Under the pieces are notes generated by a model. It had not been told where the DNA came from, searched no databases, and saw only the letters and a list, made by a program, of their open reading frames with translations. From Longimicrobiales bacterium (GTDB lineage Bacteria > Gemmatimonadota > Gemmatimonadetes > Longimicrobiales > Gaopeijiaceae), in assembly GCA_965238005.1 (NCBI GenBank), contig OZ250165.1:1856001-1920000 (forward strand): a DNA stretch of 64,000 bases, read 5' to 3'. A program made the translations under genes and the position numbers. Below, piece after piece: positions 1-64,000 of the stretch; within the stretch, counting starts at the first letter, position 1, and the number at the start of each line of letters is the position of its first letter.

Positions 1-279
1 CGACACCGCCACAGGTATGAGGTCAACAACGAATACCGTGAGCTTTTCGAGGAGCACGGCCTGATCATGTCGGGCACGTCCCCGGATGAACAACTCGTGG
101 AGATGATCGAGCTGTCGGAGCATCCCTGGTTCGTCGCATGTCAGTTCCACCCGGAGTTGAAGAGCCGTCCCACCAGGCCGCATCCGCTGTTCGCCTCCTT
201 CATCGAGGCCGCGGTCGCCCACCTGAACCAGCCGAGCTCGGCCCCCCAGACGGAAGCCGTGATGGCCGCCGGGGAATGA
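1..279 (+). CDS. pyrG: CTP synthase, C-terminal part (5' truncated by window)
   Basis: Frame 1 reads [10 protein letters not shown]...[12 protein letters not shown], the PyrG glutaminase-domain motifs; lies upstream of kdsA. Confidence 0.95.
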
Positions 280-1094
280 TGCTCGACGCATTCACGCTCA
301 TCGCGGGCCCCTGCGTACTGGAGGACGACGAGCTCAATCTCGAGATCGGCCGCCAACTGGCTCTCCTTTCGTCTGTTCTGGGGCTGCCGGTCGTGTTCAA
401 GGCATCGTTCGACAAAGCGAACCGGTCGCGACCGGACTCTGCGAGGGGACCGGGCCTGGACGAGGGACTCGACCTCCTCCATCGGGTCAAGGGCGAGACC
501 GGGCTTCCGGTTCTCACGGACATCCACGAAGCGGGCCAGGCGGCAGCCGCAGCCCAGGTCGCCGATGTTCTACAGATCCCGGCGTTCCTCTGCCGCCAGA
601 CCGATCTGTTAACTGCCGCAGGCGCTACCGGGAAGGTCGTCAACGTGAAGAAGGGGCAGTGGATGTCCCCCGACGACATGCTTGGCGCCGTGGAGAAGGT
701 GCAGCGCGCCGGGGCCTCTCAGGTGGCGATAACCGAGAGGGGGACCTTCTTCGGGTATGGGGACCTGGTCGTCGACATGCGCTCCTTCCAACGCACGCGT
801 AACGCCTGTGGCGTTCCGGTCATCTTCGACGGGACCCACTCCGTACAGCGTCCCGGCCAGGCCGACGGATCCAGCGCGGGCGATCCGGAGTTCACGGCCC
901 CACTCGTGCGAGCCGCTGTGGCGGCAGGCTGCGATGGGTTGTTTCTGGAAACTCATCCGAACCCCGGCCAGGCGCCCTCCGACAGCAGCAACATGCTTCA
1001 TCTCGACGATCTGAAGGCACTCTTGGAGGAGGCCCTCGCTGTGCGCGCCTCCCTCGCCGGCGTAAGGCCTCCCGCTCCCTCGCCTACGGCCTGA
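276..1094 (+). CDS. kdsA: KDO-8-phosphate synthase
   Basis: [41 protein letters not shown] motifs; ATG overlaps pyrG stop. Confidence 0.95.
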
Positions 1095-1100
1095 CTGTCC

Positions 1101-1670
1101 ATGGAGGAGCGACGCGAAGGGATCGCCCCGGACGTGGCCCGGACCATCCGGCTGGTCGTGTTGGACGTGGATGGGGTACTCACCGACGGAGGGGTCTACA
1201 TCGGGGCCGAGGCCGGTGGCGAAACGCTCGAGCTCAAGCGCTTCGATATCCAGGACGGCCTGGGCGTAAAGATGCTCGGCTGGGCCGGTATCGAGGTGGT
1301 CATCGTATCGGGACGGGTGTCCGAGGCCACTGCCCGCCGTGCCGAGGAGCTGGGGGTGACGGAGTGCCATCAGGACCCGGGCGCAGCCAAGCTGCCCGTG
1401 GTGCGAGCGCTGCTGGAGGAGCGCGGCGTAGGATGGGATGAGACGGCCATGGTGGGAGACGATCTCGCCGACCTGCCCGTGCTGGAGCGCGTCGGCCTTG
1501 CGGTAGCCGTGCCCAACGCCGTCCCCGAAGTGCACGCCGTGTCCCGATGGACTACCGCGGCGCCCGGCGGAGCCGGTGCGGTGCGGGAGTTCGCACGAGC
1601 CCTGCTGATGGCCAGAGGTGAATGGGAGGGACTGGTTCGGGAGTACTGTGACGCCCGCTCAGGATCCTGA
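1101..1670 (+). CDS. kdsC: KDO-8-phosphate phosphatase (HAD family)
   Basis: LDVDGVLTDG and GDDLAD motifs; kds context. Confidence 0.92.
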   Translation: MEERREGIAPDVARTIRLVVLDVDGVLTDGGVYIGAEAGGETLELKRFDIQDGLGVKMLGWAGIEVVIVSGRVSEATARRAEELGVTECHQDPGAAKLPVVRALLEERGVGWDETAMVGDDLADLPVLERVGLAVAVPNAVPEVHAVSRWTTAAPGGAGAVREFARALLMARGEWEGLVREYCDARSGS

Positions 1671-1674
1671 CGCC

Positions 1675-2661
1675 ATGACCGGCCCCGAAGCGCAGATCGA
1701 TTCGGATCGGGTTCTCCGGGAGGCCAGACGTGTCCTGGAGGTCGAGGCCAGGTCCGTCGAGTGCCTGGTGGACCGCGTGGGCGAGGACTTCGTGGAGGCC
1801 GTGGGCCTTCTCGCCCGCTGTACCGGCCGTGTCATCGTATCCGGCATCGGCAAGAGCGGCATCATCGGCCGTAAGATGGCGGCCACGTTCACCTCCACGG
1901 GAACACCGGCGAACTTTCTTCACCCGGTGGAGGGGCTCCACGGCGACCTCGGGATCGTGGGGCAGGACGACGTCGCCATCCTGGTCTCCAAGAGTGGGGA
2001 AACCTCGGAGCTGTCCCGGCTTGTGGATTATCTCCTCCGGGCTAGCGTCGCCATCATCGCGTTGACGGGTGAGCCGGAGTCTCCCCTTGCCGCTCTTTCC
2101 ACCGTGGCGCTGGACTGTTCGGTGGACGAGGAAGCCTGCCCCATGGACTTGGCCCCCACGTCTTCCACCACCGCCACTCTGGCCATGGGAGACGCCCTGG
2201 CGGTGGTTCTACTCCAGCAGAAGGGCTTCAGGAAAGAGGACTTCGCGCTTCTCCATCCCGGTGGATCCTTGGGACGAAAGCTCACGTTGCGTGTAGAAGA
2301 CGCGATGATCGTCGAGGGGTATCCTCATCTCCACAGCGAGGCCTTCATGCGGGACTGTATCGTGCCACTGGCCGAGCAGCGGGGGACGGTGCCCATCGTC
2401 GATGGTAGCGAGAAGGTCATCGGGGTCATCACCGCCGGCGACCTGACCCGTCTCATGGAGCACCGAGAGGACTTTCTGGACGTGCCTGTCACCGAGGTGA
2501 TGACCACGTCTCCCAAGGTGGCCCGGGCGGACGAGCTCGGCTCGGCCGCAGTCCACCGGATGGAGTCTCACGGCATCATGGCGCTTCCCGTGGTGGATTC
2601 CGACCACCGCCTGAAGGCGATGGTTCACCTTCATGACCTCATGAAGGCAGGGGCCCTATGA
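1675..2661 (+). CDS. kdsD: Arabinose-5-phosphate isomerase, KpsF/GutQ family (SIS + CBS)
   Basis: GIGKSGIIG, HPVEGLHGDLG, APTSSTT, HPGGSLG and C-terminal CBS pair; start at ATG 1675 inferred. Confidence 0.93.
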   Translation: MTGPEAQIDSDRVLREARRVLEVEARSVECLVDRVGEDFVEAVGLLARCTGRVIVSGIGKSGIIGRKMAATFTSTGTPANFLHPVEGLHGDLGIVGQDDVAILVSKSGETSELSRLVDYLLRASVAIIALTGEPESPLAALSTVALDCSVDEEACPMDLAPTSSTTATLAMGDALAVVLLQQKGFRKEDFALLHPGGSLGRKLTLRVEDAMIVEGYPHLHSEAFMRDCIVPLAEQRGTVPIVDGSEKVIGVITAGDLTRLMEHREDFLDVPVTEVMTTSPKVARADELGSAAVHRMESHGIMALPVVDSDHRLKAMVHLHDLMKAGAL

Positions 2662-3215
2662 TCATGACACACAATAGTTTAACGATCCTAGTGCTCGCCT
2701 TGTCGTGGGGACTGGCCGCCTGCGAGAGCCCACGTCAGCAGGCGGTGGTAGACCCTGAGTTAGAGAGCATCCAGGCGGACTACATCATCTACGGAAACAC
2801 GCACTACCTGACGCGCGAGGGGATTCGGGAAGCCCTGGTCGTGGCCGACACCGCCTACTTCTTCAATGACTCGACGGTGGTCCTGCTCAGGGGTAACGTG
2901 ACGCTGACCACCTATCACGAGGACCTCGGGACCGAGAAAGCGGTGGTCAAGTCCGACCGAGGCCGCCTCGACACCGACGACAACTCCATGATCGCCCAGG
3001 GCAACGCGGTGCTCCTGATCGCAGACGGCGAACGGAGGATCGAGAGCTCGGAGCTCAACTATAGTCCTGAGCAGGACAAGATATGGAGCGACTCGGCCAC
3101 CGTGATGTACGAGGGCCAGAGTATCGTGGAGGGAAGCGGTTTCGATGCGGACTTGAACTTCGACCAGGTGCGGGTGCGGAACGCCCGCACCCGCGGTGGC
3201 ACCGTCCGCTTCTGA
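2658..3215 (+). CDS. lptC: LPS export ABC transporter periplasmic protein LptC
   Basis: N-terminal anchor/lipobox (LAAC), beta-jellyroll-like sequence, position between kdsD and lptA/lptB. Confidence 0.8.
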   Translation: MIMTHNSLTILVLALSWGLAACESPRQQAVVDPELESIQADYIIYGNTHYLTREGIREALVVADTAYFFNDSTVVLLRGNVTLTTYHEDLGTEKAVVKSDRGRLDTDDNSMIAQGNAVLLIADGERRIESSELNYSPEQDKIWSDSATVMYEGQSIVEGSGFDADLNFDQVRVRNARTRGGTVRF

Positions 3216-4990
3216 TGCGGTGCCCACTCTCATTCCTTGGAGTCACACCGGTCCTGTTCCTGTTGGCGGTGACCAATCTCCCCGCTCAGAACAGAACCTG
3301 TGACCTCATCGACTCCCGCCTGGTCAGTTCCGTAACCGAGAGGGGAGGGCGGGTCAGTCATGTGTCCCTCCCACGCTTCCTCTGTACCGACGGTACCCGC
3401 ATCGAAGCCGACAGCTCGGTGACCTTCGAGGCGAACTCCTTCACGCAGCTTTTCGACAACGTCCTCTTCCGCGACGGCACCCAGGAGCTCGAGGCCGAGC
3501 GGGCACAGTACTTCAGCCGAGCGGGACGTTTGCAGGCACAGGGCTCAGTGCGTCTCACGGACCTGGACGACGGCTCCACCATCACCGGGGAGAACCTGGT
3601 CATGCTCCAGGAGGGGGACGAGCGCCCAGAGGACGACGTGACGATCCGTGGGGGTCGGCCCCACGCTCGTTTCTTCTCGAAGGCGGTGCCGGTATCCGAC
3701 AGCCTTCAGGCTGACGAGACTCAGCGGGACGGCGTCGAAGTAGGACCTCCGCTCCCGGATACAACCGCCGGACTTCCGCCCCCTGCCGACACGCTGGCCG
3801 GTCAGGACGAGCCTCCCGACACCGTGGAGGTCGAGCCTTCCGACACCGTGGAGGTCGAGCCTTCCGAGATCGAGCCGGCAGAAGTCGAGGCTATGGAGCC
3901 CGAGCCTCCACCAGGGCCTCCGACGCCCTTCGACGTCGATGCCGACCTGATCCGCCTGGTGGGAGACCGCCTCTTCCAAGCCCGGGGTCGGGTGGAGGTC
4001 CGGCGGGATTCGCTTCTCTCCTACGGGGACTCTATGGAGTACCAGCAGGATGTAGGTACCCTGACCCTCTTCCGGAATGCACGCCTCCTCTCTCCGGACG
4101 CGGAATCGGGGGACACGCTCGACGTGAGGGGCGACACCATCGACATGCGACTTCCGAGTAACCGCATCGACGAACTCGAGGCTCGTGGGCACGCGCAACT
4201 GGTCACGGACGCCGTAGACATGAAGGGCCCTATCCTCCGGATCTTTTTCGCTCAGGAAGAGCTGGACCGCATCGTATCGGTCATGGGCGCCCACGCGGAG
4301 GAGGTCGAAGAGGAGCCCCCGCCACAGCCGGCGGCCCAGGAGCTCGAGGATTCTCTCGAAGCTGAGATGGAGGACCCCTTCGCCCGACCCCAGGCCACGG
4401 CCGAGGACTTTTTTCTCACAGGTGACTCAATCGAGGTGAAGACCCCGGGCGGCGAGCTGGAGAGTGTCTTTGCGTCCGGACACGCCCACGGAGTCTCCAA
4501 TGTCCGGGATTCCCTGAACGCCGAGGACGCGCCGGAGCTCATCCGGCACGACTGGATCGAGGGTCAGACCATTACGGCCACGTTCGTTACGAGCCAGAGC
4601 GATTCCACCATCCCGCCGGCTGTCACCGTGGAGGGGAACGAAAGTCGATACCGTCTCGACAAGCTGGTGGCACAGGGTGCCGCCCGGAGTTTCTATCGTT
4701 CCGCCCCCGACTCGACCTCGACGCCTGGGGGTGGCCAGGGCCCTCTCGAGCTCAACTACGTGCTGGGCGACGAGATCAGGCTGTTCATGAAGGACGGAGA
4801 AGTGGATCGCATGGAGGTGGACAACGCCACAGGTGCGTATTTTCAGCCCCAGCCCGGCTTCGTGACTCCTGCGGCGGATACGGTGCCTCCTCCGCCTCCG
4901 GATACCACGTCCACCCCGCGCGGGCAAGGCAACCCGCCACAGGAAAGCCGCACGAATGAGCGACTTCGATCCGGACCTCGCAACCGCTGA
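3215..4990 (+). CDS. Large OstA/LptA-like periplasmic LPS transport protein
   Basis: Signal peptide from ATG 3215 (overlaps lptC stop), repeated beta-strand OstA-like segments, position between lptC and lptB. Confidence 0.7.
3816..3867 (+). repeat. 24-bp in-frame tandem repeat (CCGACACCGTGGAGGTCGAGCCTT x2+), encodes DTVEVEPS
   Basis: Read directly. Confidence 0.9.
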
Positions 4991-5846
4991 GGCGGCGGAA
5001 CGGGATTCGGTGACCACCGTGCTCCCCGAATCACCGGCTCCCATGAGCCGTCTCTATGGTGAGGGGCTGACCAAGATCTATCGGAAGCGTCGGGTCGTGG
5101 ACGACATCGCCATCTCCGTCACGCAGGGCGAGATCGTAGGGTTGTTGGGTCCGAACGGGGCGGGGAAGACCACCACGTTCTACATGCTCGTGGGACTCAT
5201 CCCCTCCGACGGGGGGAAGGTCTACCTCGATGACCGGGAGCTCACCGACATTCCCATGTTCCGCCGGGCCCGGATGGGTGTGGGCTATCTGGCACAGGAG
5301 CCCTCGGTCTTCCGAAAGCTCACCGTCGAACAGAACGTGAAGGCGATCCTCGAGACCCTGAAGCTTCCCAAGGCTGAGGAGCAAGCCCGTCTGGAAGAGC
5401 TTCTGAGCGAGCTCGGACTGGGTCAGCTGCGTGACAACAGGGCCTATTCCCTCTCGGGCGGGGAGCGTCGGCGCCTGGAGATCACTCGCGCCCTCGTGCA
5501 GCGTCCCAAGTTCATGCTACTCGACGAGCCCTTTGCAGGCATCGATCCCATCGCGGTCCACGACATTCAGGACATCGTGGGCAGCCTGAAACAGCGGGGG
5601 ATCGGGGTCATCATTTCCGATCACAACGTAGAACAAACCCTGGAGATCGTGGATCGGGCATACATTATGTATGAGGGCCGGATTCAGGTGAGGGGCACCG
5701 TCTCCGAGTTGGTCTGGAACGAAGAGGTGGCGGAGATCTACCTGGGACCGACTCTGACCCAGCGCATGCGTCACCGCTACGCCCGGCCCCCGGAGGCGGA
5801 CAGCGGGGTGGTGGAGGAGCCCGAGACCGACGAGAAGGATTCGTAG
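4956..5846 (+). CDS. lptB: LPS export ABC transporter ATP-binding protein
   Basis: [44 protein letters not shown]. Confidence 0.95.
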
Positions 5847-5864
5847 CGAGCTGCACACGACTTC

Positions 5865-7367
5865 ATGAGCGCATACAGCATCAAGCTCTTCCAGAGCCAG
5901 CAGCTCCGTCAGGAGATGAAGATCAACCCTCGCCTATATCAGGCGATGGAGTTGCTCTATATGCCCCTCCTGGACCTCCAGCAGCACCTCAAGGCGGAGC
6001 TGGAGGGGAATCCGTTCCTAGAGATGACCGAAGCCGACGAGGACGAGGTCGAGCTCCAGGAGGACGGCAAGGACGATCCACCCGACGACGAGATCGACTG
6101 GGAGGAGATTCTGCTGGACGGCTTCGACGCCGGGGGGCGCAGGGAGCAGTACGAGGCGAGAGAGTTCTTCCAGCGGGTGCCCGTGGAGACGGCGGATTTG
6201 AGGGATCACCTCCACGAGCAGCTTCGGATGCTCGACATCGCCGAGCGGGAGATGCGACTTGGCGAGGAGATCATCGGCAACGTGAATGACGTGGGCACGC
6301 TCACCTGCGATCTGGACGACGTCCTCCGGGGGGTGAATGGCTGGCTCAAAGACATGCGTCCCGCCGCTCAGGCCGAGATCGACGCCATCGATGACGAGGA
6401 CGAGCGGGCCGCTGGGCAGACCGAGCTGGAGGAGCTTTTCCGACTCTATGAAATGGAGGAGGCCGAAGCGATGCTCGCCAGCGTGCAGGCCTTCGATCCT
6501 CCGGGCGTGGCGGCGAGGAATATTCGCGAGTCGATCCTCATCCAGCTCCGCATGCTTGGGAAGGGCGACACCCAGACGTACCGCGTGGTGGAGGATCACT
6601 TCGAGGACCTCATCAACCATCGATGGGTCGACGTCGCACGTGAGCTGGGGATCAAGCCCATCGAGGTCCAGGACGCGGCCGACGAGATATCCAAGCTCGA
6701 CCCCAAACCCGGACTCAAGTACTCGGCCGACCCCGACCGCTACATCATCCCCGACCTCATCGTCGAGAAGATCGACGGTGAGTACATGGTCTTCGTCAAC
6801 GACACGAGCCTTCCCCGGCTCCGCCTCTCCCAGTCCTACCGGGATGTCGCGAAGAACAAGAGCCAGTTCAAGGGCGAGAACAAGGAGTTCATCTCCCGGA
6901 AGCTGAACTCGGCAAGCTGGATGATCCAGGCAATCGAGCAGCGACGACAGACCATGTTGAAGGTGATGGGCTTCATCGTGGACCGGCAGCGGGACTTCTT
7001 CGAGTACGGCGTCCAGCACCTGAAGCCCCTCACGCTGCGTGAGATCGCGGACCACATCGAGATACATGAATCGACCGTCTCGAGGGTCACTAACGAGAAG
7101 TACGTTCAGACGCCCCGTGGAGTGCTTCACCTCAAGTTCTTCTTCTCCAGTGGACTCGCCACCACGAGTGGAGAGGACATCTCGGCCAGGGGCGTGAAGG
7201 ACAAGATCCAAAAGCTCATCGACCGGGAGGCTCCGCGGAAGCCTCTCACCGACCAGAAGATCGTGGAGCTGCTCAAGAGCGACGGCCTGAAGATCGCCCG
7301 GCGGACTGTCGCGAAGTACCGTGATCAGCTGGGGATTTTGCCGGCCCGCATGCGGCGACGCGTCTGA
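5865..7367 (+). CDS. rpoN: RNA polymerase sigma-54 factor
   Basis: Gln/Leu-rich N-terminus, HESTVSR, RpoN box ARRTVAKYR. Confidence 0.97.
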   Translation: MSAYSIKLFQSQQLRQEMKINPRLYQAMELLYMPLLDLQQHLKAELEGNPFLEMTEADEDEVELQEDGKDDPPDDEIDWEEILLDGFDAGGRREQYEAREFFQRVPVETADLRDHLHEQLRMLDIAEREMRLGEEIIGNVNDVGTLTCDLDDVLRGVNGWLKDMRPAAQAEIDAIDDEDERAAGQTELEELFRLYEMEEAEAMLASVQAFDPPGVAARNIRESILIQLRMLGKGDTQTYRVVEDHFEDLINHRWVDVARELGIKPIEVQDAADEISKLDPKPGLKYSADPDRYIIPDLIVEKIDGEYMVFVNDTSLPRLRLSQSYRDVAKNKSQFKGENKEFISRKLNSASWMIQAIEQRRQTMLKVMGFIVDRQRDFFEYGVQHLKPLTLREIADHIEIHESTVSRVTNEKYVQTPRGVLHLKFFFSSGLATTSGEDISARGVKDKIQKLIDREAPRKPLTDQKIVELLKSDGLKIARRTVAKYRDQLGILPARMRRRV

Positions 7368-8329
7368 TGGAGCAGGCCGTCCAAGCAGGGGAGTCCGCCG
7401 GCCGGCTTTCGTCCGAAGCCCGCCGGGACTTCGCCGTGGTGATTCCAGCTTTCAACGAAGCCCCCATGGTGCCGGATCTCATCGCCGAGCTCAGGGCCAC
7501 CTTCAAGCGCTTCGAGCTGGACGGCGAGATTCTGGTGGTGGACGACGGATCCACCGACGGAACCGGCGACCTGGTCGAGAAGGAGGCCGACGGGTGGGGA
7601 CAGGTGCGGGTGCTTCGCCACCGAACCAACATGGGTAAGACCGAAGCGATGCTCACGGCGGCCCGGTCCTCCGATCGCACGTTCCTCGTGCTCTTCGACG
7701 CCGATCTCCAGCACTTCCCCGACGAGATTCCACGCTTCCTGGAGCGGCTCCACGACGGCTCCGACATCGTCACGGGTCGAAAGGTGGGCGCCTACGACAA
7801 GCGTGTTGTGTCGTCCCTCTACAACGCGCTGAGCCGGCGCATCTTCCGTGTCCCCGTAAGCGACCTCAACTCCATGAAAGCGTTCCGGCGGGAGATCCTG
7901 GAAGAGCTCCATCTGCGTCACGACTGGCATCGGTTCTTCGTGGTCCTGGCCCACGCCCGGGGCTACTCGGTGAGTGAGATCGACATCGAGCTCCACCCCA
8001 GGCGAGCCGGCGTCTCGAAGTATACGGGCTTCTTCCGGATCGTCGTGGGCGTGATGGATCTCCTGTCGGTCTGGTTCCTACTCCTTTTCTCTCGGAAGCC
8101 CCTCCTCCTCTTCGGATTCAGCGGCGCCGCCCTGATCGGTCTCGGCGCCGTCGTGGGCGGGGTAGCCTTCTACCTCCGCTTCGTCGAGGGCTTCGGCTTC
8201 CGTCCGCTCCTCTATTTCGTCATCCTGCTCGAGACCGTGGGCTTTCTCCTGGTCGGCTTCGGCCTGATCGCCGAGATGGTGGCACAGCTTCGGGAAGAGG
8301 TCGACTCGCTCAAGCGCGGGGCTCGTTGA
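7367..8329 (+). CDS. GT2 polyprenol-phosphate glycosyltransferase (ArnC/GtrB-like)
   Basis: VIPAFNE, VDDGSTD, DADLQ motifs, two C-terminal TM helices. Confidence 0.88.
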   Translation: MEQAVQAGESAGRLSSEARRDFAVVIPAFNEAPMVPDLIAELRATFKRFELDGEILVVDDGSTDGTGDLVEKEADGWGQVRVLRHRTNMGKTEAMLTAARSSDRTFLVLFDADLQHFPDEIPRFLERLHDGSDIVTGRKVGAYDKRVVSSLYNALSRRIFRVPVSDLNSMKAFRREILEELHLRHDWHRFFVVLAHARGYSVSEIDIELHPRRAGVSKYTGFFRIVVGVMDLLSVWFLLLFSRKPLLLFGFSGAALIGLGAVVGGVAFYLRFVEGFGFRPLLYFVILLETVGFLLVGFGLIAEMVAQLREEVDSLKRGAR

Positions 8330-9513
8330 GCGCGTCGTCCGTTCGACCTCCGCGAGTCCTCGCCGTGGTCGGGACACGGCCGGAAGCCATCAAGATGGCC
8401 CCGGTGGTGGGAGCCCTGGAGAGGAGCGATGGCGTGGAGACTCGTCTCGCCCTCACCGGGCAGCACAGTGACCTCCTCGACCAAGCCCTGGAGGCATTCG
8501 GCCTAGAGCCCGACTACGACCTGGGGATCATGCGGGAGGGCCAGACCCTCTACGACGTGGGCCGGGGCTGCCTGGAGGGCCTCAGGGAGGTCATCCAGGC
8601 CTACGGCCCGGACATGGTGCTGGTTCAGGGCGACACCGCCACGGTCTTCTTCGCCTCCCTGGTGGCCTTCTTCGAGAAGGTCCAGGTCGGTCACGTTGAG
8701 GCGGGTCTGCGCTCCCGGGACAAGTGGGCACCCTTTCCGGAGGAGGTGTTCCGGCGGCTCACCGATGTCATCACGGACCTCCACTTCGCCCCCACGCTTA
8801 CGGCCGCCGAGAGCCTCCTGGCAGAGGGCGTGAGGCCCGAGCACCTTCACGTCACGGGCAACACGGTCGTGGACGCACTTCTGGAGGTTGCCGCCGTGGA
8901 GCGGGAGCCGGAAGACCCGACCCTGGCCTCCATCCTCGCGGACCAGGACCACCGCCTGGTGCTCCTGACCGCGCATCGCAGGGAGTCTTTCGGTCAGCCC
9001 CTCAGCGACGTCTTTGCAGCCGTGCGGCGGATCGCCGACGAGCACGGGGACGTCAATGTACTCTATCCCGTCCACCCCAACCCCAACGTCGTGGAGTCGG
9101 CCGAGGAGCTCCTGGGTGATCATCCACGCGTCCACCTGGTGGAACCCTTGCCGTACCTCGATCTGGTGACGGCACTGAGGCATGCTCACCTGATCCTAAC
9201 GGATTCCGGCGGCATTCAAGAGGAAGCACCCACCTTCGGCACGCCCGTGCTCGTGCTACGAGAGGTCACGGAGAGACCCGAGGGTATCGAGGCCGGCGTG
9301 GCGCGACTCGTGGGCACAGACGGCGGGCGCATTGTGGCGGAGGCTGCGGAGATCCTCGCTCAGGGTACGCCCGCCTCGGACGCAAGAGCGGAAGGCCCCG
9401 AGCGCACCCCCAACCCCTACGGAGACGGGAGGGCAGGGGAGCGCATCGCCGACATCGTCATCTCGGCCCTGACCGGCTCCGCCCGCTCGACGTCGGATTG
9501 GGAGGGGCCATGA
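8326..9513 (+). CDS. wecB: UDP-N-acetylglucosamine 2-epimerase (non-hydrolysing)
   Basis: GTRPEAIKMAP, TGQH, HVEAGLRS, TDSGGIQEEA, NPYGDG. Confidence 0.95.
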   Translation: MSASSVRPPRVLAVVGTRPEAIKMAPVVGALERSDGVETRLALTGQHSDLLDQALEAFGLEPDYDLGIMREGQTLYDVGRGCLEGLREVIQAYGPDMVLVQGDTATVFFASLVAFFEKVQVGHVEAGLRSRDKWAPFPEEVFRRLTDVITDLHFAPTLTAAESLLAEGVRPEHLHVTGNTVVDALLEVAAVEREPEDPTLASILADQDHRLVLLTAHRRESFGQPLSDVFAAVRRIADEHGDVNVLYPVHPNPNVVESAEELLGDHPRVHLVEPLPYLDLVTALRHAHLILTDSGGIQEEAPTFGTPVLVLREVTERPEGIEAGVARLVGTDGGRIVAEAAEILAQGTPASDARAEGPERTPNPYGDGRAGERIADIVISALTGSARSTSDWEGP

Positions 9514-10625
9514 ACGTGGCCATGCATTGCGTCTACTTCCCGCCGGAAGTAGGCGGACTGGAAAGCCACGTCTACTACCTCTGCCGCGGGCTGGTGGAAC
9601 GAGGGTGTAGCGTCTCCATCGTCACTTCGCGGTCCCAGCAGGGACTCCCCGCCTACGAGGTCGTGGACGGCATCCAGGTCTGGCGAACCTGGCTGCCGGC
9701 GCGAACAACCATGGGCTGGTCCCTCCACGGCGCGAGCTCCACCCCGAAGCTGGGTCAGGTCGCCCTCCGAGCCGATATCGTCCACGCCCAGGCGTTTCAG
9801 TCGGTCCTTCCTGCCTTCGTGGCCAAGCGGGCCGCCAAGATCCCGCTGGTCTCGACCTGGCACACGTCTCACTTCCTCAAGCGGGCCGAGAGCCCCTTCT
9901 GGCGCCCCATCTTCCAGCGTCTGCTCCGATGGTCGGACTACAACCTGGCGGCCAGCGTGGAGATCGCGGATGTCGCCGAGAGCCTCGCCCCCGGCGTGAA
10001 GGTCGAGGCGCTGGCCAACGGCGTGGAGACAGACGTGTTCCGCAAGGTCTCGCCGACCCTCCCCGAAACAGGGCGCAGGCGCATCGTCGTGCCCCGGCGC
10101 CTGTTCCATAAGAACGGCGTGGAGTTTCTCGTGAAGGCCATGCCCCTCATCGTGGAGCAGGTGGACGCGGAGGCCGTCATCGTGGGCGACGGGCCCGAGC
10201 GGGGGAGCCTGGAGGGTCTAGCCGGAGAGCTCGGGATGACCGACCGTATCCGCTTTCTCGGTGCCCAGACGCACTCCGAGATGCCGGGGCTCCTGAGCTC
10301 CGCCGAGCTGGCGGTCTTCCCGTCCCTCATGGAAGCCACCTCGGTGGCGGCCCTCGAGTCCATGGCCTGTGAGCTCCCCGTGGCCGCCTCCGACGTGGGC
10401 GGCCTCCCCGAGCTCATCGACGGCGAGGTGGGAGGTCTCTTCGAGTCCGGCAACCCCACGGCCCTGGCCGAGACCGTGGTCTCGCTTCTCGGCCGGGACG
10501 ACCTTTCGACGCTGGGGGCTCGGGCGAGAGCCCGGGTCGTGGAGAAGTGGAGCAACGCTCGCCTCGTGGACCGGCATCTGGAGGTGTACGGGAGCCTCAT
10601 CGAGGGCAGACACGGTCCGGCATGA
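9510..10625 (+). CDS. GT4 family glycosyltransferase
   Basis: PPEVGGLE N-terminus, GDGPER, EX7E-like region (EATSVAALE), DVGGLPE. Confidence 0.88.
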   Translation: MNVAMHCVYFPPEVGGLESHVYYLCRGLVERGCSVSIVTSRSQQGLPAYEVVDGIQVWRTWLPARTTMGWSLHGASSTPKLGQVALRADIVHAQAFQSVLPAFVAKRAAKIPLVSTWHTSHFLKRAESPFWRPIFQRLLRWSDYNLAASVEIADVAESLAPGVKVEALANGVETDVFRKVSPTLPETGRRRIVVPRRLFHKNGVEFLVKAMPLIVEQVDAEAVIVGDGPERGSLEGLAGELGMTDRIRFLGAQTHSEMPGLLSSAELAVFPSLMEATSVAALESMACELPVAASDVGGLPELIDGEVGGLFESGNPTALAETVVSLLGRDDLSTLGARARARVVEKWSNARLVDRHLEVYGSLIEGRHGPA

Positions 10626-10652
10626 ACTCGACGTCCGTGTGAGAGGAAAGTA

Positions 10653-13244
10653 GTGGGCAAGAACAGGCAACCTGGCAAGTCCCAATCGCCACCACCCGCC
10701 GCCCGGGGTTCCGGGGTCGGAGTGGACATACCAGCGTGGCTGCCTCCCGTCCTGTACGGGGCGGTTACCCTCTTTCTCTTTCGGGCGTTCGTCTTCTCCG
10801 ACGACATGCTGTACGGATCCGACACCGCGAGTCTGGGCTACATGGCGCGGGAGTTCTACGCCAACGCCGTGAAGGGGGGCGGGGGATTCCCCCTCTGGAA
10901 TCCCATCATCCTCGGCGGAACGCCGTTCATCGAGTCGCTAGCCGGAGGAGACTCCCTCTACCCGCCTAGCGCCATTCTCCTCTTCCTGTTGGATCCCCAC
11001 CGGGCCCTGGGTTGGAAGCTGGTATGGCACGTATTCTTCGCGGGCATCTTCATGTACGGGTGGATCCGGTGCCTGGGCCTTTCGCGGGCCTCGGCGCTTC
11101 TGGCGGGGCTGGCGTACGGACTGGCCCCCTTCATGGTGTCCCTGGTCCACGGGGGACAGGACGGGAAGATCTTCGTCATGTCCCTCACGCCACTGATGTT
11201 CTGGGCCACCGAATCGTTTTTTCTTCGGTCCACCTTGACCCGGTTCGCGATTCTCGGCCTGGTCATCGCCGGCATAATCCTCACGACGCACTTTCAGACC
11301 GCCTACTTCCTCTTCGGGGGAGTGGGGGCGTACGCCCTCTTTCGAACCCTCCAGCTGTGGCGCCAGGGCAGCGCCGAGGGCAGGAACGTCGAGGGCGAGG
11401 GCGAGGACGCGGGTGTCGACCGCGACGGAGCCCACATCTCGCAGCGTGGCAGGGGCGGTGGGTGGGCCTTCGCCCGCTTCGGTGCCTTCCTCTTGGCGGC
11501 CGTGCTCGGTGCCGGCATCTCCGCAATCCAGCTTCTTCCGGCCGGCTCGTACGTGGTGGATCACTCGCGCCGGACCTCCACCACCACGCAGGCGGAGGGT
11601 CAGGAGGCCGTCGCCTACTCCAGCTCGTGGTCCCTCCACCCTGAAGAGATCGCGGGACTGGTGGTCCCGGAGTTCGTCGGGGTGTCGACGGCCGATGCCC
11701 CCTGGGGCCAGAACACCTATTGGGGACGGAACCCGTTCAAGGGGAATCACGAGTACGGAGGACTCGTGGTCCTCCTTCTGGCGGGTGTCTCCTTCTTTGG
11801 TGGCGCACGCAAGCCTCTGCGCTACTTCCTGGTCGGGCTCGGAAGCTTCGCCCTTCTCTACTGTCTGGGAAGCCATACGCCAGTGTGGCGGATCTTCTAC
11901 GAGCTCGTCCCGGGCATACGGCTGTTCCGGGCACCCTCCCTCGCCATCTTCCTCTTCGGCTTCAGCGCTGCGACGCTCATGGGCTTCGGGGTGGAGCGCA
12001 TGCTCGTGCTCTCGAGGGAGGGAAGCGAAGCCCAGTGGAGGCCGCCCGGTCGCTTCCTGTGGATCACGGCTGGAGTTCTGTTCCTCGGCCTTCTGTTGGC
12101 GGCCTCGGGCACGCTCACGAGCGCCTGGACCTCCGTCCTGTATCGGGACATTCCAACCCGATCCGTCCAGATCCTCAGCGATGCGGAGCTCTACATTCTC
12201 AGGGGCTTCATGGTGGCCGTCCTCCTCGCCACGGCGACGTCCGGCATCGCCTGGGGACTCCGAACCGCTCGACTGGCACCGGTGGGAGCCATCGTCGCTC
12301 TGGTGCTTCTGATCGCCGGAGACCTCATCCGGGTCGATACCGCCTTCATCCGGGCGACAGACTTCGAGGCCTTCCGCAGTGCGGATCCCAACATCGACAT
12401 GCTTCTGGAACGGCAGCGCACCGAGGAGCCTTTCCGGGTCTTCTCCCTACAGGGCCTCAATGGCCAGGACGTGCGACCCGGGATGTTCGGCCTCGAGCTT
12501 GCGGGAGGGCATCACCCTAACGACCTGGCCCGGTACCGGGACGTCATCGGGATGGTGGGGAGCAGCCTTCCGGTGAACCTGGTCAGCTCCGCCAACGTTC
12601 TACGCATCTTGAACGTCCGATACATCCTGTGGCCAGATCAGCTGGGCACACCCGAAGGCCAGGGACTGCCTGCGGCCATCACGGACGACCTGGAGCGCAT
12701 CAGCCAGATGACCATCGGCGGCCGTCCCTACGAATCGGTCTACCGCTTCACGGATCTCCCCCGAGCCCGGCTCGTGGGCGAAGCCGTGGTTATCGCCGAT
12801 GACCAGGCCGCGCCCTTCATCCTAAGCGAGAGCTTCGACCCGGCCATGCAGGTAGTCCTCGACGCCCCCCCGCCCATCGAGCTTTCCGGTGAACCCATCG
12901 AGGGCTCCGTCGAGTGGCTCGAGCGCGGCAACAACCGCATGCGCCTCCGGGTGACTGCCGACCGTGCAGGGCTTCTGGTGCTAGCAGACAACTGGTTCCC
13001 CGCATGGAGGGCCCGGGTGGGCGACGATGACGCCCCCGTCCTAAGGGCGAATCACACGCTGAGGGCCGTACCGGTGCCGGCCGGCCAACACGAGGTCGAG
13101 CTCTTCTACGAGTCCCGGCAGCTCACGTGGAGCCTCCGGCTCACGATCCTGAGCCTGGTGCTGGTCTCCGTACTCCCTGGGGTGGATTGGATGCGGAGCC
13201 GCCGCCGCGGGGGAGACGAGCCCTTTGCAGAAGTTCACGAATGA
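10653..13244 (+). CDS. YfhO-family multi-pass membrane protein (GT-C type glycosyltransferase)
   Basis: PLWNP..GG.P motif, many TM helices, C-terminal DNWFPAWRARV...ANHTLRAVPVPAGQH typical of YfhO. Confidence 0.82.
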   Translation: MGKNRQPGKSQSPPPAARGSGVGVDIPAWLPPVLYGAVTLFLFRAFVFSDDMLYGSDTASLGYMAREFYANAVKGGGGFPLWNPIILGGTPFIESLAGGDSLYPPSAILLFLLDPHRALGWKLVWHVFFAGIFMYGWIRCLGLSRASALLAGLAYGLAPFMVSLVHGGQDGKIFVMSLTPLMFWATESFFLRSTLTRFAILGLVIAGIILTTHFQTAYFLFGGVGAYALFRTLQLWRQGSAEGRNVEGEGEDAGVDRDGAHISQRGRGGGWAFARFGAFLLAAVLGAGISAIQLLPAGSYVVDHSRRTSTTTQAEGQEAVAYSSSWSLHPEEIAGLVVPEFVGVSTADAPWGQNTYWGRNPFKGNHEYGGLVVLLLAGVSFFGGARKPLRYFLVGLGSFALLYCLGSHTPVWRIFYELVPGIRLFRAPSLAIFLFGFSAATLMGFGVERMLVLSREGSEAQWRPPGRFLWITAGVLFLGLLLAASGTLTSAWTSVLYRDIPTRSVQILSDAELYILRGFMVAVLLATATSGIAWGLRTARLAPVGAIVALVLLIAGDLIRVDTAFIRATDFEAFRSADPNIDMLLERQRTEEPFRVFSLQGLNGQDVRPGMFGLELAGGHHPNDLARYRDVIGMVGSSLPVNLVSSANVLRILNVRYILWPDQLGTPEGQGLPAAITDDLERISQMTIGGRPYESVYRFTDLPRARLVGEAVVIADDQAAPFILSESFDPAMQVVLDAPPPIELSGEPIEGSVEWLERGNNRMRLRVTADRAGLLVLADNWFPAWRARVGDDDAPVLRANHTLRAVPVPAGQHEVELFYESRQLTWSLRLTILSLVLVSVLPGVDWMRSRRRGGDEPFAEVHE

Positions 13245-14188
13245 AGAAGGCGGGGGCGCGGCTCCTCCAGATCGGCCTCACGGTCGTCGTCACCTGGTTC
13301 ATCCTGGACCGTGTGGGTATCGACGTAGCCGCCCTCAGGAGTCTGGACCCGGGCGGGTGGAGGCCCAACCTCCTCATCCTGATCTCCTCGTGCATGGTGC
13401 TGCTCGCCGGCTACCTCGTCTCGGGGGCCATCTGGGGGCACATCGTTCGTGACCTGGGAGGCCCCACTCTGCCCGCCCTGACGTCGATGCGGCTCTTCAT
13501 GGTGGCCAACCTCGGACGATACGTGCCGGGCAAGGTCTGGCAGATCGCGGGGCTGGCTTACCTGGCGAAGGGCGAGGGCGTCTCGGGAGGTGTGGCCACG
13601 GGGGCGGCAGTCCTGGGGCAGGGGGTGGCGCTCCTGGCCGCCTCCCTCCTGGGCCTCGGCACGCTGTTCGGGCCCACCGAAGTTTGGCGTCGATTCGGGT
13701 GGATGGGCCTCGTTGGCGGTGTCACCATCGCCGTGGTCATCATCGCCCTCGTCACCGTCCCTTCTCTCTTTCGGCTCGTCGTCGGCCTCTGGTGTCGGCT
13801 GACGCGCACGGTCCCCCCGGAGAACCCGCGGGACGAGAGGAACGTGGGTCTCCGCTGGCTCGCCCTGTACGTGATCAACTGGGGCATCTACACGACCGCG
13901 TTTTGGTTATTTTACCTCAGCTTCGGCGAATGGAAGACGTTCATGCAGGTCGGCCCCGCCTTTGCTGCGGCATATGTCGCGGGGTACCTTGCCGTGGTCG
14001 CGCCCGCCGGAGCGGGCATACGTGAGGGCTTTCTGGTCGTTCTGCTACAGCCGACCATGGGCGAGGAAGCAGCACTGGTCCTTGCGCTGCTGGCGCGCGT
14101 CTGGACCACCGCCGTGGAGCTCGTGCCGGCGGCCCTCTTCGCCGCGATACACACTCGATCGTCGAGCTCCGGACAGACCGCTACGTGA
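13241..14188 (+). CDS. Lysylphosphatidylglycerol-synthase TM domain (flippase-like) protein
   Basis: NLGRYVPGKVW and PAGAGIRE motifs, hydrophobic; ATG overlaps upstream stop. Confidence 0.8.
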   Translation: MKKAGARLLQIGLTVVVTWFILDRVGIDVAALRSLDPGGWRPNLLILISSCMVLLAGYLVSGAIWGHIVRDLGGPTLPALTSMRLFMVANLGRYVPGKVWQIAGLAYLAKGEGVSGGVATGAAVLGQGVALLAASLLGLGTLFGPTEVWRRFGWMGLVGGVTIAVVIIALVTVPSLFRLVVGLWCRLTRTVPPENPRDERNVGLRWLALYVINWGIYTTAFWLFYLSFGEWKTFMQVGPAFAAAYVAGYLAVVAPAGAGIREGFLVVLLQPTMGEEAALVLALLARVWTTAVELVPAALFAAIHTRSSSSGQTAT

Positions 14189-14916
14189 CCGACCCGACCG
14201 CACGCTTCCTCGTGGTCATCCCCACGTTCAACGAGGCGGACAACCTGCCGCGGATCGTGCCTCTCGTTCTGAATCAGGACCCCAGGATCGACGTGCTGGT
14301 GGTGGACGACGACTCGCCCGACGGCACCGGGGACCTGGCGGACGATCTGGCCGACGAGCTGGATCGGGTGCACGTCCTGCACCGGTCGGGTAAACAGGGG
14401 CTGGGGCGGGCCTATCTGGAGGCCTTCCGCTGGGGCCTGGACCGCGACTATACCCTCTTCTTCGAGATGGACGCCGACTTCTCCCACGAGCCCGACGCTT
14501 TGCCCGAGTTCATCGAGAAGGCGAAAGAGTTTGACGTCGTCCTCGGCTCGCGCTACGTCGACGGGCGCGTCACGGTCATCAACTGGCCCATGAGCCGCCT
14601 GCTCATCAGCTATTTCGGCAGCCGGTACGCCCGCATCGTCACGGGCCTCCCCGTCCGTGACGCTACGGGCGGCTTCAACTGCTGGCGGCGCGAAGTCCTG
14701 GAGGCTCTGGACTTCCATCGGATCGAGTCCAACGGATACACCTTTCAGATCGAGCTCAAGCTCCGAGCGTGGCGCCGGGGATTCTCCATGATCGAGATAC
14801 CGATCATCTTCGCCGAGCGCGATTCAGGGGAATCGAAGATGTCGAAGGAGATCGTTCGAGAGGCGATCTGGAAGGTCTGGCAGCTCCGCTTCCTGGACCT
14901 CTTCGGTCGGTTGTAG
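14185..14916 (+). CDS. Polyprenol monophosphomannose synthase (DPM1-like GT2)
   Basis: IPTFNEADN, VDDDSPDGTG, GLGRAY, EMDADFSH, DATGGF, GESKMS. Confidence 0.9.
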   Translation: MTDPTARFLVVIPTFNEADNLPRIVPLVLNQDPRIDVLVVDDDSPDGTGDLADDLADELDRVHVLHRSGKQGLGRAYLEAFRWGLDRDYTLFFEMDADFSHEPDALPEFIEKAKEFDVVLGSRYVDGRVTVINWPMSRLLISYFGSRYARIVTGLPVRDATGGFNCWRREVLEALDFHRIESNGYTFQIELKLRAWRRGFSMIEIPIIFAERDSGESKMSKEIVREAIWKVWQLRFLDLFGRL

Positions 14917-15324
14917 AAGGCTGTTGAGGAAGTACAGTGGGCCGCGCGACCCACGCCTTCCGGCGTGGGGGCCCCGCGCTTGCGCGCGTTCAGGCAAAGA
15001 GCGACGACGAGTCGTAGCCGAGCTACTGCGGGGAGGAGAGACGCAGGATTAACCGCGCGGGCACCGCGGCCGAAGGTTGTGGTCGCCCTGTGCCCAACAC
15101 AATGTCGATATGAACTTACATGTTCGTGGGTTGCGGTGGCACGCCCCCGACCACGCGTCGCGCGGTGCCCCCGTTGTTGGAGCTCCTAACCGTAGCGACG
15201 GCTATGGCGTCGTCGCTCCGACCCACGCTGTCGCGCGGGTACCCCGGATCTGGGGCCGTGGCATCCCGGGTACCCGTGCGGTAGCACGGGTGGCGGCCCG
15301 CTGTACTTCCTCAACAGCCTTCTA
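14914..15324. mobile_element. MITE-like element 1 (~410 bp) with 32-bp terminal inverted repeats
   Basis: TAGAAGGCTGTTGAGGAAGTACAGTGGGCCGC (14914-14945) vs reverse complement of 15293-15324, 1 mismatch; TA at both ends; no credible ORF. Confidence 0.85.
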
Positions 15325-15945
15325 GTGCCCATCCAGCACCTACTCTACCGCTGCCCTCGGTGCGGCCACGATCCGACGACGGCAACCGACGAGGGCGCCC
15401 AGTGCGACTCCTGTGGAACCTCGTTCGAGCAGGGAAGGGCCTCGGTCGTTCTCGTGCGCTCCGCCGACGGAGAGGTGGAAGAAGCCTCGGTCCGCGCTCT
15501 CATGGATGCCATCGACGGGCTGGGCGGGGCGTCGTCCAGGGCTTTGGACCACGGGGGTCGGCTGTCCTACGAGGCCCGCGTGGCCGTGGCCCACGGAGAT
15601 CACCACCAGGTCGTGTGGTGGAAGGGAAGGGTCCTGGGCTTCTTCGAGCGGCTCACAAAGCGCCGAGAGGCGACCCTCCGGCTCGACGGCGAAGACCTGA
15701 CCGTCACCTCGACGGGATGGGAGCCTCTCGTCTGGCCACTGGAGAGCATCCTGGCCATCCAAATCAGCTCCAAGGCCATTCAGCTCAACATCCGAGGTGT
15801 CGGGCTCTACCAGATGGAGTTTCTGAACGACTCCCCGAGGCGCTGGGAAGAGTTGCTGCAGGCGGCCATGCGCCGCTTTTACGCGAAGCTCGGCGAGGAA
15901 ATAGTAGAGTTTCAACCCAGAATCGTGACGAGGCCTTCATCGTGA
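15325..15945 (+). CDS. Hypothetical protein with CxxC...CxxC zinc ribbon, linked to the acyltransferase
   Basis: LYRCPRCG...CDSCG; operonic with the plsC-like gene. Confidence 0.65.
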   Translation: MPIQHLLYRCPRCGHDPTTATDEGAQCDSCGTSFEQGRASVVLVRSADGEVEEASVRALMDAIDGLGGASSRALDHGGRLSYEARVAVAHGDHHQVVWWKGRVLGFFERLTKRREATLRLDGEDLTVTSTGWEPLVWPLESILAIQISSKAIQLNIRGVGLYQMEFLNDSPRRWEELLQAAMRRFYAKLGEEIVEFQPRIVTRPSS

Positions 15946-15976
15946 CGATCCGCCGGCGCTCGACGGAGCGGCTTCC

Positions 15977-16606
15977 GTGATCGTCTACCGCGCCGCCCGC
16001 GCGATCGCGAAGGTCTACTTCAGGGCGATCACGAAGCTCCGGTTCGAGGGGACGGACAACCTGCCCAAGGAGGGGGAGTTCCTCCTGGTGACGAATCATC
16101 AGAGCAACCTCGACCCCTTACTCCTGCACACGTACTGCCCACGCCTCCTCTTCACCATGACTAAGAGCTCGGCGTTCCGGCACCGCGTCATGCGCTGGAT
16201 CGAACCCCGGGTGGGGGCGTTCCCCACGCGTCGCTATCAGGTGGATCCCCAGGCCGTTCGCGTCGCCCTTCGCTATCTCGAGGAGGGCAAGGCCGTTGGC
16301 GTCTTTCCGGAAGGGGAGCGTTCTTGGGACGCCAAGTTGCGGAGGCTGCGCCCCGGCGCCGTGCGCCTCCTCCTCAAGGCGGGCGTTCCGGTCATTCCCT
16401 GCGGCATCGTGGGCACATACGAGGTATGGCCACGCTGGGGAAGCATGAACTGGCTCAGGATCGGCCCGGGGCGGCCTCCGATCACGATTCGGTACGGCGA
16501 GCCGCTGCACTTCGGCAAGCACGACCATCGGGCGAGTCGTGAGGCAGCTCTTCCGGAGGCGACCAGAAGGGTCGAGGAAGCCCTCCTAGCCCTCATGACA
16601 CCATGA
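15977..16606 (+). CDS. Lysophospholipid acyltransferase (PlsC family)
   Basis: NHQSNLD (HX4D) and FPEGERS motifs. Confidence 0.9.
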   Translation: MIVYRAARAIAKVYFRAITKLRFEGTDNLPKEGEFLLVTNHQSNLDPLLLHTYCPRLLFTMTKSSAFRHRVMRWIEPRVGAFPTRRYQVDPQAVRVALRYLEEGKAVGVFPEGERSWDAKLRRLRPGAVRLLLKAGVPVIPCGIVGTYEVWPRWGSMNWLRIGPGRPPITIRYGEPLHFGKHDHRASREAALPEATRRVEEALLALMTP

Positions 16607-17099
16607 GCGAAGACCGGATCGGCCGGGAGTTCTACGACCGGACCGACCATTTCGAGGAGGGAACGGAGCACCTCAGGGATCTCGAGAGTCCGTTTCAGCG
16701 CTACCGCGTGGACAAGGTCCTCCAGATCTACGAACCGGGAAGGGAAGAGCGCGTTCTGGACCTCGGATGTGGATGGGGCACCTTCTGTTGGGCTCTGGCA
16801 CACCGCCTGCGGGAGATGGTCGGCCTGGACTTCAGCCAGAGGAGAGGAGCATCAACCTCTGCGAATCCGGGCTCGCCGCCTCGGGTCTGAAGAACGTCAC
16901 GTTCGTTTGCGCCGATGCTCGCGATACGGGCCTCGAGCCCGACAGCTTCCATCTCATCATCGCCGCCGACCTGATGGAGCACCTCTATCCCGACGACAGC
17001 CGGGCCGTGATCGCAGAAGCGCACAGGCTCCTGAAGAGGGCAGCGACTCGCATCCCCATGCTCCGGAGGCGCATGGCAGTCCTGGCTCGGAAGCCCTGA
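16603..17099 (+). pseudogene. Class I SAM-dependent methyltransferase, frameshifted and probably internally deleted
   Basis: VLDLGCGWG in one frame, ADARDTG...DLMEHL...RLLK in another; AGAGG duplicated at 16838-16847. Confidence 0.8.
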
Positions 17100-17191
17100 T
17101 CGTCGCACTTTGACGCACTGGAGGTCCGGTGGTCCCGCGGCAAGGTGCCGCAACGGCTCCGGCTTCGATGCTCCCTGCACGGAGGCTCGGC

Positions 17192-18925
17192 ATGGCTAGG
17201 GGTTGGTCCATTCTATCGGCGGTGCTCGTCCTTCTCTCCGTACCTGGCGGAACCGGAGCCCAGGAGAGCTTCGACCTCCTCATTCGCGGGGGTCGGGTCA
17301 TTGACGGCACGGGCAACCCGTGGTTCTACGCCGACGTGGGGATTCGGGACGGGAGAATCGTGGCGGTGGGGCCCCTCACCAACGCGATGGCCACTCGTGT
17401 GCTCAACGCCGAAGGAAAGGTCGTGACGCCCGGCTTCATCGATCTCCACTCGCACGCGGGGGACGAGGGCAGGGGCCCCTTCGCCCGACGAAGCCTCTCC
17501 GATGACGACCCCAGGAACCGGGCCGCCCCCAACATGGTCGCTCAGGGTGCAACCACCTTGGTGGTGAATCAGGACGGACGGTCACCCTGGCCCCTGGCGC
17601 GACAAAGGGCCGACTACGAGTCCAAAGGGATCGGGCCCAACGCGATCATGCTGGTGGGCCACGGGGCCGTGCGAAGTCAGGTCATGGGGGACGACTACCG
17701 GCGAGCGGCGACGGCCGACGAGACGCGAGCCATGCGAGCCCTGGTCAGCCAGGGCATGGAAGAGGGCGCCTTCGGGATGAGTGGTGGGCACGAGTACGCA
17801 CCCATGATCTGGTCCACCACCGACGAGATCGTCGAGCTGGTAAGCGCAGTGGGTCCCTACAATGGGGTCTACATAGTCCACGAGCGGAGCTCGGGCCCCG
17901 AGCCCATGTGGTGGTGGCCCAGCCAGGATGAGCCCGGAGCTCCGTCCATGCTGGACTCGGTCATCGAGACCATCGAGGTAGCGGAGCGAACGGGTGTCGC
18001 CTCGGTCCAGACCCACATCAAGGTCCGGGGGGCCCACTATTGGGGCTCTAGCGGAGCCCTCATCCAGCTCATCGGCCGAGCCCGAGAGCGCGGGGTCAAC
18101 ATCTGGGCGGACGCCTATTCGTACAACACCACCGGGAGCGACGGACAGACCGTGCTGATCCCGCCGTGGGTCCGGCAGATCGCAGAGCGGCGGGAGGCGG
18201 AGACTCCCGACTACTCCGCCACCCTGAGACGGCTCCTGGAGCAGCCGGACACGGCCGCGATGATTCGTGTGGACGTGGCCCACGAGATCCGACGCAGGGG
18301 GGATGCAGAGAACCTGCTCATTCTCGAGCATCCGCAGCCCGGCATGGTCGGACGCACGATCCGGGAGCTGGCCACCGAGCGGGGAGTAGACCCGGTACAG
18401 ATGGGGATTCTCCTTCAGCTCGAGGGCGATCCCGCGCGACCCGGCGGGGCGCTGCTCCGGGGATTCTCCCTCTCAGAGGGCGATCTCGAGGCCTTCTACC
18501 GCCAGTCATGGGTGGCCACGGCCAGCGACGCGGGCATCACCATGCCGGGCGACGGCCCCACCCATCCCCGGTACTACGGCACGTTTCCCAGGAAAATCCG
18601 TAGGTTCGCGCTCGAGAAGGGGACCGTGAGCGTAGAGGGTGCCATTCGCTCCATGACGTCGCTTCCGGCGCAGATCCTTGGACTTCGGGACCGAGGGCTG
18701 ATCCGTGAAGGGCAGTGGGCGGACGTGGTGATCCTGGATTTGGAGAACATCCGTGACATGGCCACACCACTCGAGCCGCACCAGTACGCCGAAGGGATCG
18801 ATCACGTTCTGGTCAACGGCAATTTCGTCATCGAGAACGGCACCCACACCTGGAATCTGCCGGGGGTGGTCATCACGCCCGAAAGCCGGGGCCAACGCCC
18901 GGTGATGCAGGGTATGGGCGGGTGA
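17192..18925 (+). CDS. N-acyl-D-amino-acid deacylase (amidohydrolase), secreted
   Basis: Signal peptide, IDGTGNPW, PGFIDLHSH, HPRYYGTFPR, MTSLPA; RBS GGAGG at 17181. Confidence 0.88.
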   Translation: MARGWSILSAVLVLLSVPGGTGAQESFDLLIRGGRVIDGTGNPWFYADVGIRDGRIVAVGPLTNAMATRVLNAEGKVVTPGFIDLHSHAGDEGRGPFARRSLSDDDPRNRAAPNMVAQGATTLVVNQDGRSPWPLARQRADYESKGIGPNAIMLVGHGAVRSQVMGDDYRRAATADETRAMRALVSQGMEEGAFGMSGGHEYAPMIWSTTDEIVELVSAVGPYNGVYIVHERSSGPEPMWWWPSQDEPGAPSMLDSVIETIEVAERTGVASVQTHIKVRGAHYWGSSGALIQLIGRARERGVNIWADAYSYNTTGSDGQTVLIPPWVRQIAERREAETPDYSATLRRLLEQPDTAAMIRVDVAHEIRRRGDAENLLILEHPQPGMVGRTIRELATERGVDPVQMGILLQLEGDPARPGGALLRGFSLSEGDLEAFYRQSWVATASDAGITMPGDGPTHPRYYGTFPRKIRRFALEKGTVSVEGAIRSMTSLPAQILGLRDRGLIREGQWADVVILDLENIRDMATPLEPHQYAEGIDHVLVNGNFVIENGTHTWNLPGVVITPESRGQRPVMQGMGG

Positions 18926-18958
18926 CGCCCGAAACGGAACCCACCAATGGAGGCCACC

Positions 18959-20137
18959 ATGAGGCATAGAGAATTGGGCCGAGACTCCGTTTCGGTGCGG
19001 CTGATGACGAAGGGCCCGGTGATGTGGAGCTGTTTGGTGGCCCTGATGGTCGGGCTTGTTGCCACACCTACTTTCGCCCGAGCGCAGGGTCCAGCGGCGC
19101 CCGCCGTCGGGATCGCCTCCACCTCCGACGAATACCGCTGGGCCATCGAAGACGCCCGGGCCATCGTGCGGGAGGTCATGGCCGAGTCCGGCATTCCCGG
19201 AGTCTCCGTGGCGGTGGGATTCCACGGTAGGGTAGTGTGGTCGGAAGGCTTCGGCCTTGCCGACCTGGAGCATTCCGTCCCCGTCACGACCCTGACCAAG
19301 TTTCGGGTCGGGAGCGTGTCCAAGCCCATCACGGCGGCGGCTCTGGGCCTCCTCATGCAAGCGGGGAATCTCGATCTGGATGCTCTGGTCCAGAACTACG
19401 TCCCCGACTTCCCGGAGAAGCGCTGGCCCATCACCGTGCGCCAAGTCGCCGGACATATCGCCGGAATTCGCCACTACCGGGGGAACGAGAACCTGAGGGC
19501 TCGTCGCTATTCGAGTGTCAGCGAGGGGCTGGACATCTTCGAGGACGATCCGCTGCTTTTCGAGCCGGGCACCCAGTACTCCTACTCGAGCTACGGATGG
19601 AACCTCCTTAGTGCGGTGGTGGAGGGCGCTTCTGGACGGGATTTCTTGAGCTTGATGCGGGATAGCGTCTTCGAGCCTCTCGAGATGCGTCACTCCCTGG
19701 CCGGGTACACCGACAGCATCGTCAGCGATCGCACGAGCTTCTATGAGCGAAATGGGGAGGGGACGGTCCTGAACGCCCCGTACGTCGACAACAGCTACAA
19801 GTGGGCCGGGGGAGGCTTCCTCTCCACGCCGGAGGATCTGGTCCGCTTCGGTTCAGCCCATATCGAGCCTGGCTTCCTCCAGGCGGAAACCCTTGAGGTG
19901 TTGTTTAGGTCACAACGGGTAAGCAGAGGAGAAACAACCAGTTATGGGATTGGATGGCGGACGCGAACCGACGAACAGGGGCAGCACATCGTGTCCCACG
20001 GCGGAGGGTCGGTGGGTGGCACCACCATGCTGATCGTCAACCGAGACAGCGGCCTCGTCGTGGCGGCCGTGGGAAACCTCTCCGGCGGTCCCATCAGTGA
20101 AATGGCACGAAGGATCGCCGTTGTCTTCAGTCGCTGA
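18959..20137 (+). CDS. Serine hydrolase, beta-lactamase/D-peptidase family
   Basis: GSVSK (SxxK), FEPGTQYSYSSYG, HGG motifs; start uncertain. Confidence 0.88.
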   Translation: MRHRELGRDSVSVRLMTKGPVMWSCLVALMVGLVATPTFARAQGPAAPAVGIASTSDEYRWAIEDARAIVREVMAESGIPGVSVAVGFHGRVVWSEGFGLADLEHSVPVTTLTKFRVGSVSKPITAAALGLLMQAGNLDLDALVQNYVPDFPEKRWPITVRQVAGHIAGIRHYRGNENLRARRYSSVSEGLDIFEDDPLLFEPGTQYSYSSYGWNLLSAVVEGASGRDFLSLMRDSVFEPLEMRHSLAGYTDSIVSDRTSFYERNGEGTVLNAPYVDNSYKWAGGGFLSTPEDLVRFGSAHIEPGFLQAETLEVLFRSQRVSRGETTSYGIGWRTRTDEQGQHIVSHGGGSVGGTTMLIVNRDSGLVVAAVGNLSGGPISEMARRIAVVFSR

Positions 20138-20198
20138 GGCGCCGTTGAAACGACCAATCTCCGGTGAGAGAGCTATGGGCTCTGGAGGTGGCCAAGGC

Positions 20199-20759
20199 AT
20201 GCCGAGGCGCGCGCGGTCTGGAGCCGCTCGGGTGGGGGCGTCGGCCGTCGTCGCCTCGCTCCTTCAGGCGTGTACACTGGTCGGGACCGCTCCCGCGGTT
20301 CCCAGCCCGGACGACGGCGTGAGCGTTCCTGTCTCCGGCGTGCCGGATGCAGTGCCCAGGGCCGAAGTGAAGACCCGGAGTGGCAATCCCGAGTCCTATG
20401 AGGTGGACGGGAAGGAGTACCACGTCCTCGACACCAGCAGGGGCTACAGACAGAGGGGTATCGCGTCGTGGTACGGACAGGCCTTCCACGGCCGGAGGAC
20501 CTCTTCGGGCGAGTCCTACGACATGTACCAGATGACGGCAGCCCACAAGACACTGCCACTGCCCACATACGTACGGGTCACCAACCTGGAGAACGGTCGC
20601 ACCGTCGTCCTGCGCGTGAACGACAGGGGGCCCTTCGTGGAGGGGCGGATCATCGACGTCTCGTACGTGGCCGCGCAGAGGCTCGGCATGGTCGGGAGCG
20701 GAACGGCTCAGGTCGAGGTGGCCGCGCTCGATCCACCCGCTCGGGATCCAGGTCTCTGA
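20199..20759 (+). CDS. rlpA: Septal ring lytic transglycosylase RlpA-family lipoprotein (no SPOR domain)
   Basis: Lipobox LQAC, GIASWYG, TAAHKTLPL, VNDRGPF, IIDVS. Confidence 0.9.
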   Translation: MPRRARSGAARVGASAVVASLLQACTLVGTAPAVPSPDDGVSVPVSGVPDAVPRAEVKTRSGNPESYEVDGKEYHVLDTSRGYRQRGIASWYGQAFHGRRTSSGESYDMYQMTAAHKTLPLPTYVRVTNLENGRTVVLRVNDRGPFVEGRIIDVSYVAAQRLGMVGSGTAQVEVAALDPPARDPGL

Positions 20760-20884
20760 GAGAGCCCGGGGAAGGGTTCGGATCCGAGCATCTCGTAGGG
20801 CATCTCAGAAACGGGATCATGGGACTGAAGTCCTAACTTGTCCCGATGGGATGGCGTGGAGGGGATCGTTGGATTGAAGTAGTA

Positions 20885-20912
20885 ACTTTACATAATATAT
20901 ATTATACGCACT
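20885..20912 (-). other. dif: dif site (XerC/XerD chromosome dimer resolution site)
   Basis: Minus strand AGTGCGTATAA-TATATA-TTATGTAAAGT matches the 11-6-11 dif pattern (E. coli GGTGCGCATAA-TGTATA-TTATGTTAAAT); AT-rich spot between convergent genes. Confidence 0.88.
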
Positions 20913-21012
20913 TCGGTTTGGATCCCATCAACAGGGTTCGGATCCCATAAGAAGGCCGGATCCCGCAGCATTCCCGAGATCCAGCCCCTTCAACCCTGAC
21001 AGAGATCCTTCC

Positions 21013-21717
21013 TCAGCCCAATCCTTCCGCCACCTCTCGCATTTCGGCGAGGCGGAGCTCGTAGATGCCTCGGCCCGGGTCATCGGCCTCGAAGGTGGCC
21101 AGGATCCGCTCGTACAGCTCTGCCGCCCCTTCGATGTCCTCCTGCCGATGCCGCGTCCGCGCCGCGCTGTCCAGGGCGTCCCGGATCTGGAAGTCGAGCT
21201 GGGCGCGATCAGCGACATCGAGGTAGAGCGCCTCTGCATCGGACCACCGCCCCTGGTCCTCGTAGGCCCGGGCCAGCAGAGAGTTGCCCTGGATCCCCAA
21301 TGCGTCTCCGAGTCCCAGGTCGCCTCGCTCGAGCACGCTGATGCCGACGGCCGCGTCTCCGGCCTCGAGATGCAGCCGCCCGAGGAGAACGACGGCCTCA
21401 CGTGCTTGCTCGGTGCCCTCGAAACTCTCCAGGAAGGTGCTGAGCTGTGCCTTGGCGTCCTCGAAGGCCGAGATCGAGATCGTCTGGTGGATCGACTCCA
21501 GCTGGTTCACGGCCTGAGTGACCAGCGAACGCTGGAAGTTCACGTAATACACGCCACCGGCCACGAGCAGGGCTACGACAACCCCGCTGAGCACCAGGAG
21601 CTGACGATTCTCGCTAGCCCACTGCGAGAAGTCCATGACTCCGGCGACAAAGGTGTCATCTCGCTGCTCGGGAGTGTGCGGCGTACGCCGTGACGAGGGG
21701 TGGTGGCGCTTCGACAT
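21013..21717 (-). CDS. Membrane-anchored TPR protein (YfgM-like)
   Basis: Single N-terminal TM after W..ENR, followed by Ala/Leu-rich TPR-like helices. Confidence 0.75.
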   Translation of the reverse strand: MSKRHHPSSRRTPHTPEQRDDTFVAGVMDFSQWASENRQLLVLSGVVVALLVAGGVYYVNFQRSLVTQAVNQLESIHQTISISAFEDAKAQLSTFLESFEGTEQAREAVVLLGRLHLEAGDAAVGISVLERGDLGLGDALGIQGNSLLARAYEDQGRWSDAEALYLDVADRAQLDFQIRDALDSAARTRHRQEDIEGAAELYERILATFEADDPGRGIYELRLAEMREVAEGLG

Positions 21718-21739
21718 CGTGACTATTCGACCTCGTTGT

Positions 21740-21782
21740 AAATTCCGCTAAAGGACTGGAAAACCTAGCGTTAGCGGAATTT
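21740..21782. promoter_or_regulatory. 12-bp perfect inverted repeat (terminator or operator)
   Basis: AAATTCCGCTAA-N19-TTAGCGGAATTT between the Crp-family gene and the TPR gene. Confidence 0.5.
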
Positions 21783-21786
21783 GCGG

Positions 21787-22482
21787 TCAACGGGTCGAAC
21801 GCTTCCGTGGCCGTCGTCGCGAGGCCTCCGACCCGGCCTTTCGCAGGGCACCGGGCTTGGCGATGATCAGCGCCCGGGGCCGCTGTCGGAGCACTCCCTC
21901 GTAGATCCAATCGTTGAGGGCGGTCGTGACCGTGGACCGGTGGGCTCCCGCCAGGTCCGCGAGCTCCTGATGGGTGAACCAGTGCTCCAAGCGGATCCGC
22001 CGTCCGTCGTCGTCCCCGAGCCGGTCCGCGAGATCGAGCAGAACATCGGCGATTCGGGCCTTTGAGGACGAGCCCGAGGAGCCCGCGATTCGCCGCGCCA
22101 CCGCGAGATCACGGTCGTAGCTCGACAGGAATATCCCAAGGGTCTTGGGCGATCCCCGGAGAGCCTTGAACACGCCGACGCCACTGAGGGGGAGGACGAC
22201 GCAGGCCGATCCCGCCACAGCCGTGTAGCGGCGCGGGACGTCCGTCGTAACGGACTCTTCACCGAATACCTCACCAGAGCCCGCGACGGCGACCGTGCGC
22301 TCGGTCTCCGTCCCCGTACGTGGAAGCGTCAGACGGACATGACCCTCCTGGACGAGGAAAACCACTTCAGCCTCTTCACCACGTCCGAAGATGGTCTGTC
22401 CCTTCCGGTACTCGACGGGTGTGGCCACCTTGATCAGCCTGTTCAGCTTTCGATCCCGCCGCGGAATCACCTTTAGTGGCAT
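21787..22482 (-). CDS. Crp/Fnr family transcriptional regulator
   Basis: cNMP-binding domain (GEVFGEE) and HTH THQELADLAGAHRSTVT. Confidence 0.9.
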   Translation of the reverse strand: MPLKVIPRRDRKLNRLIKVATPVEYRKGQTIFGRGEEAEVVFLVQEGHVRLTLPRTGTETERTVAVAGSGEVFGEESVTTDVPRRYTAVAGSACVVLPLSGVGVFKALRGSPKTLGIFLSSYDRDLAVARRIAGSSGSSSKARIADVLLDLADRLGDDDGRRIRLEHWFTHQELADLAGAHRSTVTTALNDWIYEGVLRQRPRALIIAKPGALRKAGSEASRRRPRKRSTR

Positions 22483-22492
22483 GCTTTCCTTT

Positions 22493-23709
22493 CTACAGGT
22501 GTTGCGCCCACCGGTGAGCCCGGAGGACCGGATGGAAGGCCAACGCGGTCCCGGCGAGGAGCACCGGAATCGAGACCAGAGCCGCCGCGCGAGCCCCCAT
22601 GAGGTCCCCGAGGACGCCCGTCACAAGAACTCCCACCGATCCGGTGGCCCAGGCCAGCCCCATGACGATCCCCGAGCCGACTGCCGTACTCTCTCAGGAA
22701 CGATCTCCTGGGCCATCACAACGATGGGTGGCAGGAGTGCCATATTGAGGAATCCAGAGCACGCAGCAAAGAGGAGAGCCGAAAGTGATCCCGCCGGAAG
22801 CCAAATTGCCAGCATGTGGACCGGCACGGCAAGGGCCGTGATACCTGCCAGAAGTCGCGCTCGGTCAACCCGATCCGTCAGCATGCCACCGGTGATGGTC
22901 CCCGCTCCCTGTGCGCCGAGATAGATGCTCAGCGTCACGGCGCCCATGGCCTCGGAGACCCCCGCGTCGGCAGCGACGATGGGCGCCATGGTGATGAACA
23001 CGCGTTGTACGAAGGCTCCCAGTGCGCTGATGGCGAAGATCACGCCCAGAGGTCCCTTGAGGCCTCGTAGCACGTCCCTGGGGGAAGGTGGAGGAGCGGC
23101 ATCGGCGTGGGGTCGATCCGGCGGAAGCACACGGGAGAGAAGCACCGCGGCGGCGAGGGCCGGCAGCATCGCGATCCACAGTCCCCTCATTCCCATGATC
23201 GACACCAGACCGACCGCCACCAGGGGACCGACGGCGAACCCCATGGCGCCCCCGAATGAAAAGAGAGAAAGCCGCAGTCCACTCCCCTTCCCCTCCGATA
23301 CCCGGGCCGACATGGCTGCCGCCGGCGGGTGGAAGACCGCACTTCCCATGCCTCCGAGCGCGAGAAGAACCATCAGCAGGCCGAACGTCGGCGCGACGCC
23401 CATCAAGGATAGGAACACGCCGGAGATGAGTGGCCCGGCGATGATGAGCAGCTTGCGGCCATAGCGATCCGCCCAGTAGCCGACGAGGGGCTGGAGAAGC
23501 GAGGCGGCCAGGGACAGCGTCATGACGAGCGACGCAGCCATGGCGATGGAGAGCCCGAGGTTCTCCATGATCCTGGGAAGCAGCGGATGCAGGAAGGAGG
23601 CGTACGCGTCGTTCAGCGCGTGGGCGACGCCGACCGCCAAAGCCACACCTCCGGCCCCCCCTCCGAATGCTCGGATCCGGCGAGATTCTTCGACGCTGGT
23701 GACGTGCAT
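22493..23709 (-). pseudogene. MFS transporter (Fsr-like), frameshifted near the 3' end
   Basis: HALNDAY, G.WADRYGR, FHPPA; 2 extra nt in the GA run at 22689-22695; the last TM helices (STAVGSGIVMGLAWATG...) continue in another frame to TAG at 22493. Confidence 0.8.
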
Positions 23710-23885
23710 CCCGGGAGCTTACAGGTCGAGGCTGATGCGCGCTACCGGCCCTGAAAACGTCCACGCGCCCACTCCGGAAGCCTGGCTGAGTCCTCGGTGC
23801 CGTCCTATGCTGAAGTCATCGGTCGGGCCAGCCTTCGACGCTCCCGGACCGCTCGGGCGCCCCTCACCCCATGGCCGAGGAGATC

Positions 23886-24254
23886 ATGGATCGGACATTC
23901 GCCCTCATCGGATCGCTCCTGGCAATGGTGGCCGTGATCTTCGGAGCCTTCGGCGCGCATGCTCTGAGGGGGCGTCTGAGCCCGGAGGACCTGATCACGT
24001 TCGAGACCGGCGTTCGCTACCAGATGTACCACGCGCTGGCGCTCCTCGCCGTCGCCTGGGCCGCGTCACGGTGGCCGTCTGGAGCCACCACGGCCGCGGG
24101 GTGGCTCTTCGTCCTGGGCATCGTCGTCTTCTCCGGCAGCCTGTACGTCCTGGTTCTGACTGGACAGCGCTGGCTCGGTGCCGTCACGCCCCTGGGAGGG
24201 CTGGCCATGATCGGCGGCTGGGCGAGCCTCGCCTGGGCGATATTCCGTGGATGA
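23886..24254 (+). CDS. DUF423/YgdD family membrane protein
   Basis: GAFGAHAL, FETGVRYQMYH, FSGSLY, GAVTPLGG. Confidence 0.9.
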   Translation: MDRTFALIGSLLAMVAVIFGAFGAHALRGRLSPEDLITFETGVRYQMYHALALLAVAWAASRWPSGATTAAGWLFVLGIVVFSGSLYVLVLTGQRWLGAVTPLGGLAMIGGWASLAWAIFRG

Positions 24255-25063
24255 CTGAAGGGCTGATCAAGGCTGTGACTGATCCGGACCGGGCGATCGG
24301 CGAGGCCCGGCGCCTCCTCGAGTCGGCCGAGAGCACCCTCGTGCTCACGGGCGCCGGGGTAAGCGCCGAGTCGGGTGTCCCGACCTTCAGAGGACCCGAC
24401 GGACTGTGGAAGAGCCACCGGCCCGAGCAACTCGCGACCCCCCAGGCGTTCCGGGCAGATCCCCGCCTCGTCTGGGAGTGGTACGGATGGCGCCGGGAGC
24501 GGGTGGCTGCGTGCCGCCCCAACGCGGCCCACGAAGCCCTGGCCCGCCTTACGCTACGGGACCCACGCTCCAGAATCGTGACCCAGAACGTCGACGGCCT
24601 GCACGAGCTGGCTCTCGAGGAGGTGGGGGCTCGGGACGGCGCAGATCCCACGTCACGAGGGGCGCTCCCGCTGGAGCTCCATGGCTCCCTCTTCCGGGTT
24701 CGCTGCGTAGCATGTCGGTTCCGCGTTGGACATCGGGGCCCGGTTGACGCCACCAGCGAGGATTCCCTTCCCCGCTGCCCCGAATGCGACAGCCTGCTCC
24801 GGCCGGACGTCGTCTGGTTCGGCGAGTCCCTGGAGCCGATGACGCTGGACGCCGCCGTCACCGCTGCCGAGTCCGCCGAGGTCTGCCTGGTGGTGGGCAC
24901 GAGCGCCGTGGTCCACCCGGCCGCCTCGCTTCCCCTTCTCACCCGTCGGGCCGGGGGTGTCGTCGTGGAGGTCAATCCGGCGCCCACGCCTCTGTCTGGA
25001 GTGGCCCGGATGAGCTTCCGGGCACCGGCCGCCGACATCGTCCCCCGACTTCTCGCCCCCTGA
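24251..25063 (+). CDS. cobB: NAD-dependent protein deacylase (sirtuin)
   Basis: TGAGVSAESGVPTFRG, TQNVDGLH, ELHG, two CxxC, RPDVVWFGE, GTS..V.PAA. Confidence 0.92.
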   Translation: MTEGLIKAVTDPDRAIGEARRLLESAESTLVLTGAGVSAESGVPTFRGPDGLWKSHRPEQLATPQAFRADPRLVWEWYGWRRERVAACRPNAAHEALARLTLRDPRSRIVTQNVDGLHELALEEVGARDGADPTSRGALPLELHGSLFRVRCVACRFRVGHRGPVDATSEDSLPRCPECDSLLRPDVVWFGESLEPMTLDAAVTAAESAEVCLVVGTSAVVHPAASLPLLTRRAGGVVVEVNPAPTPLSGVARMSFRAPAADIVPRLLAP

Positions 25064-25290
25064 TCCGGATCGGCGAATCAAGCCGATCGGTGAGACGCCT
25101 TGACGCGGCTGGGAGCCTGTGGCGTACGTATAGGACGAACCGATCCGGGAACTGGGACACTTTATCCGGGTCTTTCTATTCGGTACGCAAGCTGGTCTCT
25201 CCAGGACGTGCGGCGTTCAGTTTATCATGTGCCGTGGGTCGAGCCTGTGACTCCCGGAATGGCACGGAAACCGCCGGAGGCTCACAGGCC

Positions 25291-27095
25291 ATGCGTAAGC
25301 CAGATGTTCCTCTCCTCGTTCTCTCCCTGGCACTTGTCACGGCCTGTAGCGCCGGAGATGGTGGTGTGGCGGATGACCCAACCGGCCCCCCCCCCTCCCC
25401 CTCCCCCTCCCCCGCCGCAGCTTCTGTGCCCCGCGGGTGGTGAGCTCAGCCTGGCGGTGGGAGAACAGGTGATCGTCAGGGACCAGTCCACGTACTGCTT
25501 CAACTTCGCCCCGACCGGCTCGGTCACCGAGTACCTCCTCGGCGTGCAGTCGGTCGGCGAGGGTGGAGTCGTGGTGAGGAACATCACGGTCAGGGGCGAG
25601 CGGGTCATGGCGGCGGCCCTACAGGCCGCGGCCCAGGCCGCCCCTCCAGCCCGGTCCGACCCCGGCGGAGCACTCCAACTGTCGCCGGAGCTCCTCAGGC
25701 ATCCCGGATTCCAGCTCCTGCGGGAACATCGGGAAGCCCACGGCGCCATGTTTGCACGCATGCTCCAGCCGGTGCGGGACCCATTCGTGCGCCAGGGTAT
25801 TCGCTCCGTTGCGCAACGGGGTCCGGCACGCGCCATCGTCACGGGAGCCGAAGAGGTGGGTGACCAAGTGGAGTTGCGGGTACTTAAGGGGGGGGCCAGC
25901 GACTGCACGCAGAGCTCTAGCATAACGGTGTTGGCCGAGCTGAGGGTCAAGAACGAGAAGTCCATGTGGTTCGTGGACGTCGAGAATCCGGCCGGGGGGT
26001 TCACGGACGCGCAGCTCCAGGAGATGGCCGACCTCTTCGACAACAACATCTACGCCACCGAGACCGCCCACTTCGGTGTGGTCAGCGACAGGGACAATAA
26101 CGGACGGATCGGCGTCGTCGTGACCAAGGAGATCAACGTCGACAACGATGACGGGCCTCAGGTCGTCGGCTTCGCGAACCCCTGCGACTTCTTCACCAGA
26201 GAGGAGACCGGTGCGCAGAACGACCTCCACACGAGCAACGAGGGCGAGTTCGTCTACGCCATTGCGCCCGATCCGGACGCAATCGTGGGGCGGGCGTGGG
26301 ATACGGACCTCATGTTCGATTTCCTCCCGGTGGTCATCGCCCACGAGTTCGCCCACATCATCCAGTTCAGCTCCCGCTTCCCCCCAGAGCTAGAATCGTT
26401 TGAGTTCATGGCCCTGTTCATGGCGGAGGGTATGGCGACCCTCGGCGAGGAGATCGTGGGTCACTCCATCATCGGAAACGCTCCCGGCCAGAATCTCGAC
26501 GTGGCAGTGGCTCTCGACCTCGACGACACCCAGATCTTTCCCTGGTACTCAAACCCGTGGCTCGACCTGGTCTTCTACTTCGGCTGGCCCGGTGGAGAAG
26601 TCGACGACGACACGCCACGAGTCGAGGGAGCGCCCCAGGAGTGCACCTGGACCGACGAAGGCGAGGACGATCCGTGCGGGAGTCGACCGCTGTGGTACGG
26701 CGTGACGTGGTCGTTCCTCCGCTGGGCCGCGGACCAGTTCGGCGAGGAGCTCGGGGGTGAGCCGGCACTGTACCAGACTCTCATCAACAACAACGTGGCG
26801 GGATTCGACAACCTGCGGGAGATCCTGGGCCAGTTTGGTCCCCTGGAGCACCTCCTGGCCCAGTGGGCCGCCGCGTTCTACATGGACGATCGTCCGGGAC
26901 AGTCCGACCCGAGGCATGTGGTGGCGAGCTGGGACTACTATAGCGTGCTTCATAGGGCTCCGAGGCGCCTGAGGCCCCAGGCCTGGCTCGAGCCCGTTAG
27001 GAAGTCCTACGGCGACTTCACGGAGGAGATAAAGGTCCGGGATCCGTCCACCGCGTACTTCCTGGTGGGGGGATCGGTCGCTCCCCAGTACTCCC
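25291..27095 (+). pseudogene. Lipoprotein zinc metallopeptidase (HExxH), frameshifted at a C10 tract and 3'-truncated by IS481
   Basis: MRKPDVPLLVLSLALVTAC lipobox in frame 1; the body with IAHEFAH...EG is in frame 2 after C10 at 25386-25395. Confidence 0.75.
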
Positions 27096-28047
27096 TGTTA
27101 GTCGAAAGGAGGGTACAGCCTACCCTGATCCTTTACACAATGGCCTACACTGATGGTTGACAGGTTCCTATCAACCAGGGTTCTGCAACTAGGAGAGCCC
27201 GATGCACTGGAACCGGTCGACCATGTACGAGCAAAGAGTACGCTTCATCCTCGAAGTGCAGCAACGGACATTCAGTTTCTGCGAGTCCTGTAGGCGTTAC
27301 GGCATCAGCAGGACCGCGGGATACACGTGGTGGAAACGGTTTCTCGTGGGAGGATTTGAAGGGCTCCACGACCGATCGCACCGACCCCATCACTGCCCGC
27401 ACGCTATAGCGGATCCGATCGTCGAACACATCGTGGATCTGCGTCAGCGCTACGGATGGGGATCACGCAAGATCCGCAAACTCACAGCCGAGAGGTTCGG
27501 CCGGGCCCCAGCTCGCAGGACGATCGACCGCATTTTCGAGCGTCACGACCTGATCACGAAGAAGCGCAGACGCTCCGGCAAACCGGGCCATCCCGGCAAG
27601 CCGCTCACTCCCATGGATGAGCCCAATGCGGTCTGGACCGTCGACTTCAAGGGCCAGTTCAAGATGCGCAACGGCCGCTACTGCTATCCCCTCACCATCC
27701 AGGACGGCTGCAGCCGATTCCTGCTCGAGTGCAGAGGGCTGTACTCCACGTCGATCGAGCTCGCAAAGCCTGTCTTCATCAGGACTTTCCGCGAGTTCGG
27801 CCTTCCCGCCGTCATCCGCTCCGACAACGGTACGCCCTTCGCTTCCATCGGCCTCGCTCGGCTCACACGTCTCAGCGCTTGGTGGATCCGTCTCGGCATC
27901 CGGCCTGAGACCATCGAGCCTGGAAAGCCGCAGCAGAACGGCCGACACGAGCGTATGCACCGAACCCTCAAGCGCGAAGCTACTCGCCCGCCGAAGGCCA
28001 ACCTCAGCGCGCAGCAGCGCCACTTCAACGACTTCCTCCACATCTTC
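27096..28047 (+). mobile_element. IS481-family element, left part (interrupted by IS3)
   Basis: Begins TGTTAGTCG at 27096 (end inferred from the TGT terminus); transposase follows; right end absent. Confidence 0.75.
27202..28047 (+). pseudogene. IS481-family transposase, 3' truncated
   Basis: HTH (CRRYGISRTAGYTW), WTVDFKG, RSDNGTPF, PGKPQQNGRHERMHRTLK. Confidence 0.9.
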
Positions 28048-28171
28048 TGGAGCTGTCCCGTTTCAGTGGACGGGTGAACACTGAGGTTTATAGTCTGTCC
28101 CCCTCGCTGGGGAGAGGAAAGCTTCCCCCGCGCAGCGGGGGAGTAAAGGGCAACTTGGCCACGCAGGTTTC

Positions 28172-29023
28172 TCATGCTGCCGCTCCGTGGCGACGCTCGA
28201 AGTTGATGGGCGACAGCTGACCCAGTGCCGAGTGTCGCCTCCGGGGGTTGTAGAAGCCCTCGATGAAGTCGAACACGGCCATCTTCGCCTCGGCCTGGGT
28301 CCGGAAGCGCTGCCGGTCGAGTAGCTCGCACTCGAGCGTCGCGAAGAAGCTCTCGCACATCGCGTTGTCGTAGGCGTCGCCCACGGAGCCCATCGAGGGC
28401 CGCACACCGACATCGTTGCAGCGTAGGCCGAAGGCGATCGAGGTGTACTGGGTTCCCTGATCACTGTGATGGATGACGCATTCGGGCCGGCGCTGCCAGG
28501 TCGCCATGTTCAGCGCGTCCAGGACGAGCTCGGTGCGCAGGTGCGTAGCCATCGACCACCCGACCACCCGCCTGCTCCAGACGTCGAGCACAACCGCGAG
28601 GTACAAGAACCCCGCCCAGGTCGGGATGTAGGTGATGTCGGCCACCCACAACTGGTCTGGCCCGTCTGCGCTGAAGTCCCGCTCGATGAGATCCGGCGCG
28701 GGACGGGCGTCCTCGTTGCGCCTGGTCGTCTTCGGGCCGCGCCGCCTCCGGCTAGCTCCCACAATCTCGGCCTGCTTCATGAGCCGGCCCACCCGCTTCT
28801 CACCGACCCGCTCGCCAGCTTCCTTGAGGTCCGCGTAGATGCGGGGCCGGCCATAGACCCTTCGGTTCTCGCGCCAGACCGTCTCGATCCGCTCTGTGAG
28901 CTCCTCATCTCGCTTCGCCCGAGCCGAAGGCTCGCGATCCAACCAGGCGTAGTAGCCGCTGGGGGAGAGATCCAGCACACGGCACATCGCCCGCACAGGG
29001 AAGTCGGCCTGATTCGTCTTCAT
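28172..29023 (-). CDS. IS3 transposase OrfB (DDE integrase core)
   Basis: WVADITY, HHSDQGTQY, DNAMCESFF. Confidence 0.95.
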   Translation of the reverse strand: MKTNQADFPVRAMCRVLDLSPSGYYAWLDREPSARAKRDEELTERIETVWRENRRVYGRPRIYADLKEAGERVGEKRVGRLMKQAEIVGASRRRRGPKTTRRNEDARPAPDLIERDFSADGPDQLWVADITYIPTWAGFLYLAVVLDVWSRRVVGWSMATHLRTELVLDALNMATWQRRPECVIHHSDQGTQYTSIAFGLRCNDVGVRPSMGSVGDAYDNAMCESFFATLECELLDRQRFRTQAEAKMAVFDFIEGFYNPRRRHSALGQLSPINFERRHGAAA

Positions 29024-29334
29024 GAACTCGAACCCCGTTCCGGGATCGAGTTGCTCTCCCGAGCAAACCAGGCGGCGGCTTTTTTTAGAATCTCCTGCTC
29101 CATGCGCAGACGCTTGTTGTCACGCCGAAGCTGCCTGAGTTCCCCACGCTCCTCCGTCGTCAGCCCGTCACTGCGACGGCCTTCATCCAAGTCAGCTTGT
29201 TTGACCCAGTTCCGTATCGCCCCGTTTGAGGGCTCGAACTCCCGGGCCAGCTCCTCCACGGAGCGGCCCGACCTGACCAACTCGACCATCTGCCGCCGAA
29301 ACTCCGGCGGGTACGGCGCATGTGTTCTTGGCAT
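29020..29334 (-). CDS. IS3 transposase OrfA, with -1 frameshift motif A7G at 29079-29086
   Basis: YPPEFRRQMV HTH, EILKKAAAWFA; AAAAAAAG slippery site on the minus strand. Confidence 0.95.
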   Translation of the reverse strand: MPRTHAPYPPEFRRQMVELVRSGRSVEELAREFEPSNGAIRNWVKQADLDEGRRSDGLTTEERGELRQLRRDNKRLRMEQEILKKAAAWFARESNSIPERGSSS

Positions 29335-29392
29335 CGTGGACTCCTCCTGTCTCCCTCACTACTGAGGTGTCCACCAAAGCGGGTCAACTCCA

Positions 29393-30782
29393 AGTGCTGG
29401 GTGCCGCCCCTCTCTTGGCCCTCGTGGGCGGGGCGTTGTTCGCGGTCCACCCCGTGCACTCCGAAGCCATCGCAAACGGGGTGGGACGAGGCGACGCCCT
29501 CATGACGCTCTTCATCCTCCTAGGGGTCCTGGCATACCTCCGGCCCTGGCGAGCGGAGTGGATGCGTGTGGCTCTGGTGGCGGCCGCGTATGCACTCGCT
29601 TTAGGCTCCAAGGAGAACGGCGTGGTCCTGCCTGTGCTTCTCATCGCCGTCACGTTCCTCGCGCTGGGGTCGGCGGTGGGAGCTTCACCCACGCCGGACT
29701 CGGCGGTGGGAGCTTCACCCACGCCGGACTCGGCGGTGGGGGCTTCACCCGCCTCGAATTCGGGATCGGTCGGGTCCACCGACTCGCCGCCCCACCGTCC
29801 CCTGCTCTTCCAGTGGCCCCTCTTCCTGGCTCTGGCCACCGTCCTCGCGGGGTACCTCGCGGTTCGCCACCAGGTACTCGGCACGCTCATCCACCGGGAC
29901 GCCGCCCCCTACATCGTCATTCTTCCGGCGTCGCTACGGATGACGACGGCGGTGGCTAACGTGATCGAGCTGGCCCGGCTGCTCCTCGTGCCCAACGACC
30001 TCGCCGCCGACTACGGACCCGACGTGATCGTGCCGGCAGCCATATCTTCGATGCGGTTCTGGGGCGGCCTGGCTGTGGTGGTTGGGTTGGTCGCCCTGGG
30101 GGCGCTGAGCCTCCGCCGCGGGAAGTGGATCGCCCTGGGGGTCGCATGGACCGTATTGGCCATCGCCGTGGTCGGGAACCTGGTCTTTCCGGTGGGCGTC
30201 TGGGTGGCCGAGCGCACACTCTATCTCCCCTCCGTCGGCGTGTCCTTCCTCGCTATCGGCGCCTGGCATCGGTTGGGACTCGGAGCGCCCAAACGCGTCC
30301 AGTCCACGTTCCTCACGGGTATGGCCGTGTTGGTTCTGCTCGGCGGAGCACGGACCTGGACCAGAAACGCGGCGTGGGCCAGCACCGAGGCCGTCTTTCT
30401 GACCCTCGCCGAGGAGCATCCCGAGTCGTACCGGGCCCAGTGGTGGATGGGTCAGACGCTGGTAGACGCCGGACAATTCGACCGAGGTCTCGAGTGGCTG
30501 CGTCAGGCCGGCGATCTGAACCCCAACGAGCTCAGGGTCCAGCTCGACTACGTCCGAGGGCTTCTCCTGGCGGGACGCTCGGAGCAGGCCCTATCGGTCG
30601 TGTCCGATCTTCCGCCCTTCGATCCGGCCCGCGACGTGTACCTGACTCAGAGCCACATCCAGCTGAACCAGCTCGACGAGGCGCAGGCCGCCGTTCGCGC
30701 GGGGTTGTCCCGTTTCCCGGCGGACTCGAGGCTGAGGCGTCAGGCCCAGGAGCTCGGAGTGGAGCCGGACGGAGATCCATAG
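29393..30782 (+). pseudogene. TMTC/DUF1736-like membrane protein with C-terminal TPRs, 5' truncated at IS3
   Basis: LFAVHPVHSEAIA..VGRGD, ALGSKE, LAADY, AERTLYLPSVG, RN..W motifs; no native start. Confidence 0.8.
29670..29750 (+). repeat. 30-bp in-frame tandem repeat x2.7 (SAVGASPTPD)
   Basis: TCGGCGGTGGGAGCTTCACCCACGCCGGAC repeated. Confidence 0.92.
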
Positions 30783-30790
30783 GGCTACGT

Positions 30791-30872
30791 TCACTCGATG
30801 CGCAGCGCCTCCATGGGGATCCGTCCGGACGGCGCGCCGTGCAGGCACGTAGCCCGACAGGAGGGCCACCAC
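30791..30872 (-). pseudogene. C-terminal remnant of a MacB/FtsX-type ABC permease
   Basis: VALLSGYVPARRAVRTDP(+1 nt)MEALRIE* matches the typical PARRA..DP..ALR.E terminus. Confidence 0.7.
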
Positions 30873-30884
30873 CTCGGTCGATAG

Positions 30885-30983
30885 CCTGACATTATAGTAT
30901 CACAACTTAGTATCGCTGCTGCATCAGAGCATGTGTCCCTCAACTCCTATGTGGAGGAGCGGCTCAAGGAGATTGTGGGCTAG
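30885..30983 (+). pseudogene. Possible C-terminal remnant of a HicB/RHH antitoxin
   Basis: LSIAAASEHVSLNSYVEERLKEIVG*, AT-richer DNA, no start. Confidence 0.45.
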
Positions 30984-32584
30984 GAGTCTGCGCCGCAGAA
31001 GCACAGCTGACTGAGCCGAATGGTCATCGAGCCGTCCGCGGCGAGGCGGATCCGGGTGATTGGGAGGTTGAGGACTTGTGTCTGCGACGGATCGGGAGAG
31101 CGGAATGGATGCGTTGGGGGGGCAAGAGAGCTACGAGAGCCCTCGCGCCGGCAGATGCGGGTGAACCCTCGTGCAGTCATGCCGCCTGAAGGGTGTGCAG
31201 CCGCTTCACATTGAGTGCCAGGCACACGAGGGTCCACTCGGCCCGGACCTTCTCGAGGCCCCGGAAGCTGAATCGTCGAAAGCCCATCACTTCCTTGATC
31301 CAGCCGATGGGCGCCTCGGCCTGCGACTTTCGCCGTGCGTAGCGTCTGCGGCCATCTTCGCTCGCCAGCTTCTCCGCCATGCGGACTTTCGCCGGATATT
31401 CCTCCTTGTCAACCGTGGGGGCGGCCTTACCCTCCCGGGCCAGCGCCACATACCCGTCGATGTCTCGCTCTTCCAGTTCCTCGAGATCCCGCTCGTTGCA
31501 ATAGCCCGTGTCCGCCAGCACCTGCGCCGGCGTCTCGCCGTACGCTTGCGCCACCGCGTCGACCATGGGCACCAGCTGGCCCTGGTCGCTCGCGTTGTCC
31601 GTCACCTCGGCCCCGACCACCAGCTGGTTCTCCCCCTCCACGACCGTCTGTGCGTTGTAGCACTGCTGGAACCCCTCCGAACTCGTCTTCATGATCCGGC
31701 TCTCAGGGTCCGTGAAGTTGCTCTGCGCCGCCTCGTCCGGCTCTCCGTACTCCCGCTTGTAGGGCCTGCCGCCCTTCGGGTTGCGCGTCTGCCCCGGCTT
31801 GCGGCCCCGTGCGTCGTCCGCCGCTCTCTGCTCGGCTTCCAGGCGCGCCTTCGCCTCCCGGATCGCCGCCAGCCGGTCCTCGCGCCGCTTGAGCTCCTCC
31901 GGCACCTCGTCTCCGCATGCTTCCTCGCCGTAGCGCTCGTCTTCCGCTTCGTCCACCGCCTCGGCCCTCTCCAACAGCCCCCGGATCTCCGCCTCCAGCC
32001 GAGGCTCCCCGGTCACCATCCGGCCGTAGCTCATCGCCTTGCGCTTGTTCGCGTTCGCCCGAACCTTCGTCCCGTCCACCGACACCCTGCCAAGCCCCGC
32101 CAGCCCCAAGGCCCGCGCGAGCATCACCACCTCCACAAACACCGCCCGGAAATCCCCGAGATGGCGCTTGCGGAACTCGCACAGCGTCCGGTGCTTCGGG
32201 AAGTTCTCCGCCGCCAGCATCCGAAACGCGACATCCTCCTCCAGCTTCCTCGCCATCTTCCGCGACGAGAAGGTGCCCGTCGCATACGCGTAGATCAGCA
32301 CCTTGACCATCATCCGAGGGTCGTACGGCGAGTTGCGCCGCCCGTCCCCCCGGTACCGCCCGTAGAACGCGCTCAGCTCCACCGCGTCCACCAGGTCGCT
32401 CACATGGTGCGCCAAATGACCCTCCGACACCCACTCCCGAAGATCCGGAGGCAGCAACAACATCTGCTCCGGATCGTACGGTCGAAATGTCGTTCCCATT
32501 CACCCCCCTCGGTGATCCGCAAGCCTTCCCAATGCCTTCGCTACCACCAAAGATAGCCGCCGCAGGGTTCTGCGGCGCAGACTC
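30984..32584 (-). mobile_element. IS1182-family element with 17-bp perfect TIRs and CTAG target duplication
   Basis: GAGTCTGCGCCGCAGAA (30984-31000) / TTCTGCGGCGCAGACTC (32568-32584); CTAG at 30980 and 32585. Confidence 0.93.
31177..32499 (-). CDS. IS1182-family transposase
   Basis: Q.LLLPP.L, YDPRMMVKVLIYAY, VDGTKVRANA, TDPESRIMK, YNAQ, LADTGY, RRFSFRGL. Confidence 0.93.
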   Translation of the reverse strand: MGTTFRPYDPEQMLLLPPDLREWVSEGHLAHHVSDLVDAVELSAFYGRYRGDGRRNSPYDPRMMVKVLIYAYATGTFSSRKMARKLEEDVAFRMLAAENFPKHRTLCEFRKRHLGDFRAVFVEVVMLARALGLAGLGRVSVDGTKVRANANKRKAMSYGRMVTGEPRLEAEIRGLLERAEAVDEAEDERYGEEACGDEVPEELKRREDRLAAIREAKARLEAEQRAADDARGRKPGQTRNPKGGRPYKREYGEPDEAAQSNFTDPESRIMKTSSEGFQQCYNAQTVVEGENQLVVGAEVTDNASDQGQLVPMVDAVAQAYGETPAQVLADTGYCNERDLEELEERDIDGYVALAREGKAAPTVDKEEYPAKVRMAEKLASEDGRRRYARRKSQAEAPIGWIKEVMGFRRFSFRGLEKVRAEWTLVCLALNVKRLHTLQAA

Positions 32585-32604
32585 CTAGGTCTTTCTCGAA
32601 GCCC

Positions 32605-33606
32605 TCAGCGATACGGGTCGTCCGTGGCCAGGTAGCCCGTTACGTAGTCCCCGATCCCCTCTTCCAGCGACAGGAAGGGTTGGTCGTACCCGGCCGCACG
32701 CAGCCGACCCATTTCCGCCTGCGTGAAGTACTGGTAGCGGTCGCGGATCTCCGCGGGCGTGTCGACCCACTTCACCGCAGGCTCCCGGTCAAGAGCCGCG
32801 AACAGGCTCCCCACCACGTCCAGGAAGGTGCGAGCCTCGCCGGTACCCAGGTTGAACAGACCCGACGTCTCCGGGTGGTCCACGAGCCACAGCATTACCG
32901 AGACGCAGTCCCGCACGGATACGAAGTCCCTCAGCTGCCCGCCGTCCGGATAGTCCGGATCGTGGGACCGGAACAGGGTCACGGGTCCGCCGGCGGACGC
33001 CACCGGAAAGGCCTTGGCCACGATGCTCTGCATGGCCCCCTTATGGTACTCGTTGGGCCCATACACGTTGAAGAACTTCAGGCCCACCCACTGAGGCGGC
33101 GTCGGGGCTCCATCGGCTACCCATCGGGCCACCATTCGGTCGAAGAGATGCTTGCTCCAACCATACGGATTCATGGGCCGCAGCCGGGCGAGACCCTCCC
33201 TCGATCCGTCGTCGTCGAATCCTTCCGCTCCGTCCCCGTAGGTGGCCGCCGAAGAGGCATAGATGAACGGCACCTGCCGCTCCGCGCACCACCGCCACAG
33301 ATCCCTCGACAGGTGGACGTTCGTGCTTAGGATCAGGTCGGCGTCGGTCTCTGTGGTGGAGGATATGGCACCCATGTGGAAGACGGCCCGCACCTCGGAG
33401 CCTCGCCCCTCGGAGCCTCGTCCCTCGAGAAAGGCGGGCAGATCCTCGGGTAGCACCACGTCCGCTAGCTCACGCTTGGCGATGTTGCGCCACTTGTCCT
33501 CGTCCCGAAGCCGGTCGCACACGACCACCCCCGTCTCCCCCCGCTCCTCGAGGCCGGCCACGAGATTCGATCCGATGAAGCCGGCGCCACCGGTAACGAC
33601 GATCAT
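32605..33606 (-). CDS. hldD: ADP-L-glycero-D-manno-heptose 6-epimerase
   Basis: IVVTGGAGFIGSN, YASSAATYG, YGWSK, FNVYGPNEYHKG, YQYFTQA; 15-bp duplication at 33393-33427. Confidence 0.95.
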   Translation of the reverse strand: MIVVTGGAGFIGSNLVAGLEERGETGVVVCDRLRDEDKWRNIAKRELADVVLPEDLPAFLEGRGSEGRGSEVRAVFHMGAISSTTETDADLILSTNVHLSRDLWRWCAERQVPFIYASSAATYGDGAEGFDDDGSREGLARLRPMNPYGWSKHLFDRMVARWVADGAPTPPQWVGLKFFNVYGPNEYHKGAMQSIVAKAFPVASAGGPVTLFRSHDPDYPDGGQLRDFVSVRDCVSVMLWLVDHPETSGLFNLGTGEARTFLDVVGSLFAALDREPAVKWVDTPAEIRDRYQYFTQAEMGRLRAAGYDQPFLSLEEGIGDYVTGYLATDDPYR

Positions 33607-33965
33607 CCGTCACTCCCTGGATCCGAGGTCCCACGTGCCGCGGAGCAGATGTCACAGCCGCACAAGCTCCGCAGGAGATCGTACGTGTAAAAACCCGTAT
33701 CGTGGCCGTCACTCCAAGCGAACTGGAGGGCGTAATTCCCCACATAGTGGATGGCCGTAGGATACACACCCGGCTGGATCATGGCACTGGTTAGCATGCG
33801 TCGTCCCGAGAGCTCTTCGACGCACCCTGCGCAGGGACAGGAGAGCCGTAGATCATGAGGCAGATAGGTGGATTCGTGGCCATCCTTCCACGAGATACGC
33901 AAGGCCGAGCCGTCCTCTGTGGGCCCGATGTCGCGGGGCGTGGTCTCAGGCGTCGGCATCGGCAC
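33603..33965 (-). CDS. DUF971 / GBBH N-terminal-like protein
   Basis: W.DGHES, LR..CPCAGC, VGNYAL.F.WSDGHDTGFY. Confidence 0.88.
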   Translation of the reverse strand: MPMPTPETTPRDIGPTEDGSALRISWKDGHESTYLPHDLRLSCPCAGCVEELSGRRMLTSAMIQPGVYPTAIHYVGNYALQFAWSDGHDTGFYTYDLLRSLCGCDICSAARGTSDPGSDG

Positions 33966-34587
33966 TGCCTATCATGAGCGCGAGGTGCTCGGCCACGGCC
34001 CGAAAGGCTCGGCCGCGATGACTCCGGGCATGCTTCTCTTCCGGGGAGATCTCGCCGAAGGTCCGGTCTAGCTCCGGATCGAGGAAGAGGGGGTCGTACC
34101 CGAAGCCACCTTGTCCTCTCGGGCTCATTGCGATCAATCCGGGAGCCTCGCCTCGAAGGGTCGTGACGTCTCCGCCGCCGAAGTCGAGGGCGGCCACGCA
34201 CACGTAGCGAGCCGTTCGCTCCTCCAGGGGCCTGTCGCCCAGCAGTTCGAGAAGATACGCGTTGTTGGATCGATCTCGCTCTTTCCCCTCCAGCCCCCGC
34301 TCGGGCGCGAAGCGCTTGGAGCGAACCCCCGGTGCTCCGTCGAGGGCGTCCGCCTCTATCCCAGAGTCGTCCGCCACCGTCGACATCCCGCTGATCTCCT
34401 GGAAGTACTTCGCCTTGGATACGGCGTTGTCTTCGAAAGTATCGAAGGGTTCCAGATCCTCCTCCGCATCCCCATAGGCGACCCCGGCCTCGTCGAGGTC
34501 CATGACCCGCAAGCGCGGCACCACCGCGAGGATCTTCCTGATCTCCGCCATCTTGTGGGCGCTGCGCGTCGCCACCAACAACTCCAT
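33946..34587 (-). CDS. rdgB: Non-canonical purine NTP pyrophosphatase (RdgB/HAM1)
   Basis: ATR..HK, ADDSG, PGVRSKRF, GFGYDPLF, SHRGRA; follows rph. Confidence 0.93.
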   Translation of the reverse strand: MELLVATRSAHKMAEIRKILAVVPRLRVMDLDEAGVAYGDAEEDLEPFDTFEDNAVSKAKYFQEISGMSTVADDSGIEADALDGAPGVRSKRFAPERGLEGKERDRSNNAYLLELLGDRPLEERTARYVCVAALDFGGGDVTTLRGEAPGLIAMSPRGQGGFGYDPLFLDPELDRTFGEISPEEKHARSHRGRAFRAVAEHLALMIGSADADA

Positions 34588-34618
34588 CAAGCGCTCTCCC
34601 GAGGGGTGCCGTTCGACA

Positions 34619-35332
34619 CTAGCCAAGGGCCCCCTTTTGAGCCAGGACCAGGCGGCGGATGCCGTCGATGGCGAGATCCAGGAGGTCGTCGAGCTGCGCC
34701 CTGCTGAACGGGTCGCCCTCCGCTGTCCCCTGCACCTCCACCAGGCGACCCTCTCCCGTGCCCACGACGTTCAGGTCCACCTGGGCCGAGGAGTCCTCCG
34801 GGTAGTCGAGATCCAACAGGGGATCGCCGTCGACGATTCCGACGCTCACGGCCGCCACCATCTCCCGCATGGGATTCCGCTCGATGAGGCCTTCCTTCGT
34901 GAGTCCGTCCAGGGCCCTCCACAGCGCCACGGAAGCTCCTGTGATGGCCGCGGTCCGAGTGCCTCCGTCGGCCTGCAGAACGTCGCAATCGACGATGACG
35001 GTACGGGGGCCCAGAGCCTTCAGGTCCACCACCGACCGGAGGGAGCGGCCGATGAGTCGCTGGATCTCCTGCGTACGGCCACCCACCCGTGCCCGCTCCC
35101 GTTGGGATCGCGTGTGGGTCGACCGGGGGAGCATACCATACTCGGCCGTCACCCACCCGGCCTGACTCCGCTCCCGCCAGCGAGGCAGGCCCTCCTCGAC
35201 GCTGGCGGCGCAAAGGACCCGGGTCTGCCCGGTGGAGATGAGGCAGGATCCCTCGGCGTACGGCACCGACCCCAGCACCATCTCCAGCGGTCTCAAGTCA
35301 CCGGCCTGGCGGCCATCCACCCGGTGCGTCAC
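34619..35332 (-). CDS. rph: Ribonuclease PH
   Basis: [48 protein letters not shown]. Confidence 0.97.
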
Positions 35333-35811
35333 CCGCCCTCCTTCAGGCGCTCCAGGAGCGCCGAGGTGGAATAATTCCCTACCAAGGGCACCACCATCAC
35401 CGTCCCTCCCGCCCCTTCCACGGCCCGACGGCCTACGATGTCCTCGACTTCGTAGTCGCCTCCCTTGACCAGAACATCGGGAAGCAGCTGCTCGATGAGC
35501 TCCACAGGCGTGTCTTCGTCGAAGAGGGTCACCGCGTCCACGCTAGCCAGCGCCGCCAGCACCCGGGCCCGATCCCCTTCTGCCACCAGAGGGCGTCCGG
35601 ACCCCTTGAGCCGGCGGACCGAGTAGTCCGTGTTCAATCCCACCACCAGTGCGTCGCCCAGGCGCCTGGCTTGCTCGAGGTACTCCACATGACCGCGGTG
35701 GAGGAGGTCGAAGCACCCGTTGGTGAACACGAGTCGCCCTTGCCGCGGCCGCCCGTGGCGGGTAAGGAGCTCCTCCCTGGAGAGGACCTTTTCCTCGAGC
35801 GGCTCCGTCAC
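35329..35811 (-). CDS. rfaE2: D-glycero-beta-D-manno-heptose-1-phosphate adenylyltransferase
   Basis: [32 protein letters not shown]. Confidence 0.93.
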
Positions 35812-36755
35812 ACCCTGCCCCTGCTCTCAAACTGGTCGAAGACCTCCTGCAGGATGGCCTCGGCTCCCTGTTGCCTGAGGAGGTCCGCCAAGCGGGTGCC
35901 GAGCTCATCCGGCTCGGCGGCCACTCCCGTGACGTCTCCCCGGACCACCCGCGTGCCATCGCAGCTGGCCACCAGCCCCCAGAGGCGGAGTCCGCCCTCG
36001 TACGGCATCCCCAGGGCCCCGATCGGCACCTGACATCCACCTCCGAGATTCCCCAACAACGCCCGCTCCGCCCTCACGGCCGACCGGGTCTGGGGGTCGT
36101 TCAACTCTTCCACCAGCGATCGGGTTTCCGTGTCGTCCGTACGGGTCACGATGGCCAACGCTCCCTGCCCCGGCGCCGGCAACCACGCCGTCCGCTCCAG
36201 CCACTCCAACGCCCGGTCCTCGAGACCGAGGCGGATCAGCCCTGCGGCCGCCAGGATCACGGCGTCGTAGTGCCCGTCGTCCACCTTGCTGATGCGCGTG
36301 TCCACGTTGCCCCGGATACTCCGCGGCTCGACGTCCTGACGAAAAGCCCTCAGCAGAGCAGCTCGACGCAGAGAGCTCGTGCCTACCACAGCCCCCTCCT
36401 TCAGGGAGGCCAGGGTGGTTCGCTCGTGTTTCGGTCCCACCAGCACATCCCGGGGATCGACCCGAGTCGGGGTCGCGGCGAGGCACAGGCCATCGGGCAG
36501 CTCGGTGAGGAGATCCTTCAGCGAGTGAACGGCGAGGTCCACTCTTCCATCCAGAAGAGCCTCGTCCAGCTCCTGGGTGAAGAGGCCCTTACCCCCGATC
36601 TCCGGGAGGGGCTTGTCGAGGCGTACGTCACCCGTGGTGCGGATGATCTCGAGCTCGACCTGCGTGGATCCGTCGGCCTCGAGCTCGGCCTTCGTCGTCC
36701 GGCTCTGCGAGAGAGCCAGGAGGGAGCCCCGCGTTCCCAGCCGGAGTAGGGACAT
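35808..36755 (-). CDS. hemC: Hydroxymethylbilane synthase
   Basis: GTRGSLLA, GKGLFT, VHSLKD, GTSSLRR, RGNVDTR, GGCQVP. Confidence 0.97.
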   Translation of the reverse strand: MSLLRLGTRGSLLALSQSRTTKAELEADGSTQVELEIIRTTGDVRLDKPLPEIGGKGLFTQELDEALLDGRVDLAVHSLKDLLTELPDGLCLAATPTRVDPRDVLVGPKHERTTLASLKEGAVVGTSSLRRAALLRAFRQDVEPRSIRGNVDTRISKVDDGHYDAVILAAAGLIRLGLEDRALEWLERTAWLPAPGQGALAIVTRTDDTETRSLVEELNDPQTRSAVRAERALLGNLGGGCQVPIGALGMPYEGGLRLWGLVASCDGTRVVRGDVTGVAAEPDELGTRLADLLRQQGAEAILQEVFDQFESRGRV

Positions 36756-36763
36756 CGGTCAGG

Positions 36764-38455
36764 TCAGAGGTAGAACAGCAGGTACACGCCCAGGAGCACA
36801 GCCACCCAGAGTATCATACTCCCTGTGGGCCAGGTTCGCGCCAGGATGCCCCTCGGGCCATGGCCACGAGCGGCTCCGGTGACGGCACTCCTCACCACGC
36901 CGACGACCGCGCCGCGGACCGCCGAATCCACGCGTGCGACGGCGGCGCCGATGCCCCGGACGAGTCGAGGAGCCAGCCACCGGTACGACCACTCCGCATC
37001 GATGTTCACCGACCTGAGCTCCGGCGGGTAGATCCCCGTCTTCATGAGCCAGAGCACGGCCAGGGCGCCGAAGAAGAGGAGCTGCATCTGGGTCAGCACA
37101 TGGGTCGCGTCGTACGGATCGAACTCCGCGGCGAAGGGCAGCAGAGCATAGAGGAACCCCGGGAACGAGCCGATCCCGATGCACAGGACCGCCGCGATGA
37201 ACATGGCCGCCAGCATGTTCTTGGGCGGCTCCTTGGCGCGAATCCCCGAGTCGTGACCGAAGAACGCGAAGTACGGGATCTTGATGCCCGCGTGCTCCAG
37301 AACGCCGGCGGAGGCGAAGAGGAGGAAGGGCCAGATCCACACGTGACCCTCTTCCAGCGCCGCAGCCATGATCATGGACTTGGTCACGAAGGCGCTGAGG
37401 AGCGGGAACGCCGAGATGGTCATGGCTCCGACGACGCACAGCGTCGCAGTAATGGGCATCGTCTTGTAGAGCCCACCGAGGTCGGAGCCGTTGATGCGGC
37501 CCGTCATCTGTAGGACGGCTCCCATGCTCATGAAGAGGAGGCCTTTGAAGAAGACGTCGGCGAAGGCGTGGGCCACGGCCCCGTTCAGAGCGAGCGCAGT
37601 GCCGAGCCCGACGCCGGTCACCATGAAGCCGATCTGGTTGATCATGCTGTAGCTCAGCACCCGGCGCAGATCGTTCTCGATGACGGCGTAGAAGATAGGG
37701 AAGCACGTCATGATCACGCCCACGTAGATCAGCATCTCCGTTCCGGCGAAGCTCTTGGCCAGGGCGAAGACCGCCACCTTGGTGGTGAACGCGCTCAAGA
37801 AGACCGTGCCCGTGGGGGTGCCCTCCGGATACGCGTCCGTGAGCCAGTTGTGCAGGAACGGGAACGCCGCCTTGATCCCGAAGGCGATGAGAATCAGCCA
37901 TGCCGCCAGCGAGCCGTCGAGCCCGATGGGCCCGAACTCGATGGATCCCGTGCTGTGGGCACGCATGAGCGCTCCCGAGAGGAGCAGTACCCCCGAAAGC
38001 ACGTGGATCACCAGGTACCGGAATCCTGAACGCAGCGAGCTCTCTGTGCCCCTGGCCCAGATGAGGAACACGGATGTGAACGCCAGCAGCTCCCAAAAAA
38101 CGAACAGCGAGATGAGGTCCCCGGCGAACACGGCGCCCAGCGCGGCGCCGGCGTAGAGCATGGCCGATGTATGCTGGATGCCGGGGTGATCGCCCTCGTC
38201 GAGATGCAGGGCGTAGAGGTTCCCCAGGAAGGCGGCCAGGTGGAACAGCCACCCGAACATCATGCCCAGAGGGGTCACCACCACGGGGACCAGGGTGTAG
38301 CCCAGCAGCTCGATCTCGACGAACGAGCCTTCCTGGAGGCCCAGAAGGTTCAGGGCTCCCAGCACCGGGACGAGGAGCAGCACACCGCGGCGCACATCCC
38401 CCCTCGTGACCACAACGAGGAGGGCCCCGATCAGGAAGATCACGAAGGGAGGCAT
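36764..38455 (-). CDS. mrpD: Mrp/Mnh Na+/H+ antiporter subunit D-like (563 aa)
   Basis: Proton-antiporter domain: FWE, H.WL.DAYP, LSYS.INQIG, H...KGLLF. Confidence 0.88.
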   Translation of the reverse strand: MPPFVIFLIGALLVVVTRGDVRRGVLLLVPVLGALNLLGLQEGSFVEIELLGYTLVPVVVTPLGMMFGWLFHLAAFLGNLYALHLDEGDHPGIQHTSAMLYAGAALGAVFAGDLISLFVFWELLAFTSVFLIWARGTESSLRSGFRYLVIHVLSGVLLLSGALMRAHSTGSIEFGPIGLDGSLAAWLILIAFGIKAAFPFLHNWLTDAYPEGTPTGTVFLSAFTTKVAVFALAKSFAGTEMLIYVGVIMTCFPIFYAVIENDLRRVLSYSMINQIGFMVTGVGLGTALALNGAVAHAFADVFFKGLLFMSMGAVLQMTGRINGSDLGGLYKTMPITATLCVVGAMTISAFPLLSAFVTKSMIMAAALEEGHVWIWPFLLFASAGVLEHAGIKIPYFAFFGHDSGIRAKEPPKNMLAAMFIAAVLCIGIGSFPGFLYALLPFAAEFDPYDATHVLTQMQLLFFGALAVLWLMKTGIYPPELRSVNIDAEWSYRWLAPRLVRGIGAAVARVDSAVRGAVVGVVRSAVTGAARGHGPRGILARTWPTGSMILWVAVLLGVYLLFYL

Positions 38456-38456
38456 G

Positions 38457-38744
38457 TCAGCTCCCCCCCTCGTAGTAGTCCTCGGGGCGCATCAGCACAC
38501 GCCGCATCTGCTTGGCGATGAGCACCAGAAGCCAGATGCCGACGAACCCGTAGAGCGGGTAGAAAGCGAGCAGGTTCTCCCAGTCGTGCACGTTGTGCCG
38601 GTGGATCACGAAGTCCAGCAGGACCAGGATGACACAGCACGCGTAGAAGACGTTGAACAGGAGCTTCACGTTCCGGGCATTGTCCCAGACGTGCTGCCGC
38701 TCGTCGGTCGTAGCGCCGTGGCCGTGTGAAGTGTGCTCGCTCAC
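38457..38744 (-). CDS. Small 2-TM protein in the Mrp operon
   Basis: Two hydrophobic segments, C-terminal LMRPEDYYE; coupled to its neighbours. Confidence 0.7.
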   Translation of the reverse strand: MSEHTSHGHGATTDERQHVWDNARNVKLLFNVFYACCVILVLLDFVIHRHNVHDWENLLAFYPLYGFVGIWLLVLIAKQMRRVLMRPEDYYEGGS

Positions 38745-40219
38745 GGGGAAATCACCATCGTCATCAGTTCGTAGAGCGGACCGGGGTTCAGGAACAGACC
38801 CAGCGTGGCCAGCGCGGTGATCACTATGGCCACCAGCGACGACCAGGGCGCCTCGTGGATGCCCTCACCGCGGTGGGCGTCTTCCGGAGGGGCGCCGAAG
38901 AAGGCACGCACGGGAACCTCCAACAGGTAGACCAGGCTGAGGAGCGAGCTCACCATGAGCACCGCCAGCAGGCCCACCTGCCCCGCCTCCAGCGTACCAA
39001 GCCCCAGGAACCATTTGCTCCACGCTCCACCCGCCGGTGGAACGCCGACGATGCTCAGCGAGCCCACGAAGAACGCACCGAAGGTGATGGGCATGGTGCG
39101 GCCCAGCCCGCTCATGCGGCTGATGTCCGTCTCGTGGGCGGCTACCAGCACCGCCCCCGCCGCGAAGAAGAGCGTGATCTTGCCGAAGGCGTGCATGGCG
39201 ATGTGCATGCCGCCACCGATGATCCCCCACTCGTTGGCCAAGAGAGCGCCGAGGACGATGTAGGAGAGCTGGCTGATGGTGGAGTAGGCCAGCCGGGCCT
39301 TGAGGTTGTCCTTAGTGAACGCCACCAGCGAGCCGAGGATGATGGTGGCCGCCGCCGCCCAGGCCAGCCACGTGGTGCTGGCCAGGACCCCCAGCAGGTC
39401 GATGCCGAAGACGTAGACCGCCACCTTCAAGATCGTGAACACCCCCGCCTTCACCACGGCCACAGCGTGCAGCAGCGCCGAGACCGGCGTGGGGGCCACC
39501 ATGGCCGCGGGGAGCCAGCGGTGGAAGGGCATGACCGCCGCCTTCCCCACCCCGAAGACGAAGAGGACCAGGATCACGCTCAGCACCCCGTTGCCGGCCG
39601 TCCCGGCGAGGATGCCACCTTCGGTGAAGTCCACCGTGCCGGCCAGCTGCCACGTCCAGATGACAGCAAGGAGCTGGAGGCCTATCGAGGTCGAGAGCAA
39701 GATCCCCAGGTACACGCGGCCGGCGCGCTTGGCCTCTTCCGTGCCGTGGTGCGTGACCAACGGGAAGGTGCAGAGCGTCAGGACTTCATAGAAGGCGAAG
39801 AGCGTGAAGAGGTTGGCCGAGAAGGCCACTCCCATGGCACCCGCGATGGCGATGGCGAAGAAGGTGTAGAAGCGGGTCTGGTTCTCCTCGTGGTGCCCGC
39901 GCATGTACCCGATGGAATACAACGCCGTGACGATCCAGAGGAACGACGCCACCAGGGCGAAGAGAAGGCCCAGCGGCTCTACGCGGAGCGCCAGCTCGAT
40001 TCCCGGCACCACCTCTACGAGTGCGAGCTCGGGGCGCAGCCCGCTCTTTACCGGGTCCAGCAAAGTGAGGACCAGGCCGAAGAGGGTCGCTGCCGTGATG
40101 AGGCCCGCCCCGTCTCTCACATTGGGCCACCTGCCGAGGGCGAGGATGAGTGCCGCTCCCACCAGGGGCAGGACGACGATCAGCCCGGACGTCATGGCCG
40201 GCGTCATGGCCGGCGTCAT
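38741..40219 (-). CDS. mrpD: Monovalent cation/H+ antiporter subunit D family protein
   Basis: HRWLPAAMVAPTPVSALLHAVAVVKAG, LAYSTISQLSY; 12-bp repeat (MTPA) at the start. Confidence 0.88.
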   Translation of the reverse strand: MTPAMTPAMTSGLIVVLPLVGAALILALGRWPNVRDGAGLITAATLFGLVLTLLDPVKSGLRPELALVEVVPGIELALRVEPLGLLFALVASFLWIVTALYSIGYMRGHHEENQTRFYTFFAIAIAGAMGVAFSANLFTLFAFYEVLTLCTFPLVTHHGTEEAKRAGRVYLGILLSTSIGLQLLAVIWTWQLAGTVDFTEGGILAGTAGNGVLSVILVLFVFGVGKAAVMPFHRWLPAAMVAPTPVSALLHAVAVVKAGVFTILKVAVYVFGIDLLGVLASTTWLAWAAAATIILGSLVAFTKDNLKARLAYSTISQLSYIVLGALLANEWGIIGGGMHIAMHAFGKITLFFAAGAVLVAAHETDISRMSGLGRTMPITFGAFFVGSLSIVGVPPAGGAWSKWFLGLGTLEAGQVGLLAVLMVSSLLSLVYLLEVPVRAFFGAPPEDAHRGEGIHEAPWSSLVAIVITALATLGLFLNPGPLYELMTMVISP

Positions 40220-41697
40220 GGTCCGACCCCCAGGAGCGTCCGGGCGGCGGCTCCCGCCGCCTCGGTGGTGAAGGAGGCGTCGATGCCGAAGTAGAAGCTC
40301 ACGGCGACCAGGACCCAGGTGGGTACCAGGAGGCCGAGGGGCGCCTCTCGGACCGGGTGATCGTCGTCACCCGGGAAGTCGTGGAAGTAGGCCGCCTCCA
40401 CCACCCGCCAGATGTAGACCACAGCCATCAGGGACGTGATCAGGATCAGTGCCGCAACGGGCCACCAGCCTTGCTCCAGGGCTCCCGTGATCAGGTACCA
40501 CTTGCTGATGAAGCCCACCGTGAGCGGCACACCGATCAGGCTGAGGCCTGCACCGACGAAGGCGGCCATGGTCCAGGGCATGCGCCTTCCGAGGCCCTGC
40601 ATGGCCTCGATGTCCACGGAGCCGATTCGGTACATCACGCAGCCCAGCGCCATGAAGAGGGCGCCCTTCATCATGGCGTGGTTGAACAGGTGGAGGATTC
40701 CCGCCGTGAGCCCCGTCACCGAGGCCATGCTGATCCCCAGGATCGTGTACCCGATCTGGGCCACGCTGGAGTAGGCCATCATCCGCTTCACGTTTCGCTG
40801 GAAGATGGCCACCAGAGACATGCTGAAGATTGCGACGAGGGCCAGCGGTAGCAGCACGAGATCGAGCTGCATGACGTCGAAGGAGAAGACCGGCCCGAAG
40901 ATCGTGAAGAAGAAGCGGAGCAGCATGTAGACCGCCACCTTGGTGGCGGTCGATGCGATGAAGGCCGTGACGGCGGACGGGGCGCACGTGTACGCGTTGG
41001 GGAGCCACAGGTGGAGCGGGAAGAGCGCCAGCTTCAGGCTGATCCCAACGGTCAGGAACCCGAACGCCACCGGGATCGTGCGGTTGGCCCCTACCTCGGG
41101 GATCCGGGCCGCGAGGTCCGCCATGTTCAGGGTACCGGTCATCACGTACATCATGCCGATGCCGATCACGATGAACGTGGCCCCCACCGAGCCCATGATC
41201 AGGTACTGGAATGACGCCGTCAGCGCCTTGCGATCCCGCCCCATGGCGATGAGGACGTACGCAGAGAGTGACGATACCTCGAGGAACACGAAGACGTTGA
41301 AGACGTCTCCCGTGACGGCAATTCCCAGGAGCCCCGTGAGGCAGAGGATGAACGCGGCATAGAACAGGGCGATGCGGGACCCCTCCAGCTCGCGCTCCAC
41401 GCTCTGTTTCGCGAAGGGCGTCACGATGGCGCCGATGGCCGTTACGATCACCACCACGAAGGCGTTCAGCAGATCGATGCGGTATTCGATCCCGTACGGA
41501 GCTACCCACCCGCCCAGCGCGTAGCTGATGGTGCCTTCGGCCTGAACGCGGGCCAGAAGCTGCAGGGCGATCCAGAACGCGGTCCAGGTCGTGGCCAGGG
41601 CGATGGCCCAGGCGATCTTGGCGTTCCGCACGAGCGCACATACCGGGGCCGCCAGCAGGGGGATGACAACCTGCAGTACCGGGAGATGTTGCGTCAC
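40216..41697 (-). CDS. mrpD: Monovalent cation/H+ antiporter subunit D
   Basis: GW.AP.GIE, DVFNVFVFLE, PLHLWLPNAY, KRMMAYSS. Confidence 0.9.
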   Translation of the reverse strand: MTQHLPVLQVVIPLLAAPVCALVRNAKIAWAIALATTWTAFWIALQLLARVQAEGTISYALGGWVAPYGIEYRIDLLNAFVVVIVTAIGAIVTPFAKQSVERELEGSRIALFYAAFILCLTGLLGIAVTGDVFNVFVFLEVSSLSAYVLIAMGRDRKALTASFQYLIMGSVGATFIVIGIGMMYVMTGTLNMADLAARIPEVGANRTIPVAFGFLTVGISLKLALFPLHLWLPNAYTCAPSAVTAFIASTATKVAVYMLLRFFFTIFGPVFSFDVMQLDLVLLPLALVAIFSMSLVAIFQRNVKRMMAYSSVAQIGYTILGISMASVTGLTAGILHLFNHAMMKGALFMALGCVMYRIGSVDIEAMQGLGRRMPWTMAAFVGAGLSLIGVPLTVGFISKWYLITGALEQGWWPVAALILITSLMAVVYIWRVVEAAYFHDFPGDDDHPVREAPLGLLVPTWVLVAVSFYFGIDASFTTEAAGAAARTLLGVGP

Positions 41698-42047
41698 TCG
41701 GCAAGATCCTGGCTGTGGATCTCGTCTTCCTCGATGGTCCCATACGCCTCGTGTATGCGGACGATCAGGCTCAGGCCCACGGCGGTGGTGGCGATGCCCA
41801 CGACGATGGCGGTGAGGATGAGGACGTGGGGAAGCGGATTGGAGTACACGACGTCACCCTCCGTGAGGATCGGCGCCGTCCCGCCCTCGATCTTGCCCAT
41901 GCTGATGTAGAGGATGAAGACCGAAGTCTGGAAGATGTTAAGCCCCACGACCTTCTTGATGAGGTTCCCTCGGGAGATCAGGATGTAGAAGCCGACCATC
42001 ATGAGGAAGATGAAGATCCAGTAGTTGACGAGGCCCAGCAGCCTCAT
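41694..42047 (-). CDS. mrpC: Cation/H+ antiporter subunit C
   Basis: NLIKK..GL, NPLPHVLILTAIVVG. Confidence 0.92.
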   Translation of the reverse strand: MRLLGLVNYWIFIFLMMVGFYILISRGNLIKKVVGLNIFQTSVFILYISMGKIEGGTAPILTEGDVVYSNPLPHVLILTAIVVGIATTAVGLSLIVRIHEAYGTIEEDEIHSQDLAE

Positions 42048-42469
42048 GCGCGGAGCCCCCGGCGCCCCGCGAAGGAGTAGAAGACGGCGACCATGACTCC
42101 GAACACCGTCGTCAGGACGCCCAGCTCCACCAGAAGGATACCCCGGTGCTGGCCGTGCTCCGGCTCGTGGGCGAGTACGCCGTAGTCAAGGAATTCGCCA
42201 CCGAGCAACACGGTGACCACTCCTACGCCGGCGTAGATCAGGACGCCAGCGGCGCCGCAGAACCACGCCACCGATAAGGGCAGGACCTCCCTGGCCATAT
42301 CCACGCCGAAGATGAGGCTGTAGAGGATGAAGCCCGCGGCGAAGATGACGCCGGCCTGGAAACCACCGCCCGGCCCGTATTCGCCGTGGAACTGCACGTA
42401 CAGGGCGAAGAGCAGGATGAAGGGGATGAGGATCTTGGCGCCGACCCGCAGGATGACCTTATCCTCCAT
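42044..42469 (-). CDS. mrpB: Cation/H+ antiporter subunit B
   Basis: HGEYGPGGGFQAG; start at MEDKVILR (42469). Confidence 0.9.
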   Translation of the reverse strand: MEDKVILRVGAKILIPFILLFALYVQFHGEYGPGGGFQAGVIFAAGFILYSLIFGVDMAREVLPLSVAWFCGAAGVLIYAGVGVVTVLLGGEFLDYGVLAHEPEHGQHRGILLVELGVLTTVFGVMVAVFYSFAGRRGLRA

Positions 42470-43136
42470 GGTCACCTCGCTCGCTCGGGTCTTCCTCGCT
42501 CGGGTCTTCCTCGCTCGGGTCTTCCTCGCTCGGAGCTTTCTCGCTCGGAGCTTGCTCGCCCGGACCATCCGCCGAAGGCCCGCCAACCAAACGCTCCTCT
42601 TCCGACCATTCTCTTCTGCGTACCTGGGCCATGAGCAGGAGCACACCCACCATGGCGGTGAAGATCACCGTGGTCTCCCCCATGGTGTCGTAGCCCCGAT
42701 AGCTGGCCAGGACCGACGTCACCACGTTGGGCACGCCGATCTCGTGGCCTGACTCCTCCAGGTAGTAGTCGGCCACGTGGTGGTGGACGGGATTCGCAGG
42801 GTCTCCGTACGGAGGCATATCCAGGGTGCCGTAGACGAGCGCGCCGCCCGTCACGAGCACGACGAACAGGGGCAGAAGAGCGGGTCTGGACGGGCCCTTC
42901 GAGGTGTGCCCCACCAGCGCCATGCATCCGAGCATGAGGACCGTGGAGATCCCTGCACCCACCGACGCCTCGGTGAAGGCCACGTCCACGGCGTCCATGA
43001 CCGTGAAGAGGGCCGCCGACAGGAGGCTGAAGATGCCCGCCAGCATCGCCACGGCAAACAGGTTCCTGAGCTTCAAGAGCGCCAGCGCCGTCACCGCCAG
43101 CATGACCAGGAGGAAGACGTCGACCAGGACTTCTAT
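42459..43136 (-). CDS. DUF4040 / MnhB N-terminal-like Mrp subunit
   Basis: DAVDVAFTEASVGAG, NVVTSVLASYRGYDTMGE; in-frame ATA at 43136 behind an RBS (next ATG at 43103). Confidence 0.85.
   Translation of the reverse strand: MEVLVDVFLLVMLAVTALALLKLRNLFAVAMLAGIFSLLSAALFTVMDAVDVAFTEASVGAGISTVLMLGCMALVGHTSKGPSRPALLPLFVVLVTGGALVYGTLDMPPYGDPANPVHHHVADYYLEESGHEIGVPNVVTSVLASYRGYDTMGETTVIFTAMVGVLLLMAQVRRREWSEEERLVGGPSADGPGEQAPSEKAPSEEDPSEEDPSEEDPSERGDHGG
42480..42559. repeat. 15-bp tandem repeat x5.3 encoding an acidic tail (PSEED/PSEKA)
   Basis: CTCGCTCGGGTCTTC x3 plus CTCGCTCGGAGCTT(T/G) x2. Confidence 0.92.
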
Positions 43137-43459
43137 GAGTCACCTCCTCCGAAGTCGATTCGGATCGGGACCACGTTGCCGTGGAGGGCGGCCCGGGAGA
43201 GGGCATAGGTGGCGATAGGACTCGTGAAGAGGAGGAACCCCCAGATCAGGAGGAGCCGCACGGCCACGAGGGTGATGCCCGCCTGGAACGACATGCCGAT
43301 GAGCAAGAGGCCCGCTCCCATGGTGTCCGTCATCCCCGCCGCGTGGAGCCGCGTGTAGACGTCCGGCATGCGAATGACGCCGACCGCGCCCACCACGATG
43401 AAGAAGATACCCCCGAGGATGCAGACCCAGCTCAGGACGTCGGCCATCATTTCCATCAC
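43133..43459 (-). CDS. mrpG: Cation/H+ antiporter subunit G
   Basis: G.IRMPDVYTRLHAAG..DT.G. Confidence 0.92.
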   Translation of the reverse strand: MMEMMADVLSWVCILGGIFFIVVGAVGVIRMPDVYTRLHAAGMTDTMGAGLLLIGMSFQAGITLVAVRLLLIWGFLLFTSPIATYALSRAALHGNVVPIRIDFGGGDS

Positions 43460-43746
43460 GCCTCGCCCCGCGAGACGGCGCTACTCGCCCCGCGTCCCAA
43501 ATTGCCCACCTCGAAGAACTTCAGCACGGCGATGGTGCCGATGAAGTTGATGAGGGCGTAGACCAGGGCGAGGTCCAGGAACTCCGGGCGCCCCGCGAGA
43601 AAGCCCAGGACCGCGATGAGAAGCACCGTCTTCGTCCCAAACATGTTGAGGGCCATGACCCGGTCGTAGACCGTGGGCCCCAGGAGCGCCCGCGTCATGG
43701 CCAGCGTCATGCTTACCATCAGGCCCGCCGTCGCCACGACGAACAT
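43456..43746 (-). CDS. mrpF: Cation/H+ antiporter subunit F
   Basis: GPTVYDRV.A, DLALVYALINFIGT. Confidence 0.92.
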   Translation of the reverse strand: MFVVATAGLMVSMTLAMTRALLGPTVYDRVMALNMFGTKTVLLIAVLGFLAGRPEFLDLALVYALINFIGTIAVLKFFEVGNLGRGASSAVSRGEA

Positions 43747-44222
43747 CAGGAAGCACCCTCCACCCAGGACACGCGCCGGTCCATCTCGTCTTCCTCGCGG
43801 CCGTCCACGTCGTGCCAGGTCAGGGCATGGATCTCGAGCTCGTCACCGTTCACCCCCGTCGTGATGGTTCCGGGTGTCAGGGTGATGGAGTTCGCATAGA
43901 TCACGCGTCCCAGGTCGGTCTTCTGGGAGGCGTTGAAGACGACCGTGATCGGGCTGATGGGAAGGCTGGGGGTAAGGATGATCCGGGCCACGTTGAGATT
44001 GGCCACCCAGATCTCCTTGAGAAGCCAAGGAAAGTAACCGAGGAACCGTCCCGTAATGGAGAGGGGAACACCCTCGTGGTCCACCACGTCCATGCGGTGA
44101 GCGATGTAGACGACCAGCGCGCAGGAGCCGACGCCGAATCCCAGAACCAGAGGCGTGTAGTGCCCGGAAAGGAGAAGCCACAGGGCGAAGAGCGCCGCTC
44201 CCAAGCCCACAACTCTTGCCAA
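43746..44222 (-). CDS. mrpE: Cation/H+ antiporter subunit E
   Basis: WLLLSG, ANSITLTPGT. Confidence 0.92.
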   Translation of the reverse strand: MARVVGLGAALFALWLLLSGHYTPLVLGFGVGSCALVVYIAHRMDVVDHEGVPLSITGRFLGYFPWLLKEIWVANLNVARIILTPSLPISPITVVFNASQKTDLGRVIYANSITLTPGTITTGVNGDELEIHALTWHDVDGREEDEMDRRVSWVEGAS

Positions 44223-44291
44223 TCCGACTCCTTCGCTCCGTGTTGGATGCCCCCCGGACAGAACCGTCCAGGCTGATTTCGGACGCCAAAC

Positions 44292-44894
44292 CTACCAGTT
44301 TGACTGGGCGCCGTCCACGATGCTTTGAACGATTAGCTCGATGGCCTCCGCCCGACCCACCTCCTCGGTTTCGCTCTCCTCCAGGTACTGCCCTCGCGCG
44401 CTGAGGGCGAGGTCGTCCCACAGGATCACATTCTGGACCCGGTCGATCAGCTCGACCTCCACCCGGATGCTCACCTGGCGCTGGAGAACCTCCACCTGGT
44501 CTCTCTGCCGGCCGGGTCGGAACAGGGGGGTCGTCAAGTCGTACCGGATGATGCGGCCTTGGACGATCGCATCGGCGACCTCCTCACCGGCGTTCGTGAT
44601 GCCTAGGGCTCGGGGCAGCTCGCGAAGCAGCTTGTCGTGGATCTCCTGAGTCAGCTCGAAGCGGTTGGTGTCGTTCTCGAATGGCAGGATGGCAACGGTC
44701 CGGATGTGGTCGGGGAAGCTCCCCGATCCGAAGCTGTAGTTGCACCCGGCCACGCATGCGACCAGGCACGACACGATCAGACCCCGGACGGGGCCTCTGA
44801 TCAACTCCCTTATCGCTCCCTGGATCACGACACGGCCCCCACCGTTAGCGGTGGGGACTCCAGATGTCGGCTGGGTAAGACTCCACATGCTCAA
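44292..44894 (-). CDS. lptE: LptE-family LPS assembly lipoprotein (true start probably further downstream)
   Basis: Lipobox VAGC-NYSF, P.HIRTVAILPFENDT, C-terminal W. Confidence 0.75.
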   Translation of the reverse strand: MSMWSLTQPTSGVPTANGGGRVVIQGAIRELIRGPVRGLIVSCLVACVAGCNYSFGSGSFPDHIRTVAILPFENDTNRFELTQEIHDKLLRELPRALGITNAGEEVADAIVQGRIIRYDLTTPLFRPGRQRDQVEVLQRQVSIRVEVELIDRVQNVILWDDLALSARGQYLEESETEEVGRAEAIELIVQSIVDGAQSNW

Positions 44895-45543
44895 CGGACT
44901 CGACGGTTATCTTGAGCTCTCTGAACGAGGCCAGATTGCGGTAGGTGGCCCCGCGGGGCAACTCCCACTCCACCTCACGGTCCAGGGCGACCCGATGGAG
45001 GGCGCTCCCGTCATGAAAGAGCTCGACGCCGGTCAGCTTGCCGTCACGAAGCTCATACCAGAGCTCGTCGCCGTCGCCGAGCGCATATCGCAGCCGAAGG
45101 GCCTCATCTCGCTCCTCCGCTCCCAGGAGCGTCACGCCGTCACCCGGCCTGAACACTCCCAGAGACGCCCACAGAAGGGGCGGAGACGGGACGACCTGCA
45201 AGGAAGTTCCTTCGGGGGCCCGCAGATCGTCGTCGACCAACGCGACGGCCAGGACCGATTGCCCGTTTCCCAGGAATAGATCCATGCGCGCCCGGTCAGG
45301 CGGCTCGAGGCGGGCCACACCGTCGCCTCCGACCCAGAGGTTGGGCTCCCGGATGCTCCACTTGAAGAAGACGCGAGCGGCACGCGGGAACGGGTTGCTC
45401 TTCGTCGCCGCCGCTACGGCCTGCTGCGCGTCCACGGTCGGAGCGGGAAGCTCCGGCGGCGAGCCGCCACAGGTCGTCCCCACCATCGCAGCGACCGCCA
45501 ATGAGAAGGCAAACCTGATCTTCAGGACTCCTATCGCCGTCAT
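44845..45543 (-). CDS. Hypothetical lipoprotein
   Basis: Signal ending in GTTC, beta-rich body; operonic with lptE. Confidence 0.6.
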   Translation of the reverse strand: MTAIGVLKIRFAFSLAVAAMVGTTCGGSPPELPAPTVDAQQAVAAATKSNPFPRAARVFFKWSIREPNLWVGGDGVARLEPPDRARMDLFLGNGQSVLAVALVDDDLRAPEGTSLQVVPSPPLLWASLGVFRPGDGVTLLGAEERDEALRLRYALGDGDELWYELRDGKLTGVELFHDGSALHRVALDREVEWELPRGATYRNLASFRELKITVESVEHVESYPADIWSPHR

Positions 45544-45697
45544 GAGGGCGCCGCCCCTGATCTCCGTGGTCTCGTTCACTGATCCGTGCGGGTCATCACG
45601 TCACGCGGGGGAGACCCCCGCCCCGATCGAGCGTTCCAAGTGCCCCCTGCAAACGTACTTCCCCAGGGTAATACACACAGTTTACTTTCCGATCCCC

Positions 45698-46435
45698 ATG
45701 TCAGAGAAACCCATCCATCTCGCAAGCGACATTCACCTCGGGGTCGTCCCGCCGGAGACCGAAGACGCGTTCCAGGGTTGGCTCGAGCATACGGGCACGG
45801 CGGCGTCGCAGCTCATCCTCAACGGGGACCTCTTCGATTTCTGGTTCGAGTACCGTTCGGCGGTTCCCCGCGGCCACACCCGGGTGCTCGGTGCTCTCGC
45901 GAGGCTCGTGGACGGAGGGGTCCCGGTGACGCTCATGGGTGGCAATCACGACTGGTGGGGGGGATCCTTCCTGACCGACGAGATCGGGGTCACGTTCATG
46001 CGGGATCCCGTGCTGCTGGACCTTGCTGGCTTCCGCACGTTTCTAGCTCACGGCGACGGCCTCGGGCGTGGCGACCTGAGATATCGCGTTCTTCGCACGG
46101 TGTTGCGCAGCCGGATCACCCGATGGTCCTTCCGGTGGCTCCATCCCGACGTGGGGGCGGCCCTGGCCGACCGTGCCTCGAAGACCGAGCATCGGCTGAC
46201 GGGACCTTCCGACAGGGAGCGCACCCGGGCCCTGGTGCTGCAGGAGTGGGGTCGACAAAAGCTCAAAGACGAGCCCGACCTGGACCTCGTGGTCCTCGGA
46301 CACACCCACATTCCCACCCTCGAAGAGGTCGAGCCCCGCCGCTACTACGTGAACGCCGGAGACTGGGTCCACCACCGGAGCTACCTGGTGTTGCGCGAGG
46401 GGGAGCCGCCGATGCTCAGGGAGTGGCAGGGCTAG
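45698..46435 (+). CDS. lpxH: UDP-2,3-diacylglucosamine diphosphatase
   Basis: SDIHLG, GDLFDFWFE, GNHDWW, AHGD, GHTH, NAGDW. Confidence 0.88.
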   Translation: MSEKPIHLASDIHLGVVPPETEDAFQGWLEHTGTAASQLILNGDLFDFWFEYRSAVPRGHTRVLGALARLVDGGVPVTLMGGNHDWWGGSFLTDEIGVTFMRDPVLLDLAGFRTFLAHGDGLGRGDLRYRVLRTVLRSRITRWSFRWLHPDVGAALADRASKTEHRLTGPSDRERTRALVLQEWGRQKLKDEPDLDLVVLGHTHIPTLEEVEPRRYYVNAGDWVHHRSYLVLREGEPPMLREWQG

Positions 46436-46448
46436 TGTGGTTCCCACA

Positions 46449-47075
46449 CTAGCGGAACGGATCGAACGGCAGCGAGAACGCGAGCTCTACCCCCATGTTC
46501 GGTAGAGGCCGGATCGCGGCCTCAAGTGGCTCCGGGAAGTCGGCCAGGTGGGCCGCCACGAACGCATCGGCACCCCCCAGGAACAGAAAGAAGATCCCGA
46601 CGGCCAGCCAGTCTTCCCTCTGCTGCGAGCGGATCTCCACCAGCTCCTCGGCGTCCTGTACCGCTTCATCCTCGTCGACGAGGTTGACGATCTCCACCGG
46701 GTCGACCGTGCCTTCGCTGATCACCCGCGCCTCGGCCCGTCTCAGGGCCACGATGTCCCTGGCGCTCCCCAGGGCCTTAGACGTCTTCAGGATCATCCAG
46801 AGGCTCATCGACTCTACGCCGAAGTAGAACGCTCCTCGATCGGGCGATCCCACCGTGGCTTGGCCCCAGCCAGGTATGAGCACGGAGCGCAGAAAGGCGC
46901 CGCCGGCGCTGTGTCGACGCGGTGCGCTCGCGGAGTCGGTCGCCGCAGCTTCCCCGGCCGGCGGATCGGCCACGGGATCCTGCGCCCGAGCGCAGGTCGG
47001 CGCCAGCGCGAGGCCCGTCGCCACGAGGCTCACGGTGAGGAGTGCAGTAGCCGCAACTCTGGTAGGGACCCTCAA
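46449..47075 (-). CDS. Hypothetical exported/membrane protein (DUF5683-like)
   Basis: Signal peptide, AFLRSVLIPGWGQ, ADAFVAAHL; start inferred (TTG 47075). Confidence 0.65.
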   Translation of the reverse strand: MRVPTRVAATALLTVSLVATGLALAPTCARAQDPVADPPAGEAAATDSASAPRRHSAGGAFLRSVLIPGWGQATVGSPDRGAFYFGVESMSLWMILKTSKALGSARDIVALRRAEARVISEGTVDPVEIVNLVDEDEAVQDAEELVEIRSQQREDWLAVGIFFLFLGGADAFVAAHLADFPEPLEAAIRPLPNMGVELAFSLPFDPFR

Positions 47076-47194
47076 TCGCACCCCTTCTCGTGCCTGGTGG
47101 GAGTCGAACGCGCGAGGGGAGAATCTACCCTCGACGATACGGCGAACAAAACGCCACACCGATCTACTACACCCGAATGCAGTTCCACGTTGTG

Positions 47195-47482
47195 CTATCC
47201 GGGGGGAAAGTGGGGACGAGCTTTCGGGCCGAGGGCGTTGCCGCCCATGGGAAGCGTGAGCCGGCCGGTGTTGAGCGTGACCAGGGCGAGCTTCAACCCC
47301 GCGTCTTCTTTCCCCATCGCCTTCACATAGGTGCGTTGCGAGAGCGCCAAGCCGCCGTACTCCCGTGGGATCTTGATGCCGAACGCGCCGATCGCCTTCA
47401 TGGCTTCCTGTTCGGTTACGCGCCGTTCTGGTATTGTTTTGAGCGCCTGCGCTGTTTTGGGCGCCGTCAGTGTGGTAGTCAT
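47195..47482 (-). pseudogene. Internally deleted acyl-CoA dehydrogenase remnant
   Basis: GAFGIKIPREYGGLALSQ directly joined to GLKLALVTLNTGRLTLP, motifs normally far apart. Confidence 0.7.
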
Positions 47483-47616
47483 GGCAATGATACCTTGAAG
47501 TGGCCGAGCGACACCTAGGATCAGGAGATCCTGCCAGAGAATCCGGCGACTTCTTTCTGTTGGCAGTGAGGGCGCCAAGGGCTCGATCTCTTACACTCCC
47601 GATTGCCGAGGATTGA

Positions 47617-48231
47617 GTGGCGGGCACGACAACGAGTGGCGCAGCGAGAGCTACGTCCGTGGACGATCCCGGCTTCGCGGCGCGGATCAGAGAGCGCGAT
47701 GCCCAAGCGCTCGAGGAGGTCGTTCGCCGTTATCTCCCTCAAATCGTCCGCGCCGCCCGCGGTGCCGGCTTCGCCCCTCAACTGGCCGAGGACGTCGCGC
47801 AGGACACCTTCGTCACCTTCATCGAGACGGCGCCCCGATTTGAGGGCCGATCCCATGTCCGGACCTGGCTGTTCGGTATCCTGTACAAGAAGATTGCCGC
47901 AGCGCGGCGGAATTCGCGGCGCGACAATGAGATGGACGACATCGAGGAAGTCTTCGAGCAGCGGTTTGATGACGCCGGGAGCTGGACGCGGCCACCGCTC
48001 CCGGTGGACGCGGAGGTCTACGATGCCGAGGTGCGGAGGGGAATTGACGGCTGTCTGGACCGGGTTCCAACCAACCAGCGGATGGCCTTCGTCCTGCGTG
48101 AGATCGAGGGGATGGATACCCTAGAAATCTGTAAGATTCTGGAGGTCACGCGCACCAACCTAGGAGTCCTTCTGCATCGGGTCCGCAATCGCCTGCGGGA
48201 ATGCCTGGAAGCCAAGGGTATCGAGCCATGA
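47617..48231 (+). CDS. ECF RNA polymerase sigma-70 factor
   Basis: AEDVAQDTF, FEGRSHVRTWLFGIL, region 4 EICKILEVTRTNLGVLLHRVR. Confidence 0.92.
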   Translation: MAGTTTSGAARATSVDDPGFAARIRERDAQALEEVVRRYLPQIVRAARGAGFAPQLAEDVAQDTFVTFIETAPRFEGRSHVRTWLFGILYKKIAAARRNSRRDNEMDDIEEVFEQRFDDAGSWTRPPLPVDAEVYDAEVRRGIDGCLDRVPTNQRMAFVLREIEGMDTLEICKILEVTRTNLGVLLHRVRNRLRECLEAKGIEP

Positions 48232-48545
48232 TCAACATGCCGAACTGTAAAGAAGTTGCGCGCCTCTTTGCCAGCGAGGAGCTCGCCGACGCCGCATGGT
48301 TGAGCCGGGCTCTTGTCCGGTTCCACTTCCTCAGGTGCCGCGACTGCCGAGGCTACGCGGCTCAGCTTCGAGCCATCGGGGCTGCTGCGCGGGACCGGTG
48401 GGACTCGGGCGTGGCGGACAGAGCAAGCTTCGAGAAGCTTGAAAGCTCGATCCTGGAGCGATGCCTCGATGCATCGGATGCGAATATTGAGGACGGGCGC
48501 GGTCGCGAGCCCGAACCTCCCGCAACTCAGACCGATCCGCACTAA
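48228..48545 (+). CDS. Zinc-binding anti-sigma factor (zf-HC2)
   Basis: NCKEV...HFLRCRDC (Hx3Cx2C); ATG overlaps the sigma stop. Confidence 0.85.
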   Translation: MINMPNCKEVARLFASEELADAAWLSRALVRFHFLRCRDCRGYAAQLRAIGAAARDRWDSGVADRASFEKLESSILERCLDASDANIEDGRGREPEPPATQTDPH

Positions 48546-48679
48546 ACGCACCACACACCGAAGCATCTGTAAGATCTTGGGGGTCACGCGCACTAACCCT
48601 GTGAGTGCTACTGGACACCAACGTGGCGTCGACAAGCCGCGGGCCAGTTAGCTGAGCCTTACAGGAAGGAGTTCGTGCG

Positions 48680-49366
48680 ATGATTGCCTCTCATGCCACA
48701 CTGAGTTTCTTTGCTGTCCTTGCCCTAGCGGGCTGCACCACTATGCGAGTACGGACGGACTACGACGCGGATGTGTCGTTCACGCAGTTGAGCACGTACG
48801 ACTGGGGCGACCGGGAGGCGGACGCGAGCGCTGATCCGGCCGTGAATAGCCCATTGTTGGAACGGCATATCCAAGACGCCGTAGAGGGCGAACTCGGCAG
48901 GATGGGTTATCGCAAGGTGACGTCTGACACTCCTGACTTCCGGATCGTCTACCGCGTGACGGCAGAGGAGAAGTCGAGGATCGATGGATCCTCTGGCTAT
49001 GGATCCTACGGCTACTACGGCTATGGAGGACCGTACGTGTACCCGCGGTCCTCTTATCGAGGGTCCTTTGGCCTTTCGCTTTATGGTGGCCGATACGTCA
49101 GGCCGTTCTATGGCTATCCGGGCGCCGGATACGGATACGGATACGGGGGTACGGGCCGCGTACGCGAATACCTGCGCGGAACCTTGGTTCTGGACATAAT
49201 CGATGTCCGAACAGACGAAGTCGTCTTTCGGGGGTCGGCCACAAAATCGCTGCATCTTGATCCGGATCCGAAGAAGGTCCGGATGTATGTCAGCAAGGCG
49301 GTGGACAAGATCCTGAAGGACTTCCCGCCGGCAAGGTCATCGGGCCAGCTTGTCGCAGCAGGCTGA
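48680..49366 (+). CDS. DUF4136 family lipoprotein
   Basis: Lipobox LAGC, V.TDYD, Gly/Tyr-rich loop, Y..GTLVLDIID. Confidence 0.85.
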   Translation: MIASHATLSFFAVLALAGCTTMRVRTDYDADVSFTQLSTYDWGDREADASADPAVNSPLLERHIQDAVEGELGRMGYRKVTSDTPDFRIVYRVTAEEKSRIDGSSGYGSYGYYGYGGPYVYPRSSYRGSFGLSLYGGRYVRPFYGYPGAGYGYGYGGTGRVREYLRGTLVLDIIDVRTDEVVFRGSATKSLHLDPDPKKVRMYVSKAVDKILKDFPPARSSGQLVAAG

Positions 49367-49369
49367 TTA

Positions 49370-49469
49370 ACGGCACAATCCTGGCATCGCGGCACAGTCT
49401 CGGTAGCAAGAAGGGGCTCCGGCCTGGTTCACACTGAACCGCCGGAGCCCCTAAGTCGTTGCCGCTCAG
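49370..49469. repeat. 100-bp direct repeat, copy A
   Basis: 94/100 identical to 51038-51137 by manual alignment; contains a 12-bp stem AGGGGCTCCGGC/GCCGGAGCCCCT. Confidence 0.93.
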
Positions 49470-49653
49470 AAGAGGCCGACTTCGGCCCTCACCTCTACTA
49501 CGTAATCTGACAGCTATTGCTACGTCATCTGACGTATGAAGGATGTTCCTCGCCCGTGACACCTTGTTCTCGAGCGTGTGTGTGCACGAGGTCGGCACAC
49601 GGCGACACAGGGATACGCCGAGGGGAAACATCCCTAATACCTCGGAGGACATA

Positions 49654-50223
49654 ATGAGGTGCTTCTCGATCACCGCTTTCGTTCTTGTTGTTCCCGTCCT
49701 GGCGGCTGACGTGTCGTCGGTCGGCGGCCAGGTGGCCCCTTCCCTCGGACAGGGAAGTCGGGTGCGCATCACCGCACCGTCCCTCGGACTGAATGAGGCC
49801 GTTGGGGCCGTTCAGGAGGCCACGGACGAAGCATTCGTCATCCAGTTCGAGTTTCCCCGTCGCGTGGGGCCGGTCGAGCGCTCCGAGATCGCGGCGATGG
49901 ACGTCTCGATCCAGCGGCAACGTAAAGTCCTCAAGGGCTTGGGTGTCGGTCTGTTGTTGGGTGCGGCCAGCGGCGTGGTGATCGGGCTGGCGAGCGGTGA
50001 CGATGAGGGTGGCTTGATCGCCTTCACGGCCGAGGAGAAGGCACTCATGGCTGGTGCGATGCTCGGTCTCACCGGCGGTGTGGTGGGCCTGATCGTCGGG
50101 TTGGTTCGGCGGCATGACGTCTGGTCCCCAGTATTGCCTGGGGACGTCGACCTGACGGTTCTGCCGCTTGTTCGCGAAGGTGGTGCCGGACTACACGTAG
50201 GCCTCGCCCTTCGATTCCAGTGA
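49654..50223 (+). CDS. Hypothetical exported protein with Gly-rich hydrophobic hairpin
   Basis: RBS GGAGG, signal peptide, GSRVRITAP, glycine-zipper-like segments. Confidence 0.65.
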   Translation: MRCFSITAFVLVVPVLAADVSSVGGQVAPSLGQGSRVRITAPSLGLNEAVGAVQEATDEAFVIQFEFPRRVGPVERSEIAAMDVSIQRQRKVLKGLGVGLLLGAASGVVIGLASGDDEGGLIAFTAEEKALMAGAMLGLTGGVVGLIVGLVRRHDVWSPVLPGDVDLTVLPLVREGGAGLHVGLALRFQ

Positions 50224-50241
50224 CGTAGGGAGGCATCCCTC

Positions 50242-51006
50242 ATGAGCACATCCTCGACTCGGCAACTCTACCGGCAGACCGTTCTGTTCGCGCTGCTCGC
50301 CGGCGCGCCCTCGTGCGTGGAAACGGTCCGGGTTCCGCTCGCGGTGCCGCTCCCGGCGGTCGGTGGAAGTCGGCCTGCGACCCCACAGGGTCTACAATTC
50401 ATCGGCGAATTCGGTGACGGCTTGTGGGGGCAGGAGCAGGAGCGAGCGGAGATGGCAGGCGGGGGCGTCGGCTTCGCCATGCGGGACCGGTTCGAGTTCA
50501 GCGCCTCGGGCTACGGCTCCACGCGTACAGTCCAGGACTCATTCGGCAACGACCATAACGGTGCGAACGTCACGGGGGTTCGCGGCAAGGTGCGGCTCGG
50601 TGACCTCGTGGGAGGCCGGGCCTCCATCGGTGTCCACCTTGCACACATGAGCTCCCAACGAAAGCGTCCTGACGTCCAAGACGAGCGGCTGACTGCTTGG
50701 GACGTCGCACTTCCACTGACGTTCTACCCCGTCGGTGATCAGTTTATAGACCACCGATGGGGGGTGTACGCGGCCCCGCGGCTGGTCTTCCAGAGGCTGG
50801 AGGACAGGATGACGCTGACGACCTCGAGCGGAACGCTGGCCGCCGCCCTGCTGGGCGTGGTGGCCCGATGGCGACACGTCGCCGTGACGGGTGAGATGAA
50901 TCTCGCCCATACGCCGAGCATGCGGTTCGGGAACACGACGTTCCAGGGTCGATGGATTCTACTCCCCATGGCCAGCGTGAGCGGGATCCTTCCAATAGGG
51001 GATTGA
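50242..51006 (+). CDS. Hypothetical outer-membrane beta-strand-rich (lipo)protein
   Basis: RBS AGGGAGG, signal ending in Cys, amphipathic beta strands. Confidence 0.6.
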   Translation: MSTSSTRQLYRQTVLFALLAGAPSCVETVRVPLAVPLPAVGGSRPATPQGLQFIGEFGDGLWGQEQERAEMAGGGVGFAMRDRFEFSASGYGSTRTVQDSFGNDHNGANVTGVRGKVRLGDLVGGRASIGVHLAHMSSQRKRPDVQDERLTAWDVALPLTFYPVGDQFIDHRWGVYAAPRLVFQRLEDRMTLTTSSGTLAAALLGVVARWRHVAVTGEMNLAHTPSMRFGNTTFQGRWILLPMASVSGILPIGD

Positions 51007-51037
51007 AGAGCAACCGCCCCTCCAGAAGTAGTCCGCT

Positions 51038-51137
51038 ACGGCACAATCCTCACAACGCGGCACAGTCCCGGTAGCAAGCAGGGGCTCCGGCCCGGTTCAC
51101 ACTGAACCGCCGGAGCCCCTAAGTCGTTGCCGCTCAG
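51038..51137. repeat. 100-bp direct repeat, copy B (13 nt from the selC 3' end)
   Basis: See copy A. Confidence 0.93.
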
Positions 51138-51150
51138 GCAACCTCACATA

Positions 51151-51247
51151 TGGCGGGAGCGTGTGGGAATCGAACCCACCAGCCCGGGGTTCAGCCGGGC
51201 GAGCTGGTTTTGAAGACCAGTGGAGCCACCAGACCCCATCCGCCCCC
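51151..51247 (-). tRNA. selC: tRNA-Sec (anticodon UCA)
   Basis: Minus strand GGGGGCGG-A-TGGGGTCTGGTGGCTCCA-CTGGT-CTTCAAA-ACCAG, long variable arm, GTGGG-TTCGATT-CCCAC-ACGCTCCC-GCCA. Confidence 0.95.
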
Positions 51248-51518
51248 AGTCGTTGTACCGCAAGGGATTCCGGGTATCAGCATCCTCGCCGACCTCCGTA
51301 CAAACCGTCCCCTTCCGCGTAACTTGTCGGCATTTCAAACTTCGGGCAACGCGATCCGGACCCAAGGCTGGGGCCGAGATGCCTCGAGAGTGAGACTGCT
51401 GGTGAAAATGACGCGCAGTATACGTACGAGGCCGTGCTGCGGCATGGAGAGACACACTGTACCCTAACCCACACCTCGGCTATGTTGCACGCCGCCGCAT
51501 GAATCACAACGGGTCCTT

Positions 51519-52529
51519 ATGGTCTCCACACGCTCCAGAGAACAGGCCACGCCCGCCACGACCGAGCCGGCCCCGATTCGGGGCGCCCGGAATCCCGGCA
51601 CACCGTTCGAGCCGGAGTGGGTTCGGGAGGTCCGCGTCAACCGGAGCGCGGTGGAGCGACGGGCCGCCACCCTGGGCACCCGTCGCAGCGTGAAGAAGGA
51701 GTGGCAGGCGGCTTGGCTCCTCAAGGCGGTCTCGTGCATAGATCTCACCACGCTCGCCGGAGACGACACTCCCGGACGCGTGCGCAGGTTGTGCGCGAAA
51801 GCTCGCCAGCCGGTCCGACAGGATATTCTCGAGGGCCTCGGTGTCGGATCTCTCGGTCTTACCACCGGCGCGGTCTGTGTCTACCACACCATGGTCGAGA
51901 CAGCCGTCCAGGCCTTGCAGGGATCCGGCATCCCCGTCGCTGCGGTGTCCACCGGCTTCCCGGCCGGGCTGAGCCCGTTCGCCCAGCGGGTCGCCGAGAT
52001 CGGCGCTTCGGTGGCCGCGGGTGCAGCCGAGATCGACATCGTCATCACACGGGCCCACGTTCTCGCGGGCGACTGGGAGGCCCTCTACGACGAGGTGAGG
52101 ACCTTCCGGGAAGCGTGCGGGCCGGCACACCTGAAGACGATCCTCGCGACAGGCGAGCTGGGCACGCTGCGGAACGTCTACCGGGCCAGCCTGGTGTGCA
52201 TGATGGCGGGCGCCGACTTCGTGAAGACGTCCACAGGCAAGGAGCCGACCAACGCCACGCTCCCCGTGGGACTCACCATGGCGCGCTCCATCCGGGAGTA
52301 CGGCGAGCGGACCGGTTATCAGGTCGGCTTCAAGCCCGCCGGTGGGATCCGGAAGGCAAAGGAGGCCCTCATCTGGCTGATCCTCATGAAGGAGGAGCTG
52401 GGCAACGCCTGGGTGGAACCGGACCTCTTCCGCTTCGGCGTCAGCTCGCTCCTGGGCGACATCGAGCGCCAGCTCGAGCATCATCTGACCGGACGGTACT
52501 CGGCGGCGCATCGACACCCCCTAGCATGA
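51519..52529 (+). CDS. deoC: Deoxyribose-phosphate aldolase
   Basis: IDLTTL.GDDT, AVCVY, GFPAG, EIDIVI, LKTIL.TGEL, FVKTSTGK, GFKPAGG. Confidence 0.95.
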   Translation: MVSTRSREQATPATTEPAPIRGARNPGTPFEPEWVREVRVNRSAVERRAATLGTRRSVKKEWQAAWLLKAVSCIDLTTLAGDDTPGRVRRLCAKARQPVRQDILEGLGVGSLGLTTGAVCVYHTMVETAVQALQGSGIPVAAVSTGFPAGLSPFAQRVAEIGASVAAGAAEIDIVITRAHVLAGDWEALYDEVRTFREACGPAHLKTILATGELGTLRNVYRASLVCMMAGADFVKTSTGKEPTNATLPVGLTMARSIREYGERTGYQVGFKPAGGIRKAKEALIWLILMKEELGNAWVEPDLFRFGVSSLLGDIERQLEHHLTGRYSAAHRHPLA

Positions 52530-52685
52530 TACTGGGGCCGTTCAACTGGGATGCAGGGGTAGGAGCTCAAGGAGCCCCGCCGAGGAGTACCAGACGGTAC
52601 TTCGCAGGCGGGGCGACGCGGAGCGACACCCGGGTACCCGCGCCGCTATGGCGTGGGTGGCGCCCAGTTCAACGGCCCGACCATA
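52530..52685. mobile_element. MITE-like element 2 (~155 bp)
   Basis: GGGCCGTTCAACTGGG (52535-52550) / CCCAGTTCAACGGCCC (52663-52678), 15/16 inverted match; TA at both flanks; fills the deoC-ALDH gap. Confidence 0.7.
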
Positions 52686-52686
52686 G

Positions 52687-55122
52687 ATGAGCAAGATCGC
52701 GGACATCTTCGAGACCATGGAGTACGGCCCCGCGCCGGAGAGCGTGGAGCTTGTGGAGGAGTGGCTCGATGGATACGGGCGCTCCTTCGATCACTTCATC
52801 GACGGGGCTTGGGTCGCCGGGGCCGACGAGGAGCGATTCGAGACGTTGAGTCCGGCCACCGGTGCGCGCCTCGCGACCATCAGCCAGGGAAGCAGCCAGG
52901 ATGTCGATGGCGCTGTGCAGGCCGCGGCGAATGCGTTCCGCGCGTGGAGTGACCTGGATGGGCACGCCCGAGCCCGATACCTCTACGCCCTGGGTCGGGG
53001 CATCCAGAAGCGGGCCCGCCTCTTCGCCGTCCTGGAGAGCATGGACAACGGCAAGCCCATCCGGGAGTCGCGGGACCTGGATATCCCACTGGTGGCCCGC
53101 CACTTCTACCACCACGCTGGATGGGCCCAGCTTCGGGACGAGGCCCTACCTGGCTACGGCCCCGTGGGCGTGGTGGGCCAGATCATTCCGTGGAACTTCC
53201 CCTTGCTCATGCTTTCATGGAAGATCGCCCCGGCCCTGGCCATGGGAAACACGCTGGTCCTGAAGCCGGCCGAGTTCACGTCTCTGACGGCCCTACTCTT
53301 CGCCGAGCTCTGCCAGGATGTGGGCCTCCCACCGGGGGTGGTCAACGTCGTGACGGGCGACGGCGAGACCGGAGCGGCCCTGGTGGAGCATCCCGACGTG
53401 CACAAGATCGCCTTCACGGGATCCACCGAGGTGGGCCGGATCATCCGGGCTGCGACGGCGGGGAGCGGCAAGAAGATATCACTCGAGCTCGGTGGCAAGT
53501 CGCCCTTCGTCGTCTACGAGGACGCCGATCTCGACAGCGTCGTCGAGGGCGTGGTGGACGCCATCTGGTTCAACCAAGGCCAGGTGTGCTGCGCCGGCTC
53601 CCGCATCCTGGTCCAGGAAGGCATCGCAGAGACGCTCGAGCGCAAGCTCCGGGCCCGCATGGAAACCCTTCGCATGGGGGATCCGCTCGACAAGTCCGTG
53701 GACCTGGGTGCCATCGTCGCTCCTGTCCAACTGGAGAAGATCCGGGCCCTCGTCGAGCAGGGGAAGGCGGAGGGCGCTCGGATCTGGCAGCCGTCCTGGG
53801 CAACCCCCAGAGAGGGATGGTTCTATCCGCCTACCCTCTGCACCGACGTAAGCCCTTCGTCCACGATCGCGCGGGTCGAGATCTTCGGGCCCGTGGTCGT
53901 CATGATGAGCTTCCGCACGCCCAAGGAGTCGGTGGAGTTGGCCAACGACACGCGCTACGGGTTGGCGGCCAGCATCTGGACGGAGAGCGTGAACCTCGCC
54001 CTCGGCATCGCCCCCAAGCTCAAGGCCGGGACGATCTGGGTGAACTGTACCAACCTGTTCGACGCCGCCTCGGGCTTCGGCGGATACCGGGAGAGCGGAT
54101 ACGGGAGAGAGGGCGGCAAGGAGGGGCTCTGGGAGTACGTGACGCCGGTCGGCGGGAAGGATGGCCCGCGGGACCGGCCGTATGGTCCCAGGACCTCCGA
54201 CCAGTCGGGACTATTGGATCCCGCGGAGGCGGGACCGTCGGCCTCGGCCGGCGGTGACCGTGGGAAGACCCCGGCCATTGATCGGACCACCAAGCTGTAC
54301 GTGGGCGGCAAACAGGTCCGAGCCGACGGGGACTACAGCTTGCTGGTCCGTGGGAAGGACGGAACCATCATCGGCGAAGTGCCCCGGGGAAATCGAAAGG
54401 ACATCCGCAATGCGGTCGAGGCGGCCCATAAGGGAGCCGGGCTGTGGACGCCCAGGACCTCGCACAACCGGGCCCAAGTCCTCTACTACCTGGCGGAGAA
54501 TCTCTCGATTCGCCAGGACGAGTTCCGTGACCGCCTCCAGCGGATGACGGGAATCCGTAAGAAGGTCGCCCAGGCGGAGGTGGACCTCACGCTCCGACGG
54601 CTCTTCACCTACGCCGCCTGGGCTGACAAGTACGACGGCCTGGTGCACCACACGCCGTTCCGGAACGTCACGCTGGCCATGCCCGAGCCCATCGGCGTGG
54701 TGGCCGTCGTATGTCCCGACGAGGCACCGCTCCTGGCCTTCGTCTCCCTGGTGGCTCCCCTGCTGGCCATGGGGAACGCCGTCGTCGCCGTCCCCTCCGA
54801 GCGCTGGCCCCTCCTGGCAGCACACCTCTATCAGGTCCTTGAGACGTCGGATGTCCCCGGGGGCGCCCTGAACATCGTGACCGGGCTCCGGCAGGAGCTG
54901 GCCCCGGTCCTGGCCGCCCACGACGACGTGGACGGCATGTGGTTCATGGGTGACGCCTCGGGCAGCGAAGACGTCGAGCGGCTGTCCACAGGCAACATGA
55001 AGCGGACGTGGGTCAGCTACGGAATGCACCGGGACTGGTGGAGCGCCGAGCACGGCGAAGGCGAAGAGTTCCTGAGGCAGGCCACACAGATCAAGAACAT
55101 CTGGGTCCCCTACGGGGAATAG
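52687..55122 (+). CDS. Aldehyde dehydrogenase with an extra C-terminal ALDH-like domain (ALDH16-like)
   Basis: IIPWNFP, FTGSTEVG, LELGGK, GQVCCAG, EIFGP, then a second partial ALDH domain; 811 aa. Confidence 0.9.
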   Translation: MSKIADIFETMEYGPAPESVELVEEWLDGYGRSFDHFIDGAWVAGADEERFETLSPATGARLATISQGSSQDVDGAVQAAANAFRAWSDLDGHARARYLYALGRGIQKRARLFAVLESMDNGKPIRESRDLDIPLVARHFYHHAGWAQLRDEALPGYGPVGVVGQIIPWNFPLLMLSWKIAPALAMGNTLVLKPAEFTSLTALLFAELCQDVGLPPGVVNVVTGDGETGAALVEHPDVHKIAFTGSTEVGRIIRAATAGSGKKISLELGGKSPFVVYEDADLDSVVEGVVDAIWFNQGQVCCAGSRILVQEGIAETLERKLRARMETLRMGDPLDKSVDLGAIVAPVQLEKIRALVEQGKAEGARIWQPSWATPREGWFYPPTLCTDVSPSSTIARVEIFGPVVVMMSFRTPKESVELANDTRYGLAASIWTESVNLALGIAPKLKAGTIWVNCTNLFDAASGFGGYRESGYGREGGKEGLWEYVTPVGGKDGPRDRPYGPRTSDQSGLLDPAEAGPSASAGGDRGKTPAIDRTTKLYVGGKQVRADGDYSLLVRGKDGTIIGEVPRGNRKDIRNAVEAAHKGAGLWTPRTSHNRAQVLYYLAENLSIRQDEFRDRLQRMTGIRKKVAQAEVDLTLRRLFTYAAWADKYDGLVHHTPFRNVTLAMPEPIGVVAVVCPDEAPLLAFVSLVAPLLAMGNAVVAVPSERWPLLAAHLYQVLETSDVPGGALNIVTGLRQELAPVLAAHDDVDGMWFMGDASGSEDVERLSTGNMKRTWVSYGMHRDWWSAEHGEGEEFLRQATQIKNIWVPYGE

Positions 55123-55154
55123 CCCGGGGCGGTCTCGCACCGCCACAGTACGCC

Positions 55155-55333
55155 TTACCTGCGGTTGCGAAGCTCCGACTGCCTCAGGGTCTCCAGGATC
55201 AGGAGCTCCAGCCGGTCCCCCGAGTGCGCGAGAACCGGCACCCTGTCGTAGCGCAACCCACCCGGGATCTGCAGGCGTGCGCGCCGATCCCCAGGACGAA
55301 GAACAGAGGACCGTACATCGCGAAGCGCTTCAT
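55155..55333 (-). pseudogene. Collapsed lipoprotein remnant, probable paralog of the upstream gene
   Basis: MKRFAMYGPLFFVLGIGAHAC signal (ATG overlaps the upstream stop), then in another frame PVLAHSGDRLELLI, resembling LVYPGDHIELLI. Confidence 0.5.
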
Positions 55334-55719
55334 GGTGCGCCAAACCGAGAATCGGTGGGCAGGATTAATGGGATAAGAAGCTCGATGTGGTCGCCGGGAT
55401 AGACCAGCTGCCGGACCGTGGTGAAGCCCCGCTCGCCCATCACCCGCACCCTCAGACTGAGGTCGTCCGACCTGGGCCACCGGACCGAGAACGTCTTACG
55501 CAACCTGCCGTTCACCACGCCCAGGCGCCGCTGGCCGGAGATGGACAGCATCCAGATCGTGGCCTGGTTGAAGTTCAGGTTGTCGACCTCGATGAAGATC
55601 ATGCCTTTAGTCGTGCCCGTGAACGGGTCACCACGCCCGAACCCAGAGCACCCCGTGATCCCCACTAGGAGGATCAGGGCGGCAACTCTCACGTCCGGAA
55701 GCAGCCTTCTCATGTCCAT
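55330..55719 (-). CDS. Hypothetical lipoprotein
   Basis: Lipobox ITGC, IEVDNLNFNQATI...RRLG.V.G. Confidence 0.7.
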   Translation of the reverse strand: MDMRRLLPDVRVAALILLVGITGCSGFGRGDPFTGTTKGMIFIEVDNLNFNQATIWMLSISGQRRLGVVNGRLRKTFSVRWPRSDDLSLRVRVMGERGFTTVRQLVYPGDHIELLIPLILPTDSRFGAP

Positions 55720-55913
55720 CAGCTCATGTCCATCAGCGGGCCCTCTTGCTGCGTGATGATCTTCTCCGCTTCGATGGGCTCCATGTCAATCGAGCGTAGA
55801 AGCTCCTTCAGCCTCACCAGATCCTGTTGGACGATCAGCGTCAGCTGTTCGAGCTCCAGGTTCAGCTTTGCGGAGAGCATTTCGAAGATGCTTCCCCAGC
55901 CGGCCCAGGTCAT
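55719..55913 (-). pseudogene. Short coiled-coil ORF, probably the C-terminal remnant of a larger protein
   Basis: IFEMLSAKLNLELEQL...LKELLRSIDMEPI; abuts IS3. Confidence 0.4.
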
Positions 55914-56042
55914 GCCTCTGGAGCTGTCCCGTTTCAGTGGACGGGTGAACACTGAGGTTTATAGTCTGTCCCCCTCGCTGGGGAGAGGAAAGCTTCCCCC
56001 GCGCAGCGGGGGAGTAAAGGGCAACTTGGCCACGCAGGTTTC

Positions 56043-56894
56043 TCATGCTGCCGCTCCGTGGCGACGCTCGAAGTTGATGGGCGACAGCTGACCCAGTGCC
56101 GAGTGTCGCCTCCGGGGGTTGTAGAAGCCCTCGATGAAGTCGAACACGGCCATCTTCGCCTCGGCCTGGGTCCGGAAGCGCTGCCGGTCGAGTAGCTCGC
56201 ACTCGAGCGTCGCGAAGAAGCTCTCGCACATCGCGTTGTCGTAGGCGTCGCCCACGGAGCCCATCGAGGGCCGCACACCGACATCGTTGCAGCGTAGGCC
56301 GAAGGCGATCGAGGTGTACTGGGTTCCCTGATCACTGTGATGGATGACGCATTCGGGCCGGCGCTGCCAGGTCGCCATGTTCAGCGCGTCCAGGACGAGC
56401 TCGGTGCGCAGGTGCGTAGCCATCGACCACCCGACCACCCGCCTGCTCCAGACGTCGAGCACAACCGCGAGGTACAAGAACCCCGCCCAGGTCGGGATGT
56501 AGGTGATGTCGGCCACCCACAACTGGTCTGGCCCGTCTGCGCTGAAGTCCCGCTCGATGAGATCCGGCGCGGGACGGGCGTCCTCGTTGCGCCTGGTCGT
56601 CTTCGGGCCGCGCCGCCTCCGGCTAGCTCCCACAATCTCGGCCTGCTTCATGAGCCGGCCCACCCGCTTCTCACCGACCCGCTCGCCAGCTTCCTTGAGG
56701 TCCGCGTAGATGCGGGGCCGGCCATAGACCCTTCGGTTCTCGCGCCAGACCGTCTCGATCCGCTCTGTGAGCTCCTCATCTCGCTTCGCCCGAGCCGAAG
56801 GCTCGCGATCCAACCAGGCGTAGTAGCCGCTGGGGGAGAGATCCAGCACACGGCACATCGCCCGCACAGGGAAGTCGGCCTGATTCGTCTTCAT
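56043..56894 (-). CDS. IS3 transposase OrfB
   Basis: Translation identical to 28172-29023. Confidence 0.95.
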   Translation of the reverse strand: MKTNQADFPVRAMCRVLDLSPSGYYAWLDREPSARAKRDEELTERIETVWRENRRVYGRPRIYADLKEAGERVGEKRVGRLMKQAEIVGASRRRRGPKTTRRNEDARPAPDLIERDFSADGPDQLWVADITYIPTWAGFLYLAVVLDVWSRRVVGWSMATHLRTELVLDALNMATWQRRPECVIHHSDQGTQYTSIAFGLRCNDVGVRPSMGSVGDAYDNAMCESFFATLECELLDRQRFRTQAEAKMAVFDFIEGFYNPRRRHSALGQLSPINFERRHGAAA

Positions 56895-57205
56895 GAACTC
56901 GAACCCCGTTCCGGGATCGAGTTGCTCTCCCGAGCAAACCAGGCGGCGGCTTTTTTTAGAATCTCCTGCTCCATGCGCAGACGCTTGTTGTCACGCCGAA
57001 GCTGCCTGAGTTCCCCACGCTCCTCCGTCGTCAGCCCGTCACTGCGACGGCCTTCATCCAAGTCAGCTTGTTTGACCCAGTTCCGTATCGCCCCGTTTGA
57101 GGGCTCGAACTCCCGGGCCAGCTCCTCCACGGAGCGGCCCGACCTGACCAACTCGACCATCTGCCGCCGAAACTCCGGCGGGTACGGCGCATGTGTTCTT
57201 GGCAT
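56891..57205 (-). CDS. IS3 transposase OrfA (A7G frameshift site at 56950-56957)
   Basis: Translation identical to 29020-29334. Confidence 0.95.
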   Translation of the reverse strand: MPRTHAPYPPEFRRQMVELVRSGRSVEELAREFEPSNGAIRNWVKQADLDEGRRSDGLTTEERGELRQLRRDNKRLRMEQEILKKAAAWFARESNSIPERGSSS

Positions 57206-57264
57206 CGTGGACTCCTCCTGTCTCCCTCACTACTGAGGTGTCCACCAAAGCGGGTCAACTCCAC

Positions 57265-57651
57265 TCAGCCCCTTCGGGCGATCACGTCGATCTCCACATC
57301 CACGGCCTTCGGGAGGCCCGCGGCCTGTACCGTCGCCCGGGCCGGCCGGTGATTACCGAAGTGCTCGGCGTACACGGCGTTCATCTCCGTAAACGTGCCC
57401 ATGTCGGCCAGGTAGACGGTGGTCTTCACCACGTTGCTCAGGGAGCTGCCCGCCTCGCGGAGCACCGCAGCGAGGTTGCTCAAGACCTGTTGGGTCTGGG
57501 CGGCCACGTCCCCGTCGATCAACTCGCCCGTCGCGGGGTCGATGGGTATCTGTCCCGAAGCGAACACCCACTCGTCGACGACCACCGCCTGTGAGTACGG
57601 GCCTATGGCCTCGGGGGCGTCGGGGGTGTGGATCATCTTCAAGTCACTCAT
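57265..57651 (-). CDS. ridA: RidA family enamine/imine deaminase
   Basis: APEAIGPYSQA, SGQIP, VVKTTVYL, F..MN.VY, PARATV, VEID. Confidence 0.93.
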   Translation of the reverse strand: MSDLKMIHTPDAPEAIGPYSQAVVVDEWVFASGQIPIDPATGELIDGDVAAQTQQVLSNLAAVLREAGSSLSNVVKTTVYLADMGTFTEMNAVYAEHFGNHRPARATVQAAGLPKAVDVEIDVIARRG

Positions 57652-57724
57652 CGGATCATCGTCAAGTTATTCATCCGGTAACACCCCCTAACGAGTTGTC
57701 GTGAATATATTTAGACAGTTTCGT

Positions 57725-58717
57725 TCACCCGGCGAAGGTCTCCTCGGCGTGAGCGAGAATCTCGGACGGGATCACCGTCGCCACACCCGCCTTCGCCACC
57801 TCGAGGGCCGCCGCGTGGTTGGCCAAGATAGCGGATTCCAGCGCCGTCCCGCCTGCCGCCAGACACACGCCGAGAACCGCCGTCACCGTGTCCCCGGCCC
57901 CGGAAACGTCGTACACCGAGCGCGCCGAGGTCGGCAGGAGTACTGTCTCGGCTCCCTCCGAGTGAAGCGCCATGCCCTGCTCGCCCAAAGTGAGCAGAAG
58001 ATGGTGGCACGCCAGGCGGTCCCGAACCGCCTCCATCCAGGTCGCGTCGTAGGGCCGCAGAGGTTCGCCCAGGGCGTCCTCCAGCTCCTTGGCGTTGGGC
58101 TTGAACACCGTGACGCCCGGATACTCGAAGAAGCGCTGGCGCTTCGGGTCCACGACGGATGGGATGTCCGACTCTGCGGCGGCAGTCACGACCGCCGTCA
58201 CCACCGAAGGCACCAGGACGCCTTTGTTGTAGTCCTGTATCGCGACGGCCGAGCATGCGCTCGACAGCCTGCGGGCCGCCTCCGCCAGCCGGTCCGCCGT
58301 CTCCTCATCGATGTCGCCGACCTGCTCACGGTCCACCCGGACGACCTGCTGATGGCGGGCCATGACCCGCGTCTTCACGGTCGTGGGACGCTGCGGGGCC
58401 GCCACGAGCCCATCGAGGTCGACGCCCAGCTCCGCCAGCTCGCCTCTGAGCTCCCGGCCCGCCTCGTCGACGCCCACACAGCCCACTACGGCGCACCCGG
58501 CCCCCAGCGCCACCACGTTCGCGGCGACGTTGGCCGCGCCTCCCACAGCCGACGAGTCTTCCTCGACGTGCACCACCGGGACCGGGGCCTCGGGCGAGAT
58601 GCGCGCCACCCGACCCGAGATGTACCGATCCAGCATCACGTCGCCCACCACCAGGACCCGGACGTCCCGGGCCATCTCCAGGAGCTCGGCTATGCGGTCA
58701 ACGCCGAGTCGGTTCAA
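57725..58717 (-). CDS. rfaE1: D-glycero-beta-D-manno-heptose-7-phosphate kinase
   Basis: VVGDVMLDRY, RISPEAPVPV, GGAANVA, DYNKG, DVSGAGDTV; TTG start overlaps the upstream stop. Confidence 0.92.
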   Translation of the reverse strand: MNRLGVDRIAELLEMARDVRVLVVGDVMLDRYISGRVARISPEAPVPVVHVEEDSSAVGGAANVAANVVALGAGCAVVGCVGVDEAGRELRGELAELGVDLDGLVAAPQRPTTVKTRVMARHQQVVRVDREQVGDIDEETADRLAEAARRLSSACSAVAIQDYNKGVLVPSVVTAVVTAAAESDIPSVVDPKRQRFFEYPGVTVFKPNAKELEDALGEPLRPYDATWMEAVRDRLACHHLLLTLGEQGMALHSEGAETVLLPTSARSVYDVSGAGDTVTAVLGVCLAAGGTALESAILANHAAALEVAKAGVATVIPSEILAHAEETFAG

Positions 58718-59850
58718 GTCGCCTGCTCCGCCGCCATCGGTTTGGCGGCGGCGCTGAACGGCTGCCGTCCCCGGGCCTCGAGGGGCCAGCGCTCCAGCGC
58801 TCCGTCGACCAGGACCAGTAGCTCGTCCTGAAGATTCACGGACACGCACACGTGGTTGGGGAGCACTCGAACCAGCTCTCCCACCTCGGGACGCCAGTCG
58901 CTCCTGTTGAGGTCGAGGACGCCGTGCTCCTCCGAGACTGCCTTGAGGACCACTTCGGGGTGGTCCAGGAGAACACCGAACCCCTCATCCCCTCCCCTGC
59001 CCTCCTTCGCCAGGGCTTTGGAGCCCGCGTCGATGACGGCCTGGCCCCGTATCGACGTGCTCACCACCGTGGCCAGGACCGTGTAGGCCATGTCCTCGGA
59101 ATCGGCGACACCGATGGTGAGACCCTCTCGATCGAAGAAGATGGCCGTCCCGCTCCGGATCTCCGTGAGACCCGGCAGCTCGTGGCTGCGCCACAGGGTC
59201 GGCGTGGAGCCACCGCTCACCACCTCCGGTGACAGCCCCGCCCCCTCCAGAGCCTCGTAGAGCTCCCGGAGGTCGGAAGCCAGGACCTCGAGCTCGGCGT
59301 CCTGCCCATCCTGGGGTCCACGGATGTGGCCCGGGTAGAACATGAGCCCCACATACTCGACCCCCTCGAAGTCCCGAACCCGGCTTGCCAGACGGACGGC
59401 ATCTTCTTTGGTCTCCAGGCCCACACGGTTCATGCCCAGGTCGACTTCCACCAGAATCCTGACGGATCGTCCCGCTCGCCGAGCCGCGGCGGCCACGGCC
59501 CTCAGGGCCGCCTCCGAGTCGAGCCCCACGGAGAGCCGCACACGCTCCGGTATGGCCATGACCCGATCCAGCTTCGAGTCCCCCATGACGGGATAGGCCA
59601 GAAGCAGGTCGTCGCACACCGTGGACATGACCTCCGCCTCCCGGGGCGTGGCCACCGTCAGGCCCTGTACTCCGGCCTCGACTTGGAGGCGGGCCAGACG
59701 GGTGCACTTGTGCGTCTTGATGTGGGGACACCACGAAATGTCGTGCTCACGGCAGTAGGCGACTACCCGCTCAAGATTGGCCCTGACCTTGGCGAGGTCG
59801 GCGACCCCGACCGGGGTCTCGACGGCTGCCAACGAGGAATGAACGGACAT
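58714..59850 (-). CDS. Fold-type III PLP enzyme, D-serine dehydratase / D-threonine aldolase (DSD1) family
   Basis: PHIKTHK, SGGSTPT, DAGSKAL, SEEHG, PNHVC. Confidence 0.88.
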   Translation of the reverse strand: MSVHSSLAAVETPVGVADLAKVRANLERVVAYCREHDISWCPHIKTHKCTRLARLQVEAGVQGLTVATPREAEVMSTVCDDLLLAYPVMGDSKLDRVMAIPERVRLSVGLDSEAALRAVAAAARRAGRSVRILVEVDLGMNRVGLETKEDAVRLASRVRDFEGVEYVGLMFYPGHIRGPQDGQDAELEVLASDLRELYEALEGAGLSPEVVSGGSTPTLWRSHELPGLTEIRSGTAIFFDREGLTIGVADSEDMAYTVLATVVSTSIRGQAVIDAGSKALAKEGRGGDEGFGVLLDHPEVVLKAVSEEHGVLDLNRSDWRPEVGELVRVLPNHVCVSVNLQDELLVLVDGALERWPLEARGRQPFSAAAKPMAAEQAT

Positions 59851-59871
59851 AGGCGTCGCCCGGAACCCCTC

Positions 59872-60053
59872 AGTGTCCCGTTGCCAAAGTGTCTCGGCCA
59901 GTCGAGGGCACGGTGCATCCGTGGGCTCGGCGTTGGGACTCCTTACGACCACGCTTCGCGCGGTGCCCGCTTGCGCTACGCCGCGTCGTCCCGCCTTGAT
60001 CCCACGGCGCCCCGACCCTCTTGGTGGCTCGCGAACTTCGGCAACGGAACACT
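59872..60053. mobile_element. MITE-like element 3 (~180 bp)
   Basis: AGTGTCCCGTTGCCAAAGT (59872-59890) / ACTTCGGCAACGGAACACT (60035-60053), 17/19 inverted match; right end overlaps the TlpA stop (CTAG). Confidence 0.78.
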
Positions 60054-60570
60054 AGTGAAGGGCATCCTCCAGGGCGGCCAGGAACTCGGGGTCGTCCTCG
60101 ATGATCGGGCCGAGCCGAGCGAACAGGATCATTCCCTCTGCGTCGATGAGGAATGAGGCCGGCAGCCCGATGGCGGCGAAGACGTCGGTGGAGACCATGT
60201 CCGGATCGAGAAGGATGTCGTAGGTGACGCCCTTGTCGGCCAGGAACTGCCCCACCGCGTCCAGGGAAGCCCTGGAGTCCACCGAGACTCCGACGATCTT
60301 GAGCCCCCGCTCCTGATGCTCCTCGTAGACCGACTCCAGGTAGGGTATCTCGAAGCGGCAGGGCCCACACCAGGTGGCCCACAGATTCACCAGGACCGGA
60401 CTGCCTCGGAAATCGGCCAACGACACCGTCTTGCCGTCTTCCAGGGCTATGGCCTCGAAGTCCGGAGCCTGGTCGCCTACCCGGGGGGGACGAAGGTCCG
60501 CACCAGCACCGATACACGCCGTGACGAACAGGAGGAGGGCCAGCCGGGCGCCTCGATACAGTACGCTCAT
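60052..60570 (-). CDS. TlpA/ResA-family thiol-disulfide oxidoreductase lipoprotein
   Basis: Lipobox VTAC, APDF, VNLWATWCGPC..E.P. Confidence 0.92.
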   Translation of the reverse strand: MSVLYRGARLALLLFVTACIGAGADLRPPRVGDQAPDFEAIALEDGKTVSLADFRGSPVLVNLWATWCGPCRFEIPYLESVYEEHQERGLKIVGVSVDSRASLDAVGQFLADKGVTYDILLDPDMVSTDVFAAIGLPASFLIDAEGMILFARLGPIIEDDPEFLAALEDALH

Positions 60571-61805
60571 TCCAAAGCCTCGATTGTCCTTGCCATCCGT
60601 ATGTTGCGGGCTTCGCCCGACTCGGTCCAGGCGAACACGATTCGGCCTCGCCCGTCTCGTATCATCCGAGGGAAGCCACTGTCACGCCCCGACGACGTAG
60701 CGGTCACCAGGCTCGCGGCTCCGGACCGGCCGTCGGGAAACACCCGGCGCACCCGTACCTCTCCGGACTCGGGAGTGCGCTCCAGCCAGGCGACGAGCGC
60801 CGACCCGTCTCCAAGAAGCACAACGTCCACCCGCCCCAAAGGGTTCCCGTCGTCGATCCTCATCGGAGCCCCGAACGTCGCGCCCGCGTCCGCCGAAAAC
60901 GCCACCTGCACCTTCGGCTGGTCGTCGGCCGCGGTGAACCAGGCGACCGCCACGGCCTCGTCCCGGGCCGCGACGGCGGGACCGTTCACCGGACAGGCCG
61001 CAATGACCCACCCGTCCTGGTGCACGGGGACACCCGCCGTCCACTGGTCGCCCACCAGTCGGATCACGTAGATGTCCCGTACCTCCGAGTCCGACCGATC
61101 TCTGTAGACGACGACGGGCCCGGCCGAGGTGACGGCCCCGTCGGTCTGACAGCAGTCACAAATGCCTTCGTCCACGACGACCTCGGGTCCGGGCGTGCCG
61201 TCCGAGGCGACCTCCCGGTAGCGGAGCGTCATGGCGCCGCGGGAGCCTTCGCCCCCGGCCCCTCCGGCCGTTTCACGCCCGTCGAGCCAGACCATCCCCA
61301 TGCCCCCGTCGGCAAGTGGAAACATGGAGACGAACCCGTGCTCCGTGGGGGTCCCGTCCTCGTGGGGAGTCCACGGCTCGGACCACGTCTGTCCCCCGTC
61401 GGAGGACCGTGCGACCCGAATCCCGTAGTCGTAGCCGCCCTCCGGCCCGCGGACCAGCCAGTGGGCGGCCAGCGCCCCCGCGCCCACGGGCCAGAGGGCC
61501 GCGAAGTCGGCCCAGTTCACGAACAACTTGGCGTCGTGCCTGGATCGAGCGACGGTGTGCGTGGCGGACCACCCTTCATCGCCCAAAGTCGCCGTCTTAA
61601 CGAACCAGGCGTCGTTTTCGTCAGACTCTTGCCAGCTCAAGACGACCCTGTCCCCGTAGGTGGACAGCCCCGGCCACATGGTGCCCTCTCCGGGAGGCAG
61701 GTCCAGCACTTCGAGCTCACCGAGGCCGGGCACGGGGCGGTCACCCCACGTGCAGGACAGGAAGGCCAGAGGAAGCGCGAGCAGCCTGGAACGAAAGGAT
61801 GACAT
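60567..61805 (-). CDS. BNR/Asp-box beta-propeller (sialidase-like) lipoprotein
   Basis: SSDGGQTW and SADAGATF Asp boxes, NWADF, EHGFVS, CDCC, CPVNGP. Confidence 0.8.
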   Translation of the reverse strand: MSSFRSRLLALPLAFLSCTWGDRPVPGLGELEVLDLPPGEGTMWPGLSTYGDRVVLSWQESDENDAWFVKTATLGDEGWSATHTVARSRHDAKLFVNWADFAALWPVGAGALAAHWLVRGPEGGYDYGIRVARSSDGGQTWSEPWTPHEDGTPTEHGFVSMFPLADGGMGMVWLDGRETAGGAGGEGSRGAMTLRYREVASDGTPGPEVVVDEGICDCCQTDGAVTSAGPVVVYRDRSDSEVRDIYVIRLVGDQWTAGVPVHQDGWVIAACPVNGPAVAARDEAVAVAWFTAADDQPKVQVAFSADAGATFGAPMRIDDGNPLGRVDVVLLGDGSALVAWLERTPESGEVRVRRVFPDGRSGAASLVTATSSGRDSGFPRMIRDGRGRIVFAWTESGEARNIRMARTIEALE

Positions 61806-61849
61806 GTGGTGTCCCGTAAGAGTTCCTATGCGGGGGAGTGCGTCATTCC

Positions 61850-61865
61850 GGGCAGGAATCTTGCA
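61850..61865 (+). promoter_or_regulatory. Possible sigma-54 (-24/-12) promoter
   Basis: GGGCAGGAATCTTGCA has GG-N10-GC spacing and TTGCA; imperfect -24 box. Confidence 0.35.
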
Positions 61866-62102
61866 CAGGAGGTGGAACGGAGTAAAGGGCCGACGCTGGA
61901 ACCCGTCGACCCATCTGAGGCGTTCCCTTTCTGGAGGGCTCGCTTCGGACGACTGGGAGGGGACCCGGAGGATCGAGGTCGCGGGAGGCCGAAGTTGAGC
62001 TTTGGTTCGGTGAGGCAGTACTTTGCCGGTGGTTTAGGTTGGTCCGTCACAGATAAGAGGTGTTACATGAAGTTCCCCAACCGAGTTCGGGCCGTAGGGT
62101 CG

Positions 62103-64000
62103 ATGACGCGCCTGGTAGCCGCCCTCGCGGTATGTTCGGCCGTCCTGACTCTTCCCCTTCCCGCGTCGGCCCAGTACTTCGGGCGGAACAAGGTCCAGTA
62201 CGAGACCTTCGACTTCAAGGTCCTCAAGACGCCCCACTTCGACATCCACTTCTACCCGGAGGAGGGGGAGGCCGTCGAAGATGCGGCACGCATGAGCGAG
62301 CGCTGGTATGAGCGTTTGGCCCGCATGTTCCAGCACGAATTCGAGGAGCCCAAGCCCATCATCCTGTACGCGGACCATCCCGACTTCCAGCAGACCAATA
62401 CGCTCAGAGGAGCCCTCAGCGAGGGATTGGGTGGCGTCACGGAGTCGCTGAAGAATCGCGTCATCATGCCCCTCACGGGGTCCTATTGGGACACGGACCA
62501 CGTCCTCGGCCACGAGTTGGTCCATGCGTTCCAGTACAATGTGGCCCAGGGTCGCTCCGGGGCCGGAATCAGGGGCCTATCGCTCCTGCCCCTCTGGTTG
62601 ATCGAGGGGATGGCCGAGTACCTCTCGGTAGGCCGTGAGGACCCGCTCACCGCCATGTGGCTGAGAGATGCCATCCGGCGGGAGGACCTCCCCACCATCA
62701 GGGAGATGACCACCGAGCGTCGCTTCTTCCCCTATCGGTTCGGTCAGGCTCTGTGGGCTTACATCGGGGGCACGTACGGCGACGAAAGGGTCGTGGACCT
62801 CTTCCGGCGGTCCCTGCGCGTGGGTTGGGAGCCGGCACTTGCTCAGGTTCTGGGCACGTCCTCGGACAGTCTGTCCGTGGAGTGGCGGGACGCGGTGGAG
62901 AACGAATACCTCCCGCTCATGGGTGGGCGGCAGGCGCCCGGTGAGTCCGGAGCGCTGCTCCTCGCCCCGTCCACGGGGGCGGGCAAGACGAACGTCTCGC
63001 CTGCGGTGAGTCCTGACGGGCGGTTCGTCGCCTTCCTCTCGGAGAAGGACCTCTTCAGCATCGATCTCTTCGTCGCCGACGCCCGCACGGGTGAGATCCA
63101 ACGCAAGCTCGTGAGCGCCAACGCCGATCCCCACTTCGACGCCCTGCGGTTCATCGACTCCGCCGGGGACTGGTCCCCCGATGGGGAGAAGTTCGTGTTC
63201 GCGGTGTTCGCCCAGGGTGACAACGAGCTGGCCATAGTCGAGGTCAGCAGCGGCAACATCGAGCGGAAGATCGACCTGGACGAAGTCGGAGCCATCACCA
63301 GCCCCGCGTGGTCCCCGAACGGACAGTACATCGCCTTTTCGGGAATGCAGGGAGGCGTGAGCGATATCTACATCTGGGACATCGAGACCGGCGCCATGCG
63401 CCAGCTCACGAACGACAAGTTCGCCGACCTTCAGCCGACCTGGTCGCCCGACGGCACCACCATCGCCTTCGTCTCCGACCGAGGCAGCATCACGGATTTC
63501 GAGAACCTCGAGTACAGCAAGCCCCAGATCGCTTTCGCGAACTTCAGCACGGGCGAGGTCGAGGTGCTGGACATCTTCGGCAACGTGAAGCACATGAACC
63601 CGCAGTACGCCCCGGATGGCCGGAGCCTCTACTTCGTCTCGGATCAGGACGGCTTCAGCGACATCTACCAGTACGAGTTCGCCACCACGGACATCCGCCG
63701 CATCACACGTTTGTCCACTGCGGTGAGCGGGATCACTGGCATGTCGCCGACCTTCTCGGTGGCTCGCGAGGCGGGGACGATCCTCTTCACCGTCTTCGAC
63801 GCCTTCGAGTTCCACGTGTACAGCCTGCAGGCGGGGGAAGCGAACGCCGGTGGCGAGATCGTCACGGCCTCTGCAGAGCGTCATCCCGGGCGGCTCCTGC
63901 CCCCGAGCCTGCCGACGCGGTCGAGCCGAATCGCGGGTTATCTGGCCGATGCCCGGACCGGCCTCCAGCCCACCGGCACCTACCTGGTCGAGAACGCCGT
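62103..64000 (+). CDS. Secreted protein with HExxH peptidase-MA-like domain and TolB/PD40 propeller repeats (3' truncated by window)
   Basis: Not in the ORF track; reads MTRLVAALAV...AQYFGRNKVQY...GHELVHAFQY...PLWLIEGMAEY, then SPDG repeats. Confidence 0.85.
   Translation, partial: MTRLVAALAVCSAVLTLPLPASAQYFGRNKVQYETFDFKVLKTPHFDIHFYPEEGEAVEDAARMSERWYERLARMFQHEFEEPKPIILYADHPDFQQTNTLRGALSEGLGGVTESLKNRVIMPLTGSYWDTDHVLGHELVHAFQYNVAQGRSGAGIRGLSLLPLWLIEGMAEYLSVGREDPLTAMWLRDAIRREDLPTIREMTTERRFFPYRFGQALWAYIGGTYGDERVVDLFRRSLRVGWEPALAQVLGTSSDSLSVEWRDAVENEYLPLMGGRQAPGESGALLLAPSTGAGKTNVSPAVSPDGRFVAFLSEKDLFSIDLFVADARTGEIQRKLVSANADPHFDALRFIDSAGDWSPDGEKFVFAVFAQGDNELAIVEVSSGNIERKIDLDEVGAITSPAWSPNGQYIAFSGMQGGVSDIYIWDIETGAMRQLTNDKFADLQPTWSPDGTTIAFVSDRGSITDFENLEYSKPQIAFANFSTGEVEVLDIFGNVKHMNPQYAPDGRSLYFVSDQDGFSDIYQYEFATTDIRRITRLSTAVSGITGMSPTFSVAREAGTILFTVFDAFEFHVYSLQAGEANAGGEIVTASAERHPGRLLPPSLPTRSSRIAGYLADARTGLQPTGTYLVENA

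Follow-up and report, generated by a model that had tools for sequence, protein, structure and literature searches.

Three TIR-bounded elements at gene ends

The window, a 64,000-nucleotide stretch of contig OZ250165.1 from a Longimicrobiales bacterium (the source genome, G000), contains three elements designated E1, E2, and E3, each adjoining the stop codon of a gene:

14185..14916, + strand: glycosyltransferase family 2 gene; its TAG stop (14914-14916) is the E1 target
14914..15324, no strand assigned: E1, a MITE with IS1182/IS5-type TIRs, two inverted half-units, two cores, and five micro-inserts; TA at both ends
51519..52529, + strand: deoC, encoding DeoC aldolase; TGA stop at 52527-52529, just ahead of E2
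52535..52678, + strand: E2, a MITE of low copy number whose TIRs are of a third type; follows the deoC stop and precedes an aldehyde dehydrogenase start
59871..60054, - strand: E3, a 180-bp IS630-type MITE that folds as a single long hairpin; the genome has about 57 such TIR pairs
60052..60570, - strand: AhpC/TSA-family redoxin gene; its TAG stop (60052-60054, - strand) overlaps the end of E3

The earlier note on this DNA described three noncoding elements with unrelated TIRs and common internal modules, and named further genomic copies and empty sites in relatives as checks. All three elements are present at the positions that it gave. The arms of E1 (14914-14945 and 15293-15324) match at 31/32 positions and form the strongest inverted repeat in the window; those of E2 (52535-52550 and 52663-52678, read from the sequence) match at 15/16 and those of E3 at 17/21. 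The ends are indeed unrelated between elements, with only 7 to 11 of 20 positions in common at the best offset. E1, E2, and E3 are MITEs because they are short, noncoding, and bounded by TIRs. E3 and E1 are also multicopy, as MITEs are, with 57 and 9 TIR pairs in the genome, respectively. E2 is nearly single copy and had no true empty site among the genomes compared. Folding z-scores were -11.8 for E1 and -7.8 for E2 (as RNA) and -4.95 for E3 (as DNA).

Both same-genus genomes (G001 and G002) have an empty E1 site, and a contig of run X2, which skips the 409 nt of E1, represents another. In the same-genus genomes, E3 lacks the core and E2 is deleted or altered. E1 is flanked by TA on both sides, and CTA/TAG is found at 38 of 72 IS630-type copies. 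No clean or consistent target duplication was found at three further E1-class loci.

A hairpin core common to elements with different ends

The covariance model for a shared core, core C, located four copies in the three elements:

14994..15050, + strand: core C, copy 1 of E1; long hairpin with tandem G·A pairs
15168..15226, - strand: core C, copy 2 of E1
52563..52625, + strand: core C of E2
59924..60003, - strand: core C of E3, interrupted by micro-insert H

This result bears out the suggestion that E1, E2, and E3 have a core in common; both E1 copies and the E2 copy were included in the training of the model, and the E3 copy was left out. Core C is a hairpin of about 60 nt with 91 copies in the genome at E<0.01, compared with none in an order-5 Markov simulation. 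The covariation sought in the earlier note was also found: 52 cells were changed on both sides versus 19.7 after shuffling (0/500), with at most 14 in slid controls, counts that ignore relatedness and that concern a structure itself traced by eye from these sequences. In most of the nonstandard cells, tandem GA/AG occupies the register at which other copies have Watson-Crick pairs. Because tandem G·A pairs are stable in RNA too, the chemistry of core C may be that of DNA or of RNA.

The core model matched 20 of 141 Gemmatimonadota genomes and 25 of 101 genomes of another phylum, and in both phyla core C sits centrally in TIR-bounded hairpins with many end types. The core is most likely preserved for its fold, serving the persistence of the element itself through a long but interrupted stem, rather than for host regulation. 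A shared core challenges the view of the MITE interior as inert filler from a parent IS. No match to a sigma-70 promoter or terminator was found in E1, and no recurrent gene was found beside clustered cores in three genomes whose ORFs were read by eye (G399, G423, and G387). Kink-turn and HDV-ribozyme readings of the elements were weighed by eye and dropped, and a permissive regular expression for the core was discarded for poor specificity (114 matches versus 45 simulated).

Transposase families that match the ends

E3 has IS630-like TIRs and a TA target, and an intact IS630 with E3-class ends is present at locus L137 (NF033545, 283 bits, cut-off 100). In the source genome IS630 is present as fragments, with no intact copy found. 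E1-class ends lie directly ahead of IS1182/IS5-like transposases at loci L181 and L182, whose ORFs are both cut by the locus end, score 256 and 270 for IS1182 (cut-off 270), and pass the IS5_4 cut-off; the assignment of the E1 TIRs as IS1182/IS5-like was made via these two loci. Transposase genes with matching ends, which the earlier note proposed looking for, were found for both classes. An IS701-type DDE_5 transposase was considered as the origin of the E3 ends and rejected because it had no match in the source genome and IS630 fits instead. A candidate autonomous element in G002 (L184) proved to be a MITE interrupted by another IS.

The idea of a structured cargo associated with different transposases holds insofar as the core occurs in nonautonomous elements whose ends match different families; its other part, mobilization in trans, is the presumed mechanism. 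DDE transposases would mobilize E1 to E3, with an IS630 enzyme acting on E3 and an IS1182/IS5-like enzyme on E1, and the elements would land at TA/CTAG. The MITE bodies probably derive from an ancient long-hairpin element that had core C at its tip, the ends having been exchanged between transposase families. Exchange probably occurs because elements insert into one another's TAG-bearing ends and recombine across short common words. The swappable ends that had been suggested are supported by one chimeric copy (G000:2334079), in which an E1-class left end is joined to an E3 body, and, in an unquantified comparison by eye, by bodies that are nearly identical although their ends differ.

Stop codons and operon mRNA

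Each element adjoins a stop codon as had been noted: TAG of the glycosyltransferase gene for E1, TGA of deoC for E2, and TAG of the AhpC/TSA-family gene for E3. Landing at TA/CTAG would often place an element at a TAG stop codon in this 65% GC genome, and the association mostly reflects TAG targeting. The earlier note proposed instead that the elements might tune operon mRNA processing. Co-option by the host for this purpose would have precedent in ERIC and Correia elements (PMC2229807, PMC3184786). It would also be consistent with the overlap of stop codons by 38 of 72 IS630-type MITEs, a higher proportion than among autonomous IS1182 copies (13 of 43; p=0.02) or nondisruptive unique CTAG sites (358 of 1687), counts based on gene calls from a crude custom script. 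However, the effect of ERIC on mRNA is described as dependent on orientation (PMC2229807), and the elements here had no orientation bias (13 sense versus 20 antisense). Furthermore, E1-class MITEs showed no excess at stop codons (4/14), and all three sites are empty, truncated, or altered in the same-genus genomes, with E1 absent, E3 coreless, and E2 deleted or altered. The mRNA-tuning proposal was not upheld, and we regard host co-option as very unlikely.

A micro-insert within the elements

Seven stretches of E1 to E3 were recognized as copies of a short insert, micro-insert H:

14948..14974, - strand: degenerate micro-insert (P-type) in E1; empty form seen in other E1-family copies
15059..15084, + strand: micro-insert H in E1, 26 nt; replaces 4 nt
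15149..15170, - strand: micro-insert H in E1, 22 nt; replaces 4 nt
15220..15244, - strand: micro-insert H (P-type) in E1, 25 nt
15268..15292, + strand: micro-insert H (P-type) in E1, 25 nt
52632..52659, + strand: micro-insert H (P-type) in E2, 28 nt; the orthologous E2 of G002 (L017) lacks it
59947..59968, - strand: micro-insert H in E3, 22 nt; replaces 4 nt of the inner stem of the core

The near identity (22/23) of the hairpins at 15148-15170 and 59946-59968 was confirmed. The two small hairpin modules described previously are present, not as separate original modules but as members of one insert family that is secondary to the elements. The hairpin module has 150 matches in the genome compared with 36 in the control. 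Each unit is 22 to 28 nt long and consists of an unpaired GGGY tag, a stem, and a GNA triloop. The loops are mostly C-GNA-G, with all four bases occurring at N, and G·T wobbles are found on the GNA strand. C-GNA-G is a loop pattern known for stable DNA mini-hairpins.

An empty counterpart was found for 38 of 105 site clusters, with a replaced length of 4 nt at 21, 5 nt at 9, 3 nt at 5, and other lengths at 3, some of the 38 matches being loose or spurious. Similarly, 3 to 5 nt were replaced at 13 of 17 metagenome sites. The micro-insert replaces host bases without duplication, the replaced bases have no common sequence, and both ends of the unit are fixed. Among E3-type cores, 33 copies have the micro-insert in the inner stem and 10 do not, and the micro-insert of E2 is present in the source genome and absent from the ortholog in G002. 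The direction of change is insertion because the insert breaks the inner stem of the core, IS91 reading frames, and tRNA genes.

Targets in at least four phyla include MITEs, IS91, IS3, and IS110 genes, REP-like repeats, tRNA arrays, and the insert itself. An identical 22-mer was found in four phyla. Nested and clustered inserts are common, single IS91-like remnants hold four or five copies, and both orientations occur within one gene. In the source genome 101 of 104 copies lie within repeats that comprise 16% of the genome. This enrichment overstates targeting because the copies there, which form 25 site clusters, were mostly inherited with their MITE. Nor is the insert limited to mobile DNA, as it was also found in ordinary ORFs at L237 and L320. 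Three insert-bearing Planctomycetota genomes yielded no core C, which indicates that the core and insert layers are separable.

Possible routes of insert movement

These features are probably the product of two nested selfish layers, MITEs with a shared core and, in addition, a copied insert of 22 to 28 nt. The unit of GGGY tag, stem, and GNA triloop would be copied into new sites with the removal of about 4 target bases. The most likely route would be cutting and joining of single-stranded DNA by an HUH-type enzyme that recognizes the tag and hairpin, as for REPs. Within this two-layer explanation, an IS91-family Y2 transposase is the leading candidate enzyme, a tentative identification that is somewhat more apt to be wrong than right. 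No intact candidate enzyme was found in the source genome, which yielded four partial Y2 matches and no Y1 match. We know of no HUH transposase that deletes 4 target bases, and rolling-circle substrates include neither IS630/IS1182 MITEs nor tRNA arrays.

A broader interpretation, possible but doubtful, is that some dedicated enzyme excises four bases from single-stranded DNA and puts a fixed tag-plus-hairpin in their place, with a bias toward mobile and structured DNA (IS genes, MITEs, REP-like repeats, and tRNA arrays) and possibly disabling its targets. Separately, core C would be a cross-phylum module with its own binding partner, hitchhiking on an active transposase by end swapping. Programmable short replacement on single-stranded DNA, if true, would be of biotechnological interest.

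Movement of the insert via RNA, by reverse transcription or RNA-templated repair, with core C as a structured RNA, is unlikely. Such a route has reportedly been proposed for the SDR elements of Nostoc, and it would fit the frequency of tRNA genes among the targets and the strong folding of the elements as RNA. A Geobacter relative of the core is annotated as a predicted short RNA (PMC2700814). However, C-G-closed GNA triloops are generally known as a DNA-type feature, a single gene can hold inserts of opposite orientation, and no Rfam match was found for E1 to E3 in searches of the whole window, of E1 at E<=1, and of 14 loci at E<=0.1.

It is also conceivable that no dedicated enzyme is involved and that a polymerase stalls on a hairpin-rich template, switches to a mini-hairpin copy close by, and, having copied that, resumes a few bases downstream. 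Targets that are structured or already have a copy, the prevalence of nesting and clustering, and the failure of searches of the source genome and its relatives to find an enzyme are consistent with such template switching. The fixed unit ends, the narrow loss of 3 to 5 nt, the lack of a common sequence in the replaced bases, and the occurrence of the same 22-mer across four phyla are not, and make this explanation quite unlikely.

The REPIN-like system suggested in the earlier note, driven by a RAYT (Y1) transposase, is the least probable and can hardly be expected to apply. An unpaired tetranucleotide tag with a hairpin is the layout of REPs (PMC3733652), and E1 is an inverted doublet. Yet the tag is GGGY rather than GTAG or CGTC, and the elements have IS-type TIRs. 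Furthermore, no Y1/RAYT match was found in eight Gemmatimonadota carriers (G000, G001, G002, G003, G005, G011, G177, and G101), and 12 Y1 loci in three other carriers had neither core nor insert at distances up to 1.5 kb.

How bacterial repeats of about 20 nt spread has long been an open question. The precise signature of the micro-insert (fixed ends, about 4 nt replaced, and no duplication), together with filled/empty pairs that number in the dozens and a candidate class of enzyme, makes this question testable.

Relation to known elements

IS630-associated MITEs (RUP of pneumococcus) and other hairpin MITEs such as ERIC and Correia/NEMIS are, as described (PMC2229807), likewise noncoding and TIR bounded, with a TA target, long terminal pairing, and IS630-matching ends, and often lie beside gene ends. 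Unlike these hairpin MITEs, E1 to E3 share one covarying core across unrelated transposase families and phyla. A 2024 census found about 97 to 98% of MITE clusters to be confined to a genus at 95% identity, and shared cores fall outside the tests that it describes (10.1101/2024.01.18.576219). Neither shared MITE cores nor micro-insert H was found described in the literature covered, a scope that leaves most subscription journals and ISfinder outside.

The Geobacter metallireducens elements Gmet_R1001-R1024, published in 2009 as "predicted short RNA elements" (PMC2700814), share with core C its inner palindrome and, on the opposite strand, its flanking signature, in a comparison by eye. They are intergenic and multicopy, were also reported in other Desulfobacterota, and are described as a regulatory RNA whose function was unknown; the passages of PMC2700814 on them do not mention TIRs, transposases, or other phyla. 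The shared core offers a new reading of this family. Among viral contigs, two matches to the Geobacter palindrome fit only the inner stem of the core model and were set aside, and five matches to the E3-class TIR all lacked a partner end; the core, the micro-insert, the E1 TIR, and the E2-type end had no match in these contigs.

The SDR elements of Nostoc, reportedly described by Elhai et al. in 2008, are said to be 21 to 27 nt long, with a hairpin kept by compensatory changes, to lie in minitransposons, to nest within themselves, and to have no known enzyme. Micro-insert H has a similar size and the same compensated hairpin, nesting, and minitransposon hosts. It differs in occurring in noncyanobacterial phyla and, reportedly, in sequence. 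According to a citing paper, SDR5 inserts precisely in HIP1, whereas micro-insert H takes the place of about 4 nt at targets that share no consensus.

GTAG/CGTC REPs and the REPINs associated with RAYT (PMC3733652, PMC3116915) resemble micro-insert H in having an unpaired 5' tetranucleotide with a short stem-loop and, as described, in being able to lie in frame within genes. In contrast to REPINs, which form extragenic doublets, micro-insert H lands inside other elements, including REP-like repeats, with a different tag and no RAYT in the eight carriers.

Replichore counts (36/91 and 52/120) were uninformative because the GC skew is irregular. By disrupting or lengthening transposase and tRNA genes, the inserts affect the annotation of Gemmatimonadota and Planctomycetota genomes.

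Three MITEs and transposases matching two of them

The window contains three non-coding elements bounded by TIRs:

14914-15324, element E1
52535-52678, element E2
59871-60054, element E3

The proposal in the earlier note that these elements combine unrelated TIRs with common internal modules was confirmed in full at the sequence level in the window. The genome is a single 4.84-Mb contig, 65% GC and repeat-rich, in which BLASTn recovered 93 matches to E1, 6 to E2, and 155 to E3, each including the element itself. A pairing search yielded 9 TIR pairs of the E1 class (elements with the same type of TIR as E1), 1 of E2, and 57 of the E3 class, a few of the last being spurious. Among named records, the same element families elsewhere were mostly in those titled Gemmatimonadota or Longimicrobiales. 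A search of Rfam for a known RNA family returned zero matches to the elements. The phenomenon is real and extends further than previously noted.

The anatomy of E1 to E3 demonstrates that they are MITEs. The E1 locus is empty in both same-genus genomes (G001 and G002), and a contig from sequencing run X2 jumps over 409 nt at this site, consistent with TA duplication. At three further E1-class sites compared with empty orthologues a clean duplication was absent, and a fourth site was filled in the relative. Both relatives carry a 61-bp internally deleted version at the E3 locus. At the E2 locus, the copy in G002 lacks the small hairpin, and in G001 the right end alone remains. Solitary E1-class ends are numerous genome-wide, and internal deletions of 61, 87, and 125 bp take out the core described below, so the long hairpins are often subject to decay.

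The search for autonomous elements with matching ends was successful for two classes. An intact IS630 element at locus L137 is bounded by E3-class ends; the window's own genome has only fragments of IS630. Of 121 genomes belonging to the family, 49 have E1-class ends, and at L181 and L182 these ends lie directly ahead of IS1182/IS5-like transposases. A transposase family to match the E2 ends was looked for and not found. The MITEs would be mobilized in trans. An intact IS1182-family element (NF033551; window 30980-32588; ca. 44 copies in the genome), whose ends bear a loose likeness to E1-class ends, is flanked on both sides by CTAG in 42 of 43 copies.

A covarying core under different ends

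With small hairpins masked before the profile was built and searched, core C, a hairpin of ca. 60 nt common to E1 to E3, was found 91 times in the genome at E<0.01, versus 0 in simulated DNA, within elements of several TIR types. Its pairs covary: among 27 insert-free cores (of 54, after removal of near-duplicates and misaligned rows), 52 cells of a hand-drawn structure of 16 pairs were changed on both sides, versus 19.7 after shuffling (0/500) and at most 14 with the structure slid, in a count that ignores relatedness. The outer helix is 62% Watson-Crick, and nearly all of its other cells are tandem G·A/A·G, aligned with normal pairs of other copies; these tandems occupy columns 20-21 in 12 of 27 cores and columns 23-24 in 21 to 22 of 27.

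The core model matched 20 of 141 Gemmatimonadota genomes, 25 of 101 genomes in the phylum of G365 (titled Myxococcota), and one Eisenbacteria genome, and did not match three Planctomycetota genomes. In most of the 28 loci inspected, a long TIR-bounded hairpin has the core at its tip, and more than 10 end types surround it as judged by eye, with further ones in additional loci. The core was not found in the window's IS1182 or in partial sequences of four IS1182-like elements. One copy in the genome is a chimera with an E3 body under an E1-class left end, and bodies at L373, L374, and L378 resemble, by eye, the IS630-type MITE of L137 lengthwise under different ends. These sequence comparisons indicate that ends have probably been exchanged between element classes, via nesting at TAG ends. 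Core-C MITEs also form exact head-to-tail arrays with a 174-bp period (L371, L372, and L373, in G177, G108, and G101) and 98-bp arrays (G399).

A micro-insert that replaces about 4 nt

The hairpin modules reported earlier are present; rather than two separate modules, both belong to one family. This micro-insert of 22 to 28 nt consists of GGGY, a stem starting ACC and closing GGT, usually a C-GNA-G loop, and then C/G; the stem varies in length and sequence with pairing retained. Among the E3 matches listed (46 of 52 rows), 33 copies have the micro-insert and 10 lack it, and it occupies the place of 4 nt in the inner stem of the core. Across the genome and a set of collected loci, 292 matches formed 105 site clusters, and an empty counterpart existed for 38 of these clusters, some matches being loose; the replaced length was 4 nt at 21 sites, 5 at 9, 3 at 5, and other at 3. 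An independent metagenome set comprised 53 sites; of 17 among them, 13 had 3 to 5 nt replaced. The replaced bases have no consensus and the sites no duplication. This result demonstrates that the micro-insert enters by insertion with ca. 4 nt replaced.

Within the genome, 101 of 104 copies are in repeats (25 site clusters). The pattern matched 43 times in G001 and 15 times in G002; in distant relatives most single matches are at chance level. Records titled Gemmatimonadota, Planctomycetota, Eisenbacteria, and Myxococcota were among the matches listed for the exact 22-mer (at least 100), and a 24-nt variant had 123 matches in 116 metagenome contexts. Contexts include IS91-family genes (up to 4 to 5 per remnant, both orientations), IS3- and IS110-type genes, tRNA arrays (tRNA genes in 9 of 11 loci tested), and, by eye, REP-like repeats and the micro-insert itself; a few ordinary ORFs carry it as well (L237 and L320). 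Dense tRNA arrays with the micro-insert occur at L071 (2501-2522; 35 tRNA genes in 5 kb), L235, L266, L270, L339, and L352, where it breaks single tRNA genes at anticodon, variable, or T arms. The IS91-like gene tails at L035 and L089 also contain micro-inserts with a GNA triloop whose sequence differs, which suggests that several micro-insert families exist. E1-class elements at L365 (G002:C10) and at G000:2121394-2121746 (G000 being the window's genome) contain other types of small insert: within core C, a tag-plus-GAA hairpin that has diverged, and also a two-stem module of greater length. At one orthologous site, G000 and G002 carry different E1-class variants.

GNA triloops are a feature of DNA mini-hairpins. 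Together with the REP-like tag-plus-hairpin layout, they point to a candidate enzyme of the HUH type, which would place the micro-insert by cutting and joining ssDNA. The suggestion of a REPIN/RAYT system was not borne out, Y1/RAYT being absent from the 8 Gemmatimonadota carriers searched; traces of HUH transposases in the genome were four partial Y2 matches only.

Stop codons and core orientation

The adjacency to stop codons seen earlier holds. CTAG is ca. fourfold under-represented. Overlap with a stop codon was seen for 38 of 72 IS630-type MITEs, compared with 13 of 43 copies of the autonomous IS1182 (p=0.02), 4 of 14 E1-class MITEs, and 21% of non-disruptive unique CTAG sites. Target choice and survival account for much of the overlap, leaving a modest excess on crude gene calls. 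Cores have no orientation bias (13 sense and 20 antisense). The core is probably retained for the benefit of the element itself.

Relation to known repeats

Nostoc SDRs are a known kind of small repeat. So are MITEs, RUP, and ERIC (PMC2229807, PMC3184786) and REPs and REPINs (PMC3733652, PMC3116915), with Nostoc SDR5 treated in PMC4390886; these cover the kinds found here. In the part of the literature covered, no description was found of a core common to several TIR families or of the GGGY micro-insert. PMC2700814 describes, as predicted short RNAs, a Geobacter family whose inner palindrome and flanking signature match those of core C by eye. The occurrence of the core across phyla and the replacement rule of the micro-insert are the surprising, testable parts.

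Other features of the window

ca. 28040-29390 and ca. 55910-57260, near-identical IS3-family pair (rve, HTH_21), ca. 18 copies in the genome
51155-51247, minus strand, tRNA-Sec gene (Rfam RF01852)
49370-49469 and 51038-51137, 100-nt non-coding copies, 94% identical, with a terminator-like hairpin, each directly 3' of a gene, the second adjoining tRNA-Sec
29662-29763 and 42465-42584, tandem repeats of 30 nt and 15 nt, respectively, within ORFs
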